This document shows positions 1 through 64,000 of a stretch of DNA of 64,000 nt, in pieces. The DNA is from Thermoanaerobaculia bacterium. GTDB taxonomy: Bacteria > Acidobacteriota > Thermoanaerobaculia > UBA5066. The position numbers and the translations under genes are program-made. The stretch is from the NCBI GenBank assembly GCA_963719225.1, contig CAVRAY010000001.1, forward strand, positions 224,001-288,000, read 5' to 3'. Positions within the stretch are counted from its first letter, which is position 1, and the number at the start of each line of letters is the position of its first letter. Under the pieces are notes generated by a model. That model had not been told where the DNA came from. It did not search any database and saw only the letters and a program-made list of their open reading frames with translations.

Positions 1-818
1 TCATCGGTCTCCTGCCGCTCGCGCTTTCGCTCGGGATGTCGGCGCTCCTCGCGCGCCTCCTGACGCTCGGGGTGCCGCCCGAGGAGAATCGCGGCCGGCT
101 CGCTCTCGTCGCCGGAGCGGCTCTCGCCTTCGTGACCGTCGCGATTCCGCTCCAGTTCGAGCGCGAGTGGCTGACGCTGGGGTGGGCGCTCCTCGGCGCG
201 GCGCTCGCGTGGCTGTGGGGGCGGATCCCCCACCGTGCGCTCGTCCCCTGGTCGCTGGCGCTCTTCGGGGCGGCCTTCGTGCGTCTCGCGCTCAACCCGG
301 CCGTCCTCTCTTATCACCCGCGCGCGAAGACGCCCGTCTGGAACTGGTACCTCGCGGTCTACACCGTGGCGGCCGCGGCGTTCTTCCTCGGCTTCGCGCT
401 CTTTCGCCGCGCGGGACGGGTTCCCTGGAACGGGGCCGTCCGCCTCCTGCCGGCGGGCGGGACGGCGCTCCTCTTCGTCCTCCTGAACCTCGAGATCGCC
501 GACTACTTCGCCGAGGGAAGGGCGCCTTCGTTCAACGTCCTCTCGTCGTCGCTTTCCGAGGGGCTCGCGTACACGCTTTCCTGGGCGCTGTTCGCGATCG
601 CGCTCCTCGTCGCGGGCCTCCTCGTGAAGAGCCGAACGACCCGGATCGCGGCGCTCGTCCTTCTCGTGATCACGATCCTGAAGTGCTTCCTCTTCGATCT
701 CGCGCAGCTCGGCGGCCTCTATCGGGTCGCGTCGTTCGTGGGCCTCGCGGCGTGCCTCGCGGCCGTCGCGCTGCTCCTGCAGCGCTTCGTCCTCGTCAGG
801 AGCGATGCAAAGTCCTGA
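1..818 (+). CDS. DUF2339-like integral membrane protein (5' part outside window)
   Basis: Multi-TM hydrophobic ORF ending ...TILKCFLFDLAQLGGLYRVASFVGL, a typical DUF2339 C-terminus; appears to run in from the window edge. Confidence 0.75.
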   Translation, partial: IGLLPLALSLGMSALLARLLTLGVPPEENRGRLALVAGAALAFVTVAIPLQFEREWLTLGWALLGAALAWLWGRIPHRALVPWSLALFGAAFVRLALNPAVLSYHPRAKTPVWNWYLAVYTVAAAAFFLGFALFRRAGRVPWNGAVRLLPAGGTALLFVLLNLEIADYFAEGRAPSFNVLSSSLSEGLAYTLSWALFAIALLVAGLLVKSRTTRIAALVLLVITILKCFLFDLAQLGGLYRVASFVGLAACLAAVALLLQRFVLVRSDAKS

Positions 819-827
819 AGTCCGGCT

Positions 828-3671
828 TCAGGGCTTCGCGGCGAGCCCCGCCGCGACGTACATCGGATCGTTCGTGCCATTGTCGATGATCGTCGCGTAG
901 GCCGCCACGAGACCGCCCGACGGCGAGATGCGGATGAGGCCCGAAGGCGGCCCGTCGCCGAGGCCGCGTCCGTGGAAGAGATCGTCGATCTGGACGCCGC
1001 CCGCGAGCGGGATCGGCGTTTCGAACCGGTCCTCGAGGACGCCGCTCTCGTCGAAGAACTCGACGCGGACGCTCACAGGCGGGCCGGACACGAACGAGGT
1101 CGTGAGCTCGACGAGCGCGAGGTTCGTGCGGAAACCGCTTCCTCCCGCGGGCAGGAGGATCTCGAGCGATTCGCCGCCCGCGGCGGACTGGAAAGCGTTG
1201 AGCGCGGGGATGAGCAGGCCGTACGAGCCGCCCGACGGGTTCACCGTGTAGGTCCGCGAGGTCACGCGCACGCCGCCGGAAACGTCGGCGCCTCCGTCCG
1301 TCTGAAAGCGCAGCCGCGCGACGCCCGTCCGGCCGAATGCCGTGAGGAGCGCGTCGCGAATCACCTTCGATTCGCGGGGGAGGAGCGTGAGGACGAGGGT
1401 CTGCTCGCCCTCGTTCGAGCTCCAGCTCTTGGCGAGGAGGCGAACGGAGCGGACGCCGTTGGCGGGGTTGAAGAGGAACAGGTCGCTTCGATAGGCGGCG
1501 CCGTGGGCGCCGTCCGCATGGACGATCGCGGGAATCGTCCGCACGACCGTCGCCGGAATGTCCGGCGGAAAGTACATCGGGTCGTTCGTCGCGTTGTCGA
1601 TCGCGATGACGCCTACGACCGACTCGCCCGACTCCGGCGTCACGAGGAGGGAGCCCGTCCGCCAGAACGGCGCCCCCAAAGTTGCGGCGAGGTCGCTCAG
1701 CTGCGTCTGTCCCCAGGGAGGGGCCGCGAGGGAACCGGCGCCGGCCGAGGGATCGGCCGTGTCCGCGGAGAGGGCCAGCGTCGCCTGCGCGCCGCGCCCG
1801 CTCACGTCGGTAGCGATCAGGTTCGTGCGAAAGCCGGAGCCGAGGAGGCCCGCCGCGAAGGACACGGGGAAGCCGGCGCCGATCCCGGCGAAGACGTCCA
1901 CGGCACCGACCGACATCCCGTAAGAGCCGGCGGCCGTGCTCGTGTAGGTGCGGCTCGTGGCCTCGATCGAGCGGCCGCCCTCCGGCGTGAGGAGCAGCGC
2001 TCCGGACCCGGACTCGAGCTGGAAGAGCGAGGAAAGGACGTCGCTCTTCGTGAGGATCGCACCTCCCGCGAGCGTGACGGAAGCGTCGAAGGCCGCAGAA
2101 ACTCCGGTCGCGTTCGGAAGGAATCTCACCGAGACGGCGACCGGGTCCGGATCCGGATTCCGGAGCACGAGGTCCGTCCGCCACCGGCTTCCGTTCATTC
2201 CGTCCGTGCGCGCGGTCCCCGGAATGACGAGGCGCTGATGGAGCGAGCCGCGCACGACGCCCCACTCCTGGATGACGTCGCCGCCGCCGCCGCTGGCCCC
2301 CGACGGCCCGCCCGGAACGAACACGAGGGAGGGACTGCCGGAATCGAACAGGAAGGGCTCGCCGTTCGAGATCGTGTCCGGATCCACGTGTACGAAGGCC
2401 TTCATCGTCTGCTCGTTCACGAACAGCTCGTCGTAGGAGGCCGGCGCGGGGTGCCCGACTTCCCACACGGCGAGGGCCGGGTCCTTGAAGACGCGCTGGT
2501 CGACCTGCGGACGCGGGCGGTGCACCTGGACGAGGAGGCGCTTTCCCGAGGCGCCCACGTGGAGCGCTTCGACCTCGGGGCGCGTGACGTCGTGCCACGC
2601 TTCGACGAGACCCGTGTCCGGCGTGTGCAACGACAGGACGGTCGGTCCCGTGCCGCGCTGGAGGACCCACGCACCCGAAAAATCGGGTGTCGGGACCGCG
2701 AAGAGATCGGTCGGGCCCGGGTTGACGGCCGCCGCGATCTCGAGGCGCCCGCCGCCCGCGGCGAGAAACAGGGCGTGCCGGCTGCCGGTCGACGTGTACG
2801 TGTCGGCCTCGACGTACGCGCGTCCGTCGGGAGTGATCCACCCGTTTCGAAAGTACGTGTTGGCGGGCTTGTCGGTCAGCGCCTGCGAGCTTCCGTCGGG
2901 GTTCACGACGTACAGGCCGGGAGTCGCGTTTCCGCTTCCCGGTCCGGCGGCGGCGAGCGGGGTTCCCGAGAGAAGCGCACGTCGCCCCTCCGCGTCCGTC
3001 CCGACGAGCGAGCTGTCGCTCGAAGCGAAGGCCCGGCGTGCGACGCCGCCGTTCGCGAAGACGTCCCAGAGTCCGAGACGCGCCGAGTCCGATTCGAAGA
3101 GCGCGAGGAGGAAGGGGGACGCCGAAGTGCCGATGCGAACGGCCGAGTCGCGGGCGCGCACGAACGGGCCGCCGATGTCCGCGGACCACGGAAAGTAAGC
3201 GCCCGCCGAGGGCAGCGGAAGGACCGACCACGTCGTCCCCCCGTCGGCGCTGAAGAGGAAACGGTAAAGGCTGGTCGGATTCTCCCCCGCGGAGAGGCTC
3301 GCGCTCGTGTGCACGAGAAAGACGGGTGAAGAACCGGTCTCCTCGCGGGCCGCCGCGAAGTCGATGCCGGTATCGACGCCCCCCGGCGTCACGTCGCGCG
3401 GCTCTTCCTGGCCGAGGCTGTCGTGAAGGACGAGCCGCGAGGGTGAGGAGTAGCCGCACGACAGGCACGAGGGGCCCCCTCCGACGAAGGTCTGAATGCC
3501 GGTCTGCTCCACGAGGAGCGCGTGCCGGTTCGTCCGCCTCTGGACCGCGGGAATGGCCGTTCTGCTGGTGAGGGGGGCATACGAAATGACTCGCGCCGAT
3601 ACTGTGTCGGCGAGGACGAGGAGGACGAGCGACGCGAGGGCCGCGACGCGGCCGGGCCGGAAGATCGCCAT
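828..3671 (-). CDS. Secreted protein with two C-terminal copies of a ~230-aa repeated domain
   Basis: Signal peptide MAIFRPGRVAALASLVLLVLADTVSA; repeats start RLVIPGTARTDGMNGSRWRTDLVLRNP and RTIPAIVHADGAHGAAYRSDLFLFNP and end IDNxTNDPMY. Confidence 0.8.
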   Translation of the reverse strand: MAIFRPGRVAALASLVLLVLADTVSARVISYAPLTSRTAIPAVQRRTNRHALLVEQTGIQTFVGGGPSCLSCGYSSPSRLVLHDSLGQEEPRDVTPGGVDTGIDFAAAREETGSSPVFLVHTSASLSAGENPTSLYRFLFSADGGTTWSVLPLPSAGAYFPWSADIGGPFVRARDSAVRIGTSASPFLLALFESDSARLGLWDVFANGGVARRAFASSDSSLVGTDAEGRRALLSGTPLAAAGPGSGNATPGLYVVNPDGSSQALTDKPANTYFRNGWITPDGRAYVEADTYTSTGSRHALFLAAGGGRLEIAAAVNPGPTDLFAVPTPDFSGAWVLQRGTGPTVLSLHTPDTGLVEAWHDVTRPEVEALHVGASGKRLLVQVHRPRPQVDQRVFKDPALAVWEVGHPAPASYDELFVNEQTMKAFVHVDPDTISNGEPFLFDSGSPSLVFVPGGPSGASGGGGDVIQEWGVVRGSLHQRLVIPGTARTDGMNGSRWRTDLVLRNPDPDPVAVSVRFLPNATGVSAAFDASVTLAGGAILTKSDVLSSLFQLESGSGALLLTPEGGRSIEATSRTYTSTAAGSYGMSVGAVDVFAGIGAGFPVSFAAGLLGSGFRTNLIATDVSGRGAQATLALSADTADPSAGAGSLAAPPWGQTQLSDLAATLGAPFWRTGSLLVTPESGESVVGVIAIDNATNDPMYFPPDIPATVVRTIPAIVHADGAHGAAYRSDLFLFNPANGVRSVRLLAKSWSSNEGEQTLVLTLLPRESKVIRDALLTAFGRTGVARLRFQTDGGADVSGGVRVTSRTYTVNPSGGSYGLLIPALNAFQSAAGGESLEILLPAGGSGFRTNLALVELTTSFVSGPPVSVRVEFFDESGVLEDRFETPIPLAGGVQIDDLFHGRGLGDGPPSGLIRISPSGGLVAAYATIIDNGTNDPMYVAAGLAAKP

Positions 3672-3755
3672 CGAAGACTCCTTCGAAGCCGCTCCGTCAG
3701 CAGGGGTGCGGTTCACGAGGAAGTGTCGACCGGAAGGACGAGCTTTCCCCTGCCG

Positions 3756-6700
3756 TCAGTACTCGGCCGCCGGGAGCATCCTCAGGACGCTGCCGTCGGA
3801 GGTCTTCCCGTCGTTCAGTACGCCGTACGCGAGCCAGGTGTCGTCGCCGGAGAGCCGTGTGACGACCGCGTAGGCTGCCGTCGTCGAGGCGGGCACCCCC
3901 GCGGTGTCGAAAACGGACGACCACTGCGTCCAGTCGCCCGGCTGGAGCGTGACGGTGACCGGTATGCCCACGGCCAGCGAGGTCGTGGCGTCGTAGAGGC
4001 GCACGGACAGGGAGAGCGGGATCTCCGAGCCCCCGCCCAGATGGACGACCGCCAGATTCGAGCGCACGGAGGCGTCCCGCGCGAGACCCGGCACGAGCGC
4101 CGAGATTCGCGCGCCGCCTCCTTGCGCCGCGGCCGGATAGGCGACGCCGAACGCGCCGCCGGTGGCCACATCGGTGTTCGGGGTCGTCGTGCGCGCGAGC
4201 GCGACGGTCTTCGGCGAATCGAGGTTGCCGAGGTTTCGGAACGCCACGGAAAGCGTGCCGGCCTGGGGACCGGTCGACGGATCCGGGATGTTGATCCCCC
4301 GTAACCTCAGGTACGCGAGGATGTCCGGAATCGTCGTCTGCTGGTGCGCGGCGAGCGTGAAGGTCACGACGGGGACGCCGGTCGAGGATCCGAATCCTGG
4401 CGCCGGCCGATAGACGAGGTCCACGGGCGTAGAGAAGTTCCCGTCGTTCGCGACCGTCAGCTCGGTCGTGTAATGCGATCCGGCGGCGCCGAACACGTCG
4501 AGGACGACGGGCACGACGAGCTTGCGTGCGGCCGCGAGTCCGCCCGGGCGATAGAGCGGCAGGATCGAGCCGTCGGAGGTCTTCGCGTCGTTCACGACGC
4601 CATATGCCGTCCACGCGCCGATCCCGCTCGTCCTCGTGATCTTCGCGTAGCCGTACGCAGGCTCCGCGAGGCCCGCCTGCAGGAGGACTCCGTTGAACTG
4701 CCTCCACTCGCCCCGATGCAGCGTCGTGACGAGGGGCGCACCCGAGGGCGCTCCGCTCTGGTCGTACACCTGTATCGAGAGCGTCGAGGTCCCGTCGCCG
4801 CGGCCCGGGAGATGACCGACCGCGAGATTGGACCGGGACGTGCCGGAGATGCTGCGCAGCCCGTAGACCGCCCCCTCGTCCTCGGCGGCCTCGAGGTCGG
4901 ACGGCGCGTCGAGGAACGTGCCGAAGCTGCCCGAGGCGCCGGCAGTGTAGGCACGGGAAAATGCATAGACGTCATCGGTTGAAGAGGCGGTGTTTGCGGC
5001 TGAGATCGAGACCGAGCCGGCCGTACCGGAAGGGCCGGGCGCGATCACGAGAGCGTGGTCGCGGAAGAACTGGAGGGCGTCCGCTGCGCGAATCTCCGAG
5101 GAGGGCGCGAGGTCCACCGAGACGGCGCCGCCCCCGGCAAGTCCGAAGTCGGGCGCGGGGAAGAACTCCACCAGAACCGTCGCGGGCGAGGCCGACCGAT
5201 TCCCGATCGTGAGGTCCGAGCGGAAGCGCGCTCCGGTGGCCCCGACGACGTCCAGGACCACCGGGATGTACTTCGTGGAGGAGGAAACCGGCGCCCGATA
5301 GAGGCCGCTCCCCGCCGTGCCCGTATACAGCTGCGATCCGTCGGCGCTCAGATGGACGACTCGCGCGTCGACGCCTGGCGGAAGGCCCGCATTCTCCGGC
5401 TGCCAGCCGCCGCTCGTCCTTCGGAGAACGCCCGCCGTTCCCCCGCCCGCGAACGCCTTTCCGCCGCCTGCGTCGAGGGACGTCACGAACGCGGTGCTCG
5501 CTCCGAAGTCGTCCTCGCGCCACTGGCCCGTCGACGAAAAGATCCCGCCGGACACGGGCGCGGCGAAGAGGACGTTCGCGTCACCCCCGAGCGCCCGGAC
5601 GCCCGCGGGTGCGCCGGAGACTGCCTGCCAGGTCTGCGCGCGGACGAAGAGGTTTCCGCTCACGGAGGCGTAGAGCTTTCCGGCGACTTCGCGCGTCGTC
5701 TGCACCGCTCCGTTCGCGGGGAGCCCCGCGTTGTCGGAAGACCACGTGCTGGCCACGAGCCGCCACATTCCCGCGTTCGACGTGCCGCCCGCGATGCTGC
5801 CGCCGGAGACCGCGGCGAGCGACGTGATCGAGACGCCGAGTGGCAAGCCGCTCTCGACGATCGAGGGCGGCGCCTGCAACCCCGGCCCGAGCCCCCAGGC
5901 GTAGAGGTGGCAGTTCGTCGCGGCGAAAAGGCTCAGCGCGTTGCTCGCGATTGCGCCCACGTTCCCGCAGCCTTCCGGGGCGAGATTCACGGCGGGAGCG
6001 AAATCCAATGCGAGGCCCGCGCCGTGCGCGGCCGCAGCGGTTACTCCGCCGACCGTTTTCACGTCCGAGATGGAGGCCGCCCAGAGGCCGGTTCCCGCGG
6101 GGCTCCACGATCCGCTGGAAAGCCGTGCGACGGGAGCGCCGGCCGTGCCGACGTAGAGATCGCTTCCCAGCGTGCCGAAGCTCTTCGCCGACGCGACGAG
6201 AAGACCCGCATTCGTGGCTTGCCAGGAGCCCAGGAACGAGAGAACTCCGGCGTCCGCGGTCGCCGCACGCAGAGTTCCGCCGGCACCCGTGATGGCGCGC
6301 ACGTCGTGCGCCCCGAAGCCGGAGATCGGGACCCAGGCTCCCCCGAACGAATAGAGCGTCTGGTCGGTGCCCGCATAGAGCGTGCCGTTCGCGACACCGA
6401 GGGCCTGGACCGTGGAGGTCGAGGGAAGGCCGGTCGAGATCGAGGTGACGGTCGCGCCCGCGTACTGCGCGGCGCCGCCGCGCAGGCCGACGACGAGATC
6501 GCCGGACGTGACGGCCGCGGCCGTCACGAGCCCGCCGGGATTCGCGAGGAGCGCCCACGATCCGGAGGAGCGCTTCGCGACGCCGAGTCCCGCGGCCCAC
6601 ACGGAGGTCCCGTCCGTCGCCAGGAGAGACGGAAAGACGAGGCCGGCGGGAAGGGCTTCGGCGCTCCATGTTCCGTCGGCGGCGCGCCTCCACACTTTTT

Positions 6701-6989
6701 CTCCGTCGGCCGCGTAGACGGTTTCGGCAACGGCGATCGACGAAATCCTCTGCGCCGAGAGCCCGTCGAAAGTCCACGTGCCGGCGTCCATGCGCCAGAC
6801 TCCGCGCGACGTGGCGGCCCAGAGAGTCGCGCCGCTTCCGGCGAGCGCGGGGACGTCCGCGCCGGGGAGCGTGTTCGCGGGAACGAAGACCAGGCCCGCG
6901 TTCGAGGGCAAAGCGGCCAGCAGAACCATAAGGAGCGCGACCCGGATGGCGGGGGCGGGCAAACCCCGGAACTCGAAATGTCGTCTCAT
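3756..6989 (-). CDS. Secreted beta-propeller protein with two C-terminal repeated domains
   Basis: Signal peptide; many LYAGT/W..GL propeller-type blades; two domains ending AYGV(V/L)ND.KTSDGS; start codon uncertain (ATG 6989 chosen). Confidence 0.8.
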   Translation of the reverse strand: MRRHFEFRGLPAPAIRVALLMVLLAALPSNAGLVFVPANTLPGADVPALAGSGATLWAATSRGVWRMDAGTWTFDGLSAQRISSIAVAETVYAADGEKVWRRAADGTWSAEALPAGLVFPSLLATDGTSVWAAGLGVAKRSSGSWALLANPGGLVTAAAVTSGDLVVGLRGGAAQYAGATVTSISTGLPSTSTVQALGVANGTLYAGTDQTLYSFGGAWVPISGFGAHDVRAITGAGGTLRAATADAGVLSFLGSWQATNAGLLVASAKSFGTLGSDLYVGTAGAPVARLSSGSWSPAGTGLWAASISDVKTVGGVTAAAAHGAGLALDFAPAVNLAPEGCGNVGAIASNALSLFAATNCHLYAWGLGPGLQAPPSIVESGLPLGVSITSLAAVSGGSIAGGTSNAGMWRLVASTWSSDNAGLPANGAVQTTREVAGKLYASVSGNLFVRAQTWQAVSGAPAGVRALGGDANVLFAAPVSGGIFSSTGQWREDDFGASTAFVTSLDAGGGKAFAGGGTAGVLRRTSGGWQPENAGLPPGVDARVVHLSADGSQLYTGTAGSGLYRAPVSSSTKYIPVVLDVVGATGARFRSDLTIGNRSASPATVLVEFFPAPDFGLAGGGAVSVDLAPSSEIRAADALQFFRDHALVIAPGPSGTAGSVSISAANTASSTDDVYAFSRAYTAGASGSFGTFLDAPSDLEAAEDEGAVYGLRSISGTSRSNLAVGHLPGRGDGTSTLSIQVYDQSGAPSGAPLVTTLHRGEWRQFNGVLLQAGLAEPAYGYAKITRTSGIGAWTAYGVVNDAKTSDGSILPLYRPGGLAAARKLVVPVVLDVFGAAGSHYTTELTVANDGNFSTPVDLVYRPAPGFGSSTGVPVVTFTLAAHQQTTIPDILAYLRLRGINIPDPSTGPQAGTLSVAFRNLGNLDSPKTVALARTTTPNTDVATGGAFGVAYPAAAQGGGARISALVPGLARDASVRSNLAVVHLGGGSEIPLSLSVRLYDATTSLAVGIPVTVTLQPGDWTQWSSVFDTAGVPASTTAAYAVVTRLSGDDTWLAYGVLNDGKTSDGSVLRMLPAAEY

Positions 6990-7090
6990 TTGGCGTGCCT
7001 CGGGCGCCCGAGAGCGCCTTTTTGCAGTGTACATGGCACGACCTGTGCGAATCACGCCCCTGGGGGACGGATTTCCAGAAGGAGAAAATC

Positions 7091-7414
7091 ATGAATCCAA
7101 AGCCCTCTTTCCGATGGTGCGCTACCGGGGCCGCGGCTCTGGCGGCCGCTCTTCTCGGTTCGTGTGTCGTTGGGCCTCCGCCGGGCGCCGTCTACGTGCG
7201 AACGCGTCCACCCGCTGACATCGTCGAGGTCCGGGGAGTGGCTCCGGGACCCGGCCATGTCTGGATCTCGGGCTACCACGCGTGGCGCGGCGGGGTCTAC
7301 GTCTGGGTGCCCGGACACTGGGACGCTCGTCCTCATCCGCGCGCCGTGTGGGTGCGCGGAAGATGGAGACAGCATCGCAATGGCTGGTACTGGATCGAAG
7401 GGCACTGGAAGTAA
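7091..7414 (+). CDS. YXWGXW-repeat lipoprotein
   Basis: RBS GGAG before ATG 7091; lipobox LLGSC; repeats HVWISGYHAW, YVWVPGHW, WVRGRW, YWIEGHW. Confidence 0.85.
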   Translation: MNPKPSFRWCATGAAALAAALLGSCVVGPPPGAVYVRTRPPADIVEVRGVAPGPGHVWISGYHAWRGGVYVWVPGHWDARPHPRAVWVRGRWRQHRNGWYWIEGHWK

Positions 7415-7423
7415 TCTCGCGCC

Positions 7424-8647
7424 ATTCGGTTCGATCCCGAGCGTCTGTTCGCCGACCCTCGCTACGCGGCCTACGCCGCGGCGGGGGTCGCGTCGGTCGA
7501 ACGAGGTACCTGCGACCCGATTTCCGAGGAGCTGGAGAGAGACTCTTCGAGTGGAAGAGGGGGAGGGAGCGAACGCGAGCTCACCGCCGCGTTCGCGCTC
7601 TCGACGCAGGGGCTTTCCTCTTTGACGGCGCGCCTCCCGAAAACAGAGTCGCTCCCCCGCGCGCTCGGGCAATTTCTATTCGAAGAAAATCTTCTCTCCA
7701 AGGCCCGCGCGAGGCGCCTTCTCGAAACGCTCGTCGAGACGGTCCGCGCGCTGCGGGCTGCGGCTGTGGAGGTCGTCGCGCTGAAAGGCGCGGCCCTGGC
7801 GTTCTTCCATTATCCGGATCCTGCCCTCCGTCCGATGGGGGATCTCGACCTCCTGCTGCGCGACCCGCGTCAGCTCGGGCAGGCGACCGCCGTCCTCGTC
7901 GGAGGCGGCTGGATCGCTCTCTTCGACACACCGCGCCACCGCGTCTTCGCACGGCCCGGCGAGCGCGTCGCGCGGCCCGCCGCCGAGGATCCGGAGAACC
8001 CGATCCGGCTCGAGATCCACACGTCCTTTCGCCTGCCCGTGCTCGGCGGCCTCTACGACGCGAGTGCGGCGCTGCGCGCCCAGTCGGAAACACGGGATGT
8101 GGACGGCACGGCCGTCGCGATCGCGGCTGGTGCCGCGCTGGTGCCGCACCTCCTCTTCCACGCCGCCGAGGACTTCGCGGGAAACGGGATCCGGGGGATC
8201 CAGGCGTACGACTTCCGCCTCCTCGCGCGGGCGGGCGGCGCTCTCGCGCCGGAGATTTCTGCGAATGAAAGATCGGGCGGAAGTCGCCGAGGAGCCGCCC
8301 CACTGCTGTATGCGGCGGACGCGATCGAGCGTCTCTTCCCTCTTACTTTCAAAGAAGTCTTTCTTTCTTCTCTCTCCTCTAACGTCAATCCGGCCCTGCG
8401 CGCGCGCGCAGCAGCGCTGCCGGCGCTGCGTTATTCGCGCCCCGCGCGCGGCTGGACGCGGGTGCTCCTGTCGCTCGTGGAGGGTCCCGTTCCGCGCGCG
8501 CGTTTTCTCATGCGCACGCTCTTTCCGACGCTGGGCGAAGTGAAGGCGAATGCGGCACCGGACGCGACGGGGTTGGCGCTCGCCGCGGCCTGGGTGCGCG
8601 TCCTCCTCGGCCGCGCCGGCCTTCGACGCCGCCGAGGGCCGCGATGA
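7424..8647 (+). CDS. Nucleotidyltransferase family protein (NTP_transf_5-like)
   Basis: Motifs VALKGAALAFFHYPDPALRPMGDLDLLL and LEIH; frame is open back to 7415, so the start may be ATT 7424 or TTG 7622. Confidence 0.8.
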   Translation: MRFDPERLFADPRYAAYAAAGVASVERGTCDPISEELERDSSSGRGGGSERELTAAFALSTQGLSSLTARLPKTESLPRALGQFLFEENLLSKARARRLLETLVETVRALRAAAVEVVALKGAALAFFHYPDPALRPMGDLDLLLRDPRQLGQATAVLVGGGWIALFDTPRHRVFARPGERVARPAAEDPENPIRLEIHTSFRLPVLGGLYDASAALRAQSETRDVDGTAVAIAAGAALVPHLLFHAAEDFAGNGIRGIQAYDFRLLARAGGALAPEISANERSGGSRRGAAPLLYAADAIERLFPLTFKEVFLSSLSSNVNPALRARAAALPALRYSRPARGWTRVLLSLVEGPVPRARFLMRTLFPTLGEVKANAAPDATGLALAAAWVRVLLGRAGLRRRRGPR

Positions 8648-10668
8648 AGGGGTCGGTCGGCATCGTCGCCCGCGCCGCACTCGCGGGAGCGCTCGCGATG
8701 ACGGCCTTCGGAATCGTCGAGATCTGGTTCACGGAGCTCTCCGTTTGGGCTTTTCACCGGGGCGCCTTCGCGCCGCTCGAGCGCCCCTTCGCCGCGGTGC
8801 TCTTCCTCCTCTATCCGCTCCTGGGAGCGCTGGCGGCGTCCTTCGCCGCGGCAGCCGCGGGAGCTGCGGGAGTCGCCCTCCAGGGCCGTGCGCTCGGCGC
8901 GCTCGTCGTCCTCGTCGTCCACTTCGTCTTCCGCCTTCCGGCGTACGCGGGCGGCTCCCAGGTCCTTCTTTTCGGGTTGAACGCCATCCTTTTCGGGACC
9001 TCCCTCGCGGCGACCGTGTTCCCGCGTGCGCCGCGCGCGCTCGATGTCTTCACGGGCCCCTGGACGGTCGCGCTGCTTCTCGGCGCCCCGCCCTGGGTGA
9101 TGACCGAGCTCCTCGCGGAGGCGTCCCGGCCCGTGCGTGCGCTCGGATTCGCGACGACGGTCTGCGCCGTCGCCGGGTCCGCTCTCGCGGCTGCGCGCGT
9201 CAACCCCCGTCCCCGGGTCTTCGCCGGGGCGAGCGCGGCCGCCGTGCTGGTGACGCTCGGCGCCGTCTTCGTCGCCGATTCCGGCGCTCCGCGGCAGGCC
9301 GCGGAGACGGGCGCGGCGGTCCCGCGCGGGCCGAACGTCCTTCTCGTGGTCCTCGACACCGTGCGCGCGGACCACCTCTCGCTCTACGGATATCCGCGCA
9401 AGACGATGCCGCATCTCGAGCGCTTCGCGGCGACGGCAACCGTATACACGCGGGCGATCGCGCCGTCGAACATGACGCTCGCGACGCACGCGTCTCTTTT
9501 CACGGGTCTCGCCGCGAGCGAGCACCGTGCGCATTACGACGCGGGACGCCCGGCCGGGCGGCCGCTCGGTACCTCCATGCCCACGCTCGCCGAGAACTTC
9601 GCGAAGAAGGGCTATGACGTGAGCAGCGTGGCCGGGAACTACGGCTTTCTGGGATCTGGCTTCGGCCTGGACCGCGGCTTTTCCTGGAACGATGCACGGG
9701 CACGGCGGAGCACGCTGGGGGTGATCCCCGCGGTCTCGGTCCGCGGCGCGTTCCGCCGGTTCCTTTGCCGGACGCTCGGGCTGTGGCCCGAGAGCGACAC
9801 GCGCGCCCGCGGCGCGGACGAGATCACAGATCTCGCCATCGGCCGGATCGACCGCGCGAAGACCCTCGGCAGCCCGTACTTCCTCTTCGTGAACTACTTC
9901 GACGCGCACGAACGCGTCCTCGTCCCTCCTCCGTGGGCCGGATCCTTCTCCTCGCGAGACGCGCGTCCGACTGGGCCGCTCTTCGAGGCGCGGCTCCGCG
10001 AGATGAACGCCACCGGCCGCGTCTCGATCGATTCCCGAGACCGCGAAGATCTCGTCGCCCGATACGACGAGACCCTCGCTTACCTCGACGCGTCGCTCGA
10101 CCGCCTCCTCGCGCACGCGGCCGGGTCGGACGGACAGGCGGATACGCGGATCGTCGTGACCTCGGACCACGGGGAGGCCCTGGGGGGGCATGACGCGATC
10201 GGCCACGGCTCGAGTCTCTATGACGAGCAGGTGCGTGTGCCCCTCGTCGTGCGCCAGCCCCGTCAGGCGAGCGGGCGCGTGATCGGGGAGCCCATCGGGA
10301 TCGCGGGCGTCTACGAATTCCTTTCGGGCGGATCGCCTGAAGTGCGTGTGGAGGACCCCGTCGTGTCCGAGTCCTTCCCTCTCGTCCCGACGCCCGAGAA
10401 GCCCGGCGTGCGTGGCGGTCGCGCGCTCTTCTCGGGGCCGCACGTCTATGTCCGGGGGATCGACGGGCGCGTCGAGCTCTACGACATGCGCGAGGATCCG
10501 GGCGAGTTGCGGGATCTCTCGGCCGTTCCCGACTTTCGAGGCGCCGTGGCTGGCGCATCAACCCGTCTCGACCGCTGGATTGCGGCCCATCCTCCGCAGC
10601 GCGCGCCCGAGACGCGCGAGAGCCGCGAGGACCGGGCGCGGCTTCGCGCGCTGGGATACCTGCGATGA
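8644..10668 (+). CDS. Membrane-anchored sulfatase-like hydrolase/transferase
   Basis: N-terminal TM helices; PNVLLVVLDTVRADHL, TLATHASLFTG, FVNYFDAHE, TSDHGE, C-terminal LRALGYL; ATGA overlap with upstream gene. Confidence 0.85.
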   Translation: MKGSVGIVARAALAGALAMTAFGIVEIWFTELSVWAFHRGAFAPLERPFAAVLFLLYPLLGALAASFAAAAAGAAGVALQGRALGALVVLVVHFVFRLPAYAGGSQVLLFGLNAILFGTSLAATVFPRAPRALDVFTGPWTVALLLGAPPWVMTELLAEASRPVRALGFATTVCAVAGSALAAARVNPRPRVFAGASAAAVLVTLGAVFVADSGAPRQAAETGAAVPRGPNVLLVVLDTVRADHLSLYGYPRKTMPHLERFAATATVYTRAIAPSNMTLATHASLFTGLAASEHRAHYDAGRPAGRPLGTSMPTLAENFAKKGYDVSSVAGNYGFLGSGFGLDRGFSWNDARARRSTLGVIPAVSVRGAFRRFLCRTLGLWPESDTRARGADEITDLAIGRIDRAKTLGSPYFLFVNYFDAHERVLVPPPWAGSFSSRDARPTGPLFEARLREMNATGRVSIDSRDREDLVARYDETLAYLDASLDRLLAHAAGSDGQADTRIVVTSDHGEALGGHDAIGHGSSLYDEQVRVPLVVRQPRQASGRVIGEPIGIAGVYEFLSGGSPEVRVEDPVVSESFPLVPTPEKPGVRGGRALFSGPHVYVRGIDGRVELYDMREDPGELRDLSAVPDFRGAVAGASTRLDRWIAAHPPQRAPETRESREDRARLRALGYLR

Positions 10669-10961
10669 CGGAGCAGCGTGTCCTCGCGCGCGGCGAGGTG
10701 CACGTGAACGAGCGCTTCGGCCCGGACGTCGTCAACCGCGGCGCGCTCCTCTACTCGTGTGAATGGGACGGCGGCGTTTTCGAGTCCGGAGTGATGTGGG
10801 GCGGTCTGTTCAGGTCGGGCCGATTTCTCGGCGGCGCGTTCTGGGGAGGATGGTGGCTCGGCGGCGCGTGGGAAGGCGGCTTCTGGCACAGCGGTTTCGG
10901 GCCTGACGGGCGCTATCTTTCGCGCGACGACGCCCCGGTTCCGCGGAGCGGAAGCGCGTGA
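10665..10961 (+). CDS. Small aromatic-x-G-G-x pentapeptide-repeat protein (copy 1)
   Basis: WDGGV FESGV MWGGL FRSGR FLGGA FWGGW WLGGA WEGGF WHSGF; 4-bp overlaps on both sides; paralog at 12865-13146. Confidence 0.85.
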   Translation: MTEQRVLARGEVHVNERFGPDVVNRGALLYSCEWDGGVFESGVMWGGLFRSGRFLGGAFWGGWWLGGAWEGGFWHSGFGPDGRYLSRDDAPVPRSGSA

Positions 10962-11833
10962 CGAGTGTCCTCACCGTCTTCACGGCTTCGGCGCGGCTCG
11001 ACCTCGCGCGCCTCTGGCTGGCCTGCGTGACACGGGCCTTCCCTCGAGGCGAGGTCGTCGTCGAGATCTTCGACGACTCGAAGGACGGCGTTCTGACGCC
11101 GGGCCTTCTCCCGGACGCCGCCGTCCTTCGTCCCGGTCCCTCGCGTCGCGACTTTCAGGAGGCCTACAACGACGCGCTCCAACGCGCGTCGACTCCGTTC
11201 CTCGTCCTCCTCGACACGGACGCGTTCGCGACCTCGGCCCACGTCTGGCCGGCGGTGCGCGAGCGTTTCGCGGACGAAGGCGTCGCCGCCGTCTCGTGCG
11301 CGCCGCGAACGGCGACGCCGGGACACGACACGGTCGCCCTCGTGCTGAGGGTGTCGGCCTATCGCGCGGCGCTCGCGGACGTGCCCGGCGGCTTTCTTCC
11401 ACGCGCCGACCGGCCGGAGCCCGGCAGCCCCCCGGGGCGCTGGTCCGGCCACGACACGGGAGACCTTCTCACGCGCGCCGTCTGTGAGTCGGGGGGGAAG
11501 CACGAGGTCCTCCATCTCGAGGAGGCCGGTTCCTTCGTGCGTTTCGACGCTCTCACGAACGTGCACCTCCTCGCCATCTGGGCCGGCGCCAATCCGCTCC
11601 TTTCGCTGGTGCGGCGTGACGCCTATTTTCGGGAGGGGTGTCTCGGGAACCTCGCACTCAGGCCGATTTACGAAAGGAGGTTTCCCGAAGGGCCGCCCTT
11701 CGCGTTCGGCCTCTCCCGCGCGATGCTCTGGACGGCGCTCGCGTCCGGCGGCCTCGCCACGCTGCGCGACGGAATGAAGCGGGCACGGCGGATGCGCGCC
11801 GGCGCCCGGCGCGTCGAGGAGTTCCTGCGCTGA
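10958..11833 (+). CDS. Putative GT-A-fold glycosyltransferase-like protein (copy 1)
   Basis: EIFDDS, FLVLLDTDAF (DxD), VAAVS; paralog of 11843-12868. Confidence 0.65.
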   Translation: MTSVLTVFTASARLDLARLWLACVTRAFPRGEVVVEIFDDSKDGVLTPGLLPDAAVLRPGPSRRDFQEAYNDALQRASTPFLVLLDTDAFATSAHVWPAVRERFADEGVAAVSCAPRTATPGHDTVALVLRVSAYRAALADVPGGFLPRADRPEPGSPPGRWSGHDTGDLLTRAVCESGGKHEVLHLEEAGSFVRFDALTNVHLLAIWAGANPLLSLVRRDAYFREGCLGNLALRPIYERRFPEGPPFAFGLSRAMLWTALASGGLATLRDGMKRARRMRAGARRVEEFLR

Positions 11834-11842
11834 AGAAAGGCG

Positions 11843-12868
11843 TCAGTCGCGGCGGCCGAAGAGGCGCCGCGCCGCGGCCCATGCGTGCGCTTCGAGGATG
11901 CGTCGCGGCGGGAGGACGCGCGGAATGCGCAGGGCGCCCGGCGTGAGCCCCTCCTGGGCGGCGAGCCGGGCGAGCGCGCGGTCGGACCTCTCGAAAGTGG
12001 CGACGAGGCGGGCGAGGAGCGTCCGGTCGCGGATCGTCGCGAACGCCGCGCGCAGCACCTCGGGAGTCGCGCTTCCCGAAAGGTGCGTGTCGCTGTACGG
12101 GGCCGAAAAGAGCGCGGGTTGACGGGCCGCCGCAAACGGCGCGCCGAAGACCTTTCGATAGAGGGATCCGAGAAGGAGATTGTCGTACGCCCCCATCGCG
12201 AAGTACGGCTTCTCGGCGAAGAGCTGGTCGAAGCGCGGTCCGAGGAGGTCGCCGAAGACCTCGCGCGAGGCGCGCACGACGGTCGTGCCGTGAAAGTCCG
12301 CGAGGCGCGAGGCGGCGACGTCGGGCGCCACCTCGACGATCACCTTGCCGCGCGCGCGCAAGGCGATCGCCGCGCGGTCCCCCGGCTGACGGTTGATCGC
12401 GTGCGGCCACCGTTCGATCCCTTCGTAGGAGGGCGCGAGGACGGGCGCCGGAAGAGCGCGGTAGGTCTCGCGCCGCGCGAGAAGCGCGAAGACGCCGGGC
12501 TGGTCGGTGCGGCGGACCAGAGAGACTCCCGCGACCGTGGGGTCCTCGAAGTGGCCGAGGAGGGAGGCGACCCAGCCCCCGTCGAGGATGAAGACGTCCG
12601 CGTCGAGAAGAAAGAGAACGTCGCACGGCCGCTCGAGCGCGAGGTCGTAGAAGGCGATGAAGTCGAGAGCCTCGAGAGAGGGCGCGAGGAGCGTCGCTCC
12701 GGGAAAGAACCTCGGCTCGAAGCCCTCGGGCGTCGTGTCGCGGAAGAGAAGGACTTCCACCTGGGCCCCGACGCGTTTCAGCGCGGGAAGGAGGTCCCGC
12801 GCTACGGACCGGAACCAGAGACGGGCGAGATCCGGATACCGGTGCGCGGAGGCGACGACGACCTTCAA
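11843..12868 (-). CDS. Putative GT-A-fold glycosyltransferase-like protein (copy 2)
   Basis: DLARLW, LFLLDADVF (DxD), F.DPTVAGVS; TTG start overlaps the stop of the upstream peptide gene. Confidence 0.65.
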   Translation of the reverse strand: MKVVVASAHRYPDLARLWFRSVARDLLPALKRVGAQVEVLLFRDTTPEGFEPRFFPGATLLAPSLEALDFIAFYDLALERPCDVLFLLDADVFILDGGWVASLLGHFEDPTVAGVSLVRRTDQPGVFALLARRETYRALPAPVLAPSYEGIERWPHAINRQPGDRAAIALRARGKVIVEVAPDVAASRLADFHGTTVVRASREVFGDLLGPRFDQLFAEKPYFAMGAYDNLLLGSLYRKVFGAPFAAARQPALFSAPYSDTHLSGSATPEVLRAAFATIRDRTLLARLVATFERSDRALARLAAQEGLTPGALRIPRVLPPRRILEAHAWAAARRLFGRRD

Positions 12869-13146
12869 GGATGCACGGTGCGGGGGTGGTATTTCCCGTC
12901 GGGACCGAAGCCGTGCTCCCAGTCGCCGCCCTGCCAGTCACCGCCCAGCCACACGCCGCCCCAGAACACGCCGCCTCGAAACGTGCCGGACCGGAAGAGC
13001 CCGCCCAGCATGACGCCCGATTCGAAGACGCCCCCGTCCCACGTGCACTCGAGGAGGACGGCGCCGCGGTTCACCGTCGCGTGGCCGAACGACGTCTTGT
13101 GGTGAAACTCGCCTTCCTGGAGAACGAGAACGGGCGCGTCGGGCAT
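12865..13146 (-). CDS. Small aromatic-x-G-G-x pentapeptide-repeat protein (copy 2)
   Basis: WDGGV FESGV MLGGL FRSGT FRGGV FWGGV WLGGD WQGGD WEHGF GPDG; paralog of 10665-10961. Confidence 0.85.
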   Translation of the reverse strand: MPDAPVLVLQEGEFHHKTSFGHATVNRGAVLLECTWDGGVFESGVMLGGLFRSGTFRGGVFWGGVWLGGDWQGGDWEHGFGPDGKYHPRTVHP

Positions 13147-13147
13147 G

Positions 13148-14227
13148 TCACGCGATGATACGGCGCAGGTCCGGCACGAGGCGGAAAGCCTTCTCTGCGA
13201 TCGACGCGAGCGGTGAGATCACGTGCTTCGTCACGCCTCCGACGGTGAGCGCCTCCGCGGGAATTCCCGCCGCGTCGAAAACCGCCGCATGCCTCTCGTC
13301 CGCGAGAACCGGACGCCCTTCCACGAGGACGAGCAGGACATCCCGCGGCGCGGCTTCGAGGAGCGGCGCGTCGAGGGCGACGACGTCCGCGCGCGAGCCC
13401 GGCTCGAGGGACGCGGGGGGAAGGAAGAGCCGCCGTCTCGCCGTGGCTCCGACCGCTTCCTCGAGCCGCGCGTCCTCGAGGAAGCCGAGCGCGCGCGCGG
13501 CGCGCAGCTCGTCGAGCAGGGTCCCTTCGCCGCTGACGAGGGCGTCGGTCCCGAGGAGCACGTCGATTCCCGACGTGAAGAGAGCCTGCGGCGCCGTCCT
13601 TCCGTAGAGGAAACCGTTCGAGGTCGGACACCACACGGCGGCGCAGCCGGCGGCCGAGAGCCGGACGACTCCCGCCGGGGAGGCGCCCACGAGATGGACC
13701 GCGACCAGCCGGTCCGAGAGAAGGCCGCGCCGCGCCGCCTCGTCGATCTCGGAAGCCGATCCTTCGTCGGTTCCTTCCGCTAGGTGAAGCGCCCAGGGGC
13801 CCGCGGCGGGAGGAGAGTCGGCATCTTCGAGGGCGTCGACCGCGGGGATGGGCACGACCTTGACGGGGAAGTCCCGGTCGAATTCCGCCTCCCACGGGTC
13901 GTGGTGGACGACCGAGATCGCGCCGCCGAGGATGTTCTTGAGCGCCCCGAAGAGCAACGCGTCCCGTCTGGGCAGCAGTTTCCGGCGCTCGAGATCGTGG
14001 GCGAAGCGCTCGTGGAGATCCGTCCCCCATGCGGCGGCGCTCGCATAGGGCGGCGCGCCGAGCCGCGGGAGGTGATTGCGGTGGAGGTGGTCGTGCGCAT
14101 TCACGAGCCCCGGAAGAAGAACGGCGCCTCCGAGATCGAGCGTGAGGTCGGCGGTACCGCCGGCTGCCCGGAGCCCTCCTTCGGCGACGTCCAACGTCGC
14201 GTTTTTCGCCTCGAGGCGCAACCTCAT
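13148..14227 (-). CDS. Amidohydrolase family protein (metal-dependent)
   Basis: LPGLVNAHDHL, LHLAEG, AVH, CPTSN, LGTD motifs; ATG 14227 overlaps upstream TGA. Confidence 0.85.
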   Translation of the reverse strand: MRLRLEAKNATLDVAEGGLRAAGGTADLTLDLGGAVLLPGLVNAHDHLHRNHLPRLGAPPYASAAAWGTDLHERFAHDLERRKLLPRRDALLFGALKNILGGAISVVHHDPWEAEFDRDFPVKVVPIPAVDALEDADSPPAAGPWALHLAEGTDEGSASEIDEAARRGLLSDRLVAVHLVGASPAGVVRLSAAGCAAVWCPTSNGFLYGRTAPQALFTSGIDVLLGTDALVSGEGTLLDELRAARALGFLEDARLEEAVGATARRRLFLPPASLEPGSRADVVALDAPLLEAAPRDVLLVLVEGRPVLADERHAAVFDAAGIPAEALTVGGVTKHVISPLASIAEKAFRLVPDLRRIIA

Positions 14228-14910
14228 TTCGAGAAGCGCAACGCGAGGAGCAGCGGCAGGCCCAGGTCCGCGGCGTACCGGTCGAGCTTCTTCGCACGCT
14301 CGTAGAAGGGCCGCACCTCCACGCCCACGCCAAGCGAGCCCGCCGCGTCGAAGGTGAGCCCCGCCTCCCGCGCGGCGGCTTCGTGGGCGTCCGCGTCGTG
14401 CACGACGTGCTCGACGACGTGCGCGGCTCCGGAAGCGTCGCGAAAGGCGCGCGCGTGCCCGCGACGGATGGCGTCCGGGTGGAAGTCCGTCAGGACGGCA
14501 TATCCGCCCTTGCGAAGGACGCGCGCGAGCTCGCGGTACAGCGGCGCGATGTTCAGGAGGTGCCCGACCGCGAGCCGGCACCACACCACGTCGAAGCGCT
14601 CGGCGGCGAAAGGCAGGGCCCTGAGGTCGCCGCCGGCGGTCGTGCGCGGCCGCGCGGGATCCCGGCGTCCCGCCGCGAGCATCTCGAAGACCAGGTCCAC
14701 CCCGCAGGCGCTCTTCGGAGTCTGCCCCTTCGGGAAGACGAGCCGGCGCGCCGTGCCGCAGGCCGCGTCGAGAAGGCTCTTCCCCTGAATGTCGTGCGAG
14801 AAGAACCGGACGGCGAGCGAGTCCATCGTCGTCAGGGGGTTTTCCACGTCGTACGTCGCCGCCCACAGCCGATACGCGGACGCCGTCCCGAGCGGAGGCT
14901 CGGCGCTCAC
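14224..14910 (-). CDS. Class I SAM-dependent methyltransferase (BioC-like)
   Basis: AYRLWAATYD, LLDAACGTAR, GVDL, GDLRALPF, FDVV, LARVLRKGG; GTG start overlaps rSAM stop. Confidence 0.85.
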   Translation of the reverse strand: MSAEPPLGTASAYRLWAATYDVENPLTTMDSLAVRFFSHDIQGKSLLDAACGTARRLVFPKGQTPKSACGVDLVFEMLAAGRRDPARPRTTAGGDLRALPFAAERFDVVWCRLAVGHLLNIAPLYRELARVLRKGGYAVLTDFHPDAIRRGHARAFRDASGAAHVVEHVVHDADAHEAAAREAGLTFDAAGSLGVGVEVRPFYERAKKLDRYAADLGLPLLLALRFSK

Positions 14911-16274
14911 GCGGGCGGCCTCAGGTGTCCATAGGCCTGTGAATCCGCAGGCACGAGCCCTCCCTTGAGCCGCCGCGCGAAGTCTTCCACACGATCCTTG
15001 AGAGGACGTGACAGCCACGGCACGCGCGGGTCCTCGTGCGTCATCCAGCCGACCCACTCGGGCGTCGTCCATTCCTCGAGGGTCGCGGGCGTGGTCGAGA
15101 GCGGGTCGACGTTTCCATAGGTCGCGCGGCGTTGGGGAGTCGGCGTGTAGAAATACGTGATGAGCTTCATGTCCGGATTCACGGCTGCCAGCTTCTCGAC
15201 GAACGCGAGAGTGGTCTCGACGTCCCGTCCGGGCTCGTCGGGATCGCCGAACATGAACGAGAACTCGGGAACGATGCCGAAGCGGCGGGACTTCTCCGCG
15301 AGGGCGAGCGTCTGGACGGTCGTGAGGTTCTTCGACATCTTCCTGAGAGTCTCGTCGGAGCCGGACTCGGCGCCGAAGTAGGCCATTGTGAGGCCAGAAC
15401 TCCGGAGAGCTTCCCACGTCCGGTCGGAGAATCGCAGCATCACGTCGATCCGGGCCTCGCACCACCACTTCAGCCCGAGCGGCGTCATCCTCTCGGCGAG
15501 CTCCAGGGCGCGGGACTCCTTGAGAAAGAAATTGTTGTCGTAGAAATGCACGGCGTCCATGCCGTGGCGCTTCACGAGGTACGCGAGGTTCTCCTCGATG
15601 CGCGCGGGCGACTCGAATTTCTGAAGGCTTCCGAGCGCCGCGATGACGCCGCAGAAGTTGCAGGTGTACGGGCAGCCGATCGAGGCCTGGTAAACCCCGT
15701 TTCGTTTCCCGAAAGCAGTCGGCTGGAGGTAGTCGTCGACGTCGATCCGGGTCCACGGCAGGGCCGGGAACGCGTCCGGGCCTTCCCAGGCGCGCTCCGG
15801 GTTGAGCCGCGCCTCGCCTCTCTCCTTCCAGCCGAGGCCCTGGACGGCGGCGGGGTCGAGACGTCCCGCCAGGACATCGAGCAGCTCGACGAGCGTGCGC
15901 TCGCCCTGGCCGCGCACGAGGAAGTCGACGTAAGACGCGCGCAGCACGGGGGCGGGGTAGAGACTCGGGAAATAGCCGCCCCAGACGATCGGGAGCATCG
16001 GGAAGCGCTCCTTGAGCCGTCGCGCGAGCGGCGCGGCCGAGACGAGCTGCGGCCCCGGCATGACGGTCATCGCGACGAGCGACACGGGATCGTCCGTGAG
16101 CGCGCGCATCCCGACGCAGGTCGCGACCGCCGCCTCGAGGTCGGAGTCCGGCGGGTTGCCGTCGAGGATCTCCCACGAGACGCCGGAAGGCAGAGCGGCG
16201 CCGAGCGTGAGGAGAGAGAGCGGGAAGCGCCGGTTTTTCGGGCGCGTGGCGCGGGGGTTGAGGAGGAGGATCAC
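14907..16274 (-). CDS. B12-binding domain radical SAM protein
   Basis: N-terminal cobalamin-binding domain (FPLSLL, VWGGYFPSL, VRGQGE); ASIGCPYTCNFC (CxxxCxxC); GAESGS. Confidence 0.9.
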   Translation of the reverse strand: MILLLNPRATRPKNRRFPLSLLTLGAALPSGVSWEILDGNPPDSDLEAAVATCVGMRALTDDPVSLVAMTVMPGPQLVSAAPLARRLKERFPMLPIVWGGYFPSLYPAPVLRASYVDFLVRGQGERTLVELLDVLAGRLDPAAVQGLGWKERGEARLNPERAWEGPDAFPALPWTRIDVDDYLQPTAFGKRNGVYQASIGCPYTCNFCGVIAALGSLQKFESPARIEENLAYLVKRHGMDAVHFYDNNFFLKESRALELAERMTPLGLKWWCEARIDVMLRFSDRTWEALRSSGLTMAYFGAESGSDETLRKMSKNLTTVQTLALAEKSRRFGIVPEFSFMFGDPDEPGRDVETTLAFVEKLAAVNPDMKLITYFYTPTPQRRATYGNVDPLSTTPATLEEWTTPEWVGWMTHEDPRVPWLSRPLKDRVEDFARRLKGGLVPADSQAYGHLRPPA

Positions 16275-16281
16275 GCGCGCC

Positions 16282-17091
16282 TCACGCTCTCCGCGCCACC
16301 CACAGGTCGAAGCGCGAGGGCTCCCGCCTTCCGAGGAGACGGGCCCTGAATCCCCGGGTTTCGTAGGCGAGCGGATAGCGGACGCGGCTCTTCTCGAACG
16401 ACAGCCCTGCGGGCGCGGCGGCGCGAACGAGGATTTCCGGCGTGAGGTATTCGACCGGCTGAAGCGCGAGAAGATCCGCCGCGAGGTCGCGAAAGATCCG
16501 CTCCGTGTCGCGCTTCTTCTCCTCGGCCATGGCCTCCCCCGACGCGGACCGCGCGTAGAAAGGAGAATCGAGTATAGCCACGCGTCCGCCCGGGACGGAG
16601 GCGCGCGCGGCCTCCCCCAGAACGCTTCCGAGATCCTCGGCGAGGTGCAGAGATGCGTCGAAGACCACGAGGTCGAAGACCGCGTCGGGGAAGGGAAGCG
16701 CGTCGAAGGACCCGGAGACGCGGCCGAACATGCGCGGCAGATGCCGCCGGAACGCCGCGCCCGCGGCGAGACCATCGACGTCGTCGATCCGCAGGTCGAC
16801 GGCGACGCACCGGTGCCCGTCGCGGCCGAGGCGCGCGCACAGCCAGCCGTTTCCCGCGCCGAGGTCGAGAACCGCGAGCGCGCGGCCGCGCTCCTTCGCG
16901 AGCGGCGCGACGACGCGGCTCCTCAAGGCCTCGAACGTGCGGGCACGAACCGCCCACTGGTCGGCGAGGGGGCCCGCGGTCACGTACGGCAACGCGAGGA
17001 GCTCGGCTTCTCCCCCCGCGCCACGGCCTTCCGTGCGCCTCAGTTGCGCGTAGGCGCGGGCCCACCGTCGCCGGGAAGATTCGGCGTTCAT
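16282..17091 (-). CDS. Class I SAM-dependent methyltransferase
   Basis: VLDLGAGNGWL, AVDL, FDALPFPDAVFDLVVF, PGG. Confidence 0.88.
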   Translation of the reverse strand: MNAESSRRRWARAYAQLRRTEGRGAGGEAELLALPYVTAGPLADQWAVRARTFEALRSRVVAPLAKERGRALAVLDLGAGNGWLCARLGRDGHRCVAVDLRIDDVDGLAAGAAFRRHLPRMFGRVSGSFDALPFPDAVFDLVVFDASLHLAEDLGSVLGEAARASVPGGRVAILDSPFYARSASGEAMAEEKKRDTERIFRDLAADLLALQPVEYLTPEILVRAAAPAGLSFEKSRVRYPLAYETRGFRARLLGRREPSRFDLWVARRA

Positions 17092-17936
17092 GCGGGAACC
17101 GCCGTCCTTTCGAAGTCGCAAAGCACGTGGTCGCCGAGCAGCGCCAGCGGCCGCGCCGCCAGGCGGTCGAGGCGCTCGAGCGCGCCGAGGAGGCGCGGGA
17201 AGCGCGACGCGGCGGGCTCTGCCGAGCTCGGCGGCACGAAGATCCCGATGCCGAGCGTCCTCCGGAGGCGGAACCACGGCGCGAAGGAGGAGGCGAGCGT
17301 CCGCGGCGAGGGATAGGTCACGGTGAACGTTTCGCCTCCCACGCGCGCCGGCGCGGGGGAACCTACAAACCTCCGGAACGCCGCGCGCGCCCTGCCCCGC
17401 GCCAGGAGGACGAGGACCTCGCCGGGGCAGCTCGGGCCGAAGAGGACGAGAAGGGCGCGCCGTCCCGTGGGAAGGAGGCGCGCAAGGCCGCGGGCGACGG
17501 AACCATGGTCCGCCACGCAGTTCAAAGACGCGAAGTTCGAGAACGCGCCGTCGAAGATCGTGCCGCTGCGCGCAGCCGCCCACGTATCGAGCTCCTCGAG
17601 CGAAACGCGCTCCGACGTGACGCGTTCGCCGAGAGCCGCAGCGCGGGCTTTCTCCGCGGCGCGTCCCACCATCGCGGGCGCTCCATCCGTGACGAGAACG
17701 CGGCGTCCACGCTCGGCGAGGAAGATCGCGTCCTCGCCGGTGCCGCCTCCGAGCTCGATCAGCGTGGCGCCCACCGGAAAGGCCTCGAGAAGCGCGCCCC
17801 GCACCGCGCGACGCTGGGCCGCGACGCTCCTCCACCCCGAGAACCGCTCGTCGAACGAGGGAGCGAGGGCGTCGAAGGCGCGGACCGCCGGGGAGAGATG
17901 ATGCATCGGCTCTGAAGTGACGTCCCCGAAGCTCAC
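17088..17936 (-). CDS. Class I SAM-dependent methyltransferase
   Basis: AFDALAPSFD, LIELGGGTGEDA, FDGAFSNFASLNCV; start GTG 17936 or ATG 17906. Confidence 0.88.
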   Translation of the reverse strand: MSFGDVTSEPMHHLSPAVRAFDALAPSFDERFSGWRSVAAQRRAVRGALLEAFPVGATLIELGGGTGEDAIFLAERGRRVLVTDGAPAMVGRAAEKARAAALGERVTSERVSLEELDTWAAARSGTIFDGAFSNFASLNCVADHGSVARGLARLLPTGRRALLVLFGPSCPGEVLVLLARGRARAAFRRFVGSPAPARVGGETFTVTYPSPRTLASSFAPWFRLRRTLGIGIFVPPSSAEPAASRFPRLLGALERLDRLAARPLALLGDHVLCDFERTAVPA

Positions 17937-17940
17937 GCGT

Positions 17941-19422
17941 TCATACGCGCATGAGATCGATGGGAGTCGGATCGGCGGGAGGGCGGGGCGGGGCGGCGCG
18001 GAATCCGGCTTCGATCGCGTCGAGCATGCTCCACCGCTCGTCCAGGGCCTTTGCGCCGTTCTGCCCCTCGTCACCCGGCGACGTGTAGGCGGTGACCTCC
18101 GCGTGCAGAAGGTCGCGAACGTGCCGGTAGAAAGACTCCTCGTACGTTCCCTTGAACATCATCGCGAGGTCGTCGCTGTCGCGCCAGTTCGAGCGCGGGC
18201 CGAGCTGTCCCTTGACCGTCTCGTAGAATTTCGTGCCGGGAAGCGGATACGACACCGAGACGCCGATGTCGTCCGGCCGCTCCTCGAGGACGAGCGCGCG
18301 CGTCGCGACGAGGTCCTCCCACGTCTCGCCCGGATAGCCGAGCTGGAGGAACCACGCGGGGCGGATTCCGTGGCTGCGGAGGAGGCGCGTCGCCGTGCGC
18401 ACCTGTTGGATACGCGTGCCCTTTTCCATCGCGTCGAGGATGTTCTGCGCGCCCGACTCGACGCCCATCCACACTTCCTCGGCCCCCGCGCGCGCGAGGG
18501 CGGCGACGGCCGAGGGCGTCATGAGGTCCACGCGCGACTGCATCATGAACGGCACGCGGACGCCTTCCTGCGCGAGGGCTTCGGCATACGACTCGATCCA
18601 CCGCGGCGTCAGGCCGAAGATATCGTCCGCGAACCAGAGGTGGTCGGGATGGACGTTCTCGGCGAGCAGGCGCACTTCACGGGCGACGTTCGCGGGGCTG
18701 CGCTGGGCGTAGCGGGTGCCGTAGAGCGGCTTCGCGCACCAGTTGCAGTGAAAGGGGCACCCGCGCGTCGTCACGACGTTCCACGAAAGGCGGCCATGGG
18801 CGTTTTTCCAGGCCGTGCGGTACGCGTCGGCGTCCGCGAGGTCCCAGGCGGGAAAGGGAAGCGCGTCGAGGTTCTCGACGAAGGGCCGGATTCGGGTTCT
18901 CTTCGGCGCGGTGTCGGCCGAGCTCCCGGGGAGCGCGAGTCCGGGGATGCCCTCGAGCACCGCCCTGGGATCGGCCGTCCACGCCTCCGCGAGCTCGGCG
19001 AACGTGACCTCCGGCTCGCCGAGGATCACGGCATCCGCTCCGGCGGCGAGGTAGGACGTCGCATGGTCCGTCGCGTCCGACCCGTTCACGGCGACCAGGC
19101 GCGAGCGCGCGTGGGCCGCGGCCACCATCGCCAGGGCCGCCTCGCGGTTTCGCGTCGTGCACATTTTCGTCAGGAAGTTGAAGTTGTCCTCGAGGATCCC
19201 GACGATCGAGGCGTCCGAAGTATCGAGGGCGCGCACGAACTCGGCCTCGCTTCCAGCGAGCATCGCGTCGAAGAGCTCGACGTCGAATCCGCGCTCGCGC
19301 AGAACCGAAGCGACGAGGAGAGTCGCGAGGGGCGGATACGGTTTCATCTTCCGCCACTGCTTCGCGTCGTTTGCGAGGTAGTAGGAGTGCGCGAGGAGAA
19401 CCTTCGGCCGGGCTCCGCACAT
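17941..19422 (-). CDS. B12-binding domain radical SAM protein
   Basis: HSYYL..D.KQW..MKPYPPLATL, ILGEPE, TTRGCPFHCNWC (CxxxCxxC), FADDIF, GVESG, YPLPGT. Confidence 0.92.
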   Translation of the reverse strand: MCGARPKVLLAHSYYLANDAKQWRKMKPYPPLATLLVASVLRERGFDVELFDAMLAGSEAEFVRALDTSDASIVGILEDNFNFLTKMCTTRNREAALAMVAAAHARSRLVAVNGSDATDHATSYLAAGADAVILGEPEVTFAELAEAWTADPRAVLEGIPGLALPGSSADTAPKRTRIRPFVENLDALPFPAWDLADADAYRTAWKNAHGRLSWNVVTTRGCPFHCNWCAKPLYGTRYAQRSPANVAREVRLLAENVHPDHLWFADDIFGLTPRWIESYAEALAQEGVRVPFMMQSRVDLMTPSAVAALARAGAEEVWMGVESGAQNILDAMEKGTRIQQVRTATRLLRSHGIRPAWFLQLGYPGETWEDLVATRALVLEERPDDIGVSVSYPLPGTKFYETVKGQLGPRSNWRDSDDLAMMFKGTYEESFYRHVRDLLHAEVTAYTSPGDEGQNGAKALDERWSMLDAIEAGFRAAPPRPPADPTPIDLMRV

Positions 19423-19480
19423 CGCCCGCGAGCCTAATTCAGTCGTTTTGAAAAAAGTGTGACGTGGATTGCCAATTCGG

Positions 19481-20503
19481 TTACGTGACGAGACTTTTCA
19501 ACAAAGCGACGGCGCCCTCGAGGTCGGAGGCGCCGTCCAGCCGCATCCCGCCCGCGCCGGCCCAGGCGCGCGCGACGGCGCCGGATCCACCGTCGACGCT
19601 TTCCTGGGGAATCTCGCCTTTCGTGAACTCCTCGACGAACTCCGGACCCGCGAGCTGGACGAGACGCGCTGGTCCGGGAACGCGCGGTCCGAGGAGCAGC
19701 GTCGAAACGCGTCGGGCCGCGCGCGCTTCGGGACGCGAGGCCGCGAAGAGATCGATGCGGCGCTTCACCTCGCCGCCCGAGAACCCGGCCTCGGTGCCCG
19801 ACTGGAGGCCCAGAAGAGCCGCGCTGTCCTCGCGCAGCGTCAGCTCGCGGACCGAGGAGGCGAGCTCGTCCGGATCGGCGCGCGAGACGAGCACGCTCTC
19901 GTCTCCGAGCACGCCGAGCCCGGCGGCGTGCGCGGCGGCCACGAGCGTGGACTTTCCGGCGTCCGAGGCCCCGCGCACCACGACGGCGCCCTTCGGACCC
20001 GTGACGGCGCCCGCGTGCAGCGCGCGCCAGCCGCGGCGCGCGAGCAGGATCGCGGCGGGGGCCTCGAGGAGCGTGCGGGCGAGGAAAGAACGAAGAGAAG
20101 AAGAGGAAGATTTCTTAGAAAGGGGAAGATAAGAAAGAAGAGAAGCCGCGATGCGCGCGTCGACGCGCGCTCGCTCGAGATTGATCGTGACTTCCAGGGC
20201 GCCGGGGACCGCGCAGCGAAATTCCGACGCCTCGTGCACCCACTGCAGTCTTTCTTCGAGTGAAAGAATGGGGTCGGCGTCGCGGCGCGGCGAGCTGGGA
20301 GCCGCCACACCGCCCTTTTTCGCGCCTTCCAAGAAATCTTCGTCTTCGTCCCGCGTAACCTCGATCGCGATCGCCGCGCGCGCATGGCCCGTGGGCGCCG
20401 GCGCCCAGAGCTTCTCCGCCAGCTCGAAGAGGAGCGGCTCTTTCGACGTGAGCGCCACGACATCTCCGGGCGGCCCAAAGAGCCGTGTCGTTCCGTCCGC
20501 CAT
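19481..20503 (-). CDS. HPr kinase-related P-loop kinase
   Basis: LHAGAV....GAVVVRGASDAGKSTL followed by VLGDE, the HprK-like signature; start uncertain. Confidence 0.8.
   Translation of the reverse strand: MADGTTRLFGPPGDVVALTSKEPLLFELAEKLWAPAPTGHARAAIAIEVTRDEDEDFLEGAKKGGVAAPSSPRRDADPILSLEERLQWVHEASEFRCAVPGALEVTINLERARVDARIAASLLSYLPLSKKSSSSSLRSFLARTLLEAPAAILLARRGWRALHAGAVTGPKGAVVVRGASDAGKSTLVAAAHAAGLGVLGDESVLVSRADPDELASSVRELTLREDSAALLGLQSGTEAGFSGGEVKRRIDLFAASRPEARAARRVSTLLLGPRVPGPARLVQLAGPEFVEEFTKGEIPQESVDGGSGAVARAWAGAGGMRLDGASDLEGAVALLKSLVT
20106..20126. repeat. Dispersed AT-rich motif GAAGATTTCTTAGAAAGGGGA
   Basis: Identical 21-mer at 25053-25073; core also at 51182, 58042 and inverted at 25099, 58116. 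Confidence 0.75.
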
Positions 20504-20730
20504 GTGCCGCAGCTTGCCACGGAGAGCCCGACGACTCCGGAAGTCCGGCTCAGGGCGGCCATGGGCCGTTCTGCCGGGAAGGCGTAACCTTTCACGATTC
20601 CGTGCGTCATACCGGGATGCTCTCGGCCCCCGGCTGCGTGCGGGCCTTTTCGAGCGCCGTCCTGGCCCTGGAGTTGCTCGGGAGAGAAGGAACCGTGTGT
20701 CCTCGGTCAATTCGGCGTGGAGGTTCTCCG

Positions 20731-23700
20731 ATGAGTCAGCTTCGAGATCGTCGTTCCGGCGCTCGCGGGTGGAACCGCGGCCTCTCCCTGGTGCCGCTTC
20801 TCGTGCTCGCTCTCCTGGCCGGCGGTGCACGTGCCGGGGAGATCCGCGGGCGGCTTCTCGTCAACGATCGCGCGGACAGGCCCGCGGGCGGCCTCACGGT
20901 CAGCGCCGTTCCCTGGGAGACGCCGGGCGAAGAAGCGCGCCGCGCCATGAAAGGAGGCGACCCCCCGAAGCCGATCGCGTCGACCGTCACCGGAGCCGAC
21001 GGCTCCTTCGTCCTGGCCGTTCCCAGCGATCCCGCGGCTGAAAAGACGTTTCGCGTGAGAGTCGAGGGCCCGGGCGTCGTGCCCGTTCTCTTCGAGGACG
21101 TCTACGACGCGTCCGAGACCGGAGATCTCGGCGAGCACACGCTGCCGCACGGCGAGAAGCTCACGGGCATCGCGGTGGACACGTCCGGGAACCCGCTCGC
21201 GGGAGCGGAAGTCTCCCTCGAGGCGGGGGTTGCGGGCGGCGACGACCTCGCCTTCCGGGTCGTGACGCGGAAGGTCGTGACGAAAGAGGACGGGAGGTTC
21301 CAGTTCGAAGAAGCGAGCGCGCTGGGCAACCAGATCACGATCGAGAAGGCGGGCCTCGCGCCCGCGCTCCAGACCGGCCTCAAATCAGGCGCGATTCCGA
21401 GGCCCATCGCGGTCGTCGCGGGCGACCCGGTCACCGGCGTCGTCCTCGGCGCCGGCCGGAAACCCGTGGGAGGCGCCCTCGTGCGGCTGGAGAGCGTCAA
21501 GGCGATGACGCGCTGGGTCGAGACGGATCCCGAGGGACGCTTCACGATCCCGCACGCGCCCGACGGCCGCGGCGCGATCGTCGTGGACGCCGGCGACGGC
21601 GGCTGGGGACGCAAGCCCGACGTCAAGCTCCCTCTCGGCGAGGGCCGATCGCTCGTAATCACCCTCGCTCTGCCGGCCTCGCTCGACGGCAAGGTCGTCG
21701 ACGACAAGTCGGGGCGCATCGTGCCGCGCGCGAAGGTCCTGGCGAAGGCGAACGGCTTCGCGCGCCTCGTGCGCACGGGCCCGGACGGGACGTACCACCT
21801 GAAGGGCATCCCGCCGCAGACCTATCGCCTCACCGTCGACGAGCCACGATACGTGCCGTGGGCGAGGCCGGATCTCGCGCTCGCGCCCGGCGAGGCGAAG
21901 CGCCTCGACATCGCCGTGACGCTCGGAGCCTCGCTCGCCGGGAGGGTCGTGGACGAGAACGGCGCCCCCGTGGCGAGCGCGCGCGGAACCCTCATGCGCG
22001 GAGGCGAGAACGCCCTCCAGGGCATCCGCCGGATGATGCGCGCCGGAGGAGAGGTCACCGCCTTCCGCACGCGCTCCGACGGGACGTTCCGGGCCGCGCG
22101 CCTCGCCCCCGGCGACAACCAGCGCCTCTTCGTGAGCCATGCGGACTTCGAGCGCGCGACGCTCGCCGGACTGTCCCTGCCCTCCGGCGGCACGAAGGGC
22201 GACGTGGCCGTCGTGATGCGCCGGGGCGCCACGATCTCGGGCATCGTGAAGGACACGAGCGACCAGCCGGTCGCGGACGTCGAGGTGCAGGTCGATCCAT
22301 CCGTGAGCTTTCGCGCTGGAGCGGGCGGCATGGTCGCGAACTTCGCGCGCCTCGGCGGCCCGAGCACGCGCCCCAGGACGAAGACAACCGCCGACGGCAG
22401 GTTCCGGATCAAGGGCATGGCCGTGGGCGAGTACGCGCTCCAGATCAGCAAGCCGGGGTTCGCGAGCGAGCGCGTCGACCCCGTGAAGGTGACGGAGAAA
22501 GGCGCCGATCCCGTCGCGGTGACCCTCGGGCCGGGAGCGAGCATTTCGGGGATCGTGCGCCGGAAGAGCGGGGAAGGGGCCGAGGGCTTCTTCGTGCGCG
22601 TCGGCGCCGGCGGCCGCGGGGCGGCCGGTGGAGGCGGTCCGCTCGCCGGAACCGGCACGCCGCTCCCGACCGGCGCGGACGGAACGTTCGTCCTCGACGG
22701 CCTGAAACCGGGTCACGTTTACGACCTCTCCGTCTTCGGCGGGGCAGGCATCGGTCCGCAGAAGCGCGGCGTCGTGGCGCCGGCCTCGAACGTCGACATC
22801 CTGGTTTCCGGCACCGGGCGGATTTCAGGCACCGCGCTCGACGCGCGCTCAGGCCAGCCCCTCAAGAGCTTCTCGGTTTCCTTCGAGCCCGACCGCGGCG
22901 GCGGCACGGTCATCCGTCTCGTTGCCCGCGGCGCGGGTGCCCGTACCGGCATCGGCCAGAAGCGCAATTTCAACACCGACGATGGCGCGTTCACGCTCGA
23001 GGACGTGCCCGCTGGAACCTGGACGGTCGTCGTCGAGGCGAAGGGCTATCTCGAGGCGCGCGTCGCGAACCTCGTGGTCGAGGAGAGTGGCTCCAAGGAC
23101 GGCGTCGAGATTCGCGCGACCCCCGGAGTCGTCCTCAAGGGACGGGTCTCGGACGCGCGCACCGGCCGGCCCGTCGCGAACGCGAGCATCACGCACGAGC
23201 CGGCCGGGGGCGGCGGGCCGGGCGGCTTCGGAGGCCGTATGACCGTGCTCGCGGGGCTCGACGGCGGCGACGACATCACGAGCGACGCGGAAGGCAACTT
23301 CGAGATCGAGGGAATCTCCGTCGGGCGCCTCAAGGTCACCGCGAAGAGCCCGGACTACACGGACGGCAGCGAGGTGGCGGACGTCAAGGAGACCGGCGGC
23401 ACCGTCGAGATCAAGCTCACGACGGGCGGATCGGCGGGCGGCGTCGTCGTGGCCGGCAGCCAGCCGCTCGCGAACGCCCAGGTCTCCCTCGCGGTCGCGG
23501 GCGACGCGGGCTTCGGCCGCATCCTCGGGGGCGGGCAGACCACCACGACGGACGCGACGGGCCGCTTCCGGTTCGACCACCTCGGGGCCGGCCGCTACAG
23601 CGTCTCGGCGGGGACGAGCGGAAAGTCGAGCAACCTCTCGGAGTTCGTCCTGCAGGCGGGCGACTCGAAGAACGACCTCGTGCTGTCGCTCACCTCGGGC

Positions 23701-25014
23701 TCGACGATCCAGGGCACGGTGTCGGGACTTCCGGACGGATGGAGAACCGGCGCGACGGTGATGGCCAGCGGCGTCGAGTCGTTTTTCGAGACGACGAAGG
23801 TCGCCGCCGACGGCACCTTCCAGATCACGGGCGTGCCCGCGGGACCGGTCACGCTCCGCGCGCAGGCGGGCGACGGCCTCGGCACGTCGAGGAGCGCCAC
23901 GAAGCAGGTGACGGCGAGCGACGACGTGCCCGTTCTCCAGGCGGAGATCGTGTTCGACGTCGGCTTCACGCTGACGGGGCGCGTCATGCGAGCGGGGCAG
24001 CCCGCCGCGAACGCGATGGTCGTCGCGAACCTCCAGGGCGGCGGCGGCCGTCAGGCGACGACGCGCGCCGACGAGGGCGGCACCTACACGCTGCAGGGCC
24101 TGCAGGAGGGCTCGTACGTCGTCACGGCGATGGCGGATCCGCTCTCGGGCGGCGGCTCGCAGGTGAGGCAGACGATCTCGCTCACGAACGACCAGAACCT
24201 CGACCTGACGTTCCCGACGGCGAAGGTGGCGGGCACCGTGACGGACGCCGACACGAAGCAGCCGCTCGCCGACGCCACGGTCTCGATCGCCTCGACCTCG
24301 GCCGCGGGCAGCGTCCCGATGCAGAGGATGGCCACGACGGACAGCAACGGGCGCTTTCAGTTCATGGACGTCGTGCCGCAGGCCTACACGCTCAACGCGC
24401 AGAAGACCGACTACGAGTTCGACAAGCGCAGCCTCACGGCCGCCGACGACGGCAGCACCGAGAATCTCGCGATCGAGCTCGTGCACGGGCAGGGCATCGG
24501 CATCCAGGCGCGGGATGCGCTCTACGGCGTCCCGATGCGCAGCGTCTCGGTGCGCGTCCTCGACGGGAACAGGTCGGCCGTCTTCATGGGTACGATCTCT
24601 CTCGACACGAGCGGCGTCGGCGAGGTCCCGTCGCTCAAGCCGGGGACCTATTCGCTCTTCGTGAACGCGAGCGGTTACGCGACGGTCGTCCTCGCGAGCG
24701 TCTCGGCGCCGTCGCAGCAGCCCGTGCCGGTTTCCCTGACGCCCGGCGGCTCCGCCGACATCTCGGTCGGACCGAAGTCGTTCGTGAACGGCATCCTGCG
24801 CGGCACGCTCAAGACGGCGGCGGGCATCCCGTACCCCTACACGCTGTTCGCGGCGGACGGACGAATCGCGATCACCGCCGACGCGAGCGGCCACACGGGC
24901 TTTCGGCGCCTCACGAACCTGGCTCCGGGCAGCTACGTCCTCGCGCTCGACAACGGCGGCGGCACGACCTTCAACGTCGCCGAAGGCAGCATCACGCCGG
25001 TGCCGCTGCCATAA
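20731..25014 (+). CDS. Large secreted protein of carboxypeptidase-regulatory-like (transthyretin-like beta-sandwich) repeats
   Basis: RBS GGAGG; signal peptide ..ALLAGGARA; >10 repeats of type I.G.V.D..G.PV..A.V...T..DG.F...G...G.Y.L. Confidence 0.85.
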   Translation: MSQLRDRRSGARGWNRGLSLVPLLVLALLAGGARAGEIRGRLLVNDRADRPAGGLTVSAVPWETPGEEARRAMKGGDPPKPIASTVTGADGSFVLAVPSDPAAEKTFRVRVEGPGVVPVLFEDVYDASETGDLGEHTLPHGEKLTGIAVDTSGNPLAGAEVSLEAGVAGGDDLAFRVVTRKVVTKEDGRFQFEEASALGNQITIEKAGLAPALQTGLKSGAIPRPIAVVAGDPVTGVVLGAGRKPVGGALVRLESVKAMTRWVETDPEGRFTIPHAPDGRGAIVVDAGDGGWGRKPDVKLPLGEGRSLVITLALPASLDGKVVDDKSGRIVPRAKVLAKANGFARLVRTGPDGTYHLKGIPPQTYRLTVDEPRYVPWARPDLALAPGEAKRLDIAVTLGASLAGRVVDENGAPVASARGTLMRGGENALQGIRRMMRAGGEVTAFRTRSDGTFRAARLAPGDNQRLFVSHADFERATLAGLSLPSGGTKGDVAVVMRRGATISGIVKDTSDQPVADVEVQVDPSVSFRAGAGGMVANFARLGGPSTRPRTKTTADGRFRIKGMAVGEYALQISKPGFASERVDPVKVTEKGADPVAVTLGPGASISGIVRRKSGEGAEGFFVRVGAGGRGAAGGGGPLAGTGTPLPTGADGTFVLDGLKPGHVYDLSVFGGAGIGPQKRGVVAPASNVDILVSGTGRISGTALDARSGQPLKSFSVSFEPDRGGGTVIRLVARGAGARTGIGQKRNFNTDDGAFTLEDVPAGTWTVVVEAKGYLEARVANLVVEESGSKDGVEIRATPGVVLKGRVSDARTGRPVANASITHEPAGGGGPGGFGGRMTVLAGLDGGDDITSDAEGNFEIEGISVGRLKVTAKSPDYTDGSEVADVKETGGTVEIKLTTGGSAGGVVVAGSQPLANAQVSLAVAGDAGFGRILGGGQTTTTDATGRFRFDHLGAGRYSVSAGTSGKSSNLSEFVLQAGDSKNDLVLSLTSGSTIQGTVSGLPDGWRTGATVMASGVESFFETTKVAADGTFQITGVPAGPVTLRAQAGDGLGTSRSATKQVTASDDVPVLQAEIVFDVGFTLTGRVMRAGQPAANAMVVANLQGGGGRQATTRADEGGTYTLQGLQEGSYVVTAMADPLSGGGSQVRQTISLTNDQNLDLTFPTAKVAGTVTDADTKQPLADATVSIASTSAAGSVPMQRMATTDSNGRFQFMDVVPQAYTLNAQKTDYEFDKRSLTAADDGSTENLAIELVHGQGIGIQARDALYGVPMRSVSVRVLDGNRSAVFMGTISLDTSGVGEVPSLKPGTYSLFVNASGYATVVLASVSAPSQQPVPVSLTPGGSADISVGPKSFVNGILRGTLKTAAGIPYPYTLFAADGRIAITADASGHTGFRRLTNLAPGSYVLALDNGGGTTFNVAEGSITPVPLP

Positions 25015-25052
25015 GGAGACGAGAGAAAGAAAGATTCTTGGAAAGAGAATTA

Positions 25053-25108
25053 GAAGATTTCTTAGAAAGGGGATTTGGCCGATTCTTCCTTATTACCCTT
25101 CTAAGAAA
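25053..25108. repeat. Intergenic inverted pair of the TTTCTTAGAA motif
   Basis: TTTCTTAGAA 25058-25067 and TTCTAAGAAA 25099-25108. Confidence 0.75.
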
Positions 25109-25152
25109 GCGCCGAGACCCGCTGCTTCGAAGTCAGCTATTAAGATCAGCGC

Positions 25153-27150
25153 ATGATGAAGCACGGGAGCAAGACTCTTTTCCTTTCTCTTTTTCTTCTT
25201 GGAATTGCCGCGTTGGCGGCGCGCGCCGAGACGCCCGAGCAGGCGCGAGGGAAGAAGCAGGCCGCCGCGCTGTGGCGCGCGGCCGACGGGGACGCGGCGG
25301 CCTTCGAGGCGTTCGCGAAGGCGAACACCGCGCCCGATGCCGCGACGCGCGACGCCATGTTCATGCGTCTTTCGGCCGCGCTCGTCTCGCTAGAGGGGCA
25401 CATGGACGAGGCGACCCGCGATCTGAGAATGCACGTGGACCTCGACCGGGGACCGATACAGCCGTTCGACGAGGCGCTCGCGGCGTATTACCCCGGCGCT
25501 CACCTCACCGACGACCTTTTCGAGAACAAGCTCGCCTTCACGACTCTCCTCAACTTCCCCGTGTACACGCTCGACGAGAAGCTCCGCCTCGGCCCGAAGT
25601 GGACGCGCCGCCAGTGGGCGGAGGCGCGTCTCGCCGACCGGTTCGCGCGCCGTGTTCCGGCCAGCGTGAACCTCGCGATCGCGAAGGCTTATTCGGACTC
25701 GCAGCAGTACATCGCCTCGTACAACATCTGGATGCACCATCTCGTGGACGACAAGGGCGCCCGCCTCTTCCCCGCGAAGATGCGGCTTCTCTCGCACTGG
25801 AACCTGCGCGACGAGCTCAAGTCCGATTACGCCGACCGCGAGCAGGGGCCCGCGAAGCAGCGCGCGATCCGCAAGGTCATGGAGCGCATCGTCGATCAGA
25901 CGATCCCCTTGGCCGTCCTCGACAACCCAGGGGTGGACTGGAATCCGTTCACCAACGAGGTCAGGAAAGCGGCCGTCAAGGACTCGGACCTGCCGGAGAA
26001 GCCGGCCCCTTCCGGTCCCGAGCCCGACTCGCGTTACGCGGTCCTCCTCGCCGATTTTCGCGCCGTGAGGCAGGCCGATCCCTACTCGCCGACGGCGCCC
26101 ACGTTCATCGCGCGGAAGTTCGAGGAAGGCCGCCAGATCCCCGAAGCGCGCGTTCGGAAGATGCTCGAGGACGTCCTTTCCTCGCCGCTCGTGCCGAAAG
26201 TCGCGGCGCTCATCGAGAAGCGCCTCGGGCGGAAGCTCTCGCCCGTCGACGTCTGGTATTCCGGCTTCCGGCCGCAGCCGGAAAAATCCGGTGCTGAGCT
26301 CGACGCCGTCGTCCGGGCGAAATACCCGACGCCCGAGGCGTACGCAAAGGACATCCCGAACCTTCTCGCCAAGCTCGGCTTCTCGAAGGAGAAGGCCGAA
26401 TTCGTCGCGTCTCGCATGGAGGTGCATCCGGCGCGCGGTTCCGGCCACGCCTCAGGCGCAGAGCTGAAGGGCTACAAGTCGTACCTGAGGACGCGCGTCG
26501 AGAAGGACGGGATGAACTACAAGGGCTACAACATCGCCGTCCACGAGATGGGTCACAACGTGGAGCAGACGTTCTCTCTCTACGAGATCGACGAGCCCCT
26601 GCTGAAAGGCGTGCCGAACACGGCTTTCACCGAAGCGCTCGCATTCGTCTTCCAGGGGCACGACCTCGAGCTCCTCGGTCTCGCGAAGCCGTCGGAGAAG
26701 GCTCTCGCGGAAAAGACGCTCGACGCGTTCTGGGGCACGTACGAGATCGCCGGCGTCGGCCTCGTCGACATGGGCGTCTGGCATTTCATGTACGAGCACC
26801 CCGACGCGACGCCCGCCCAGCTGAAGGCGGCGACGCTCGCGATCGCGCGCGACGTCTGGAACCGTTTCTTCGCCCCAGTTCTCGGCGAGAAGGACGTCAC
26901 GCTCCTCGCGATCTACTCGCACATGATCGACGCGTTCCTGTATCTGCCCGACTACTCGATCGGTCACATGATCGCGTTCCAGGTGGAGCGGCAGATGGAG
27001 AAGGCGGGAGCGATCGGCCCCGAGTTCGAGCGCATGGCGAAGCTGGGAAACATCGCGCCGGATCTCTGGATGACCCAGGCCGCGGGCGCGCCCGTCGGCC
27101 CCGAGGCGCTTCTCGCCGAGACGGAAAAAGCCCTTTCGACGATCCGTTGA
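25153..27150 (+). CDS. Secreted zinc metallopeptidase-like protein (gluzincin, M2/M3-like)
   Basis: Signal peptide; HEMGH followed by NTAFTEALA (third Glu ligand) and YSH...Y.PDY. Confidence 0.7.
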   Translation: MMKHGSKTLFLSLFLLGIAALAARAETPEQARGKKQAAALWRAADGDAAAFEAFAKANTAPDAATRDAMFMRLSAALVSLEGHMDEATRDLRMHVDLDRGPIQPFDEALAAYYPGAHLTDDLFENKLAFTTLLNFPVYTLDEKLRLGPKWTRRQWAEARLADRFARRVPASVNLAIAKAYSDSQQYIASYNIWMHHLVDDKGARLFPAKMRLLSHWNLRDELKSDYADREQGPAKQRAIRKVMERIVDQTIPLAVLDNPGVDWNPFTNEVRKAAVKDSDLPEKPAPSGPEPDSRYAVLLADFRAVRQADPYSPTAPTFIARKFEEGRQIPEARVRKMLEDVLSSPLVPKVAALIEKRLGRKLSPVDVWYSGFRPQPEKSGAELDAVVRAKYPTPEAYAKDIPNLLAKLGFSKEKAEFVASRMEVHPARGSGHASGAELKGYKSYLRTRVEKDGMNYKGYNIAVHEMGHNVEQTFSLYEIDEPLLKGVPNTAFTEALAFVFQGHDLELLGLAKPSEKALAEKTLDAFWGTYEIAGVGLVDMGVWHFMYEHPDATPAQLKAATLAIARDVWNRFFAPVLGEKDVTLLAIYSHMIDAFLYLPDYSIGHMIAFQVERQMEKAGAIGPEFERMAKLGNIAPDLWMTQAAGAPVGPEALLAETEKALSTIR

Positions 27151-27186
27151 CGCAACTTCAGAGCCTCGGCGCCGTATAGTTCCCCC

Positions 27187-28521
27187 ATGAGAATGACTTC
27201 CTCGACGGCGATCATCACGGCGCTCCTCGCGGCTTCTGCTTCCTCGTTCGCGTCCACGACGAAAGAAGCTGCAAAAGAAGTCCTGCCCTTCATCGCGGAC
27301 GACTACCCGAAGGCCCTCGCGCTCGCGCGCGCCGAGAAGAAGCCGATCTTCCTGGAGACCTGGGCGCCCTGGTGACACTCCTGCCGTGCCATGAGGGCCT
27401 TCGTCTTCACGGACAAGGCTCTCGGGCGGCAGGCCGGACGGTTCGTCTGGCTCTCCATCAACACCGAAAAGCGCGAGAACGCGGCCGTCCTCGCGAAATA
27501 CCCGATCCAGGCCTCGCCCACGCTTTTCGTGCTCGATCCCGTGGCCGAGAAGATCGTCCTCAAGTACGTCGGTGCCGCGACGGTGCCGCAGCTCCAGCGC
27601 ATCCTCGACGATGGCGCACGCGCCGCGGGCCACGGCCGAAAGCCCGACGAGTGGCTCGCGAAGGCGGACGCTTTCTATTCGGCCGGCCAGAACAAGGAAG
27701 CGGCCGAGGCCTATCGCGCGGCCCTGAAGGGCATGGCGCCTTCCTCGCCGTCGTACCCGCGCACCGCCGAGTCGCTCCTCTTCGTGCTTTCCGCGAGCCG
27801 CCAGCACGAGGCGTGCGTCGAGGTCGCGCGCGAAGCGTTCCCGCACCTGAGAACGTCGCCGTCCGCCGCAAACGTCGCGGCTTCGGGCCTCGACTGCGCG
27901 CTCACGCTCGACAAGAAGCTGCCCGCGAGGTCCGCGCTCGTCTCCGAATTCACGGCCGACGCGGAACAGGTCCTGAGCGGGCGGCGCGCAGGCCTCGCGG
28001 TCGATGACGTCTCGTCGCTGTATCTGACGCTCGCCGGCGCGCGCGGGGACGCGGGCGACGAGAGCGGAAAGAGGAAGACGCTCGAGGAATTGGCGTCGTA
28101 TCTGGAAGGCGAGGCCGCGAAGGCGAAGACCGCCGAAGGCCGCGCCGCGTTCGACGCGCACCGCATCACGGCATACCTCGAGCTGGGCCAGCCCCAGCGG
28201 GGAATCGCGATGCTCGAGGCCTCCGAGCGCGACTTTCCCGACGACTACAACCCGCCCGCCCGCCTCGCCCTCGCCTATCGGGCCATGAAGAAGTACGACG
28301 AGGCCCTCGCGGCTTCCGACCGCGCGCTCCAGCGCTCCTATGGTCCGCGGAAGCTCGTCATTCTGCAGGCGCGCGCCCGCATCTACGCGGACAAGGGAGA
28401 TCCCCAGGCGGCGAGAAGGACCCTCGAAGAGGCCCTCGCGTGGGCCGAGGCGCTCCCGAAGGAACAGGTGTCCGAGCGGCAGGTCGCCGCGCTCAAGAAA
28501 CAGCTCGAAGCGCCCAAGTAG
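27187..28521 (+). CDS. Exported thioredoxin-like/TPR protein with in-frame TGA (probable selenoprotein, UxxC)
   Basis: TGG GCG CCC TGG TGA CAC TCC TGC = WAPW-U-HSC; ORFs 27187-27375 and 27391-28521 are in one frame; cis-Pro loop YPIQASPT; TPR-like C-terminal half. Confidence 0.85.
27380..27433 (+). promoter_or_regulatory. SECIS-like stem-loop just downstream of the UGA
   Basis: CCTGCCG/CGGCAGG, GAGGGCCTT/AAGGCTCTC and GTC/GAC stems with apical loop TTCACG. Confidence 0.65.
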
Positions 28522-28547
28522 AATCGGTCCGGCCTGACGGAGGCTCC

Positions 28548-29879
28548 ATGCGGTGGATCCCTCGCGCGATCGTTCCGGCGTTGGTGCTCTTCGCGCCTGT
28601 GGCATTCGCGCAGGATTCGCTGCTCGGGCAGAACGCGCTCGCGACCGAGTCCGGCCGCTTCCGCCTCAAGGCGGAAGTGAAAATGAACGCGCGGACGTCG
28701 ACCGCGATCGAGTTCCCGGTCGCGAACACGGGGACGCCGTTTCCTGTCGTCCTCGAGACCGTCTCCCCGCACACGTCCGCGGAGATCTCGAACATCGCTC
28801 TCACGGCCGAGGGCGACCTCACGCCCGACATCCTCGCCAGGATCGTCATCCACTTCCTCGACCTCTACAACCGCAATCCCACGTCCAGCTCCGACCGCAT
28901 CTTTCTGCGCGAGGCCTTCGTGCGTTTCGGGAAGAAGTGGGACGCGTTGAAGGAGATGCCCGGCACCAGCGTCTATCTCGAGCTCGGCAAGGAGCCGCGT
29001 TTCGCCAAGCAGATCACCCGGCGTCTCGAGAGCTACGGCCTGTGGGGCACGGCCGTGAACCGCTTCGAGGAGACGGGGGCCGAAGCGGGCGGCTCGTTCG
29101 GGCCCCACCTCTACTGGCGCGCGAGCGCCACCGGCGGCACGCCTCTCTACTTCCGCGACACGAACGCGCTGGCGGGAGACAACGGAACGCCCGAGCGCAC
29201 CGTCGGCTCCACGGTTCCGGTGGTCTTCGGCTCGGGAATCCCGATCCTCTACGACACGATGGCGACGGACGTGAGCTTTTCGGGGCGCTTTCAGCTCGGC
29301 GGCGGCGTGGGGCTGCGCTTCAACTGGGGCGAGAGCCGGCGGGACGGAGTGGACCTTCTCGGCTGGTACTTCCGGCGCGACCTCGCCGAGTACGTCCCGC
29401 TGCGGGGCACCTTCTACTCGGGTGATCTCGAGGTCCTGGAGGGTTTCAACAACCCCCTGCCCTTTCAGGGAACGGAGAAGTACGAGTACGGCGTCAACCT
29501 CGAGGCGCGCTTCGGGCCCGTGCACCTCTTCGGGCAGGGCGTCAAGCAGTCCATCGCCGGCCTCGAGCGCGAAGGTTACGAGGTCGAAGCCTCCGTGCGA
29601 ATCGCGCTCCCGGGCCTCTTCGCTTCCGGCGACCAGGCCGTCGTCAACTGGATCGAGCCTGCCGTGCGCGTCTCGTACATCGACAACCTCTTCGACCTGC
29701 CGGCCGGCTTCGTGGCGCCGTCCTTCGGATGGGACTGGCGCAAGTACGATTACGGCTTCCGCCTGGGCATCTTGCGCGGCCTCGATCTGACCGTGGAATA
29801 TTCCCGCCACGAGTCCACGACGCGCAGAGGGGTCCTCCACCCGGACGAAGGCCTCCTGACGCTCCGCGCCGCTTTCTGA
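28548..29879 (+). CDS. Putative outer-membrane beta-barrel protein
   Basis: Signal peptide ..APVAFA; alternating aromatic beta strands; C-terminal LTLRAAF (terminal Phe). Confidence 0.7.
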   Translation: MRWIPRAIVPALVLFAPVAFAQDSLLGQNALATESGRFRLKAEVKMNARTSTAIEFPVANTGTPFPVVLETVSPHTSAEISNIALTAEGDLTPDILARIVIHFLDLYNRNPTSSSDRIFLREAFVRFGKKWDALKEMPGTSVYLELGKEPRFAKQITRRLESYGLWGTAVNRFEETGAEAGGSFGPHLYWRASATGGTPLYFRDTNALAGDNGTPERTVGSTVPVVFGSGIPILYDTMATDVSFSGRFQLGGGVGLRFNWGESRRDGVDLLGWYFRRDLAEYVPLRGTFYSGDLEVLEGFNNPLPFQGTEKYEYGVNLEARFGPVHLFGQGVKQSIAGLEREGYEVEASVRIALPGLFASGDQAVVNWIEPAVRVSYIDNLFDLPAGFVAPSFGWDWRKYDYGFRLGILRGLDLTVEYSRHESTTRRGVLHPDEGLLTLRAAF

Positions 29880-29974
29880 CTCGGCTCCGAGCGCTCGCGG
29901 GGCTGGAATGCCACCGCGGGCGCATAATCGTGCAACCAGATCGCGCAAGATTCCGCGTCTTTCAGGAGTAGAGG

Positions 29975-30781
29975 ATGAAGTATTCCCTTCGTCTCCTTTC
30001 GCTCGCGGCCGCCGGCGTCCTCGCGGCGGGACTCGCCGGTTCCGCGCGCGCCGAATCCGGCCGGCGCGCGGCCGCCCTGGTCGGAAACAGCTACGTTTTC
30101 CCGTCCGTCGCGAACACGCAGGGGCTTTTCAACGCGTTCTTCAAGACGAAAGTCACGCTCTACAACCCCAACACGTTCGACGTCGTCGTCCAGGCGCAGC
30201 TCACGACGACGGCCGGCTCCCCGCTCCCGCAGAACATCCCGCTCGCGGCGGGAGGGTTCCGGCGCTGGGACAACTTCCTTCAGGACGTCTTCGGCTTCAC
30301 CGGCGGCGGCGGCCTCATCTTCACGGAGGCGTCGTCGCACGTCTTCATCGCGGTCGTCGAGGTCTACGTCGACGGCCCGAACGGCCGTTTCACGACCCCC
30401 GTCACGGGACTTCTCCCCGACGACGCGATTCTCCCGTCCTCTCTGGCGACGGGCGCGATCTTCGTGGCGCCGGGCATCCAGAACAACGCCGGCAACCGGG
30501 CGAACTTCGGCTGCCTGAGCCTCGCGCCCATCGCCTCGACGGTGCGCATCGACTTCCACGCGTTCACGAACGACGAGCACACGGTCACGACCACGACGAT
30601 CAACCTGCAGTCCTTCGCGTGGCAGCAGCAGGCCGTTCCGATCTCGGGCGACGACATCATCGCGGTCTTCGGCCTGACCACGGACGACCCCTCTCTCGTC
30701 GCGTACTGCTATGCCGTCAACGTCAACAACGCCTCGAACGACGGCAACAGCATCGTCGCCCGGCGGTCCCCGCCGAAGTAG
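29975..30781 (+). CDS. Secreted protein consisting of one copy of the ~230-aa repeated domain
   Basis: Signal peptide; YVFPSVANTQGLFNAFFKTKVTLYNP ... RANFG ... YAVNVNNASNDG resemble the repeats in 828-3671 and 3756-6989. Confidence 0.75.
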   Translation: MKYSLRLLSLAAAGVLAAGLAGSARAESGRRAAALVGNSYVFPSVANTQGLFNAFFKTKVTLYNPNTFDVVVQAQLTTTAGSPLPQNIPLAAGGFRRWDNFLQDVFGFTGGGGLIFTEASSHVFIAVVEVYVDGPNGRFTTPVTGLLPDDAILPSSLATGAIFVAPGIQNNAGNRANFGCLSLAPIASTVRIDFHAFTNDEHTVTTTTINLQSFAWQQQAVPISGDDIIAVFGLTTDDPSLVAYCYAVNVNNASNDGNSIVARRSPPK

Positions 30782-30856
30782 CGTCTCGAAGCCGGCTTCT
30801 GGCGCCGATCTTGCGACATTCGAGCTGCGAGGTTCGAACTCGCAGGACGGTGACTC

Positions 30857-31552
30857 ATGCTGGCGAAAAAAATTACAAACGAACGGCGCGTTTACAAAGA
30901 CGTGATGAAAGTCCCCTCGGGTGAAATCGAGCTGCCGGCGGAGATTTCAGTCCCCGAGCTCGCCGACGGGATCGTGGTTTTCTGTCATGGCAACCGGAAC
31001 CGGCGGCACGGCTCCGCGAACCGGGCCGTAGCCGAGAGCCTGGTGCAGGAAGGAACCGCCGCGGCGGTGTGCAATCTGCTCACGCCCGCGGAGGAGAAGC
31101 TCGACGAGCACATCGCGGGCCCGCGATTCGACATCAAGTCCCTCGCGGGGCGCCTCGCGGATCTCACCGACTCCCTCCTGAAGGACGCGAGAACGCGCCA
31201 CCTTCAGATCGCCTACTTCGGTGCGTCGACGGCCGCCGCCGCGGCTCTCGTGGCCGCCGCGGCACGGCCGCTCGTCGTGAGGGCGGTCGTGTCGTTCGGC
31301 GGGCTGCCTCATCTCGCCGGGAAGGCCCTGCCGGAGGTCGAGGCTCCGACGCTTCTCCTCGTCGGCGAGCACGACTGGCAGATCATGGATGGGAATCGGG
31401 AGGCGCTCGCCAGGCTCCGCGCACCGAAGTCGCTTCAGCTCGTTCCCGGCGGGACGCACCTGTTCGCGGCGCCGAGCGCCCTCGCGGAGGCCTCGCGTCT
31501 CGCGTGTGACTGGTTCCGGCACTACCTGAGCCTCGTGAGCGTGACGGCCTGA
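30857..31552 (+). CDS. Dienelactone-hydrolase-like alpha/beta hydrolase
   Basis: VVFCHG, YFGASTAAAAAL, AVVSFGG, PTLLLVGEHD, VPGGTHLF. Confidence 0.8.
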   Translation: MLAKKITNERRVYKDVMKVPSGEIELPAEISVPELADGIVVFCHGNRNRRHGSANRAVAESLVQEGTAAAVCNLLTPAEEKLDEHIAGPRFDIKSLAGRLADLTDSLLKDARTRHLQIAYFGASTAAAAALVAAAARPLVVRAVVSFGGLPHLAGKALPEVEAPTLLLVGEHDWQIMDGNREALARLRAPKSLQLVPGGTHLFAAPSALAEASRLACDWFRHYLSLVSVTA

Positions 31553-31736
31553 AGCGGCGTCGACCAGGCGATTACAGGACCGCGCCGATGTGCGCTATAC
31601 TTCTTGGGTTCGCCTTCCTCGTACTGACGGAGCGGACCGAAGACCGAAAGGTCCCCGTCGACCATATTACGTACTTCTCCCCACCATCTGCCAGCCGCAC
31701 GCGTCCCTCGGACGACGTGTTTACCAAAGGATCCCC

Positions 31737-32027
<291 letters not shown>

Positions 32028-32054
32028 GTCCCTCGAGAATCAGTTTTTCTCGAC

Positions 32055-32092
32055 CGGCGCCGGAGTGGAGTCACTTCGGCGCCGTTTTTTTT
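32055..32092 (+). terminator. Intrinsic terminator
   Basis: CGGCGCCGGAGTG-GAGT-CACTTCGGCGCCG hairpin followed by T8. Confidence 0.9.
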
Positions 32093-32125
32093 CGGGACCG
32101 TCCTGCCCGCGTAACATTCAACGCC

Positions 32126-32446
32126 ATGTCCGATGGGGATCGCACACGGCGCGCCCGCCTCGAGATCGCCGCGACCGAAGTCGCCGAAGTCTTCGAGACG
32201 TTGGACTACGAGACCTACGCGCAGGCGTCGGGCCTGAGAAACGCGATCCGGTCCGGGCTGGCCCCGCCTCCGCGGCTCGTGGCAGCCGTCCACGAAGCGC
32301 TGCGGAAGGCGCTCGAGGCGGCGGCGAAGGAGTCGTCGTCTCCCGAGGGGAAGCTCGACGCCGGAGCGACCCGGGCGACGCGGTCGACGATTCGCGGCGT
32401 GCTCAAGAGATTCGAGGACGCGTTCGGAGAGGCGAACGCGTCATGA
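32126..32446 (+). CDS. Hypothetical protein
   Basis: Plausible helical 106-aa ORF; ATGA overlap with the next gene. Confidence 0.6.
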   Translation: MSDGDRTRRARLEIAATEVAEVFETLDYETYAQASGLRNAIRSGLAPPPRLVAAVHEALRKALEAAAKESSSPEGKLDAGATRATRSTIRGVLKRFEDAFGEANAS

Positions 32447-33069
32447 ACACGCAGGCCGAGCCCCGCTGGCCGATCCTCCTCACGCTCCTCGCGCTGGGCG
32501 TCCTCAACTTCGCGCTTCCGCCGTCGCTCACGGTCGGCCCGAAGTGGGTGCTCCTCGCCGTCGTGGTCGTTCTCATCGTCCCGACGGTGATGGCGCATCG
32601 CGCGGGTCGCAAGTCGCTCACCCGCAACCTCGGCTACGCCGTGAGCGGCGTCGTGACGATCGCGCTCGTCGGATCGCTCGTGCTGCTCATCGCGGGGCTC
32701 CCGAAAAAGGAGGAGACGCCCGCCGAGCTTGCCCGGTCCGCCGCGTGCCTCTGGATCGCGAACGTGCTCGTTTTCGCGCTCTGGTACTGGCGGCTCGACG
32801 CGGGCGGACCGCACGAGCGCGACGAGCGCCCTGCGCATACCGAGGGCGATTTCTTCTTTCCGCAGATGATGGACGGGGCCCCCTCTCCGACGGATTGGAC
32901 GCCCCGGTTCGTGGACTATCTCTTCATCGCGTTCAACAACAGTACGGCCTTCTCCCCGACGGACACGCCCGTGCTCTCGCGCTGGGCGAAGGTCCTCACG
33001 ATGCTCCAGTCGCTGATCTCCCTTCTCGTGGTCGCGGTTCTCGCCTCGCGGGCCGTCGGTTTGATCTGA
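32443..33069 (+). CDS. DUF1345-like membrane protein
   Basis: FALWYWRLDAGGP, DFFFPQM, W.PRFVDYL..AF.NSTAFSPTD. Confidence 0.8.
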   Translation: MNTQAEPRWPILLTLLALGVLNFALPPSLTVGPKWVLLAVVVVLIVPTVMAHRAGRKSLTRNLGYAVSGVVTIALVGSLVLLIAGLPKKEETPAELARSAACLWIANVLVFALWYWRLDAGGPHERDERPAHTEGDFFFPQMMDGAPSPTDWTPRFVDYLFIAFNNSTAFSPTDTPVLSRWAKVLTMLQSLISLLVVAVLASRAVGLI

Positions 33070-33088
33070 AAGCCGGGGGAATCCCTCC

Positions 33089-33199
33089 TCCGGACTCTTT
33101 CCCGATCACCTCCGGAATCCGACCGGCCCGCCTCGGGAGTTTTTCCCGCGTAACCCGGGTCCCGTCCCGATTGAAGAAGAACCGGCCGGGCCCCACATT
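33089..33199 (+). promoter_or_regulatory. Four phased operator-like boxes plus sigma70-type promoter
   Basis: 17-bp boxes TC(C/G)GGA-N5-TCCCG at 33089, 33111, 33133 and 33154 (spacing 22/22/21; box 2 most degenerate); TTGAAG-N17-CACATT at 33171-33199. Confidence 0.6.
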
Positions 33200-33226
33200 C
33201 TCGGTGTCAGCAGCAAGGAGAACGTC

Positions 33227-33532
33227 ATGAGAAACGAAAAGAACGAAACCAGGGGCGGAAACAGGGTCGACGGAGGCTTCTACCTGAACCGGAAGACGTG
33301 GGACCTCGTGACCGTGAACGGGAAGAAGGGCCTCCTTCCCGGCGAGACGGACGACCGTTATCTAAAGGTCCCGACTCTCGCGATGCTGGCGGCGGCTCCC
33401 GTGCTCGGCGCCACGCTCGTCGTCTTCCTGCCGTTCGTCGGCTTCGCGCTCTTCGCCGTCGCCGGCCTGCGCAAGGTGGCGGGCCTCGACAAGACGGCGA
33501 AGCTCTCCGAGCCCGCGCGCGGAACGCGCTGA
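33227..33532 (+). CDS. Small membrane protein (tandem paralog 1)
   Basis: RBS AAGGAG; GGFYLN..TWDLVTV.GK.G.LPG, then TM APVLGATLVVFLPFVG. Confidence 0.8.
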   Translation: MRNEKNETRGGNRVDGGFYLNRKTWDLVTVNGKKGLLPGETDDRYLKVPTLAMLAAAPVLGATLVVFLPFVGFALFAVAGLRKVAGLDKTAKLSEPARGTR

Positions 33533-33581
33533 TTCGCCACGCGACACGAGACCAGAAAAAAGAGGACAAAAGGAGCACTCC

Positions 33582-33878
33582 ATGAAACGGTTCGAAGGTT
33601 CGACCAGGGTCCCAGGCGGGTTCTATTTCAACCAGAGGAGCTGGGATCTCGTGACGGTGAGCGGGAAGGCCGGCGTCCTGCCGGGGACGCCTTCGGACCA
33701 GCACATCCGGGTGCCGCTTCTCCTCATGCTCCTCGGCGCGCCCGTGTTCGGAGCGACGCTGGTGATGTTCCTTCCCTTCGTCGGCATCGCGCTCTTCGTC
33801 CACGCGGCGTCCAAGAAGGTCCTGAAGCCCTTCGCGGCCGGGAAACTCGAGAAGGCGCCGGCGCGCGTCACGCGCTGA
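33582..33878 (+). CDS. Small membrane protein (tandem paralog 2)
   Basis: RBS AGGAG; GGFYFN..SWDLVTV.GK.G.LPG, then APVFGATLVMFLPFVG. Confidence 0.8.
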   Translation: MKRFEGSTRVPGGFYFNQRSWDLVTVSGKAGVLPGTPSDQHIRVPLLLMLLGAPVFGATLVMFLPFVGIALFVHAASKKVLKPFAAGKLEKAPARVTR

Positions 33879-33890
33879 GCGCTCTCCCGC

Positions 33891-34544
33891 TCAGGCCTGG
33901 ATGATCCCGCGGCGGAGGGCGAACCGGATGAGCTCGGTTCGCCCGTGGACTCCGAGCTTGCCCATGACGTGCTCGCGGTGGGACATCGCCGTCTTGACGC
34001 CGATCCCGAGGAGCTCGGCGATCTCCTTGTTGCTGCGTCCCTCGGCCACGAGCTTCAGAACCTGCTTTTCGCGGTCGGTGAGGGTCTCGTAGGCGTCCAC
34101 GGTCTCCACGCCGGCGGCCGCGGCTTCACGCTCCTCGAGAGCGACGCGCGCCACCTCGGGAGCGAGCACGAGACCGCCGCGGACGACCGCGCGGATGGCC
34201 GAGGCCAGCTCGGCGCCCGCCGCCTTTTTCAGCACGTAGCCGGAGACTCCGATCTTGAGGAAGCGCGCGACGTACTCGCGGTCCTCGTACTGCGTCAACA
34301 CGATGATCTTCGTCTTCGGGCAGAGCTTGCGGATTTCGAGCGCGGCCTCGAGCCCTCCCAGATTCGGCATCGCGATGTCGAGGAGGAGGACGTCGGGAAG
34401 GAGCGCGACGCAGCGGTCGATCGCCTGACGTCCATCCTCGGCGTCGCCCACGACCTCGATGTCGTCCGCCTTCTGAAGGAGGGCCCGGATGCCCTCGCGC
34501 ATGAGGGCGTGGTCGTCGGCGATCACGACGCGCGTCCTAGGCAT
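33891..34544 (-). CDS. NarL/FixJ family response regulator
   Basis: IADDH, LLDIAMP, GYVLK, LTDREKQVLKLVAEG.SNKEIA (LuxR-type HTH). Confidence 0.95.
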   Translation of the reverse strand: MPRTRVVIADDHALMREGIRALLQKADDIEVVGDAEDGRQAIDRCVALLPDVLLLDIAMPNLGGLEAALEIRKLCPKTKIIVLTQYEDREYVARFLKIGVSGYVLKKAAGAELASAIRAVVRGGLVLAPEVARVALEEREAAAAGVETVDAYETLTDREKQVLKLVAEGRSNKEIAELLGIGVKTAMSHREHVMGKLGVHGRTELIRFALRRGIIQA

Positions 34545-36354
34545 GAACGACCTCTTTGGAAATCGGAATCTCGATCGTGATGTGCGCGCCCTCTCCGGGC
34601 GCCGAATCGAGGCTCATCTTCCCACCGAGGATCTCCACGCGTTCACGCATGCCGAGGAGGCCGAGGCCGCGTCCCGTCTCGGACGGCAGCTCGACGCTCT
34701 TCGGGTCGAACCCCTGGCCGTCGTCCTCGATCTCGATGAGCAGCCTCTTCTCGTCGGCGGCGATCTGCAGGAGGACGTTCTCGGCCTTCGCGTGGCGGGC
34801 CACGTTGAGGAGCGCCTCCTGCACGATCCGGAAGACCGCGGTCGCGACGTCGCGGGGCACGCGGCTCTCCACGTCCTCGAACTCGCACCTCACCGCGATG
34901 CCCAGCGGCTCGATGTGGCGCGCGGCGAACCAGCGCGCGGCGGCCAGGAGTCCCAGGTCGTCGAGGATGGAGGGACGCAGGTCGAAGATGACGCGATGCA
35001 GGTCGTCGAGGGCGCGCCCCGCGAGGCCCTTGACCTCGTCGAGGCGCGCGCGCATTCCGCCTTCGGGCAGCTCGCCGAGCGCGCTCTCGAGACGGAAGGA
35101 CAGCGCCGCGATCGTCTGGCAGGTCTCGTCGTGCAGCTCCCGCGCGATGCGCATGCGCTCCCGTTCCTGAGCGCTCAGGAAGCGCTTGAGCAGCTCGGCC
35201 CGCCTCTCGTCGCGGTCGCGCAGCTCGGCGTAGAGTCGCTGGAGCTCCTGCGTGCGCGCGGCGACGCGCGCCTCGAGCTTTTCGTTCGCTGTCCGGATCT
35301 CGTCGAGCGACGCGGCGAGGCGGACGCGCATCGTCTCGAGCGAACGGCCGAGCCGCCCGACCTCGTCGTCGGGCAGCGGCGGAATGGGCCGGTCGAGGTC
35401 GCCGCTCGTGATGTGCTCGGCGGCGCGCGTGAGGACGAAGAGCGGCCTGAGCACGCTGCGCGCGGCGCCCCACGTGAAGAACGCCGCGAGCGCGAGGAAA
35501 ACGGGCGTCAGCGCGAGCATCCGCCGGCGGTACACGTACGCGGGTTGGAACGCGTCTTCCGCCCGTTCGCGCACGACGACTCCCCACGGAAAGAGGCGCA
35601 GGGGCGCGAAGGCGACGACATCGTCCTTCACGCGGCCGGCGAACGGCCGCTGGTCATGGAGGAGCGGCCGGAGGAAGTCGGAGGCGACGGGGGGCTTGCG
35701 CGCGGGGCCCGTGTCGGTCGTCGCGACGACCTCTCCCGCGGCGTCGACGAGATCGGTCGCGTGATTCTCGCCGGCCTGCGCGGCCGGCAGGAGGCTCGCG
35801 AAGACCGGCCGCGCGGGATCGAGGCTCGCGCCGGCGATGCCCGTGGTCTTTCCGTCGAGATCCACGAGGGGGACGAAGAGGAAGAGCCGTTGCGTCCCGC
35901 CCGGGAGCGTCGTCAGCGCGGACGCCGCGCGCCTGCCGGTCGCGAGCGCTTCCCTGGCCGCCGGCATCGCGATGAGCCCGTCGTTCCGGTGCCCTCCGGG
36001 AGGCTCCTCCCAGAGGATCTCCCCGGACGGGCTCAGGAGGAAGACGCTGGAGAAGAGGTGCGAGCGGCGGTAGGTCGCGAGGAGGGCGGCGCGGCGCGCA
36101 GGGCTGTCGGGCTCGACGCCTCCGCCGTAGAGGCCCTCGAGGTCGTCGCGGATGATCTCCTCGACGTGGTCCACCGCGCTGCGCGCGAGACGCTGCTGGT
36201 CGCGCACGACGCGGGCGGACAGGTCGTCGAGAGCATTCATGCTCAGGATTCCGAGGACGACCAGGGGCGCGAGGAGACCGAGCGCGACGAGCAGGAGCGC
36301 CCGCGCCTGCAGGGCATTTCGGACGCCCAGGCGCGGGGGCCGCTCCTGGCTCAC
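34537..36354 (-). CDS. Sensor histidine kinase (periplasmic sensor, HAMP, HisKA_3, HATPase)
   Basis: Two TMs; DEVGRL HAMP; RIARELHDE; [15 protein letters not shown]; DDGQGF; [11 protein letters not shown]; GTG overlaps upstream stop. Confidence 0.93.
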
Positions 36355-37088
36355 GGCTTCGGCGGTATTTCCGGAGCGGCCGCCGGACTCTCGTGGTGCG
36401 CGATCGCTTCCGGCACAGGCTCGCCACCATAGAGACGCGCGTACTCGAGCGGGTGCTCGTGATGGAGCCGTTCCTTGCTGATCTTGCCCGTGAAGATACT
36501 CGCGTCGTACGGGAAGATTCCCGGAGCGAGGTGGGCGTTGTAGATGTGCCACGTGATGACGACGAGGAAGGCCATGAGGCCTTCGTTGCTGTGCGCGACC
36601 TTCGAGACCGGGATCAGCTCGCCCGGGAGGAAGCGCGTCACGAGCATCGGGAAGTAGAGGACGAGCCCGGTCGAGATCATGACGAGGCCGCCGAGGACGA
36701 GCCCCCAGTACTCGAACTTCTGCCGGTAGTCGAACCGGTCGAACTTCGGCTGCGACTCCACGACGCCGAGGTCGTACCTCAGCTGCTGCACGGCGTCCTT
36801 GAAGTCCTGGCGGTTCGGCAGCAGCGTGAGCTTCATCTTCCGCTCGGCCGCGAGGATCACGCCCACCCCGAGATGCCACAGCGTCAGGAGAGAGAACACG
36901 AGGCCCGAGACGCGGTGGATGACGCGCACGTGGTCGAGCCCTCCGAGAGCGCGGACGACCCCGCGCGCCCAGCCCGTCTCGAAGAATTTCTGCGGGAAAC
37001 CCGTCAACGCGAGGAGCACGAACGTCGTCATGACGATCACGTGCTCGATGCGTTGCCTCTTCGAAAATCGGACGGTGTATTCGGTCAT
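36351..37088 (-). CDS. Cytochrome b subunit (FdnI/HydC-like)
   Basis: RF...[32 protein letters not shown] (heme b His ligands). Confidence 0.88.
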
Positions 37089-38164
37089 CTGTTCACCAGC
37101 ACGCGCCAGAGGTGGAGGAGGATCTGCAGGCAGAGCCCGCCGATGATGAAGGGGATGAAGATCTTGTAGAAGACGCCGACGGCCCACACGAGGGGCGCCC
37201 TCTTCATGCTCGGCTCGTAATGCGAGAGCCACGCCGAGGGGAAATTCTTCGAAGCGCCCGGATGGCATTTCGCGCACGTCTTCTGGAGATTCGCCTTCAG
37301 CACCTGCGAGCCGCCGTCACGCGCCTTCGTGATGTCGTGAGTGCCGTGGCAATCGATGCAGAGAGCCGTGACGACCTTCGGCCTCTCGCCGGACGTCGCG
37401 AGCTTCGCGCTCATGCCGTGGAAGTCGGAGAGGTACGAGGCGAGGACGTTCGTCGAGAGGCCGTACTTGGCCATCAGCGGCTTGTTCGTGTGGCACTTCG
37501 CACAGAGGTCGATCGTCGTGAGGCGCCAGTCCTTCGTGCGCGGGTCGGCGATGTCGTGCGCATGGTGGCAGTCGGTGCAGACGGGCACGTCCGGATTGCC
37601 CGCGGCCAGCGCCATTCCGTGGACGCTCTTCGCGTACGTCTCGGCCATGTCACCGTGGCAGCCGCCGCAGGTCTCGGAGACTCTCGTGCGCGGCACGGTC
37701 GGGCGCATGACGTCGTGCGCGCCGTGGCAGTCCACGCAGAAGGGCGCGCTGCCCCCCTTGGCGAGGATCTTGTAGTGCACGCCGTCGAGCGCTTTCGTGT
37801 AGTTCTCGAAGTGGCAGGTCTTGCAGAGGTCCTTGAAGCCCGCGCTGAAGGCGGCCTTGTCCTTCGTTTTCAATTCCGGATGCGGCACCTCGGCCTGCGC
37901 CGGGTGGCAGCCCGTGCAGCCCTGCCGGGCGCCGTGAACGGACTTCTCGAAGACGTCCCGCGCCACGTAGAGAGACTGCTTCTCGCCGCTCGGAAGCGTG
38001 ACCGACGCGTCCTTTTCCCCGTGGCAGCCCAGGCAGGTCTCGACCTCCTCGCTGCGTGTCGTCGAAGCCTCGCCCGCGGGGGAAAGGAGCCCCGCCAGCG
38101 AGATCGCGAAAAGACAGAGAATCCCCACCCGGGACGACTTCAAAGGGCGCGCCTCCAGCGTCAA
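37085..38164 (-). CDS. Nonaheme cytochrome c with C-terminal TM anchor
   Basis: Nine CxxCH motifs: CLGCH, CTGCH, CKTCH, CVDCH, CGGCH, CTDCH, CAKCH, CIDCH, CAKCH; signal peptide. Confidence 0.92.
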
Positions 38165-38291
38165 ACTGAAGGCAAGGCGCTCCCGTCACAATAATCAAGA
38201 CGCATTAGCGAAAAACGAGGAACAAGCGGAACAAACGACGCCGAGAGAGGGATTTATCGGCTCGCGGGGCCGACTTCCTCCCCGCGCGATT

Positions 38292-38678
38292 CTAGGGCGT
38301 CGAAAAGCCGAGCGTCCGCGCCACGCGCTTTTGCGCGGCGTCCCGGGTGAGAAAAGCCAGGGTCGAGGCGTCGGGGTCGAGGTAGAGGGCACAGGCGAGG
38401 TGCCAGGCGTCCGCACCCTTCAGAAGACCGCTCTCGAAAACGCGCCCGAGCTCAGTAGCCAGTGACCGGTCCGGAAGGATCCACGCGATTCCTTCGAGGA
38501 AGTTACCGGGGTCCTCGTCGACGTTCTCCCGAAGAAAAGCCGATCGAAGCTCGGCCTCGAGGAGATTTGAAGCAACCACGCGGAGGTCGGACCGTAGAAC
38601 CTTCGTCGCCTGCTCGGAGCCCTTCTCGCCGAAAGCGATCGCAACGAGCCAGGACGTATCGATATAAGCCTCTTTCAA
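38292..38678 (-). CDS. PIN-domain toxin (VapC family)
   Basis: AYIDTS..VAI...E, L.GADAWHLACAL. Confidence 0.88.
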   Translation of the reverse strand: MKEAYIDTSWLVAIAFGEKGSEQATKVLRSDLRVVASNLLEAELRSAFLRENVDEDPGNFLEGIAWILPDRSLATELGRVFESGLLKGADAWHLACALYLDPDASTLAFLTRDAAQKRVARTLGFSTP

Positions 38679-38944
38679 TCGCGCTCCGTGAGAAACCGCC
38701 GGAGTGCGCCGGGGCGACGGGCAACGAGCCGCGGCAGGAACTGGTTTCGGGGGCGTGTCACGATGCCGCAGTCCTCGAGCCTCGACAGCCGCTCACGGAA
38801 GCCCTCTTGAGCCGCCGCGAGGGGCCGGAGCTCGGCGACCTCCTTGCCGCGCCAGGAGATCCTGACGACATGGCCGCCACGAACGCGGCGAAGCAACTCG
38901 GTGAACTTCGCTTTCGCTTCCCAGGTGGGATAGGTGCTCGGCAT
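38675..38944 (-). CDS. Phd/YefM family antitoxin
   Basis: EAKAKFTELLRRV..G..V.I..RGK.VAEL.P; overlaps the toxin start. Confidence 0.88.
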   Translation of the reverse strand: MPSTYPTWEAKAKFTELLRRVRGGHVVRISWRGKEVAELRPLAAAQEGFRERLSRLEDCGIVTRPRNQFLPRLVARRPGALRRFLTERD

Positions 38945-38951
38945 GGGCGTC

Positions 38952-38979
38952 AGGGTAGCACTCTAGTCAGACTAGTCAA
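38952..38979 (-). promoter_or_regulatory. TA promoter with palindromic operator; probably leaderless
   Basis: Minus strand TTGACT ... TGC-TACCCT, 7 nt before ATG 38944; palindrome CTAGTCAGACTAG 38963-38975. Confidence 0.6.
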
Positions 38980-39061
38980 GAATACGCCACTGTGGGGGCG
39001 ACCGGCGAGCCGTTCGAGCCCACGAGCCGCCCGGTCCGGCGCGCCAGTTTGAGTCCATTCT

Positions 39062-39592
39062 CTAGGATCGGCTGGCAGCGGCCCGCGCCCAGTGCCCCTG
39101 GATGGTCACGATCACGCTGCTCCCCCCTTTGTCGACCCGCACACCCACATTCGCGTTGCAGCCCGGGTCCATGTAGGTGTGCATGGCGATGTTGCCGCCG
39201 AAGATGTCGCTGTGCCTCGTGTCCCCTATGTAATTCGAGCCCTCGAATGTGAGCGGCAACGTGATGAAGCCCCACCATGGGGTTTGGCTCGAGAAGCAGG
39301 GGGTAATGAACACCCGTGGGCGCTGGTTCGGCTCGACCTCCGCGCGCACGCTGACGAAATCGATGATCAGCCTGTAGCCGTTGGGCACGACGAGATCCCG
39401 GAAGGCGACATCGAGAATGGGGCCGCTGGAAGCCGCGGACTTCGAGGCGATGAACGGGTAGGTGTCGGCGCTCGGCTGCACGTAGGCGGGGTCGCTCGGT
39501 GGATTCGCGACCACGACGTCCTGGGCGACCGCGCCGCCGGCCGCGAGGCTCACGGTGAAGACGATCCATGAAGTGAAACTGCGCTTGAGCAT
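39062..39592 (-). CDS. Secreted hypothetical protein
   Basis: RBS GGAGG; signal peptide MLKRSFTSWIVFTVSLAAGGAVA; VPNGYRLIIDFVS beta-rich domain. Confidence 0.7.
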   Translation of the reverse strand: MLKRSFTSWIVFTVSLAAGGAVAQDVVVANPPSDPAYVQPSADTYPFIASKSAASSGPILDVAFRDLVVPNGYRLIIDFVSVRAEVEPNQRPRVFITPCFSSQTPWWGFITLPLTFEGSNYIGDTRHSDIFGGNIAMHTYMDPGCNANVGVRVDKGGSSVIVTIQGHWARAAASRS

Positions 39593-39712
39593 GGCGTTGT
39601 CCTCCTTACCTTCCTTAGCTTCGGCTCTCGTGGCCCGAGTTTGTAATCGACGAATTCGAGGAAAAGGGGACACGCGGCTCAATGCGCCCTCGCCTCGGCC
39701 ATAATCCCCGGC

Positions 39713-42700
39713 GTGACGCGGCGGAGGGATCCGCTGTTCCAGACGCTCGCCGCCGCGCCTGCGGTGCAGCGTCTTGCCGGGCGGATCGAGGCGGGGGTCC
39801 TCGGGACGTCGTCGGGAGGCGTGTCCCTGTCGGGGGCGCCGCCCGGCCTCCTGCCGTACCTCCTCGAGGCCGTCGGCGGGCCGCTCGGCCTGAAGTGGCT
39901 CGTCGTGTTCGCGCACGAGCGCGATGCCGCCGCCTTTTCCCACGACGCCGCGAGCGTTCTCGGGGAGGAGCGCGTGGCGTTCTTTCCCGCGCCCGCGCTC
40001 TCGCCGTACCAGCAGATCGCGCCGTCGCTGAAAGTGCGGCGCGAGGAGTTCGGAGCCTTGACGCGCCTCGCCGGAGGCTCCGTGGATCTCCTCGTCGTTC
40101 CCGCGCGCGCCCTTCTCCGGCGCCTGCCGCCGGCCGACGATTTCAGGAAGCGCACGTTGACGCTCGCGACAAGCGACGACGTGCCGCCCGCGCGAATCGC
40201 CGAAGCGCTCCTCGACGAGGGCTACGCCCGCGCGGACCTCGTGACCGAGACCGGCGACCTCGCCGTGCGCGGCGGCCTTCTCGACGTCTTCCCGCCGCAC
40301 CTTCAGGAGCCCGTGCGCATCGAGTTCGACCTGAACGCGATCGCCTCGATCCGCTCTTTCGACCCCGACACGCAGCGGTCGACGGGCGCCCTCTCCGTCG
40401 TGTCTCTCCCGCCGATGGCGCTCGCGCCCGACACGCGGGCGACGCGCGAATCGGCGCAGCGCGTCCTCGCGGCGTGCCGTACGGCGGCGGACGATCCGCC
40501 CGTGCCTCGCGACCTCTCGCTCGCGCGCAGGAACGACGGACTGGAGGAGCTGCTGCCTCTTCTGGCCATGGAGGAGGCGAACGTCCTCGACCATGCGCGG
40601 AGCTTCGTCCTCGCCGTGGACGACCTCGACGCCATCGCCGCGGAGCTCGTGCGCGCCGCGGACGTGCTCGGGCTCGACTACGAGAAGACGCGCCGGAAGG
40701 GACGCGTCGTGCCCGATCCGGCACGCCTCGCGGGAGACGCGGACCGCGTGGCCCGGAACCTCGAGGAGCGCCTGGTGGTGGCTCTTCAACCGGCCGTACC
40801 GGCGGGCGAGACGCTCGCGATCGGCGCCGAGTCGGTCCTGTCGTTCGAGGATCGCCTGCCGGACGCGCCTAAGGAGATCGCGCGCGCTCGGAAGGAGGGT
40901 CTCGCGGTCGTGCTCGCCGCCGCGACGAAGGGCGAGCGCGAGCACGTGGAGCGGCTCCTCGCCGAGTACGAGATCGAGCACCAGGGAAAGGCGGACGACG
41001 TCGTTTCGCCGCTGGCGCCGGGCGCGTGCCGCGTCGTCTCGGGCGGCCCGCGCTCGGGTTTCCTGTTCCGACCCGCGGGCGTCCTCCTCCTCACGGCGGT
41101 AGACCTCTTCGGCGAGCCGCGCACCCAGGCGCCGCGCCGGAAGTCCGCGTCGGAGGCCTTCCTCTCGGACCTCCGCGACCTGAAGGTGGGCGACATCGTC
41201 GTGCATCGCGACTACGGGCTGGGCCGCTTCGCGGGTCTCGCCCTCGTCGAGGACGCCGGACTCACGCGCGAGATGGTGGACGTGCGCTACGCGGGAGACG
41301 CGAAGCTCCTCGTTCCGGTCGAACGGCTGGATCTCATCCAGAAGTACGCCGCCGCCGGCGAAGGTCCTCTGCCCGCGCTGGACCGGCTCGGCGGCCTCGG
41401 CTGGGAAAGGCGGAAATCCTCGGTCAGGAAGGCCGTGAGGGACATCGCGGACCAGCTCCTCAAGCTCTACGCCCGACGGGCCGCTGCGCCCGGACACGCG
41501 TTCTCGAAGGACTCGCCCTGGCAGAAGGAGTTCGAGGAGGCGTTCGAGTACACGGAGACGCCCGACCAGGCGGCGGCGATCCGCGACGTGAAGAGAGACA
41601 TGGAGTCGGACAAGCCGATGGACCGGCTGCTGTGCGGCGACGTGGGCTACGGGAAGACGGAAGTCGCGATGCGGGCGATCTTCAAGTGCGTGCTCGACGG
41701 CAAGCAGGCCGCGCTCCTCGCGCCCACGACGATCCTCTCGGACCAGCACTTCCGGACGTTGAAGAGGCGGTTCGCGGCGTTTCCCGTCTCGATCGACATC
41801 CTGACGCGCTTCCGGGGGAAGGACGACCAGAAAGAGCTGCTCCGGCGCCTTCGGGAGGGGACGCTCGACGTGGTCGTGGGCACTCACCGGCTCCTGAGCA
41901 AGGACGTCGCGTTCAAGGACCTCGGCCTCCTCGTCGTGGACGAGGAGCAGCGCTTCGGCGTGGCGCAGAAAGAGCGCATCAAGGAATGGCGCGCGTCCGT
42001 GGACGTCCTCGCGATGTCGGCGACGCCGATTCCGCGCTCGCTCCATCTCTCGCTCGCGGGAATCCGCGACCTTTCGGTCATCGAGACGCCGCCGAAGGAC
42101 CGCCTCGCGATCGCGACGCACGTCGTGCCGCTCGACGACGCGGTGATCCGCGACGCGATCCGCGCGGAGGTCGACCGCGGCGGGCAGGTCTTCGTGGTCC
42201 ACAACCGCATCGAGTCGCTCGGCTTCTGGCGCGAGAAGCTCGCGGCGCTCGTGCCGGAGGTCCGGGTCGTCACGGCCCACGGCCAGATGTCGGAAGGCGA
42301 GCTCGAGCGCGCGATGCGCGCGTTCGTCACGCGCGCGGCCGATCTCCTCCTCGCCACGACGATCGTCGAGAACGGCCTCGACATCCCGTCGGCGAACACG
42401 ATGCTCATCGACCGCGCCGAGATGTACGGCCTTTCGCAGCTCTACCAGCTCCGCGGGCGCGTCGGCCGGAGCGACAAGGCGGCGGAGTGCTGGCTCCTCG
42501 TCCCTCCCGGCGCCGCGGTCTCGGACGACGCGCGCCGGCGCCTGCGGGCGATCCAGGAATTTTCGGATCTCGGCGCGGGATTCCGCATCGCGGCGAAGGA
42601 CCTGGAGATCCGCGGCGCGGGGAATCTCCTGGGCGGGGAGCAGTCCGGGCACATCGAGTCGGTGGGCTTCGAGACCTACGTGAATCTCCTCGAGGAGGCG

Positions 42701-43225
42701 ATGGCCGAGCTGAAGGGCGAGCCGGTTCCCGAGACGCGCGACGTGACGCTCCAGCTCGGCGTGCCGCTCGCGATTCCCCCGGCCTGGATTCCCGAGGAGA
42801 GCCTGCGCATGGCGCTGTACAAGAGGATCGCGGCGGCGTCCGACGAGGACACGCTCCAGCGCGAGGCGTCGACCGCAGCCGACCGCTACGGCGCGCCTCC
42901 GCCGGCGTTCTCGCGGCTGCTCGACATCGCGCGACTCCGTCTCCTCGCGCGTGCGCTCGGCGTGAAAACGCTCCAGCGCCGGGGCGACGAGCTGGCCGCT
43001 TCCCTCGAGAAGGACCACGGCCTCGATCCCGACAAGGTCGTCGCGAGCCTGAAGAAGGGCGATCTCCTCGCGTCCGGTCCCGACGCCTTCCGCTTGCCGA
43101 AGGCGTTCGCCGGGGTCCCCGCCGACGGCTCCGGCGTTCCCGCCCGCGCCGCGCGCTCTCTCCTCGACCTCGCCGGAAAGCGCGCGCGGGACCTGCCGGT
43201 TTCCCTCCTCGTGGAGGTCGTGTGA
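39713..43225 (+). CDS. mfd: Transcription-repair coupling factor
   Basis: VRGGLLDVF, GDIVVHRDYG, DRLLCGDVGYGKTEVA, DEEQRFG, SATPIPR, QLRGRVGRS, DLEIRGAGNLLG. Confidence 0.97.
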   Translation: MTRRRDPLFQTLAAAPAVQRLAGRIEAGVLGTSSGGVSLSGAPPGLLPYLLEAVGGPLGLKWLVVFAHERDAAAFSHDAASVLGEERVAFFPAPALSPYQQIAPSLKVRREEFGALTRLAGGSVDLLVVPARALLRRLPPADDFRKRTLTLATSDDVPPARIAEALLDEGYARADLVTETGDLAVRGGLLDVFPPHLQEPVRIEFDLNAIASIRSFDPDTQRSTGALSVVSLPPMALAPDTRATRESAQRVLAACRTAADDPPVPRDLSLARRNDGLEELLPLLAMEEANVLDHARSFVLAVDDLDAIAAELVRAADVLGLDYEKTRRKGRVVPDPARLAGDADRVARNLEERLVVALQPAVPAGETLAIGAESVLSFEDRLPDAPKEIARARKEGLAVVLAAATKGEREHVERLLAEYEIEHQGKADDVVSPLAPGACRVVSGGPRSGFLFRPAGVLLLTAVDLFGEPRTQAPRRKSASEAFLSDLRDLKVGDIVVHRDYGLGRFAGLALVEDAGLTREMVDVRYAGDAKLLVPVERLDLIQKYAAAGEGPLPALDRLGGLGWERRKSSVRKAVRDIADQLLKLYARRAAAPGHAFSKDSPWQKEFEEAFEYTETPDQAAAIRDVKRDMESDKPMDRLLCGDVGYGKTEVAMRAIFKCVLDGKQAALLAPTTILSDQHFRTLKRRFAAFPVSIDILTRFRGKDDQKELLRRLREGTLDVVVGTHRLLSKDVAFKDLGLLVVDEEQRFGVAQKERIKEWRASVDVLAMSATPIPRSLHLSLAGIRDLSVIETPPKDRLAIATHVVPLDDAVIRDAIRAEVDRGGQVFVVHNRIESLGFWREKLAALVPEVRVVTAHGQMSEGELERAMRAFVTRAADLLLATTIVENGLDIPSANTMLIDRAEMYGLSQLYQLRGRVGRSDKAAECWLLVPPGAAVSDDARRRLRAIQEFSDLGAGFRIAAKDLEIRGAGNLLGGEQSGHIESVGFETYVNLLEEAMAELKGEPVPETRDVTLQLGVPLAIPPAWIPEESLRMALYKRIAAASDEDTLQREASTAADRYGAPPPAFSRLLDIARLRLLARALGVKTLQRRGDELAASLEKDHGLDPDKVVASLKKGDLLASGPDAFRLPKAFAGVPADGSGVPARAARSLLDLAGKRARDLPVSLLVEVV

Positions 43226-44094
43226 CGCGCGGGAAGGCCGTTGTCGTCCTTCTTTTCGTGGCGCCTCTCGCGACTTTCGTGACCGGAGGCTGCGGGAAAA
43301 AGAGCGGCCCTCGCGCCGCGTCCCGGCCGGAAACCGTCGCGATGGCGGGTGAAAGGCCGGTGACGCTGGTCGAATTCATGGCCTGGGCGAAGAAGGCGAC
43401 GAGCGAGGATCCGAAGGACGTCTCGCCGCGCGTCCTCTCGAGCCTGCTCGACCAGTACCTCGACGAGGTGCTCCTGGCGAGGGCCGTCGAAGCGGCCGAG
43501 CCCCCGATTCCGGGATCGAATGCCGCGGAGAAGCGCCGGGTGTTCCTCACCCGCGCGGCGGGGCTCGAGAACCTTCAGGACGCGGACCTCCGGAAGGAGT
43601 ACGACGCCCACCCGGAGCGCTACGAGCGGCCGGCGCTCGTCCGCGCCTCGCAGCTGCTCTTCCACGACAAGGCCACCGCCGACGCCGCCGTGAAGAGGCT
43701 CGACCTCGGCGCGGCCTGGCTGGACGTGTCGCGGGAATCAAGCGTCGCGCCGAACGCGGGGACGGGCGGCTCTTTGGGCCTCCTTTCCCGCACGGACCTT
43801 CCCCGGGAGTTCGAAAAGGCGGTGTGGAGCCTTCCCGCGGGCATGAGGAGCCCGGTCGTCGCGACGCCGCACGGCTTTCACGTCTTCCGCGTGGACGAGC
43901 GCCTGGACGCACGCGACGTGACGTTCGAGGAAGCCCTGCCGGCGCTTCGGATGGCCGTGGCCGAGGACAGGAGCTCGAGGGCCCTCGAGGAGGCGATCGC
44001 CGGAGCACGCGTCCGCTTTCCCGTGACCGTCGTCGAGGACCACCTCCCGTTCCCCTATGTCGGGACGAACGCTCGCGACACCGCTTCGCGGTGA
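43222..44094 (+). CDS. PpiC-type peptidylprolyl isomerase (lipoprotein)
   Basis: Lipobox TGGC; GGSLG, EFEKAV, SPVVATPHGFHVF. Confidence 0.85.
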   Translation: MTRGKAVVVLLFVAPLATFVTGGCGKKSGPRAASRPETVAMAGERPVTLVEFMAWAKKATSEDPKDVSPRVLSSLLDQYLDEVLLARAVEAAEPPIPGSNAAEKRRVFLTRAAGLENLQDADLRKEYDAHPERYERPALVRASQLLFHDKATADAAVKRLDLGAAWLDVSRESSVAPNAGTGGSLGLLSRTDLPREFEKAVWSLPAGMRSPVVATPHGFHVFRVDERLDARDVTFEEALPALRMAVAEDRSSRALEEAIAGARVRFPVTVVEDHLPFPYVGTNARDTASR

Positions 44095-44133
44095 GATCGG
44101 GAGAGAGGCCCGGATTTCGCTAGACTGCGGCTC

Positions 44134-45171
44134 GTGAAGTCAATCCGGCGCCCCCGTGTCCTTCCTTTCGTCGCGTTCGCCGCCGCATCCCTCGCCTTGC
44201 CCCTCGGAGCCGGCGAGGTCATCAACCGCATTCTCATCCACGTGAACTCGCGGATCATCACGCAGAGCCAGTTCGACGCACGGATCGACCAGAACGTGCG
44301 CGAGAACGGCACTCCGCCGAATGCCGCCAAGACCGAGGAGATGAAGAAGAGCGTCATGGAGGAGCTCGTGAACGAGGCGCTCCTCGAGGACCGCGCCAAG
44401 GAGCTCGACCTCGTCACCTCCGACGCCGAGATCGAGGACCAGATCAAGCGGCTGAAGGAGCAGAACAACGTCACGACGGACGAGGACTTCTCGAAGGCGC
44501 TCGCGCAGTCGGGCCTCACGATCGACCGCCTCCGCGACCAGCTCCGGCGCACCGTGACGCTGCAGCGCGTCGTGGGACGCGAGGTGAACAGCAAGGTCGA
44601 CCTGTCCGACGACGCCCTGCGCGTCATCTACGAGCGCGAGAAGGAGACGTGGCGGGTTCCCGAGAAGGCCCATCTCGCCGAAATCCTGGTGTCCAACGGC
44701 GACGATCCGGCGCGGGCGGCGCGCCGGGCGAAGGAGGCGTCGGACCTCATCAAGGGCGGCGCGAAATTCGAGGCCGTCGTGAAGGACTACTCAGACGGGG
44801 CGACGAAGAGCCGGGGCGGGGATCTCGGGCTCGTCGCCAAGGGCGAGCTCACCGCGGAGATCGACAAGGCGGTGTTCTCCCTGCCCGTCGGCTCCGTGTC
44901 GGACCCGATCGGAACGAGGTTCGGCTGGCACCTCGTGAAGGTGATCGACAAGATCCCCGTCTCTTACAAGCCGTTCGCCGACGTGAAGGCCGAGCTTCTG
45001 AAGCGCGAGCAGGACACCCAGTTCCAGAAGAAGCTCGCCGAGTACCTCGACAAGATCAAGCGCGACGCCGTCATCCGCGTTTCGCACGAGGCGCAGGCGT
45101 ATTACACGCCGCCGGCGGGAGTCACGATTCCGACGCCCGCACCGGTGCCCGCCGCGAAGAAAAAAAAGTAG
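44134..45171 (+). CDS. SurA-like peptidylprolyl isomerase
   Basis: SurA N-domain (HVNSRIIT); HLAEIL, YSD, GGDLG, PIGTRFGWHLVKV. Confidence 0.85.
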   Translation: MKSIRRPRVLPFVAFAAASLALPLGAGEVINRILIHVNSRIITQSQFDARIDQNVRENGTPPNAAKTEEMKKSVMEELVNEALLEDRAKELDLVTSDAEIEDQIKRLKEQNNVTTDEDFSKALAQSGLTIDRLRDQLRRTVTLQRVVGREVNSKVDLSDDALRVIYEREKETWRVPEKAHLAEILVSNGDDPARAARRAKEASDLIKGGAKFEAVVKDYSDGATKSRGGDLGLVAKGELTAEIDKAVFSLPVGSVSDPIGTRFGWHLVKVIDKIPVSYKPFADVKAELLKREQDTQFQKKLAEYLDKIKRDAVIRVSHEAQAYYTPPAGVTIPTPAPVPAAKKKK

Positions 45172-45182
45172 CCGCTCCGGCG

Positions 45183-46361
45183 TCAGCTCGCCAGGAGCTC
45201 GGCGCGCCAACGCGACAGTCCGCCCTGCTCGACGAGGAGATCGGCCGTGAGGCGCCCGTTCGCGCGGCGCGCGCGCGCCGCCACGGTGAGAACGGCGCGT
45301 GAAGCGAGGATGCCGGGATCGAGTCCGAGCGTCGCGGCCTTCTGGTCTCGCGATTTCTTGAGCGTCTCCACCTCTCGTTCGAGCGCGGGATCCACCTCGA
45401 TCCGCTCGCCGCGGCGCGCTTTCGGCCATTCGTCCGGTGCGAGAGCCGCGGCGCGCGCGAAGGCTTCGCCCAGGTCGGCCGCGAACGACTCGGGCAGCGC
45501 GCGGGGGCCCGGAAACAGCTTTCTGAGATCGCGTTCGCCGGCGGCGGCCGGCTTCACCGCGAGGAGCAGGCGCTCGTTCGTGAGGACGCGGAACGGAGGA
45601 AGGTCGCGGGCGCGGGCACGGGCCTCACGCGCTTCCCAGAGGGCGCGCGCGAATGCGCGCTCCTTGTCCGTGAGAGCGTTCGTCCCCTTGATCCGCCAGT
45701 CGTTCTCCGGGTCGGCCTCGCGCCCCGCGGAAAAGACCGTCGCGGCGAGGCGCGCGCACTCCTCGGCGTGCCAGAGGAGACGGCCCTTCGCCTCGAGGTC
45801 GCGCGTGAGGGACTCCACGAGGTTGGCGAGATGGAGGACGTCCGAGGCGGCGTAGGCGACCATCGGCGGCGCGAGCGGACGTGTACTCCAGTCGGAACGC
45901 TGGTGTGTCTTGTCGAGCGTGACGCCGGCACGGGCCGAGAGAAGCGCGGCCAGGCCGATCTCCTTCTCGCCGAGGAGCTGGGCCGCGACCATCGTGTCGA
46001 AGAGAGAGGTTGCGCGAAAGCCGTATCCCCGAAAGAGGAGCCTGAGGTCGTAGTCGGAGCCGTGCATGAGGAGCCGCCGCGGAGCGAGGCGCTCGAGGAG
46101 CGCCGGAATGTCGAGAGGTGCAAGCGGGTCCACGAGATAAGCGGTGCCGTCCCAGGCGAGCTGGAGGAGGCAGGCCTTTTCGAAGTAGTGGTGGAAGGAG
46201 TCCGCCTCCGTGTCGAGCGCGACGTCGGCCTCCGGCCGAAGGTCGAGGGCCGAGGTCATCCGGAAAAGCGCGTCGGCATCGTCCACGAGTCGTGCGATCG
46301 ACGAGGGCGGGGAAGAGGTCACCTCGAAGGAGGGTACACCGCCGCGGCTCTTCACCCGCAA
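45183..46361 (-). CDS. rnd: Ribonuclease D-like 3'-5' exonuclease with HRDC domain
   Basis: ALDTEADSFHHY, LLQL, HGSDYDL, FDT, SDW..RPL, YAASDV, RE..AR..D.PPFRVL. Confidence 0.85.
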   Translation of the reverse strand: MRVKSRGGVPSFEVTSSPPSSIARLVDDADALFRMTSALDLRPEADVALDTEADSFHHYFEKACLLQLAWDGTAYLVDPLAPLDIPALLERLAPRRLLMHGSDYDLRLLFRGYGFRATSLFDTMVAAQLLGEKEIGLAALLSARAGVTLDKTHQRSDWSTRPLAPPMVAYAASDVLHLANLVESLTRDLEAKGRLLWHAEECARLAATVFSAGREADPENDWRIKGTNALTDKERAFARALWEAREARARARDLPPFRVLTNERLLLAVKPAAAGERDLRKLFPGPRALPESFAADLGEAFARAAALAPDEWPKARRGERIEVDPALEREVETLKKSRDQKAATLGLDPGILASRAVLTVAARARRANGRLTADLLVEQGGLSRWRAELLAS

Positions 46362-46420
46362 CTCTCCTCGGCGCAGGGATTTCGCTTGACTCGTTCCCTT
46401 TGGAAGCCGGATACTCGCGA

Positions 46421-46454
46421 GTGGAAAAAAGTGGCTAGTGGTGGCGTCTTGTGG
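46421..46454 (+). promoter_or_regulatory. MraZ-binding direct repeats
   Basis: GTGG at 46421, 46431, 46441 and 46451 (10-bp period), downstream of TTGACT...GATACT promoter-like boxes and upstream of mraZ. Confidence 0.8.
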
Positions 46455-46507
46455 ATCCGAAGGGATTCCCGCGGCGCCGACGCGGGAATTCGTCCCAGAG
46501 GAAGATT

Positions 46508-46954
46508 ATGGACCGCCTTCGAGGCAGCGCGGAAACGACGGTGGACGAGAAGGGCCGTTTCAAGGTCCCGTCCGTCTTCCGGGCGCCGATCGAGGAGACG
46601 TTCGGACCCGAGTTCTTCCTGACGTCCATTTCCGGTGTCGACGTTCTGATCTTTCCGATGCCCGTCTGGAACGCGCTCGAGGAAAAGCTCGCGGCGATGC
46701 CCGCGATCCACCGGGCGAAGGCGAAGTTCCAGGAGCGCTTCAACACGTACGGGCAGGTGGCGCGCATGGACGCGCAGGGCCGGCTGCTCGTGCCGTCGCT
46801 CCTGCGTGAGGTCTCCGCGCTCGAGGGCGATGCGCTCGTCCTCGGGCAGACCGACCACCTCAAGCTCGTCGACCGCACGAAACATCTCAAGAGCCTGCGC
46901 TCGACCACGATCACGGATGAGGACTACGACGAACTCGCACGCCATCTCGTCTGA
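46508..46954 (+). CDS. mraZ: Division/cell wall cluster repressor MraZ
   Basis: VDEKGRFKVP, MDAQGRLLVP. Confidence 0.93.
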   Translation: MDRLRGSAETTVDEKGRFKVPSVFRAPIEETFGPEFFLTSISGVDVLIFPMPVWNALEEKLAAMPAIHRAKAKFQERFNTYGQVARMDAQGRLLVPSLLREVSALEGDALVLGQTDHLKLVDRTKHLKSLRSTTITDEDYDELARHLV

Positions 46955-46960
46955 CGCGCC

Positions 46961-47932
46961 ATGGCCGACGACGGCGCGATCCACGTCCCGGTGCTGCTCC
47001 GGGAGGTCGTCGCGGCGCTTCGCCCGGAGCGGGGCGGCGTCTACGTCGACGCGACGCTCGGCCTCGGAGGCCATGCGCGGGCGCTCCTCGAGGCCTCGCC
47101 CGACGTGCGCGTCGTGGGCATCGACCGCGATCCGGAAGCCCTGCGCCTCGCGAAAGACCGCCTCGCGGCGTTCGGCACGCGCGTCGTCATCGTGGAAGGT
47201 CGCCACGAGGACGTCGCCCGGCATCTCGACCGTCTCGGCCTCGCGCGTGTCGACGGGATCCTCGCCGATCTCGGTGTCTCGACGCTGCAGCTCGATCGGG
47301 CCGAGCGCGGGTTTTCGTTCATGAAGGACGGTCCGCTCGACATGCGCATGGGCGCCGACGGGCCGACGGCCGCCGACCTCGTGGCGACGGCTTCACGTGA
47401 AGAGCTGACGCGGATTTTCCGCGAATGGGGGGAGGAGCGCATGGCGGGACCGATCGCCCGGACGGTTGTGGAAGCTCGGAAGACGTCTCCGATCCGAACG
47501 ACCGGCGAGATGAGGCGACTCGTGCTGAAGGTGCTCGGACCGCGGCGCGAGAAACACAAGGATCCCGCGACTCGCGTTTTCCAGGCGCTGCGGATCGCGA
47601 CGAATCACGAGCTCGTCGAGCTCGAGCGGTTTCTCGACGATGCGATCGCACGCCTCGCGCTCGGCGCACGGCTCACCGTCCTCTCGTATCACTCTCTCGA
47701 AGATCGGATCGTCAAGCGCGCGTTCCAGCGACACACGGCGGGCTGCACGTGCCCGCCGTCGTTTCCCGTGTGCGTGTGCTCGCGGCGCCGCGTCATGGCG
47801 CTCGTCACGCGTAAAGCCGTTCGGCCGTCGCTCGCCGAGCTGGGCGAAAACCCCAGGGCGCGCTCGGCGCGGATGCGTGTGCTCGAGCGCGTCGCCGAGG
47901 ATGGCGCAAGCCCGGCCACGCCGCAGGGGTAG
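46961..47932 (+). CDS. rsmH: 16S rRNA m4C1402 methyltransferase
   Basis: HVPVLL, DATLGLGGH, DLGVS, RGFSF, PLDMRM, FQALRI, YHSLEDRIVK, NPRARSA. Confidence 0.97.
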   Translation: MADDGAIHVPVLLREVVAALRPERGGVYVDATLGLGGHARALLEASPDVRVVGIDRDPEALRLAKDRLAAFGTRVVIVEGRHEDVARHLDRLGLARVDGILADLGVSTLQLDRAERGFSFMKDGPLDMRMGADGPTAADLVATASREELTRIFREWGEERMAGPIARTVVEARKTSPIRTTGEMRRLVLKVLGPRREKHKDPATRVFQALRIATNHELVELERFLDDAIARLALGARLTVLSYHSLEDRIVKRAFQRHTAGCTCPPSFPVCVCSRRRVMALVTRKAVRPSLAELGENPRARSARMRVLERVAEDGASPATPQG

Positions 47933-47941
47933 GCCCAGCTC

Positions 47942-48367
47942 ATGGCGTACGCGGTCCGCCGCCCCGTCGAAAACGTCTATCTCGTGCGGGAACGCGACCG
48001 GCGGCGGACGCGCGAGCTCGTCGCGCTGTTCCTGGCGGCCGTGCCGCCGGCAACCGTTCTCTTCCTCGCCATCTGGGCGAACCTCGAGACGGTTCGGCTC
48101 GGATACCAGCTCGCCACGCTCGCGCGGATGCGCGAGACGCTGCTCGAGAGAAGGCACCTGCTCGAGATGGATCGTGCCCAGGCGGTGGCGCTCCAGCGCG
48201 TGGAGCGAATCGCGCGCGGCACGCTCGGTCTCGTGCCGCCCACGCTCGAACAGGTCATCCTCGTGAAAGACTCGGCGCTCGCGTCGGCGCTCGCGTCGCC
48301 GCCTGCGGCCGCCCCGGAACGGACCGCCCGGCCGCCGGCGCTGCCGCCCGGAAAGGAGACGCCCTGA
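47942..48367 (+). CDS. ftsL: Cell division protein FtsL
   Basis: TM plus coiled coil, RVERIAR..LGL; lies between rsmH and ftsI. Confidence 0.8.
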   Translation: MAYAVRRPVENVYLVRERDRRRTRELVALFLAAVPPATVLFLAIWANLETVRLGYQLATLARMRETLLERRHLLEMDRAQAVALQRVERIARGTLGLVPPTLEQVILVKDSALASALASPPAAAPERTARPPALPPGKETP

Positions 48368-48372
48368 GCGCG

Positions 48373-50418
48373 GTGTCGCGCCCGGACCGCCGGGCCCTTT
48401 TCCTGCTCGCGGGGGTCGGCCTCTGGATCCTCGTCCTCTTCGTTCGGCTCGTGGACCTGCAGGTGCTCAGGCGCGAGGAGTTCCAGCGCCGCGCCCGCAG
48501 GCAGCAGGAGCGCACGGTCGAGCTCGCCCCGCGTCGCGGCGTCATCCGCGACGCGGAAGGCACGCTTCTGGCCGTGAACGCGCGGGCCGAGTCGGTCTTC
48601 GCGATTCCCTCCGACGTGTCGGACGCCGATCAGGAAGCCGCCCTGCTGGCGCCGCTCCTGAAGCACCCGGCGAAGGAGCTCGCGAAGAAGCTCGCGAGCC
48701 CGGACCGCGACTTCATCTGGCTTTCGCGACGCGTGAGCGATCCGGTCGCCGCCCGCGTGCGCGCGCTCGTCGCCGAAAAGCGCCTCCCGGGCATCCAGCT
48801 CGTGGCCGAGTCGACGCGGCGCTATCCCGAGGGAGCGCTCGCGGCCGCCGTGCTCGGTTACGTCGGGACCGACAACCAGGGGCTCGCGGGCCTCGAGTAT
48901 CGCTTCGACGCCGACGTGCGGGGAAAGCCCGCGCGCGTGACGCTCCTGCGCGACGCGGCACAGCGTCCCTACGCGACACGCGCTCGCGAAGGCGGCGAGG
49001 CTCCACGCGAGGGATACGAGGGAGCGCGCCTGACGCTCACGATCCGCACGTCCATCCAGCACGCGGCGGAGCGCGAGCTCGCGAAGGCCATGTCGGAATT
49101 CCATGCGCGCGGGGCTTCCGCCGTCGTTCTCGATCCGGCCACGGGCGCGATTCTCGCGCTCGCCTCGTTCCCGACGTTCGATCCGAACCGCTACGGAGAG
49201 GTCGACGCGGAGGCGAGGCGGTGCCGGCCGCTCGCGGACGTCTACGAGCCGGGCTCGACGTTCAAGATCGTGGCGGCTACGGCAGCGCTCGACTCCGGGG
49301 CGATCGCCCTGGACGACCCGATCGATTGCGGCGGCGGCACGCTCACGATCGGGTCGAACACGATTCACGAACACGGTGGAAAGGGCTGGAGCACGCTCAC
49401 GATCGGCGACATCCTCACGCACTCCTCGAACATCGGGATCGCGCACGTCGCCATGACGCTCGGGCGCTCTTCCTTCTACAAGTCCGTTCGGGCGTTCGGG
49501 TTCGGCGAGAAGACGGGCGTCGAGCTGGAGGGAGAGACGTCCGGCATTCTCGCGGACACGTCGGGCTGGAGCGCTCTCACGCTCCCGACGATGGCGTTCG
49601 GCCAGGAGATCGGCGTCACCGTCCTCCAGATGGCGCGCGCATACGCCGCGATCGCGAACGGGGGCGTTCTTCCGCCGCTCCACCTCGTGGACTCGATCCG
49701 GGATTCGAATCAGAGCCCGGATGCCGCGAATCGAAGAATCGAGCGGCCCGCTCCGCGGCGCCTCATGAGCGAGGACACGGCACGCCGGCTGCGGATCCTC
49801 CTCGGGAGGGTCGTCGAGATGGGAACGGGAAAAGCCGCCGCGATTCCGGGCTATACGGCCGCGGGCAAGACGGGCACGGCGCAGAAAGCGGTCCCCGGAG
49901 CGGGATATTCGAAGGACCGTTACGTCGCGTCGTTCATCGGCTTCGCGCCCGCCGACCGGCCGCGCGTCGTGATCGCGGTCGTCGTGGACGAGCCGAAGGG
50001 AAAGACGTATGGCGCCGAGGTCGCGGCGCCGGTTTTCTCCGCCATCGGAGCGGACGTCCTCGCGATTCTGCGGGAGCCGCCCGCTTCGCTCGAGGCGACG
50101 CGTCCGTCCATCCTCACCGCGGACCTCGGTGCGGGCGCGGCGGCCGTCTCGCTCAGCGCGCGCCTGAATGCCGACGACCTCGTGCCCGCGTCGAACCGGA
50201 CCGAGAGGGCCGGCGAGAACGAGGACCGCGTGCCGGACGTCTCGGGAAAGAGCGCCCGCGACGCCGTCCGGCTCCTCGCGGCACGCGGTCTTTCGGCGCG
50301 GCTCTCGGGAACGGGGTTCGTGGTCTCGCAGGATCCGCCGGCGGGATCGCCTGCCGAGCGGGGCGGGGCCTGCGCGCTTTCGCTCGCGCAGCCGGTCTCT
50401 CAGGGAGACACGCCGTGA
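48373..50418 (+). CDS. ftsI: Penicillin-binding protein 3 with PASTA domain
   Basis: RRG.I.D, RRYP, YEPGSTFK (SxxK), SSN, KTGTAQK, PASTA. Confidence 0.93.
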   Translation: MSRPDRRALFLLAGVGLWILVLFVRLVDLQVLRREEFQRRARRQQERTVELAPRRGVIRDAEGTLLAVNARAESVFAIPSDVSDADQEAALLAPLLKHPAKELAKKLASPDRDFIWLSRRVSDPVAARVRALVAEKRLPGIQLVAESTRRYPEGALAAAVLGYVGTDNQGLAGLEYRFDADVRGKPARVTLLRDAAQRPYATRAREGGEAPREGYEGARLTLTIRTSIQHAAERELAKAMSEFHARGASAVVLDPATGAILALASFPTFDPNRYGEVDAEARRCRPLADVYEPGSTFKIVAATAALDSGAIALDDPIDCGGGTLTIGSNTIHEHGGKGWSTLTIGDILTHSSNIGIAHVAMTLGRSSFYKSVRAFGFGEKTGVELEGETSGILADTSGWSALTLPTMAFGQEIGVTVLQMARAYAAIANGGVLPPLHLVDSIRDSNQSPDAANRRIERPAPRRLMSEDTARRLRILLGRVVEMGTGKAAAIPGYTAAGKTGTAQKAVPGAGYSKDRYVASFIGFAPADRPRVVIAVVVDEPKGKTYGAEVAAPVFSAIGADVLAILREPPASLEATRPSILTADLGAGAAAVSLSARLNADDLVPASNRTERAGENEDRVPDVSGKSARDAVRLLAARGLSARLSGTGFVVSQDPPAGSPAERGGACALSLAQPVSQGDTP

Positions 50419-52016
50419 GGCTCTCGGCGCTCGCCGTCGAATTTCCGCACCGGCGCGCCGGCGCCCCGGGCGACCCCGAAGTCCTCGCCGTCACGCACGA
50501 CTCGCGCGCCGCGAAGAGCGGCACGCTGTTCGCTGCATTGCCCGGGCTGAAGATCGACGGGCGCCGCTTCGTGGTCGATGCGGTCTCGCGCGGCGCCGTC
50601 GCGGCTCTCGGACTCGCGCCCGCGCCCGACGCCACGGCGGTGCCTTATCTCGAGGTCGAGAATCCCCGGCGCTCCGCGGGCCTCGTCGCTTCGCTGCTCG
50701 CGGGACGGCCGTCCGAACGGCTCGTGATGGCGGGCGTGACGGGCACGAGCGGCAAGACGACGACGACGTACCTCCTCGACGGCCTGCTCGCCGCCCGGCA
50801 TCCGAAGCGCGGCTTCTTCGGGACGATCGTCTACCGCGCCGGCGGCGCGGAGATCCCGGCGCCGCATACGACGCCGGAAGCCACCGAGCTGCAGCCGATG
50901 CTCGCGGGGCTCGTCTCGGAAGGCGGCACGGCCGCGATCCTGGAGTGCTCGTCGCACGCGCTCGTCCTCGAGCGCCTCGCGGGGTGCACGTTCGACGTGG
51001 CGATCTACCTCAACCTCTCGCGCGACCACCTCGACTTCCACCGCGACATGGACGACTACTTCGAGGCGAAGTCGCGCCTCTTTTCCATGCTCAAGCCGGG
51101 GGGGAAGGCGGTCGTCAATCTCGGAGACGCGTATGGGCGGAACCTCGCGAACAGGCTTCCTTCGAAGAGCACGATCGGATTTTTCTTAGAAGGGGAAGAG
51201 GGGAAAGCGCGCGCCGGGGAAGCCGAGCGCGCGAGCGAAGGTCTCTTCGCGACAGTCATCGGGCGCGCGACGCTCGGGCTCGCGGGGACGCATCTCGAGG
51301 TCGAGATCAAAGCCCCATTCACCTTCGAAGAAAAATACAACGGTTCAAAAACCCCACTGAAGCTTCAGAAGACGGACCAGGCGGAAATCCTATTAACAAT
51401 AAATTCCCCTCTTCTCGGCCGCTCGAATGCCGAAAACCTGCTGGCCTCCGCCGCCGCCGGCATCGCGTTGGGGTTCTCGCCGTCCGAGATCAAGACGGGT
51501 CTCGAGTCCGTGACGACGATTCCCGGCCGGCTCGAAGCCGTGCCGAACACGCGCGGCTTCACCGTCCTCGTGGACTATGCGCACAAGCCCGCCGCCCTCG
51601 AGGGCGTGCTCCGGACGGTGAGGCCGATCGCGGAGGCGGGGGGCGGGCGCCTCATCGCCGTCTTCGGATGCGGCGGCGACCGCGACAAGGGGAAGCGCCC
51701 GGAGATGGGCCGCATCGCGGCGCTCCTCGCCGACGAGGTCGTCGTCACGTCCGACAACCCTCGTTCGGAAGAGCCGGAGGCGATCCTGCGGGACGTGCGC
51801 GCGGGCGTCGAGGCGGCGGGGGTCACCGCGCATTACGTGGCGGACCGCCGCGCCGCCCTCGCCGAGGCCTTCCTCCTCGCGCGCAAGGGTGACGTCGTCC
51901 TCGTCGCCGGGAAAGGACACGAGACGAGCCAGGTCGTGGGCAGTCGCGAGCTGCCGTTCGACGACCGTCTCGTCGCGAAGGAGCTCCTCGAAAGGCTCGA
52001 GTCGGCGGCGCGATGA
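50415..52016 (+). CDS. murE: UDP-MurNAc-tripeptide synthetase
   Basis: GVTGTSGKTT, TTPE, E.SSHAL, NLSRDHLDFH, PGRLE, DYAH.P, FGCGGDRD, DNPR, AGKGHE. Confidence 0.95.
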   Translation: MRLSALAVEFPHRRAGAPGDPEVLAVTHDSRAAKSGTLFAALPGLKIDGRRFVVDAVSRGAVAALGLAPAPDATAVPYLEVENPRRSAGLVASLLAGRPSERLVMAGVTGTSGKTTTTYLLDGLLAARHPKRGFFGTIVYRAGGAEIPAPHTTPEATELQPMLAGLVSEGGTAAILECSSHALVLERLAGCTFDVAIYLNLSRDHLDFHRDMDDYFEAKSRLFSMLKPGGKAVVNLGDAYGRNLANRLPSKSTIGFFLEGEEGKARAGEAERASEGLFATVIGRATLGLAGTHLEVEIKAPFTFEEKYNGSKTPLKLQKTDQAEILLTINSPLLGRSNAENLLASAAAGIALGFSPSEIKTGLESVTTIPGRLEAVPNTRGFTVLVDYAHKPAALEGVLRTVRPIAEAGGGRLIAVFGCGGDRDKGKRPEMGRIAALLADEVVVTSDNPRSEEPEAILRDVRAGVEAAGVTAHYVADRRAALAEAFLLARKGDVVLVAGKGHETSQVVGSRELPFDDRLVAKELLERLESAAR

Positions 52017-53098
52017 TCCTCTGGCTGCTCTACCCGCTGCACGGCCGGTTGCCGCTCTTCAACGTCTTTCGCTACATCACCTTTCGGGCCGCGAACGCGG
52101 CTCTCATGGCTCTCCTCCTCTCCATCTTTCTCGGGCCCGCCCTCATCCGCTGGCTTCGCGCGAGGCAGATCGGGCAGTCCATCCGGGAGGAAGGGCCGAA
52201 GGGCCACCAGGTGAAGGCGGGCACGCCCACGATGGGCGGCGTCCTCATCAACCTGGCGATCGTCGTGCCCACGCTCGTCTTCGCCGACCTGTCGAATCGC
52301 TACGTGTGGGTCGCTCTCGTCGCGACCGTCCTCGCCATGCTGATCGGCATCGGAGACGACTGGCGCAAGGTGTCGCACAAGAACAACCGGGGTCTTTCGG
52401 GCAGGCAGAAGCTGGCCCTGCAGACCGTGATCGGGCTCGGAGTGGCGTGGGCCTCGGTGAAGCTCTTCGACGCACGCGCGGACGCCACGCAGGTCGCCCT
52501 GCCCTTTCTGAAGAACGTCCATCCGGACCTCGGCGTTTTCTACATCCTCCTGGCGACGATCGTCGTCGTGGGCTCGTCGAACGCCGTGAACCTCACGGAT
52601 GGCCTCGACGGGCTCGCGATCGGCGCGACGCTCGTCGCGTCGGCCACGTTCGCGATCCTCGCGTACATCGCCGGCAACGCCAAGGCCGCGAACTACCTCC
52701 TCGTGCCGTCCGTTCCGGGCACGGGCGAGCTTGCCGTTTTCTGCGCGGCCATCGTTGGAGCGTCGCTCGGATTCCTCTGGTTCAATTCCCATCCCGCCGA
52801 GGTCTTCATGGGCGACACGGGCTCCCTCGCTCTCGGAGCGGCGCTCGGAACGGTCGCCGTGCTCATCAAGCAGGAGATCCTCCTCGTCCTCGTGGGCGGG
52901 CTGTTCGTCGTCGAGGCCGCCTCGGTGATCCTGCAGGTCGGATCCTTCCAGCTGCGCGGCAAGCGCATCTTCAAGATGGCGCCGCTCCATCACCACTTCG
53001 AGCTCTCCGGATGGCCGGAGTCGAAGGTCATCATCCGGTTCTGGATCGTGGCGATCCTCTTCGCGCTCTTCGCGCTTTCGACGCTGAAGCTCAGATGA
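52013..53098 (+). CDS. mraY: Phospho-N-acetylmuramoyl-pentapeptide transferase
   Basis: KAGTPTMGG, NAVNLTDGLDGL, FMGDTGSL, MAPLHHHFE. Confidence 0.97.
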   Translation: MILWLLYPLHGRLPLFNVFRYITFRAANAALMALLLSIFLGPALIRWLRARQIGQSIREEGPKGHQVKAGTPTMGGVLINLAIVVPTLVFADLSNRYVWVALVATVLAMLIGIGDDWRKVSHKNNRGLSGRQKLALQTVIGLGVAWASVKLFDARADATQVALPFLKNVHPDLGVFYILLATIVVVGSSNAVNLTDGLDGLAIGATLVASATFAILAYIAGNAKAANYLLVPSVPGTGELAVFCAAIVGASLGFLWFNSHPAEVFMGDTGSLALGAALGTVAVLIKQEILLVLVGGLFVVEAASVILQVGSFQLRGKRIFKMAPLHHHFELSGWPESKVIIRFWIVAILFALFALSTLKLR

Positions 53099-54498
53099 CG
53101 CTCTCCCTTGGACCCGACCTGCCCGAGATCCGCTCCGCCGTGGTCTTCGGCCTCGCCCGATCGGGCCGCGCCGCCGTGGCGGCTCTGGCCGAGCGGGGCG
53201 TCGAGGTGACCGGGACGGACGCGAAGGCCGATCTCGAGGGCCTCGCCGAACGTTCCGGCGTCCGCTACGTCCTCGGAGGGCATCCCGAGTCCCTCCTCGA
53301 GGACATCGACCTCGTCGTCGTGTCGCCGGGAATTCCGCTGACTCTGCCCGTGTTCGACGCGGCACGGGCGCGCGCGCTGCCCGTGGTGGCGGAGATCGAG
53401 CTGGCCTCGCGGCTCCTGCCGGGCGTCATCGTCGGCGTGACGGGCACGAACGGAAAGTCGACGACGACGGCGCTCGCGGCCGCGCTCCTCAGGAACGCCG
53501 GCCATTACGCGGTGGCCTGCGGAAACTTCGGAACTCCCTGGATCCATTTCGCGACCAAAGAGGGAGCGAACGGGAGCGGCACCGTGCCGCGCACCTGGGT
53601 CGTCGAGCTGTCGTCCTTCCAGCTCGAAGGCATCCGGCGGTTCGCGCCCGACGTGGCGGTCCATCTGAACCTCACGCCCGATCATCTCGACCGCTACCGG
53701 TCGATGGACGACTACGGAGCGGCAAAGGCGCGCATCTTCGAGAATCAGCGCGAGGCTCAGATCGCGGTCCTGAATGACGACGACCCTCTCGTCGCTCGCG
53801 TGAAGACCCGCGCGCGGCGCCTCGCGTTCTCGCGGCGCGGCTCGCCAGGGCTCGGCGCCTGGCTCGCAGACGACCTCCTTCTCGCGGACGTGACGGGCAG
53901 GGGCCCTCGGATCGTGGCGAGGCGGTCGGATCTCGCGCTGCCGGGCGCGCACAACGTCGAGAACGCGCTCGCGGCGCTCGCGGCGACGCTGCCGCTCGGC
54001 GTCACGCCCGAAACCGCCGTCGAGACGCTGCGCACCTTCCGCGGCCTCCCGCATCGCACGGCGCTCGTGCGCACGGTGAACGGCGTCGGCTACTGGAACG
54101 ATTCGAAGGGCACGAACGTGGACGCGACGCTGAAGAGCCTCGAGGGGTTCGACGACCACAGCGTGCACCTCATCCTCGGCGGGAAAGACAAGGGCGACGA
54201 TTTCGCCCGGCTGGGTCCGCTCGCGTTGCGGAAGGCGCGGCGCATCCTCGCCATCGGCAAGGCGGCGCCCGCGATCGCCCAGGCGCTCGGAAGCCTGCCC
54301 GGGGTCTCCCTCCAGGTCGTCGGGACGCTCGAGAAGGCGCTCGAGGACGCGTCCTCCCACGCGGAGCCCGGCGATGTGGTGCTCCTGTCGCCCGCGTGCG
54401 CATCCTTCGACCAGTTCAAGAACTTCGAGCATCGCGGCGAGGTCTTCGAGTCGCTCGTGAGGGCGCTCCCAGAGCGGGCCGCGGCGGGCAGGCGCTGA
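53095..54498 (+). CDS. murD: UDP-MurNAc-L-Ala-D-Glu ligase
   Basis: GLARSG, SPGIP, GTNGKSTT, ELSSFQL, DHLDRY, NDSKGTN, LSPACASFDQF. Confidence 0.96.
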   Translation: MTLSLGPDLPEIRSAVVFGLARSGRAAVAALAERGVEVTGTDAKADLEGLAERSGVRYVLGGHPESLLEDIDLVVVSPGIPLTLPVFDAARARALPVVAEIELASRLLPGVIVGVTGTNGKSTTTALAAALLRNAGHYAVACGNFGTPWIHFATKEGANGSGTVPRTWVVELSSFQLEGIRRFAPDVAVHLNLTPDHLDRYRSMDDYGAAKARIFENQREAQIAVLNDDDPLVARVKTRARRLAFSRRGSPGLGAWLADDLLLADVTGRGPRIVARRSDLALPGAHNVENALAALAATLPLGVTPETAVETLRTFRGLPHRTALVRTVNGVGYWNDSKGTNVDATLKSLEGFDDHSVHLILGGKDKGDDFARLGPLALRKARRILAIGKAAPAIAQALGSLPGVSLQVVGTLEKALEDASSHAEPGDVVLLSPACASFDQFKNFEHRGEVFESLVRALPERAAAGRR

Positions 54499-55604
54499 TG
54501 GCACGGAAGCTCGCTTTCGACCGGCTGCTCTTCGGATCCGTGGTGCTCCTCGTGTTCCTGGGCCTCTTGATGATCTACAGCGCGTCGGCGATGCAGATCT
54601 ACCTGCCGACGTCCGCGGCTCCCGCCGGCGCCTATTTCTTCGTGATCAAGCAGACGATCGCGGTCGTCATCGGCGGAGTCCTCGCGTTCCTCGCGATGTC
54701 GATGGACTACCGCCGCCTGAACGACCCGCGCCTCATCGGAGTCTCTCTGGTCCTCCTCGCCGGATCGCTCGTGGGGGTGCTTCTCCGGGCTCCCGTCAAC
54801 GGGGCGCGACGCTGGCTGTCGTTCGGCATCGTCAAGTCGATCCAGCCGTCGGAGTTCGCGAAGATCGGCCTCGTCATCGCGCTCGCGGCGCTGCTGGCGC
54901 GGCGGGAGGGAGAGGTCACGCATCCGACGCGGACCCTGCTGCCGATCCTCGGGCTCGTCTCGGTGTTCGCGGGGCTCGTCCTTCTCGAGCCCGACTTCGG
55001 CACCGCGCTGACCTATTTCGTGATCGCCGGCGCGATGCTCTTCTTCGCCGGCCTCCCCTTGAAGTACTTTCTCGGGTCGGCGCTGCTCCTCGTGCCGACG
55101 CTCTCGGCCTTCGTTCTGGCGGCGCAATACCGGCGCGACCGGCTCATGGCGTTCCTCCATCCGGAGGCGGATCCCCTCGGGAAGGGCTTTCACGCGATCC
55201 AGTCGCTCATCGCCGTCGGCACGGGCGGCGTCACGGGCCTCGGCCTGGGGCACGGCAAGCAGAAGCTCTTCTTTCTTCCCTACCCCTACACGGACTTCAT
55301 CTACGCGATCGTGGGCGAGGAGCTGGGGCTCATCGGGTGTGCCGCCGTCCTCGCCCTGTTCGGCTTCGTCTTCGCGCGGGGCGTCCGGGCCGCGGCGAAC
55401 GCGCCCGACTCCTTCGGGCGGCTTCTCGGGATCGGGTTCTCGGTGATGATCGTCGTGCAGGCGCTCGTCAACATCTCCGTCGTCCTGTCCCTCCTCCCCA
55501 CCAAGGGAATCCCGCTGCCGTTCCTCTCGTACGGCGGGTCGGCGCTCTTCGTCGACCTCCTGGCGGTCGGGATCCTCCTCAACCTCTCGCAGCACGCGTC
55601 ATGA
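54498..55604 (+). CDS. ftsW: Peptidoglycan polymerase FtsW
   Basis: GARRWL, QPSEFAK, EPDFG, TDFI, GEELG, PTKGIPLPFLSYGGS. Confidence 0.95.
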   Translation: MARKLAFDRLLFGSVVLLVFLGLLMIYSASAMQIYLPTSAAPAGAYFFVIKQTIAVVIGGVLAFLAMSMDYRRLNDPRLIGVSLVLLAGSLVGVLLRAPVNGARRWLSFGIVKSIQPSEFAKIGLVIALAALLARREGEVTHPTRTLLPILGLVSVFAGLVLLEPDFGTALTYFVIAGAMLFFAGLPLKYFLGSALLLVPTLSAFVLAAQYRRDRLMAFLHPEADPLGKGFHAIQSLIAVGTGGVTGLGLGHGKQKLFFLPYPYTDFIYAIVGEELGLIGCAAVLALFGFVFARGVRAAANAPDSFGRLLGIGFSVMIVVQALVNISVVLSLLPTKGIPLPFLSYGGSALFVDLLAVGILLNLSQHAS

Positions 55605-56695
55605 CGGAGCGCGGCTTTCTCATCGCGGGGGGAGGGACGGGGGGGCACGTCTTCCCCGCGCTCGCCCTGGCCGGCGAGATCCGGCGCCGGCGGCCGGGTG
55701 CGCCCGTCGTGTTCGTGGGCACGGCGCGCGGGCTCGAGACGACCCTCGTGCCGAAGGCGGGCTTCCCTCTGGAGCTCGTTCGCGCGAAGGGCCTCGTCGG
55801 AAAGGGATGGCGCGCGCGTCTCGAGGGCCTTCTCGCGCTGCCGCTGGCGTTCGTCGACTCGCTGCGTCTTCTCGCGGTCCACGATCCCCGCGCCGTCGTG
55901 GGCGTCGGAGGGTATGCCTCGGGCCCGCTCGTCGCCACGGCGTGGGCGCGCCGCGTGCCGACGTTGATTCACGAGCAGAACGCCGTTCCCGGCCTCACGA
56001 ACCGCCTCCTCGCGCGCGTGGCGAAACGCATCGCGGTCGGCACCGCGCGCACAGCCGCGGCGCTGCCCGGAGCGATCGTGACGGGGAACCCGGTGCGAAA
56101 GGACTTCTTCGAGATTCCATCTCTCGTCTCACGGGAAAAGCACCGGCGGCTGAGGGTCCTCGTCGTCGGCGGCAGCCAGGGAGCGCAGATCCTGAATTCT
56201 CTCGTGCCTCCCGCGCTCGCCAGGGTCGAGGCGGCCGGCATCGCCTTCGACGTCGTGCATCAGGCCGGAAAGAACCGCGCCGGCGAGGTCGTCACGTCCT
56301 ACGCGAAGCTCGGCCTTTCTGCCGACCGCGCGTTCGTCCACGAGTTTCTCGACGACATCTCCGCTGCGTACGCCGCCGCGGATCTCGTCGTCGCGCGGGC
56401 GGGCGCGATGACGATCGCCGAGATCGCGGCGGCCGGCCGCCCGGCGCTCCTCGTGCCGTTCGCCGCCGCGACGCATGCTCACCAGGAAGCCAATGCCCGC
56501 GCGCTCGAATCGAGCGGCGCGGCCGTCGTTCTCACGGAAGCCGAGGCGACGGACGAAACGCTCGGGGCGGCGCTCGCCGGACTCCTCGGCGACCCGTTGC
56601 GTCTCCTCGAGATGGGCGAGGCGGCGCGGCGCTCGGCCCTTCCGGACGCGGCCTCACGACTGTGCGACCTGCTCTTCGAGGCGGAAGCGGCATGA
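55601..56695 (+). CDS. murG: Lipid II GlcNAc transferase
   Basis: GGGTGGHVFP, GGYAS, HEQN, GNPVR, GGSQGA, RAGA.T, HQ..NA. Confidence 0.96.
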   Translation: MTERGFLIAGGGTGGHVFPALALAGEIRRRRPGAPVVFVGTARGLETTLVPKAGFPLELVRAKGLVGKGWRARLEGLLALPLAFVDSLRLLAVHDPRAVVGVGGYASGPLVATAWARRVPTLIHEQNAVPGLTNRLLARVAKRIAVGTARTAAALPGAIVTGNPVRKDFFEIPSLVSREKHRRLRVLVVGGSQGAQILNSLVPPALARVEAAGIAFDVVHQAGKNRAGEVVTSYAKLGLSADRAFVHEFLDDISAAYAAADLVVARAGAMTIAEIAAAGRPALLVPFAAATHAHQEANARALESSGAAVVLTEAEATDETLGAALAGLLGDPLRLLEMGEAARRSALPDAASRLCDLLFEAEAA

Positions 56696-58137
56696 ATTTT
56701 CTTCGCGTGAAGCGCCTCCACTTCGTCGGGATCGGGGGCATCGGGATGAGCGGCCTCGCCGAGCTCCTGAAGAGCGTCGGGCTCGAGGTGACGGGCTCGG
56801 ATCTCTCGATCTCGGAGACGGCGCTCCGCCTCAAGAGCCTCGGCATCGAGGTGCACCAGGGCCACCGGGCCGAGAACACGACCGGCGCGGACGTCGTCAT
56901 CTACTCGAGCGCGGTCAACGAGGGAAACCCCGAGGTCGTCGCCGCGCGGGCCGCCGGCCTTCCCGTCATCAAGCGGGCCGAGATGCTCGCCGAGGTCATG
57001 CGGGTAAAGCGGGGAATCGCGATCTCGGGCGCGCACGGCAAGACCACGACGACGTCCATGACGGGAGCGATCCTGATGGCGGCGGGGCTCGACCCCACGA
57101 TCATCGTGGGCGGCCGCATGCGCGAAGTCGGCACCGCGCGGCTGGGACACGGGGAATACCTCGTCGCCGAAGCCGACGAGTTCGACCGGTCGTTCCTGGC
57201 GCTCTCGCCGATGCTCGCGGTCGTGAACAACATCGACCTCGAGCACCTCGACACCTATCGCGACCTCGCGGACATCCAGGAGACGTTCGCGCGTTTCGCG
57301 CGAAGCGTGCCTTTTTTCGGCGCGGTGATCCTCGGCCTGGACGACCCGAACGTCCAGGAGATCCGGCCTCTCATCTCCCGCCGCGTCGTGACTTTCGGCC
57401 TCACGCCTCAGGCCGACGTCACCGTGCGCGACCTGGTTCTGGAGCGGGCGGGCTCGCGGTTCGTCGCGACCGCGGGCCGCGACTTCATGGGGGCCGTGAG
57501 GCTCAAGGTGCCGGGGCTCCACAACGTGAAGAACGCGCTCGCCGCGCTCGCCGTCGCGCGCGAGCTGTCGATTCCGTTCGGAATCGCCTCCCGCGCGCTC
57601 GAGGAATTCGCGGGCGTGATCCGGCGATTCGAGAAGAAGGGCGAGACGGGCGGAATCGTCGTGGTCGACGACTACGCGCACCACCCGACCGAGGTGGCCG
57701 CGACGCTCGCGGCGGCCCGCCAGTCGTATCCGGACCGGCGCGTCGTCGCGCTCTTCCAGCCTCACCTCTACTCCCGCACGAAGGACTTCGCGGCGAACTT
57801 CGGCGCGGTGTTCCTGAACGCGGACGTCCTCCTCGTGGCTCCCGTCTACGGCTCGCGGGAAGCGCCGCGCGAAGGCGTGACGGGCGCGCTCGTGGCCGAC
57901 GCGGCGACGGCGCGCGGGCACCGTAACGCGCGGTTCATCGCGGACCGGGCGGACATCGGACGCGCCCTCGAAGAAGAAATGAAAGACGGAGACCTTCTGC
58001 TCACCATGGGGGCAGGAGATGTAAATCAATTCGGAGAAGAGTTTCTTAGAAGGAAAGAGAGCACAGGCAACGTCACCGCGCAGCCGGCCGCAGCCGCGCA
58101 ACCGCTACACATACCTTCTAAGAAATCCGAACTATGA
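56692..58137 (+). CDS. murC: UDP-MurNAc-L-Ala ligase
   Basis: HFVGIGGIGMSG, GAHGKTTT, EADEFD, DDYAHHPTE, FQPH.YSRT. Confidence 0.96.
   Translation: MNFLRVKRLHFVGIGGIGMSGLAELLKSVGLEVTGSDLSISETALRLKSLGIEVHQGHRAENTTGADVVIYSSAVNEGNPEVVAARAAGLPVIKRAEMLAEVMRVKRGIAISGAHGKTTTTSMTGAILMAAGLDPTIIVGGRMREVGTARLGHGEYLVAEADEFDRSFLALSPMLAVVNNIDLEHLDTYRDLADIQETFARFARSVPFFGAVILGLDDPNVQEIRPLISRRVVTFGLTPQADVTVRDLVLERAGSRFVATAGRDFMGAVRLKVPGLHNVKNALAALAVARELSIPFGIASRALEEFAGVIRRFEKKGETGGIVVVDDYAHHPTEVAATLAAARQSYPDRRVVALFQPHLYSRTKDFAANFGAVFLNADVLLVAPVYGSREAPREGVTGALVADAATARGHRNARFIADRADIGRALEEEMKDGDLLLTMGAGDVNQFGEEFLRRKESTGNVTAQPAAAAQPLHIPSKKSEL
58042..58125. repeat. Perfect 12-bp inverted repeat pair in the murC 3' extension
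   Basis: TTTCTTAGAAGG 58042-58053 and CCTTCTAAGAAA 58114-58125. Confidence 0.8.
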
Positions 58138-58943
58138 GTTCCTTCTATCGTCTTCCCGCCTCCCGCACCGTGCGCCCCATGCGGCGCGGCGCGGGGCGGC
58201 GGCTCCTCGTGCCGGCCGTGGTCTGCCTTCTCTTCGTCATCCTCGGCCTCTCGGGCCTCCTTCTCCTCCGGACTCATTCGCGCTTCGCCGTGAACCGCGT
58301 CGTGCTCGAAGGCGTGCCGGAGGCGCGGCGCTCGGAAGCGGAAGAGCTGACGGACGGCTGGATCGGACGGCCGCTTCTCTTCCTCGATCTCGACCAGCCG
58401 GTGGCCGAGCTTTCGAAGCGCTCGTGGGTCGCGTCCGCGACGGCCCGCCGCATCGTGCCCGACACGATCGCCGTGCGCATCGTGGCGCGGCCGCCCGTCG
58501 CGCTCGTGGCGCGCGCCGACAAGGACGGAGAGCTTTGGACGATCGACCGCGGCGGCAGCTTCATCGGCCCGTACGCGGGCCGCGCGCTCTCGAGGAGCGA
58601 CGACTTCGTGGTTCTCTCCGGCGCGTCCGACGCGGCGTCGCTCGCGCGCGGGGCGAAGTTCGTCGAGGTCCTCAGGGAGGAGGATCCCGAGCTCCTGGCG
58701 CGGTTGTCCGGAGTCGTCCTCGTGCCCGAGGGCTTCTCGGTGACGGACCGCATCGCGAAGGCGTGCCTCCTGTTCGGGCCCGACGCCGCCGAGCCGAAGA
58801 AAGCCGCGCCGCTGTGGCGCGCGTTCCTCGCCCTGCGCCCCGAGCTCGACCGCCATTCCCTGCCCGCGACCGAGGCGGACCTGCGCTTTTCGGGACGCAT
58901 CGTGCTGAAAGCGCCCCCCGACACGGGGCGCGGGAAGACCTGA
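58134..58943 (+). CDS. ftsQ: Cell division protein FtsQ/DivIB
   Basis: TM, POTRA (WV..A..RR..PDT), C-terminal DLRF; position before ftsA. Confidence 0.85.
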   Translation: MSSFYRLPASRTVRPMRRGAGRRLLVPAVVCLLFVILGLSGLLLLRTHSRFAVNRVVLEGVPEARRSEAEELTDGWIGRPLLFLDLDQPVAELSKRSWVASATARRIVPDTIAVRIVARPPVALVARADKDGELWTIDRGGSFIGPYAGRALSRSDDFVVLSGASDAASLARGAKFVEVLREEDPELLARLSGVVLVPEGFSVTDRIAKACLLFGPDAAEPKKAAPLWRAFLALRPELDRHSLPATEADLRFSGRIVLKAPPDTGRGKT

Positions 58944-58954
58944 GAGGACTAGGG

Positions 58955-60202
58955 ATGCCGAAACCCGCTTCGTATCTCGTCAGCCTCGACATCGGATCGA
59001 CGAAGGTCTGCGCCCTCATCGCTGAGCCGGACGCGTCGGGCCGCATCGACATCATCGGCAAGGGCACGGCGGTGCACAAGGGCGCGCGCAAGGGGGCCAT
59101 CATCGACGTGCCCGTCACGGTCGACGCGATCAAGCGCGCGACGGAGGAGGCGGAGATCATGGCCGGCGCCCAGATCGAGCGCGCGGTCGTGGGCGTCGCC
59201 GGCCCGGCCGTCAAGTCGTTCAACAGCCGCCAGGTCGTCGCGGTGGCTGCGAAGAACCGCGAGATCACGCGCGAGGACATCCAGCGCTCCCTCGACGCGG
59301 CGCGCTCGGTGCCGATCCCGTCGGAGTTCGAGATCCTCCACGTCCTCCCGCGCGAGTTCGTCGTGGACGGCCAGGACGGAGTCGCCGACCCGCTCGGCAT
59401 GGTGGGCAGCCGGCTGGAAGCCGACGTCCACGTCGTCACCGTGCCCGTCGCGACGACACAGAACCTTCTCAACTGCGTCAACCGGGCGGGCGTCGAGGTG
59501 ATCGAGATGGTGCTCGAGCCCCTCGCCGCGGGCGAAGCGGTGCTCACCCCGGACGAGCGCGAGCTGGGCGTCGTCCTCGCCGACATCGGCGGTGGAACGA
59601 CGGAAGTCGCGGTCTGGCGCCACGGAGCGCTCGCGCACACGTCCGTTCTGCCCGTGGGCGGAGACCACTTCACGAACGACCTCGCGGTCGTCCTGAAGAC
59701 TCCCGTCCCCGACGCCGAGCGGCTCAAGCGCAAGTTCGGGGCGGCGATGGCGGCGCTCGTGAACGAAAGCGAGTCGCTCGACGTGCCGCTCACGGGCGGG
59801 CGGGGCGTCCATCCCGTCAAGCGGCGCGAGATCGCCGAGATTCTCCAGCCGCGCGCCGAGGAGCTCCTCACGCTGCTCTGGGAAGAGTCGGTCCGGGAGG
59901 TTCCCGCGGGCGAGCTGCGTGCCGGACTCGTTCTCACGGGCGGCGGCGCCGAGCTGGACGGGCTCCTCGAAGTCGCCGAGCAGGTCCTGGGCGTCGCCGT
60001 GCGCCGGGGCGTTCCACGCGGCCTCGGCGGGCTGACGGACGTCATCGCCTCGCCGGAATGGGCCTGCGCCGCGGGTCTGCTGCTCTACGGCCGCGGCAGC
60101 GCCGCCGCGTCGAAGAAGCGCTCGCGCGTCTCCGGTCCGGGCCTTCTCGAGAAGCTCAAAGGCTCCCTCAAGAACTTATTCCCCGCGTCCACCGCGTTGT
60201 GA
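58955..60202 (+). CDS. ftsA: Cell division protein FtsA
   Basis: [35 protein letters not shown]-terminal amphipathic helix. Confidence 0.96.
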
Positions 60203-60221
60203 TATCGATGGAGGAAAGAAC

Positions 60222-61424
60222 ATGATCCTTTTCGACGACGAGCCCCGCCCGTCGCTCCCCATCTCGCTGAATGACGACGTTCCTCCTCCCGCGAAGATCA
60301 AGGTCGTGGGCGTGGGCGGAGGCGGCGGCAACGCCGTCAACCGCATGATCCAGGCCGGCATCAAGGGGATCGACTTCGTGGCGGCGAACACCGATCTCCA
60401 GGTGCTGCGGGTGAACCGCGCCGCGACGAAGCTGCAGCTCGGTCTCACGACCTCGCGTGGCATGGGCGCGGGGTCGAACCCCGAGGTCGGCCGCAACGCC
60501 GCGCTCGAGGACGCCGAGAGGATCACGCAGGTGCTCTCGGGCTCGGACATGGTGTTCGTCACGGCCGGCATGGGCGGCGGGACGGGCACGGGGGCGGCGC
60601 CGGTCGTGGCACGGCTCGCGTCCGAGGCGGGAGCGCTCGTCGTCGCCATCGTCTCGAAGCCTTTCTCCTTCGAAGGCCGGCGGAAGCTGCGCTACGCCGA
60701 GGACGGCATCGCGGAGCTGCGCGAGTACGTCGACACCCTCATCACGATCCCGAACGAGCGCCTCTATTCGTTCGTGGAGCGGAACGTGACGACCTGGGAG
60801 GCGTTCCGCATCGCGGACGACGTGCTCCGCCAGGCCGTCCAGGGCATCAGCGACCTCATCACGGTGCCCGGCGTCGTGAACCTCGACTTCGCGGACGTGA
60901 AGACGGTCATGGAGAACATGGGCATGGCGCTCATGGGGACCGGCACGGCTTCCGGCGAGCACCGGGCCGTCGAAGCGGCGCAGCGCGCGATCTCGAACCC
61001 GCTCCTCGAGGAGCAGTCCATCCAGGGCGCGCGCGCCATCCTCATCAACGTGACGGGCGGCGACGACCTCACGCTCGCCGAGGTGAACGAGGCGTGCGCG
61101 ATCATCCAGCAGGCGGCCGACGAGGAGGCGAACGTCATCTTCGGGCTGGTCATGGACAAGGACATGAAGGACGAGGTCAAGATCAGCGTCATCGCGACGG
61201 GCTTCGATGCCCCCGCGGCTCTCGCCTCGCGACGCGAGGTGTCGCTGCCCGTCACCCCGAGCGGCGCGCGGCCGGCGGCCGATAGGGAGCGCGAGCGCGC
61301 GCGCACCTCCCCCGAGACGCCGATCCCGGAAGATCAGGGCTACGGGGTGAACCTCATCAACATGCGCGATCCGCGCGAGGACATCTTCGACATCCCGACG
61401 TTCCTGAGAAGGCAGATGGACTAG
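60222..61424 (+). CDS. ftsZ: Cell division protein FtsZ
   Basis: [31 protein letters not shown]-terminal DIPTFLR. Confidence 0.98.
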
Positions 61425-61479
61425 CCGATTGCGGGGGGCTCCGTCGCCGCCCCCCGCGCCCCTGGCGGGGTTTCGGACC

Positions 61480-63378
61480 ATGAAACGGAGCTCGTTCGCG
61501 GGGATCCTCGGCGCCCTCCTCGTGGCGCGAACGGTTTCCGTCCTTTTTCACCACCTTCTCCTGACGCCCTCCGGCGCGCGCGTCGCCGAGCACCCCTTTT
61601 CCGTCATTCCCGCGACGCTCGCGGGGGAGATCGGCACGGTCGCGACCCTCGGCGTTCTCGCGGGGATCGTTTCGTGGATCTCGGCGCGCGCGGGCCTGGC
61701 ATTCCTCGCTCTCGGAGGCGCGTTTCTCCTCTTCGTGTCGCAGCTCGACCTGGAGCTCGTGCGCTGGACGGGCGAGCACCTGAACCCCCACTGGCTCTTC
61801 GCTTACAACCTGCTCGCGCACCGGCGGCTCCTCAAGGACGTTCTCTTCGGAGACACGCTCGCTCTCGCCGTCGCGCTCCTGCTCGTCGTCGTGCCGTTCT
61901 TCGTGATTCTCGCGATCGCGCGGCGCCGGGGCGCCGAGCGCCTGGACGGCCGGGTTCTCGCGCTCTTCGCGGCATTGTCGTTCGCTGGGCTCTCTTCGCA
62001 GTCGCTCCTGGCCCCGACACCGCTGGCCCTCCGGCGCGCGCGGCCGGCGTTCGCGAGCCTCTTCTTGGAATCGATCGCGTCTTTCGGCGACCGGCCTTCA
62101 CCCTCAGACGTGCGTGCCGGGCTCGCGGAGCTTCACCGGTTCCTGAACCGGCCGCCCGGCTGGTTTTCCGACCCGGGCTATCCCGTGTGGCACGCCGTCC
62201 CTTCGGAGGAAGAGTCGTATGCGCGGTTTCGCGCGCTGCCTCTCTCCGAGAAACCCGACGTCGTGCTCGTGGTCTTCGAGTCCGCGCGCGGCTGGGAGAC
62301 GGATTTCCGCAGGGCTTTCGCGGAAAGCCGCGTACCCGTTCTCCATCGCCTGTGGAGGGAGCGCGGAGTTTCCTTTCCGGCCTGCATCGCCACGGGCTAT
62401 CCGTCGATCGAAGGACGCGGCGGGATCTTCCTGGGGATCACGAGCCATCCCTCGGGGATCCTCCTCTACAACGCCCGGCAGCTCCGCGTGCTCTCGATCG
62501 GCGAGATCCTCGCGCGCGCCGGCTACGACCGCGAGCTCGTCGCGGCAACGAGCCCGGCATTCGAGAAGATGGAAGACTGGTACGCACGATGGTTCGACGA
62601 CGTCCCCTACGATCCTTCGGACACGACGGACGAAGTGCTCGCCGACAAGACGATCCGCATCCTCGAGGCACCCCGTGAGAAGCCGCTTTTCCTGTCCCTC
62701 TTCACGATCGCGACGCATCCGCCCTTGTACCGGCCGCCCGGCACACCCGAGCCGCGAACGCCGCGCGAGGCCTATCTCGCCGCGCTCGGCTACACCGATC
62801 GCCACCTCGGACGCGTCTTCGAGGCGTTGCGTGCGACGCCGCGCGGTCGCGACACGATCGTTCTCGTCGTTGGCGACCACGCGACGGCGAACCCTTGGCA
62901 GGCGATCCGCCTTCCGCGCCTCGGGACGCCGAATGCCGGCGAGAACTGGACCACCCTTCTCGTCGCGGCGAAGGGCCTTCCGTCCGGCACGCTCCGGCCG
63001 GAGCTCACCTCTCAGCTCGATGTCGCGCCGACGCTCCTTGGCCTTCTCGGGCTCGACGTCTCGAATCACTTCTTCGGGCGCGATCTCTTCGCGCCTCCCG
63101 GGCCGCGAAAGCAGGGCGTCCTCGCGCTGCGCTTCAACGGTCTCGCGGCCTTCGAAGGCCCGTTTCTCTACCAGGCCCGTCTCGGCGACGCGGCGTTCGC
63201 ACAGAAGTGGCGCTGGGAAGTCTACGAGGACCAGGCCGACGCTCCGAACGGCGACTACCACCACGGGATTCAGGAGTCTCTCTCGGTCTCGGATCGCGAA
63301 CGGATCGCCGATCTCAAGAGGATGGCACGCGCGTGGGGCGCCGTTCTCGACGACAACCGCGTGATGCCTCCACGCTGA
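61480..63378 (+). CDS. LTA synthase/sulfatase-superfamily membrane protein
   Basis: N-terminal TMs; PDVVLVVFES, TIATHPP, YTDRHLG, VGDH, SQLDVAPTLL.LLG, GRDL. Confidence 0.8.
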   Translation: MKRSSFAGILGALLVARTVSVLFHHLLLTPSGARVAEHPFSVIPATLAGEIGTVATLGVLAGIVSWISARAGLAFLALGGAFLLFVSQLDLELVRWTGEHLNPHWLFAYNLLAHRRLLKDVLFGDTLALAVALLLVVVPFFVILAIARRRGAERLDGRVLALFAALSFAGLSSQSLLAPTPLALRRARPAFASLFLESIASFGDRPSPSDVRAGLAELHRFLNRPPGWFSDPGYPVWHAVPSEEESYARFRALPLSEKPDVVLVVFESARGWETDFRRAFAESRVPVLHRLWRERGVSFPACIATGYPSIEGRGGIFLGITSHPSGILLYNARQLRVLSIGEILARAGYDRELVAATSPAFEKMEDWYARWFDDVPYDPSDTTDEVLADKTIRILEAPREKPLFLSLFTIATHPPLYRPPGTPEPRTPREAYLAALGYTDRHLGRVFEALRATPRGRDTIVLVVGDHATANPWQAIRLPRLGTPNAGENWTTLLVAAKGLPSGTLRPELTSQLDVAPTLLGLLGLDVSNHFFGRDLFAPPGPRKQGVLALRFNGLAAFEGPFLYQARLGDAAFAQKWRWEVYEDQADAPNGDYHHGIQESLSVSDRERIADLKRMARAWGAVLDDNRVMPPR

Positions 63379-63387
63379 GACGGCGCT

Positions 63388-63702
63388 TCAGAGAGTGGCG
63401 GCCGAGTCGCGGGCCTTCCGTGCGCCCCTGCGGTTCTTGAGCCACGCGCGTGCCTTCAGCCACGTGCGCTCGAATTTCGGGTTCCGCTGCCGGAAGCGTC
63501 TCACCTTGCGCTGCACCCACCGGCTCTCCACGTAGAGAAGCGCGGCGCCGGCGACGCCGAACGGCCAGCCCTGGATCACGGGCAGGAGTCCTCCGATGAT
63601 CCCGAGGGTGAGCAGGCTCCAGCCGAGCGTGAGGAGCGCGATCCGCACGGGGCGGCTGCGCCGCCTTGCGAGCCCGCGCGGCAGGGGCTGACGCGCGCTC
63701 AT
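63388..63702 (-). CDS. Small membrane protein (PGPGW/DUF454-like)
   Basis: LGW.LL.LGIIG..LPVIQGW hydrophobic hairpin, basic tail. Confidence 0.65.
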   Translation of the reverse strand: MSARQPLPRGLARRRSRPVRIALLTLGWSLLTLGIIGGLLPVIQGWPFGVAGAALLYVESRWVQRKVRRFRQRNPKFERTWLKARAWLKNRRGARKARDSAATL

Positions 63703-64000
63703 GGTTTCTTCGGAAAGATGCCTCGGCGCGCGTCGCGGACGATCTGCTTTGCCTCCTCCGAAAACGTCTTCGAGATCATCCAGTCCAGGAATCCCGGATG
63801 CTTTTCGGCGACTTCCTCGAGCGTCTTGCCCCGGTGCTCGCTGAACGCCAGGACGATCTCCCCGTCCCTCCAGAGAAAGCGCTTGTCGGGATCGGCGAAT
63901 CGGCCCTCCGGCGGCCTGGAGAGCTCGTGCAAGGCTGCGATGTCGCGCGGCAGGTCCGCGTAGCGCCGGAACTGTCCGGCGAGGACCTCCGCCGACGCGA
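63699..64000 (-). CDS. C-terminus of a DnaQ-like 3'-5' exonuclease (partial)
   Basis: EVLAGQFRRY.DLP...F..HRGK.L..V....PGFLDWM....F; frame open to the window edge. Confidence 0.7.
   Translation of the reverse strand, partial: ASAEVLAGQFRRYADLPRDIAALHELSRPPEGRFADPDKRFLWRDGEIVLAFSEHRGKTLEEVAEKHPGFLDWMISKTFSEEAKQIVRDARRGIFPKKP

Follow-up and report, generated by a model that had tools for sequence, protein, structure and literature searches.

Bactofilins (PDB 6ria and 2n3d) are small, stand-alone right-handed beta-helices with a repeat of roughly six residues, and the GT2-like glycosyltransferases (GTs) BcsA, WrtF, SpsA and PcManGT (PDB 6yv7) have a GT-A fold, a DxD motif and an acidic residue at the likely base position. 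HPr-kinase homologues and PF14907 nucleotidyltransferases are linked to lasso-peptide tailoring clusters. Pentapeptide repeat proteins of the Rfr fold (PF00805/PF13576), defined by at least eight contiguous pentapeptide units, follow a register of five residues, small at i-2 and large and hydrophobic at i, and are described as right-handed beta-helices whose outward residues make protein contacts (PMC8145042 for the definition; PMC8145042, PMC13506006). In the TibA/TibC (BAHT) system (PMC4358343), a beta-helix protein is paired with a transferase encoded beside it: the enzyme, TibC, is a heptosyltransferase that forms a dodecamer and has been compared with MurG (GT-B type), and its target is a large secreted adhesin. 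Here, we compare with these systems a locus from a Thermoanaerobaculia bacterium that encodes two copies of a small repeat protein (PEN), each beside a putative sugar transferase. The following features lie in the window, that is, the whole 64,000-nucleotide stretch that was analysed:

7622..8647, plus strand: NTP_transf_5 (PF14907) nucleotidyltransferase; context, true start maybe further upstream
8644..10668, plus strand: sulfatase-family protein, membrane-anchored; context, directly upstream of PEN_A
10665..10961, plus strand: PEN_A, 98 aa, glycine/aromatic pentapeptide protein, predicted beta-helix
10958..11833, plus strand: GT_A, 291 aa, predicted GT-A-fold (GT2-like) enzyme
11843..12868, minus strand: GT_B, 341 aa, predicted GT-A-fold enzyme
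12865..13146, minus strand: PEN_B, 93 aa, glycine/aromatic pentapeptide protein, predicted beta-helix
13148..14227, minus strand: amidohydrolase-family protein; context, 1 bp upstream of PEN_B
14224-14910, 16282-17091 and 17088-17906, minus strand: three SAM methyltransferases; context
14907-16274 and 17941-19422, minus strand: two B12-binding radical SAM enzymes; context
19481..20503, minus strand: HprK-like kinase (TIGR04352, E 3.9e-7, under the cut-off); context, first gene of the minus-strand operon

An earlier note on this DNA had placed four open reading frames at 10665..13146 with a 4-bp overlap in each PEN/GT pair, and both the coordinates and the overlaps (GTGA and TTGA) were recovered. 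The PEN_A ATG overlaps the stop of the sulfatase-family gene and its own stop overlaps the GT_A start, while GT_A and GT_B converge tail to tail with 9 bp between their ends. PEN_A and PEN_B are the only strong PEN matches in the source genome. Neither a sigma-70 promoter nor a convincing terminator pattern was found in 6500-21000, and an Rfam scan of 17 stand-alone loci returned a single tRNA and nothing else. The same note had called the module inverted and duplicated as a unit, which fits the convergent orientation and not the DNA, the longest inverted repeat in 8000-15000 being 39 nt at 72%. A recent inverted duplication was rejected: in the tree, GT_A and GT_B form old subfamilies, each monophyletic with respect to the other. 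Duplication as a unit is likewise not supported, because the two window PENs, by contrast, share one clade (98/92) of related genomes. GT_A-linked PENs are found in several separate clades, corresponding to five changes, of which four are forced by strong branches; one of these is a frameshift mislabel (L026). This scatter counts in favour of PEN as a partner of the enzyme.

The nine consecutive five-residue units previously noticed in PEN span W36 to W76, with Met in place of an aromatic residue in the third unit, and a tenth, centred on L31, lies ahead of them; the resulting ten contiguous units (residues 29-78) fall within the Rfr definition. Eight of the 10 units have Gly at i-2, and Trp, Phe or Met stands at i, a repeat that departs, as had been proposed, from the classical A(D/N)LXX pattern, and PEN shows neither the [STAV][DN][LF][STR]G consensus nor a curated Pfam match (PF13576, 15.7 bits against a cut-off of 27). 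Only 3 of 54 PEN members scanned with Pfam match the pentapeptide family at all (best E 0.019), none through a curated match, so that PEN was not traced to a characterised family of unrelated role. A literature search found no description of the family, which is also not described in the available parts of the Knotted Solenoid (PMC13123833) and lipocone (PMC12419801) papers. PEN_A and PEN_B share 47 identical residues across a 62-residue core, 21 of which are encoded by different codons, and the Nei-Gojobori dN/dS is 0.17 between the two copies and 0.20-0.40 between PEN_B and 13 relatives, in agreement with the purifying selection suggested before.

The PEN_B model (pLDDT 95.6) predicts a compact right-handed three-sided beta-helix with about 15 residues per turn, in line with the tight beta-helix envisaged in the earlier note. 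The model lies at an rmsd of 2-4 from right-handed helices and of about 10 from left-handed ones, and the aligned ranges in seven structural comparisons imply 13.6-18.1 residues per turn. Covariation within PEN peaks at a spacing of 15 (p 0.002), is borderline at 10 (p 0.056) and absent at 20 (p 0.78). The predicted coil is thus one of about 15 residues and not the 20-residue four-sided coil of classical pentapeptide proteins, from which PEN also differs in its length of only about 95 aa and its dedication to one GT family. Trp and Phe would fill the core, where Gly would make room for them. Foldseek searches of PDB and BFVD with PEN gave nothing at E<=0.001, the BFVD hits being weak.

The two enzymes are paralogous, as previously claimed from a common DLARLW motif and DxD, with 37% identity over 146 aa by BLASTP (E 1e-11) and a profile-profile match of 99.9% (E 4.6e-31). 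D86-T-D88 and D169 of GT_A are present in all 42 aligned homologues; in GT_B, D89 and D91 of D89-A-D91 reach 99% and 93%, and residue 164 is acidic in all 72 rows (D 74%, E 26%). By position, GT_A D169 and GT_B residue 164 likely correspond to the catalytic base. The GT_A profile matches PcManGT (E 1.6e-6), and the GT_B model (pLDDT 94.3) gives 80 Foldseek hits at E<=0.001 and aligns with BcsA at Z 17.1 (rmsd 2.6, 175 aligned), GT-A-like nucleotidyltransferases scoring lower (Z about 11-12). The GT_B model and the GT_A profile match predict a GT-A fold for both enzymes, which resemble the GT2-like proteins named above over about 190 residues and share with them DxD and the acidic position. Identity to the closest solved structures is nevertheless 11-18%, the helical C-terminal part has no clear match, and the constant beta-helix partner sets both enzymes apart from other GT2-like proteins. 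Against the PF00535 cut-off of 23.3 bits, GT_A scores 16.9 (E 0.006) and GT_B has no match, although some relatives carry the domain. GT_A and GT_B represent two unnamed GT-A subfamilies of putative sugar transferases and lack a curated family match.

PEN and GT genes are tightly linked, although the counts are not independent, because loci were collected with PEN-derived patterns, near-duplicates are included and the nine positive genomes represent five genera only; remote homologues outside Acidobacteriota are under-sampled. Genes were assigned by six-frame profile mapping, and five frameshifted loci left unmended (L007, L026, L033, L044 and L046) may shift counts by one or two. PEN lies directly upstream of, or is fused to, a GT in 156 of 157 scorable copies at 147 loci (162 copies in total, five at contig ends unscored; the exception is L025). 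Conversely, PEN immediately precedes GT_B in 58 of the 59 copies of GT_B at genome loci, and the remaining copy is cut by a contig end. PEN-GT fusions make up 78 of 91 longer PEN homologues and occur in both domain orders (56 PEN+GT_A, 10 GT_A+PEN, 6 nucleotidyltransferase+PEN+GT_A, 5 PEN+GT_B and 1 sulfatase+PEN+GT_A). The PEN profile and both GT profiles match the same 9 of 401 Acidobacteriota genomes. Adjacency, fusion and co-occurrence together support the functional coupling that had been proposed. Strict one-to-one pairing is unsupported, because one PEN often appears to serve two GTs, 22 of 44 GT_A copies following a PEN>GT_B pair without a PEN of their own, and because PEN, GT_A and GT_B lie on three separate contigs in two of the nine genomes (G120 and G322).

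As PEN and GT are almost always together and often fused, PEN is likely a required partner of the enzyme, and we somewhat favour the view that it serves the neighbouring GT-A-fold protein as a subunit without catalytic activity of its own. The enzyme would transfer sugar from a nucleotide sugar to an acceptor, and PEN may dock on it through a conserved outward hydrophobic stripe (30/32, 45/47, 60/62), at which positions 30, 32, 45, 47 and 62 are hydrophobic in 88-96% of sequences and position 60 in 50%, thereby stabilising the GT or presenting the acceptor. A precedent is the pentapeptide protein CipG, which binds GlgC via one face (PMC13506006). PEN probably acts in trans and could be common to GT_B and GT_A, extra GT_A copies tending to gain a PEN of their own. 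The minimal unit would be PEN + GT_B, which is kept in varied contexts where radical SAM and methyltransferase genes are not found and which, here, may feed a larger pathway with kinase, nucleotidyltransferase and methylation steps. Some fusions may reflect mere stop-codon loss in tightly packed operons, because PEN also fuses to upstream genes (four HprK-like kinase+PEN by sequence likeness, one nucleotidyltransferase+PEN and one sulfatase+PEN). Inter-chain covariation across 177 PEN-GT pairs (effective 43 and 28) did not exceed chance in its control (p 0.31); its scattered hints link PEN 62 to GT_B 197 and PEN 47 to the corresponding helix of GT_A. The PEN repeat family and the two GT-A subfamilies, none of which has a name, behave as a single unit in a phylum that is for the most part uncultured, and a sprawling operon is reduced to a two-gene core open to expression and assay. 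If true, a GT that depends on a tiny beta-helix subunit would be new to specialists, and so would a right-handed beta-helix of the 3x5 type, within a reach limited to the 9 of 401 sampled genomes that carry the system.

The main rival, which we consider improbable, is that PEN is an acceptor or carrier glycosylated by the GT, the attached group then being tailored by the kinase, nucleotidyltransferase, methyltransferases and radical SAM enzymes. The self-contained PEN + GT_B pair in varied contexts would suit this, the neighbours that were scanned yielded no other recurring gene for a substrate, and TibA, structurally near PEN (Z 7.4, rmsd 3.5), is itself a beta-helix substrate with a co-encoded transferase (PMC4358343). 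The PEN-linked enzyme is, however, of GT-A type, and PEN (93-98 aa) is often fused and has no autotransporter domain and, by eye, no signal peptide. Among 258 sequences, the conservation of C34 (100%), R27, R52 and R89 (95-97%) and N26 (92%) would fit this rival, but the register places C34 and N26 on the inside, the arginines are consistent with predicted ion pairs stacked at a spacing of 15 (R27-E42, D37-R52), and Ser, Thr and Asn are invariant at none of the positions (T24 85%, S43 79%, S53 70%). It would also be unusual for a substrate to be fused, as PEN is in 78 proteins, to one end or the other of its enzyme, and the evidence leans to a partner. A broader version, in which PEN is a protein carrier or a portable module that delivers the acceptor, built on an undescribed right-handed three-sided beta-helix with 15-residue turns and an aromatic core, and PEN + GT_B a self-sufficient glycosylation system that larger operons extend with kinase, nucleotidyltransferase and B12 radical SAM methylases into a new kind of glycoconjugate in Acidobacteriota, is similarly speculative. 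Kinase and nucleotidyltransferase types known from lasso-peptide tailoring also flank PEN-GT pairs here, the PF14907 enzyme being fused to PEN and GT_A in relatives, but PEN-GT_B occurs without them as well, and no lasso cyclase, PqqD-type family or precursor was found among scanned recurring neighbours and window genes.

We give a still lower chance to PEN being a general pathway scaffold that gathers several enzymes and possibly stacks end to end like bactofilin. Bactofilins are its best low-rmsd neighbours (6ria, Z 7.9, rmsd 2.2, 76 aligned, 8% identity; 2n3d, Z 7.2, rmsd 2.8), although values of Z below 8 may stem from nothing more than a widespread arrangement, and PEN differs from them in its five-residue repeats, its frequent fusion to an enzyme and the absence of a bactofilin Pfam match in 54 members (E up to 1). 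Its fusions to kinase, nucleotidyltransferase and GT, and its position in G120 and G322 beside radical SAM and methyltransferase genes rather than a GT, would fit a scaffold, but PEN persists beside GT_B by itself at loci where the rest of the pathway was not found, and of 32 genomes among the 401 with the radical SAM enzyme, 8 have PEN and 24 do not.

It is very unlikely that the pair is a toxin-antitoxin-like or anti-phage cassette, with PEN as inhibitor of a toxic GT: the overlapping small gene, patchy distribution (9/401 genomes), varied contexts and viral clusters as third ESM Atlas hits of both proteins (0.89 and 0.97) would suit it, but most Thermoanaerobaculia copies sit inside biosynthetic operons, and a defence-island context was rejected, PADLOC matching none of the four window proteins and 5 of 81 neighbours, all generic (two kinases, a reverse transcriptase (RT), a sigma-54 activator and a small nucleotidyltransferase). 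The viral lead was not confirmed, no GT relative being found in viral contigs, phage genomes or PHROGs, nor any GT near the repeat proteins in five viral loci, and PEN giving only low-complexity repeat matches. These phage G-G-x-F-x and W-x-x-G-x proteins, which unlike PEN are degenerate, variable in length and without its caps, share its repeat pattern.

The PEN-GT pair, a small glycine/aromatic pentapeptide-repeat protein (PEN) followed by a GT-A-fold sugar-transferase-like enzyme (GT), is real, is undescribed in the literature searched and is a candidate case of an enzyme with an accessory subunit; a literature search, with most subscription papers outside its coverage, returned no description of the PEN family. 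Two such pairs face each other in the window:

10665-10961, plus strand: PEN_A, pentapeptide-repeat protein, 98 aa
10958-11833, plus strand: GT_A, sugar-transferase-like enzyme, 291 aa
11843-12868, minus strand: GT_B, sugar-transferase-like enzyme, 341 aa
12865-13146, minus strand: PEN_B, pentapeptide-repeat protein, 93 aa

These four reading frames, their 4-bp overlaps and their common motifs, all described in the earlier note, were borne out on the window sequence. Within their 62-residue core, PEN_A and PEN_B agree at 47 positions, with different codons at 21 of these, and the proposed purifying selection holds, with a dN/dS of 0.17 between the two and of 0.20-0.40 between PEN_B and 13 relatives. 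GT_A and GT_B are the final genes of two convergent operons, the plus-strand one encoding, in order, a PF14907 nucleotidyltransferase, a sulfatase-family protein, PEN_A and GT_A, and the minus-strand one containing an HprK-like kinase, two B12 radical SAM enzymes, three methyltransferases, an amidohydrolase, PEN_B and GT_B. Named relatives are chiefly Acidobacteriota, with Thermoanaerobaculia the closest among the matches listed.

Linkage was counted in 147 loci (the best 80 of 86 genome matches and the best 80 of 152 metagenome matches), which hold 162 PEN copies, 5 of them at contig edges; in 156 of the other 157, a GT lies directly downstream of, or is fused to, PEN. Within the genome loci, PEN directly precedes 58 of 59 GT_B copies, while the 44 GT_A copies comprise 18 with their own upstream or N-fused PEN, 1 with a C-fused PEN, 22 behind a PEN-GT_B pair and 3 without adjacent PEN. 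Most longer PEN-matching proteins (78/91) are PEN-GT fusions, the other 13 being PEN joined to another upstream neighbour (6), unrelated low-complexity repeats (5) or mis-called or frameshifted (2). Three-part fusions of nucleotidyltransferase, PEN and GT_A were confirmed among the 78. Across 401 genomes of the phylum, the PEN, GT_B and GT_A profiles hit an identical set of 9 genomes from 5 genera, and in two of these (G120 and G322) the three genes sit on three separate contigs, PEN's neighbours being radical SAM and methyltransferase genes, which shows co-retention without proximity. The two-gene unit stands as a linkage, but, contrary to the earlier note, its adjacency is not obligate, and half of the GT_A copies (22/44) follow a PEN-GT_B pair instead. 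Tandem arrays (PEN, GT_A-PEN, GT_B, GT_A) occur at loci L012, L044 and L101, and L044 also has a PEN-GT_A-PEN fusion.

Unrelated genes surround a lone PEN-GT_B pair in many loci from Terriglobia and Bryobacterales. Orthologues of GT_A, the second radical SAM enzyme and one methyltransferase (MT2) were not found in five such genomes, a search of genomes of unstated completeness and partly without a positive control, nor was the first radical SAM enzyme in four of the five (control G406, E 6e-111). The latter enzyme is present in 32/401 genomes, 8 of them PEN-positive, and G091, from the window's own genus, retains PEN-GT_B without it. On these results, the methylation module can be separated from the PEN-GT module. 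Close relatives at L003, L009, L075, L077, L078 and L079 have an intact PEN-GT_B pair, with the radical SAM genes, kinase and GT_A module missing from the locus. Within 170 bases upstream of stand-alone PEN, a non-coding segment that contains TTGACA and GGATACT motifs is conserved at L062, L134, L135, L137, L139 and L147, and a -10-like box immediately precedes the PEN ATG at L050, L051, L053 and L132, which suggests, from sequence, that such pairs have their own, possibly leaderless, promoter; Rfam gave no match among 17 loci scanned.

PEN has no curated match in Pfam, NCBIfam, PHROG or PADLOC. Across 258 distinct PEN sequences, residues 29-78 follow a small-x-large hydrophobic-x-x register, with A29, C34 and thereafter Gly at i-2, and L31, W36, F41, M46, F51, F56, F61, F/W66, W71 and W76 at i. 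The tight beta-helix that had been proposed is upheld as a prediction: the AlphaFold2 model is all-beta (pLDDT 95.6) and is predicted to be right-handed because it superposes at an rmsd of 2-4 on bactofilins, TibA and pentapeptide proteins, versus about 10 on left-handed helices. Covariation is maximal at spacing 15 (p 0.002; spacing 10, p 0.056; spacing 20, p 0.78, all against within-register shuffles that still contain sequence relatedness). Judged by the ranges aligned with 20-residue coils, each turn would take up 13.6-18.1 residues. From both results we infer a three-sided helix. On this geometry, R27-E42 and D37-R52 would stack 15 apart and one face would point conserved hydrophobic residues outward. 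Classical pentapeptide proteins, described as four-sided in PMC8145042, thus have a similar register, yet the predicted three-sided PEN does not belong among them.

The GT_B model (pLDDT 94.3) matches the GT-A glycosyltransferases BcsA (Z 17.1), WrtF (Z 15.0) and PcManGT (Z 14.0), the last also matched by the GT_A profile (E 1.6e-6). Both enzymes conserve the DxD motif, along with an acidic residue where the catalytic base probably lies. By features (0.97), GT_B also resembles a 134-member, mostly viral ESM Atlas cluster of 262-aa proteins; the phage collections searched gave no sequence relative.

We somewhat favour PEN as a putative non-catalytic partner subunit of the GT, because it is fused at either end, is repeatedly recruited by extra GT_A copies, has a conserved hydrophobic face and lacks an invariant hydroxyl acceptor. 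A precedent is the pentapeptide protein CipG, reported to bind the enzyme GlgC by one face (PMC13506006). Inter-chain covariation between PEN and GT failed its control. That PEN is instead a substrate or carrier, the former allowed by the earlier note, is unlikely, and a general scaffold is a little less likely still. A toxin-antitoxin or defence role is very improbable.

GT_A and GT_B are homologues, yet FastTree separates them into two clades of 47 and 57 rows (support 100), both of which draw members from several lineages. The window's PEN_A and PEN_B, in contrast, group within a single clade from related genomes (98/92), where PEN_A joins fused PEN-GT_A proteins in a subclade supported at 100/99. 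On these trees, the GT split is old and the PEN duplication younger, which means that PEN and GT were not duplicated together as one module. There is also no long inverted repeat in 8000-15000, and the inverted duplication of an entire module, as first proposed, is not upheld.

Long G-G-x-F-x or W-x-x-G-x repeats occur in phage or phage-like proteins that have no Pfam match (L159:5911-7314, L161:3-428, L162:5866-6378; also P0138, P0140, P0143 and P0144); these proteins are possibly a PEN-like solenoid in a different role. Adjoining the operon, a WXXGXW-repeat lipoprotein-like gene (PF12779; 6995-7414, plus strand) is probably outside the PEN-GT system, because at L009, L077 and L079 it remains with the flanking large secreted-protein gene after loss of cluster genes. 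The nucleotidyltransferase frame is open from its called TTG upstream to the WXXGXW stop (7414-7622) and its relatives have a longer N-terminus, so the gene may either use an unusual start or have been shortened. Flanking the cluster, in 828-6929 and 20791-25014, are two large proteins that look secreted and match no Pfam family, and a protein of 1407 aa carrying 13 carboxypeptidase-regulatory-like repeats. Farther along lie a tandem pair of paralogous ~100-aa genes (33227-33878) and, judged by eye from translations, a cluster of ordinary genes for cell division and the cell wall (46508-61424).

Follow-up and report, generated by a model that had tools for sequence, protein, structure and literature searches.

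A paired, directional DNA motif in a Thermoanaerobaculia genus that may serve chromosome organisation

To our knowledge, very few signal motifs that act genome-wide have been described in bacteria (DUS/USS, Chi, KOPS, matS, NBS/SBS, REP and HIP1), and finding the reader of each of them opened a new area. Here we describe a motif that resembles several of these systems in part. The matS sites are palindromic, number in the tens around dif and are not described as facing pairs, unlike the motif, which forms about 460 clusters over the whole chromosome. KOPS and AIMS are directional motifs whose density rises toward the terminus with a strand bias along each replichore; ours is also denser toward the terminus, but it is strand-balanced because its sites are paired. 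The term AIMS stands for architecture-imparting sequences (PMC5993296). With matS, which is read by the protein MatP and linked to decatenation in the account of PMC11564523, the motif shares a higher density toward the terminus, although its sites lie everywhere on the chromosome, and probably a protein reader.

The uptake signals DUS of Neisseria and USS of Pasteurellaceae are, like the motif, short and lineage-specific, present in hundreds of copies, located in core genes and formed in place (PMC2397512). However, as that paper presents it, a DUS acts singly and is paired only as a close terminator (≤21 nt), whereas sites of our motif nearly always face a partner about 70–250 bp away and follow an origin–terminus gradient. 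REP/BIME units and REPIN doublets are also inverted doublets with a preferred spacing, and BIME-2 elements are gyrase sites according to PMC6379681, but these units are extragenic, hairpin-forming and homologous; the motif lies mostly in genes, forms no hairpin and encloses unrelated spacers, and its host genome G000 has no RAYT. Rickettsia palindromic elements (RPEs) likewise extend unrelated housekeeping proteins by in-frame peptide (PMC10969869), but they are inserted homologous units of ~150 bp, whereas the two ends of a motif pair form independently, mainly through substitutions, on either side of ancestral sequence. The parS and NBS sites of ParB and Noc share TTTC...GAAA arms and are described in PMC7383237 as 16-bp palindromes with a 4-base centre; the motif is asymmetric with a 3-base centre. 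Finally, IHF, a protein that bends and bridges DNA, recognises long, asymmetric sites (PMC8421141).

An initial annotation of the window (the whole 64-kb stretch of DNA analysed here) had reported six exact copies of TTTCTTAGAA, all of which are in place; 0 of 100 dinucleotide shuffles gave one. A 21-mer said to recur at 20106 and 25053 is identical at both, the one-mismatch partners at 20325 and 51322 were confirmed, and the matrix scores of the looser copies near 7683 (−), 8352 (−) and 25039 (+) are those of full sites. The peptides attributed to the copies (EDFLE, FFLEG, EEFLRR and PLSKKSSSSS) are in frame. The claim that copies are embedded in coding sequence does not hold for the cluster at 25039/25063/25103, which is intergenic (25015–25152). 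Two sites, at 8261 (+) and 20256 (+), had been overlooked, and weak ones lie at 7547 (+) and 47421 (+). Sites and host genes are as follows.

7542–7553, plus strand: weak site (score 13.4), facing 7677–7688 at 136 bp
7677–7688, minus strand: site core (score 29.0), reads L-F-E-E; N-terminus of nucleotidyltransferase ORF 7622–8647
8256–8267, plus strand: site core (score 21.7), within the same ORF, facing 8346–8357 at 91 bp
8346–8357, minus strand: site core (score 26.0), partner of 8256–8267
19481–20458, minus strand: HprK-related kinase-like gene with three sites; its TIGR04352 match is weak and falls below the cut-off
20111–20122, plus strand: site core (score 31.7), PLSKKSSSSS on the gene strand
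20251–20262, plus strand: site core (score 16.8), facing 20325–20336 at 75 bp
20325–20336, minus strand: site core (score 18.7), reads EDFLEG
25034–25045, plus strand: intergenic site core (score 25.9)
25058–25069, plus strand: intergenic site core (score 31.7)
25097–25108, minus strand: intergenic site core (score 22.2), facing both plus-strand sites, at 40 and 64 bp
50415–52016, plus strand: murE, with a facing pair 141 bp apart
51182–51193, plus strand: site core (score 32.2), reads GFFLEGEEG; ancestral codons
51322–51333, minus strand: site core (score 29.6), reads PFTFEE; in a genus-specific insertion
56692–58137, plus strand: murC, with a lineage-variable C-terminal extension and a facing pair 73 bp apart
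58042–58053, plus strand: site core (score 28.8), on ancestral codons (GEEFLR) at the MurC end
58114–58125, minus strand: site core (score 25.4), reads PSKKSE in the added MurC tail

The nucleotidyltransferase ORF matches Pfam PF14907 from residue 5. Genome-wide, the motif is a directional site of ~25 bp consisting of a purine-rich flank, TTTCTTNGAARG and a purine-rich tail; its matrix is asymmetric and the site is no symmetric palindrome, contrary to the palindromic core first proposed. We found ~825 matrix matches in the Thermoanaerobaculia genome G000 against 14 in shuffled DNA. The excess of copies noted in GC-rich DNA extends to the whole genome, with 197 exact copies of TTTCTTAGAA against 15 expected under an order-5 Markov model, and the codon-aware null suggested as a check gave the same answer: predicted genes hold 113 exact copies, compared with a mean of 0.65 and a maximum of 2 in 20 synonymous-codon shuffles. 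Predicted genes contain 570 of the 825 sites, and the hosts include housekeeping genes recognised by sequence (tRNA synthetases, mur genes, ligA and uvrA). The strands are used almost equally (390 plus and 366 minus on C1), and internal in-gene sites show no preference for the direction of transcription (251 sense, 237 antisense). TTA makes up 0.18% of Leu codons overall but 53 of 470 in Phe-Leu-Glu, and reading frames at sites avoid stops. A literature search found no paper describing the motif.

The inverted pairs noted in the window reflect a facing arrangement that holds throughout G000, where 264 of 295 neighbours in the facing, plus/minus order lie within 300 bp of each other, against 11 of 295 in the minus/plus order; 800 kb of a second species gave 90 facing pairs against 6. 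Among 184 apparent singles (108 on the lagging strand, 76 on the leading), 78 have a weaker facing site and 8 have one behind. Pair spacing has a sharp onset at 68–73 bp and a peak at 75–79 bp, with 19 of the 264 close pairs in G000 below 65 bp, and the modal spacing in 21 independent metagenome loci is 76 bp. The spacers are unrelated to each other in 254 of 257 cases, and we looked for a conserved central motif in them and found none. Partner sites resemble each other no more than randomly chosen sites do (identity at variable positions 0.413, permuted 0.414 ± 0.009). The spacing shows weak helical phasing (Rayleigh z 5.4, jitter p 0.016), dominated by one peak, and no 10.5-bp periodicity inside pairs was significant.

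The motif is abundant in the genus, sparse in its sister genus and at background level elsewhere. The strict pair pattern occurs in 29/29 genomes of the genus, 5/8 of the sister genus and 0/26 others, with none in the control. De novo searches for an alternative paired-motif 'dialect', which covered 400 kb each of G527 and G449 plus 190 kb of outgroups, found none; the top words were codon artefacts. One outlier within the phylum, G419 (57 copies, control 5), proved to carry a multi-copy repeat with the same flanks at 10/12 loci; another genome, G128, has 35 copies against 11 in the control. A viral scan returned 34 single matches, all at 30–45% GC, and 17 pair matches, 16 of them at 43% GC or less, which we read as chance. 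Shares in sequencing runs were small, and we therefore claim no habitat.

Mapping of the sites relative to origin and terminus, which the initial annotation had also suggested, revealed a gradient. With dnaA, parS and dif located in G000, the ~460 clusters, although spread across the whole chromosome, become about fourfold denser from origin to dif (19, 28, 18, 26, 32, 65, 61, 60, 72 and 82 in ten bins; rho 0.89). In genes shared with G019, the density per 100 kb is 3.1 sites for the 63 genes closest to the origin and 22–25 in terminus-near bins. Depletion near the origin is also seen in G019 and G539, the latter with no clear terminus peak. The gradient is broad, with site-free gaps of up to 116 kb, and a coding-score proxy for acquired DNA is confounded by the sites themselves; weaker constraint at a distance from the origin could also produce the gradient. 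The polarised octamers of G000 itself are different, G-rich words.

Comparison with motif-less orthologs suggests that sites arise mostly by substitution on existing codons, though often with in-frame insertions. Ancestral codons underlie 43 of the 68 in-gene sites tested, 35 of which have no insertion nearby, and insertions accompany 15/68 sites versus 19/1024 control positions. In kinase paralogs a pair was built by substitution, with the spacing fixed at 93 bp and no indels. MurE has ~39 residues more than a solved MurE, and the stretch between its two sites is ancestral and keeps the same orientation in all 24 loci that span it. Individual pairs are dispensable: only one site is present in three of the 24 murE loci, and in several murC loci there is a single site or no site. 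Most genus orthologs of the HprK-like gene carry sites in the same three places, with length varying around them, and across the genus the site-bearing segments of murE, murC and this gene vary in length and show tandem duplications. Of 221 alignable sites in G019, 146 have a counterpart in G000 with identical position and orientation, although DNA identity is 78%; the two genomes thus share most sites by descent and are not independent samples.

None of the candidates tested proved to be the protein reader. MatP (PF06303) was found in 0/5 genomes, while the E. coli control was positive; a histone fold was likewise found in 0/5. SMC, in 5/5 genomes, does not discriminate, and neither the number of HU/IHF copies (mainly 4 in the genus, 3–4 in outgroups) nor ComEC (5/5 genomes, both motif-less outgroups included) tracks the motif. 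ParB-family matches occur in 41/41 genomes, and a ParB paralog beside dif is also present in motif-less relatives with essentially the same recognition helix. RAYT (Y1) transposase occurs in G000 not at all and in 3/24 relatives, yet in 11/16 motif-less outgroups, and tyrosine recombinases number six in G000 and 6–7 in outgroups. Topoisomerase IV and an extra residue in the IHF arm tips seemed genus-specific at first but proved family-wide (topoisomerase IV in 16/16 family genomes); both are shared by genus g236, where the motif is missing. This second type IIA topoisomerase is confined to the family among 150 class genomes. Being wider than the motif, the two are candidate leads only. The IHF consensus is WATCAR-N4-TTR; by eye the motif matrix contains no match to it, although the altered IHF here may differ in specificity. 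Genes of the motif clade missing from G527, compared in the terminus-near region, included no convincing DNA-binding candidate, and in Pfam searches of five short basic proteins the sole informative match was one Fis-like HTH.

We give a probability of about 0.5 to the reading that these are paired DNA sites recognised by a protein complex that organises or segregates the chromosome, mainly in its terminus half. A sequence-specific complex would occupy both sites of a facing pair and bend or loop the 70–250 bp between them, and such looping may help to organise or segregate the chromosome. The onset of the spacing could mark the room needed for two complexes, or a limit on DNA bending; in repressor loops that limit is about 60–75 bp. 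A rigid short loop, however, should show more helical phasing than observed. Selection for the sites would account for the rare TTA codons and for poly-Glu/Ser/Lys insertions in ~300 proteins. The earlier proposal of a chromosomal site tolerated inside genes is consistent with every test, with binding by a protein as the part that we infer. The other proposal, an insertable element like the RPEs, did not survive the alignment to ancestral codons; the low-complexity peptide ascribed to it is real, and insertions are enriched at sites, but the peptide is a by-product.

An unlikely, though not negligible, alternative is an uptake or transfer signal under molecular drive, in which pair-bearing DNA is preferentially taken up or transferred and then recombined, with sites building up wherever core genes are permissive. 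Hundreds of lineage-specific copies, many in housekeeping genes, built in place and in frames that avoid stops, fit this, as do the presence of ComEC and the enrichment of DUS in permissive core-genome parts reported in PMC2397512. By the same account, however, one DUS suffices and copies in inverted pairs serve as terminators no more than 21 nt apart, whereas here nearly all sites are paired at ~70 bp or more; ComEC is equally present without the motif, and uptake alone would not predict the gradient. Somewhat less probable still is a signal for breakage or repair, with inward-pointing sites flanking a cut by topoisomerase IV or a two-site nuclease, or acting as two Chi sites that guard a fragile interval. 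Repair would then cause frequent local duplications and deletions, in line with the length variation and tandem duplications, the excess of insertions at sites and the family-confined topoisomerase. Type III restriction enzymes do use head-to-head two-site logic, but cut sites are usually avoided rather than enriched, the kinase paralogs hold their spacer without indels, the spacer lacks a conserved centre, and topoisomerase IV is wider than the motif.

The inverted arrangement, the modal spacing and pairs that came with new sequence, such as the murC tail, would suit a miniature mobile element (RPE-, MITE- or REPIN-like) with the motif as its inverted ends, but this is largely refuted by unrelated spacers, partners no more alike than chance, ancestral coding sequence as the spacer in murE and the kinases, ancestral codons under most of the cores tested and the distribution of RAYT. 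The lack of partner covariation also rules out an origin by template switching, hairpin or MITE. We likewise disfavour, as very improbable, an RNA or single-strand element, whether a stem that closes a loop of 60–200 nt, a mimic of the anti-Shine-Dalgarno sequence or a triplex of the kind formed by H-DNA repeats (BoxC, PIT): every transcript reads the sense copy first and the antisense copy second, the 16S gene of G000 ends in a stretch that CTTAGAAAGG complements, and the flanks are purine-rich, but partners do not covary, no axis of mirror or complementary covariation across the core stands out in 822 sites, the core is identical in first and second copies along the transcript without wobble bias (wobble-compatible mismatches 749 vs 717), the best-conserved TTC mismatches the 16S end, and an Rfam search of the window gave 0 matches. 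Least credible are recombinase sites that invert the spacer within genes. Inverted sites 70–250 bp apart and six tyrosine recombinase genes would allow it, but the murE spacer has one orientation in the 24 loci that span it, the common crossover sequence required for recombination is missing from partners, and recombinase counts are alike in outgroups. In contigs over murE–murC, none of the 15 joints listed (there are 130 further) is a strand-switch joint, though contigs are no test of inversion.

The near-obligate facing pair with a minimum spacing is a grammar absent from all the systems compared here, and its graded phylogenetic series lies within one family. The motif also offers a clear example of a signal at the DNA level that reshapes proteins, explaining the odd low-complexity insertions in the essential enzymes of this lineage. 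More tentatively than the reading favoured above, the pairs may form a new, recently evolved architecture system, in which hundreds of head-to-head pairs, biased to the terminus half, would each nucleate a small loop or two-complex assembly, possibly with an acquired topoisomerase IV and a remodelled IHF. If so, selection on chromosome architecture would have had the strength to change codons and enlarge loops across ~300 proteins, and the rise of the system could be traced from absent (most of the family) through sparse (the sister genus) to abundant (the genus).

We found all six exact copies of the AT-rich 10-mer that the initial annotation had reported in the window at the positions it gave, against 0 in 100 shuffles, and the excess extends across the whole genome (G000; 4.75 Mb in two contigs, C1 and C2, 68% GC). 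There, the exact 10-mer occurs 197 times versus 15 expected under an order-5 Markov model, and 113 times in predicted genes versus a mean of 0.65 over 20 synonymous-codon shuffles. Scanning with an iteratively built site matrix (threshold score 16) returned 825 sites at score ≥16, compared to 14 in a locally shuffled genome. Each site consists of a purine-rich run of ~20 bases, then W-T-T-T-C-T-T-N-G-A-A-R-G, and then a purine-rich tail reaching about +20. The TTC...GAA core is symmetric, as had been proposed, but by the matrix the rest is not, and the site as a whole is directional.

The motif had been described as embedded in coding sequences, and 570 of the 825 sites indeed lie within genes predicted by a purpose-made hexamer caller (4086 genes, 90% coding). 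The 255 intergenic sites are an upper bound because this caller can truncate N-termini; the site at 7683, for instance, lies outside its call and inside a Pfam-supported ORF. Internal in-gene sites (488) are divided between sense (251) and antisense (237) orientations. In all, 304 genes carry a site, and many of the carriers, recognized by eye, are housekeeping genes. Rare codons are forced by the sites: TTA accounts for 0.18% of Leu codons overall versus 53 of 470 in Phe-Leu-Glu.

Inverted pairing, noted earlier for a few copies, proved to be the rule: of 295 +/- neighbors, 264 are within 300 bp of each other, versus 11 of 295 -/+ neighbors. A relative of a second species, G019, had 90 +/- and 6 -/+ neighbors in 800 kb, about a fifth of its genome. 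Even among 184 apparent singles, a weaker facing site was present ahead in 78 and behind in 8. Centre-to-centre spacings below 65 bp are rare (19/264 pairs); the distribution rises at 68–73 bp, peaks at 75–79 and extends into a long tail that includes a bump around 135–140. A metagenome scan for exact pairs only, with permitted spacings of 63–93, produced 42 loci in 21 independent groups, 19 of which match G000 by tblastx, with spacings of 65–87 and a mode of 76. Helical phasing of the spacing was weak (jitter p 0.016), and we found no periodicity inside pairs. In tight pairs (70–82 bp), local G+C peaks ~22 bases inside each site centre, at 0.82–0.94 versus a mean near 0.77; this peak recurs in G000, G019 and the metagenome pairs, with no significant periodicity.

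Partner sites showed no extra likeness, their identity at variable positions being 0.413 versus 0.414 ± 0.009 for random sites. The spacers were unrelated to one another in 254 of 257 cases. Along the transcript, first and second copies share one core and show no wobble bias (227 pairs), and we found no mirror covariation. These results point to sites recognized individually as double-stranded DNA rather than through base pairing.

We compared 68 sites in 34 genes with motif-less orthologs, restricted to orthologs within retrieved sequence. The suggestion that sites fall in lineage-specific insertions held for 15 of the 68 (control positions: 19/1024) but not for the 43 whose cores lie on ancestral codons, 35 of them with no insertion nearby; the other 10 were outside the aligned span. 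Ser/Thr kinase paralogs carry sites in 14 of 16 cases in G000, 9 of 10 in G019 and 0 of 2 in another relative, G449. With one exception, the site-bearing paralogs in G000 and G019 have a pair spaced at a constant 93 bp, and the sequence between the sites aligns without indels to that of paralogs lacking them. For murE, ancestral codons hold the first site and a genus-specific insertion the second, with an ancestral stretch between them; depending on the species, the two are 108 to 228 bp apart, and both losses and tandem duplications occur. The first murC site is built on ancestral GEEFLR codons; the second arrived with a new tail that is missing in some species. Of 221 alignable sites in G019, 146 coincide in position and orientation with a site in G000. 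The ortholog, paralog and G019 comparisons therefore indicate that sites mostly form in place, persist, turn over and draw in-frame insertions.

About ten Ser/Thr kinase paralogs form a tandem array (C1 2293328-2319750), most with the 93-bp pair followed by a poly-Ser insertion. The window's division and cell-wall cluster (46508-61424; murE-mraY-murD-ftsW-murG-murC-ftsQ-ftsA-ftsZ) lacks a murF between murE and mraY, and neither murB nor ddl follows murC; in outgroups, a Mur-ligase match directly follows murE. Named relatives of its MurE are labelled Thermoanaerobaculia or Acidobacteria. Five near-identical flanks beside 1056-bp ORFs (C1 1112868 and 2198888-2209386) are probably an insertion sequence carrying one site near its end.

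The chromosomal landmarks of G000, with dif and parS being what we take to be these elements from sequence patterns, are as follows:

C2 326-334 kb: dnaA and parS, in agreement with the GC-skew switch
C1 2,037.6 kb: dif, in agreement with the GC-skew switch

Site clusters in ten bins from origin to dif number 19, 28, 18, 26, 32, 65, 61, 60, 72 and 82 (rho 0.89), and the rise is present on both arms. For genes shared with G019, site density per 100 kb is 3.1 close to the origin (63 genes) and 22–25 in the two bins near the terminus; too few genes fell in the middle bins. Depletion near the origin also occurs in G019 and in G539, a genome of the sister genus g234 in which a clear terminus peak is not visible. 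On G019 C2, dif (107.8 kb) and the origin (near 838 kb) are only ~730 kb apart on one side of the assembly, and a junction near 680 kb unites segments far apart in G000, reflecting either a large rearrangement or a misassembly.

Copies of TTTCTTNGAARG number 103–446 in all 29 genomes of the genus, 7–65 in all 8 of g234 and 0–4 in 26 other family genomes, these being genome samples in which related genomes are not independent. The strict facing-pair pattern occurs in 29/29, 5/8 and 0/26, respectively (control 0). In two other families of the order, a stricter 12-mer was found in none of the 16 genomes searched. None of 397 other phylum genomes sampled came near the genus level; the highest, G419, owes its 12-mer excess to an unrelated multi-copy repeat (up to ~50 copies by 12-mer count, identical flanks in 10 of 12 loci examined). 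One outgroup genome, G025, is flagged unpublished, and no claim is based on it alone.

Searches of G000 for MatP, histone-fold proteins and RAYT as candidate readers found none. Other candidates map as follows:

C1 2037865-2039524: second parA-parB pair, directly beside dif
C1 1029222-1031546: ParC-like gene
C1 3740723-3742639: ParE-like gene
C1 2066464-2066823: IHF-like subunit gene
C1 1862341-1862679: IHF-like subunit gene

At least one site lies around dif in 19 of 23 genus loci. We rejected the dif-side ParAB as reader since it is order-wide, with an essentially unchanged recognition helix. Its C-terminal domain is 15–29% identical between genus and outgroups and conserved within each group. 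The two unlinked ParC-like and ParE-like genes encode a second type IIA topoisomerase. Both gyrA and the second topoisomerase gene are present in at least 22 of 24 relatives within the genus (G005 has the second type only, G007 one split gene), compared to 1 of 16 outgroups having the latter; in a class sample, the ParC-like gene was found in 16/16 family genomes and only gyrA-level matches (41–43%) in others. Both IHF-like subunits have one extra residue at the tip of the DNA-intercalating arm (NPKR-S-G and NPKR-P-T instead of the usual NPKTG), which may alter bending or specificity. Both subunits agree across the genus except for one canonical copy in G011; this outgroup-like gene is on C99, likely a contaminating contig. 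The insertion extends to other genera of the family and was not seen in families f2 and f3. Genus g236 of the same family has both the second topoisomerase and the arm insertion, yet lacks the motif, and no other paired motif was found in the 400 kb examined; the two are leads, not the answer.

The motif is real, lineage-specific and undescribed in the literature covered. Among the matches listed, titles and abstract openings on motifs in bacterial genomes held no description of it; nor did those on Thermoanaerobaculia repeats and motifs, and no papers turned up on over-represented inverted repeats in Acidobacteriota coding sequences. For all three topics, subscription journals are mostly outside coverage. 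Compared with accounts of DUS (PMC2397512), matS/MatP (PMC11564523), parS/NBS (PMC7383237), Rickettsia palindromic elements (PMC10969869), REP/BIME (PMC6379681), IHF (PMC8421141) and AIMS (PMC5993296), the motif lacks a defining feature of each of the known families tested. Closest in its workings is the DUS/matS class of chromosome signal sequences, from which its paired grammar sets it apart.

Direct tests disfavor a mobile element (unrelated spacers, cores on ancestral codons), RNA structure (no copy asymmetry, no covariation) and inversion (partners no more alike than random sites, spacer orientation constant in 24 murE loci). That an uptake-type drive accounts for the sites we consider unlikely, and that the pairs are a break or repair signal, more unlikely still. 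From the sequence patterns, it is highly probable that a protein reads the double-stranded sites in facing pairs, which is the firmer part of our explanation. The onset of the spacing distribution would then reflect room for two complexes or the bending limit of DNA. By occupying the facing pair, such a protein may play an architectural role, and we put at about 0.5 the probability that protein-read site pairs organize the chromosome or help to segregate it.

Follow-up and report, generated by a model that had tools for sequence, protein, structure and literature searches.

How could SelB reach a selenocysteine insertion signal lying well outside the usual distance from the UGA codon? In the sections of the sources cited here, the bacterial SECIS is described as a hairpin with a loop of 3-9 nt, a G at loop position 1 or 2, placed 16-37 nt from the UGA (PMC13188914; PMC10778597), and G and U are the conserved loop features (PMC8704476). 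The SECIS is bound by domain 4 of SelB, and its lower part is unwound as the ribosome reaches the UGA (PMC7026636, section cited). The description of BSepDB gives a canonical SECIS for 87.4% of entries (PMC13326102, section cited). On the protein side, a comparable fusion is CnoX, a cytoplasmic protein that joins a thioredoxin domain to a TPR holdase (PMC8129009, section cited). The locus analyzed here lies in a 64,000-nt stretch of a Thermoanaerobaculia genome (GCA_963719225.1, contig CAVRAY010000001.1, positions 224,001 to 288,000; hereafter the window). Sequence comparison indicates that it is a real, very likely selenoprotein-encoding gene, and that its recoding signal appears to break the spacing rule.

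The gene and its UGA codon

Translation of 27187-28521 gives a single frame from the ATG at 27187 to the TAG at 28519-28521, with one interruption (Table 1). As the original prediction had it, the 62-aa and 376-aa open reading frames belong to one frame, broken only by a TGA at the first Cys of a WxxW-C-x-x-C motif. It had also foreseen that automatic annotation would miss the full protein, and this is the case: the plain list of open reading frames holds the 376-aa piece only, starting at ATG 27391 (Met69), and public databases store a 376-379-aa fragment under the usual name 'tetratricopeptide repeat protein', assigned where named to Thermoanaerobaculia or Acidobacteriota.

Table 1. Coordinates of the gene, its parts, its upstream neighbour and other selenoprotein candidates of the genome (C1 and C2, contigs; otherwise window positions)
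Feature	Position	Strand	Remarks
Sec-thioredoxin/TPR gene	27187..28521	+	encodes a predicted selenoprotein of 444 aa with signal peptide, thioredoxin fold and TPR-like helical repeats
Predicted Sec-pathway signal peptide	27187..27252	+	~residues 1-22; no Cys in what we take to be a lipobox, no twin arginine; read from sequence
Thioredoxin-fold domain	27277..27624	+	~residues 31-146; PF13899 43.8 bits, PF00085 31.6, PF13098 30.8, all above cut-off
In-frame TGA	27373-27375	+	predicted selenocysteine 63, first position of U-H-S-C, context WAPW-U-HSC
Hairpin H1	27380..27433	+	long stem, G-less loop; likely spacer/loop-out or pausing element
Hairpin H2, GCCGGACGGTTCGTCTGGC	27433..27451	+	7-8 bp stem, loop GUU 27441-27443, 65 nt after UGA; likely SECIS
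TPR-like helical repeat domain	27640..28518	+	~residues 152-444; Pfam TPR models, structure searches
Upstream M3-like metallopeptidase (HEMGH), predicted exported	25153..27150	+	665 aa; E 0.094 only
SelD	C1:3642345
Formate dehydrogenase alpha	C1:736134
AhpC/TSA-type UxxC	C1:2923112	-
Prx TxxU	C1:116472	+
UxxC protein, presumably GrdB-like	C2:437698	-

Orthologs were gathered in three steps. A match at E < 1e-80 is present in 54 of 61 related genomes, and the 50 loci examined comprise 45 with TGA and 5 with Cys. Together with 80 loci kept from 136 in a genome collection these make 130, from which 24 duplicates and 3 loci missed by the search pattern were removed to leave 103 distinct loci (89 TGA, 12 TGC, 2 TGT). 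The held-out loci are the 3 pattern-missed ones, all Cys, and 9 from a phylum sample with a match in 14 of 251 genomes, 7 of them new TGA loci and 2 duplicates. The Cys codons expected at the TGA column of homologs are found there: among 113 distinct orthologous loci, which through kinship are not independent, 96 carry TGA and 17 TGC or TGT. The UGA aligns with the Cys of homologs and the frame is kept on both sides, the pattern by which selenoprotein genes are recognized. Records with the titles Eisenbacteria, Krumholzibacteriia and Gemmatimonadota likewise include TGA forms. Representatives at 50% identity number 451 at E <= 1e-30, and the best 150 of these 451 include 47 that start just past the Sec column, for which TGA is presumed, 87 full-length sequences with WxxWCxxC, and 16 that are neither. 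A FastTree tree of 101 leaves, made from residues beyond the hairpins after the short L070 and L090 were dropped, requires 7 Fitch changes of codon state and places the Cys forms in 6 separate groups; its backbone is weakly supported and midpoint-rooted, and it counts Sec/Cys changes without giving their direction. Apparent frameshifts in L070, L036 and L037 (a premature stop following 123 residues; a scrambled signal region) are possibly assembly errors.

In an unrelated public run a contig is identical to 27281-27455 (0 differences), and this identity, with the TGA in orthologs, rules out an assembly error at 27373. Contigs of relatives span the TGA in two RNA runs, in small shares, and such contigs do not prove transcription. 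The genome, 4.75 Mb and 97% complete, encodes the selenocysteine machinery that the prediction had asked for: selA, selB and selD score above curated cut-offs and there is a tRNA-Sec with anticodon UCA. They lie in four separate places and form no single operon (selA C1:575k, selB C2:235k, tRNA-Sec C1:2787k, selD C1:3642k). SelD itself contains an in-frame TGA. A selA gene is found in 60 of the 61 related genomes, a tally that includes, like that of the orthologs, the unpublished genome G037; the remaining claims do not appear to depend on this genome.

Could the TGA instead be a true stop, in a pseudogene or between two genes with a restart at Met69, or a Cys or Trp codon in a variant code? 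Met69 hardly varies and is the start chosen by gene callers, and one TGA-bearing genome (G022, 96% complete, 480 contigs) has no selA match, but with a split the thioredoxin fold would be broken at its active site, the column holds only TGA or Cys codons in 113/113 loci and never TAA or TAG, and orthologs down to ~45% identity are open on both sides of it. TGA ends ordinary genes here (for example at 27148-27150), and the genome has a normal tRNA-Sec, SelA and SelD; all this leaves such readings only a very slight probability. Neither a lack of Sec machinery, nor TGC or TGT in place of the TGA, nor a private nonsense mutation, each of which the original prediction had named as telling against it, was found. 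UGA 63 very likely encodes selenocysteine, which would be inserted at this codon.

A coding-potential screen and family searches of this genome yielded six further selenoprotein candidates, five of them in Table 1. The genes for SelD, formate dehydrogenase, the GrdB-like protein and the AhpC-type protein have GUC or AGUU loops 16-19 nt from the UGA. Prx and a small thioredoxin-like gene have signal loops at 21-27 nt, and this block is kept in 20/20 Prx and 13/14 small-thioredoxin orthologous loci (one missed the pattern), the Prx signal standing at 21-22 nt in 20/20 loci of the genus. The small gene (C1:208248-208622, minus strand; L162/L185) is predicted to encode an exported protein of 125 aa with PG-U-P-V-C; each of its 15 matches in 41 genomes contains one TGA, and the canonical hairpin stands at 26 nt. 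Masking of the first 8 nt gives these six genes a probability of 0.75-1.0 for a canonical loop within 16-37 nt, versus 0.001 for the Sec-thioredoxin/TPR gene.

The recoding signal

The UGA is followed by two hairpins. The first, H1, had been put forward as a SECIS-like hairpin starting 4 nt after the UGA, and its stability, its apical loop and the selection on it stand up, but its role as the SECIS is not supported, the loop having no G-U. H1 folds at -35.1 kcal/mol (z = -5.95, 0/200 shuffles as good), and among 1500 Cys-codon positions sampled from the genome 1 equals this stability over the same span. Masking the first 8-11 nt leaves 27388-27427 (+13 to +52) able to fold. The mean z against synonymous recoding is -2.67 in TGA loci and +0.11 in Cys loci, from which it is evident that H1 is under selection in TGA loci only. 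Its register shifts among orthologs with no single consensus, and alifold did not recover the long stem. The loop, UUCACG/UCAC, lies 30-31 nt after the UGA and varies among orthologs (TTC/TAC, ACG/ACC); a canonical loop at 16-37 nt reaches a probability above 0.5 in 2/89 TGA loci. Two other candidate structures were rejected: for the TGA set alifold replaced the long H1 by a short and G-less hairpin from +17 to +34, which stems from conserved protein sequence and was not accepted as a SECIS, and a covarying pair at +6:+57, seen by eye, pairs in 32/89 loci only.

The second hairpin, H2, resembles a canonical bacterial SECIS in loop, stem and energy but not in position. The criteria applied were a loop of 3-9 nt with G[G/U], a stem of 4-16 bp, an energy of <= -7.5 kcal/mol and a UGA-loop spacing of 16-37 nt; H2 has the loop GUU, 7-9 bp and -11.8 kcal/mol, and a spacing of 65 nt. 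Its loop type, R-G-U-Y, is that of the genome's other selenoprotein signals. An H2-like hairpin at 60-70 nt is found at 0/1500 Cys-codon positions. H2 is intact in 96/96 TGA loci versus 2/17 Cys loci (L033 and L054), and among these in 7/7 held-out TGA loci and 0/3 held-out Cys loci; all 7 core pairs are kept in 89/89 TGA versus 2/14 Cys loci, with the loop RGUUY in 89/89 TGA loci. On the tree it has decayed in 4 of the 6 Cys groups and is intact in two single leaves beside TGA relatives.

Synonymous sites within H2 are frozen: Ala is GCC in 88/89 loci, Gly is GGA or GGG in 89/89 (no GGC, against a background of 58%) and Val is GTC in 89/89, compared with a median top-codon share of 0.61 and a maximum of 0.87 over 50 four-fold sites further on. 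The protein sequence follows the same division, AG[RQ]FVWL being present in 39/47 representatives that start past the Sec column versus 4/87 full-length Cys representatives, and to judge from these alignments it is the RNA signal that fixes these residues. Compensatory change is almost nil (only 2 A-U at +65:+69), and the support for H2 as a predicted structure is invariance together with one-sided changes compatible with G-U pairing. The alifold consensus of the TGA set recovers H2, and H1 and H2 side by side are the minimum-energy fold in 45/89 TGA loci with 8 nt masked. An Rfam scan of 26500-29000 returned 2 matches, both far below the gathering score and neither to a SECIS family, and a promoter and terminator scan of 24900-31000 returned 0 promoters and 4 minus-strand terminator-like sites, which is the chance level. 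The pattern of conservation makes it quite likely that H2 is the SelB site and the SECIS of this gene.

A reading in which H1, with its G-less loop, would be a non-canonical SECIS and H2 would be kept for another reason, such as a second SelB site or RNA stability, is improbable. H1 is selected in TGA loci only, its loop falls within the allowed range, and canonical signals are missing from 12.6% of catalogued bacterial selenoprotein genes (PMC13326102, section cited), but its loop sequence varies and lacks G-U, against an invariant H2 whose loop is of the kind seen in the other signals of the genome. With H2 as the SelB site, what could bridge 65 nt? The same SelB serves signals at 16-27 nt in this cell, so the difference must lie in the RNA. 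We propose that SelB would bind H2, 65 nt 3' of the UGA, and that H1 would loop out about 40 nt and place H2 next to the ribosome. About 12 nt would lie inside the ribosome, H1 would span +13 to +52 and H2 would begin at +58; with H1 folded in this way the H2 loop would stand at an effective 20-25 nt. There are no indels over +1 to +76, and H2 starts right at the end of H1 in all orthologs.

H1 might alternatively act as a pausing or stimulatory element, like a Sec redefinition element, with selenocysteine still inserted from H2. It is very stable, starts 4-12 nt past the UGA and varies in register among orthologs, and redefinition-type elements stimulate Sec insertion in SELENON (PMC8704476, section cited). 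This role would leave 65 nt still to be bridged, because this SelB also serves genes whose spacing is 16-27 nt, and it sits poorly with an H2 that begins exactly where H1 ends; we regard it as rather unlikely, if a shade less so than H1 as the SECIS. Shortening of the path by looping out is the action of H1 that we moderately favour, and the whole model, with selenocysteine at a conserved UGA, an exported thioredoxin-TPR protein, SelB at H2 and H1 looped out, seems probable from the comparative data.

The encoded protein and its neighbours

The predicted thioredoxin plus TPR architecture is borne out by Pfam models of both domains above cut-off, several TPR models among them (21 Pfam hits in all), and by an AlphaFold2 model from 36 sequences with C for U (pLDDT 89), in which residues 1-25 are disordered (below 50), 31-146 form a thioredoxin fold and 152-444 about 15 helices. 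Export is likely, as had been proposed: a simple hydropathy test finds a hydrophobic 9-mer before the thioredoxin domain in 97/103 orthologs, and of the 6 without one, 2 are fused to an exported protein encoded upstream. Pro111 (27517-27519), invariant in 36 sequences, occupies what we take to be the position of the thioredoxin cis-proline. Structural matches of the thioredoxin domain include 2lst (Z 14.8) and the DsbD C-terminal domain 1vrs (Z 13.9), and structure searches return TPR superhelices together with DsbD-like or disulfide-isomerase-like thioredoxins. Within the TPR domain, Cys210 is invariant and Cys237 nearly so, on neighbouring helices, and they could form a structural disulfide.

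By analogy with these relatives, an extracytoplasmic disulfide reductase or isomerase with a TPR groove holding its substrates has a slightly better than even chance of being the correct function, the direction of the enzyme included. After export, Sec63 would attack wrong or oxidized disulfides of substrates in the TPR groove, Cys66 would resolve the intermediate and DsbD would re-reduce the active site. The result would be a reductase or isomerase with chaperone-like binding, a CnoX-like working outside the cytoplasm. The same selenoprotein might instead be a disulfide-forming oxidase or, by what we assume to be an analogy with CcmG/CcmH-like thioredoxin-plus-TPR helpers, assist cytochrome c maturation, a reading that overlaps those of the recoding signal. 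In its favour, the first x of U-x-x-C is conserved as His (CH[TSAV]C in 83/87 Cys relatives), and DsbE, TlpA and ResA give NCBIfam scores that are weak and in each case far below cut-off. An oxidase is at odds with the presence of a DsbD-type gene and the lack of a DsbB match in this one 97% complete genome, where absence is not proven, and a maturation role with a scan of 7 recurrent neighbours, none of which belongs to a family of cytochrome c maturation; this other chemistry is possible and on balance unlikely.

Upstream of the gene lies a 665-aa protein without Pfam or NCBIfam match, the M3-like peptidase of Table 1. It adjoins the thioredoxin-TPR gene in 16/103 loci and is fused to it in frame in 2. 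The fusions (L074:2045-5305 and L084:2036-5311; also L026 and L033) have differing junctions and have lost the second signal peptide, and of the two peptidase-thioredoxin-TPR fusions one keeps TGA (Sec at about residue 697) and the other has Cys. An S9 peptidase stands directly upstream in 23/103 loci: in a second clade (L100-L149, 23 loci) the gene for an exported S9 prolyl-oligopeptidase precedes the Sec codon by 150-370 nt, and genes of the ArsC family and BFD-like ones are close by. The S9 and M3-like associations each belong to one clade and so count as two observations, not 39; when 80 loci were clustered by neighbourhood, none of the neighbours was shared by every clade. Downstream, the genes at 28548-29876 (+) and 29975-30781 (+) have signal-peptide-like starts and no Pfam or NCBIfam match. 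The former follows the thioredoxin-TPR gene in 12/16 loci of the closest clade, and its product ends in Phe, presumably like that of outer-membrane barrels. Elsewhere in the window, 14224-20830 (-) holds two radical-SAM-like open reading frames (CxxxCxxC), methyltransferase-like ones and a kinase-like P-loop one, all labelled by eye, and is possibly a peptide-modification cluster.

Implications

Taken together, it seems somewhat probable that bacterial SelB can use a SECIS at a distance of 65 nt through a co-selected looping hairpin, and that this two-part signal serves an uncatalogued, widespread exported Sec-thioredoxin/TPR chaperone-reductase. If this is true, the two-part signal frees the codons of the catalytic helix and dictates seven residues further on (AG[RQ]FVWL), and it would account for some of the bacterial selenoprotein genes, about one in eight, that have no canonical SECIS. 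The signal weighs more than the protein, since SECIS-based gene finding is built on the 16-37 nt rule, which also restricts the design of recombinant selenoproteins. The repeated exchanges of Sec and Cys pinpoint the nucleotides that would be under selection, and lead to a short, testable construct for long-range SelB action. The exported Sec-thioredoxin plus TPR architecture, missing from the 2026 catalogue, would be a modest addition to the many UxxC families.

Relation to known selenoproteins and signals

With a thioredoxin fold and a predicted UxxC, the protein is close to the UxxC Sec-thioredoxins. It shares with the catalogued UxxC families (Trx, PF00085; thiol:disulfide interchange protein, PF13098; thiol-disulfide isomerase-like, cd02966; Table 1 of PMC13188914) the fold, the predicted Sec as the first residue of UxxC and the existence of Cys homologs, and differs in a best domain of PF13899, a TPR-like domain of 290 aa and a signal peptide. 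There is no TPR entry among the 119 families in Table 1 of that 2026 catalogue, 'TPR' and 'tetratricopeptide' have 0 occurrences in its main text or in PMC13326102 and PMC12013277, and by the catalogue's own family criterion, in the portion of the source cited, none of its families has the same architecture. The families of Haft and Tolstoy (2025) were compared through the PMC13188914 table and NCBIfam only; no selenoprotein model of NCBIfam (June 2026) reaches its cut-off. BSepDB may hold members under generic thioredoxin (Trx) names. Literature titles and abstracts gave no thioredoxin-TPR selenoprotein and no bacterial SECIS so distant, one of the searches being weak and returning mostly unrelated results.

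Two NCBIfam models, NF041199 (Trx7/PDZ selenoprotein) and NF045694 (TsoB), likewise describe a Thioredoxin_7 or DsbD-like domain fused to another, and give weak cross-hits here of 18.7 of 300 bits and 30.5 of 805, respectively. Their motifs are CxxU and UxxxxU as against UxxC, and the present protein has neither a PDZ nor a rhodanese domain; membership of NF041199 in particular, for which a score above 300, CxxU and PDZ are expected, is contradicted by the score, the motif and the absence of PDZ among the 21 Pfam hits. CnoX/YbbN (3qou) has the thioredoxin-TPR fusion in common with it. CnoX, as described in the section of PMC8129009 cited, has ~285 aa, is cytoplasmic, works with GroEL and DnaK, and has SxxC in E. 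coli, whereas the protein described here has 444 aa, a predicted signal peptide and, by prediction, Sec. The whole chain aligns to 3qou with a Foldseek E of 9.4e-6, a TM of 0.20 and 12-15% identity, and 3qou is not among the 39 PDB sequence hits. A cytoplasmic protein without signal peptide is also not what the hydrophobic N-termini suggest (97/103, simple hydropathy), and membership of CnoX/YbbN is not supported; by analogy, a CnoX-like working is the most that could be proposed.

The signal has two counterparts. Like the E. coli fdhF-type SECIS, H2 is part of the coding sequence on the 3' side of the UGA and matches that SECIS in loop size, G-U, stem and energy, but its loop is 65 nt from the UGA, not 16-37, and stands behind a second conserved hairpin. 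The arrangement of a stem-loop just 3' of the UGA plus a more distant SECIS is reminiscent of the Sec redefinition element of SELENON (PMC8704476, section cited); in eukaryotes the SECIS is placed in the 3' UTR and acts via SECISBP2, whereas here both hairpins abut within the open reading frame.
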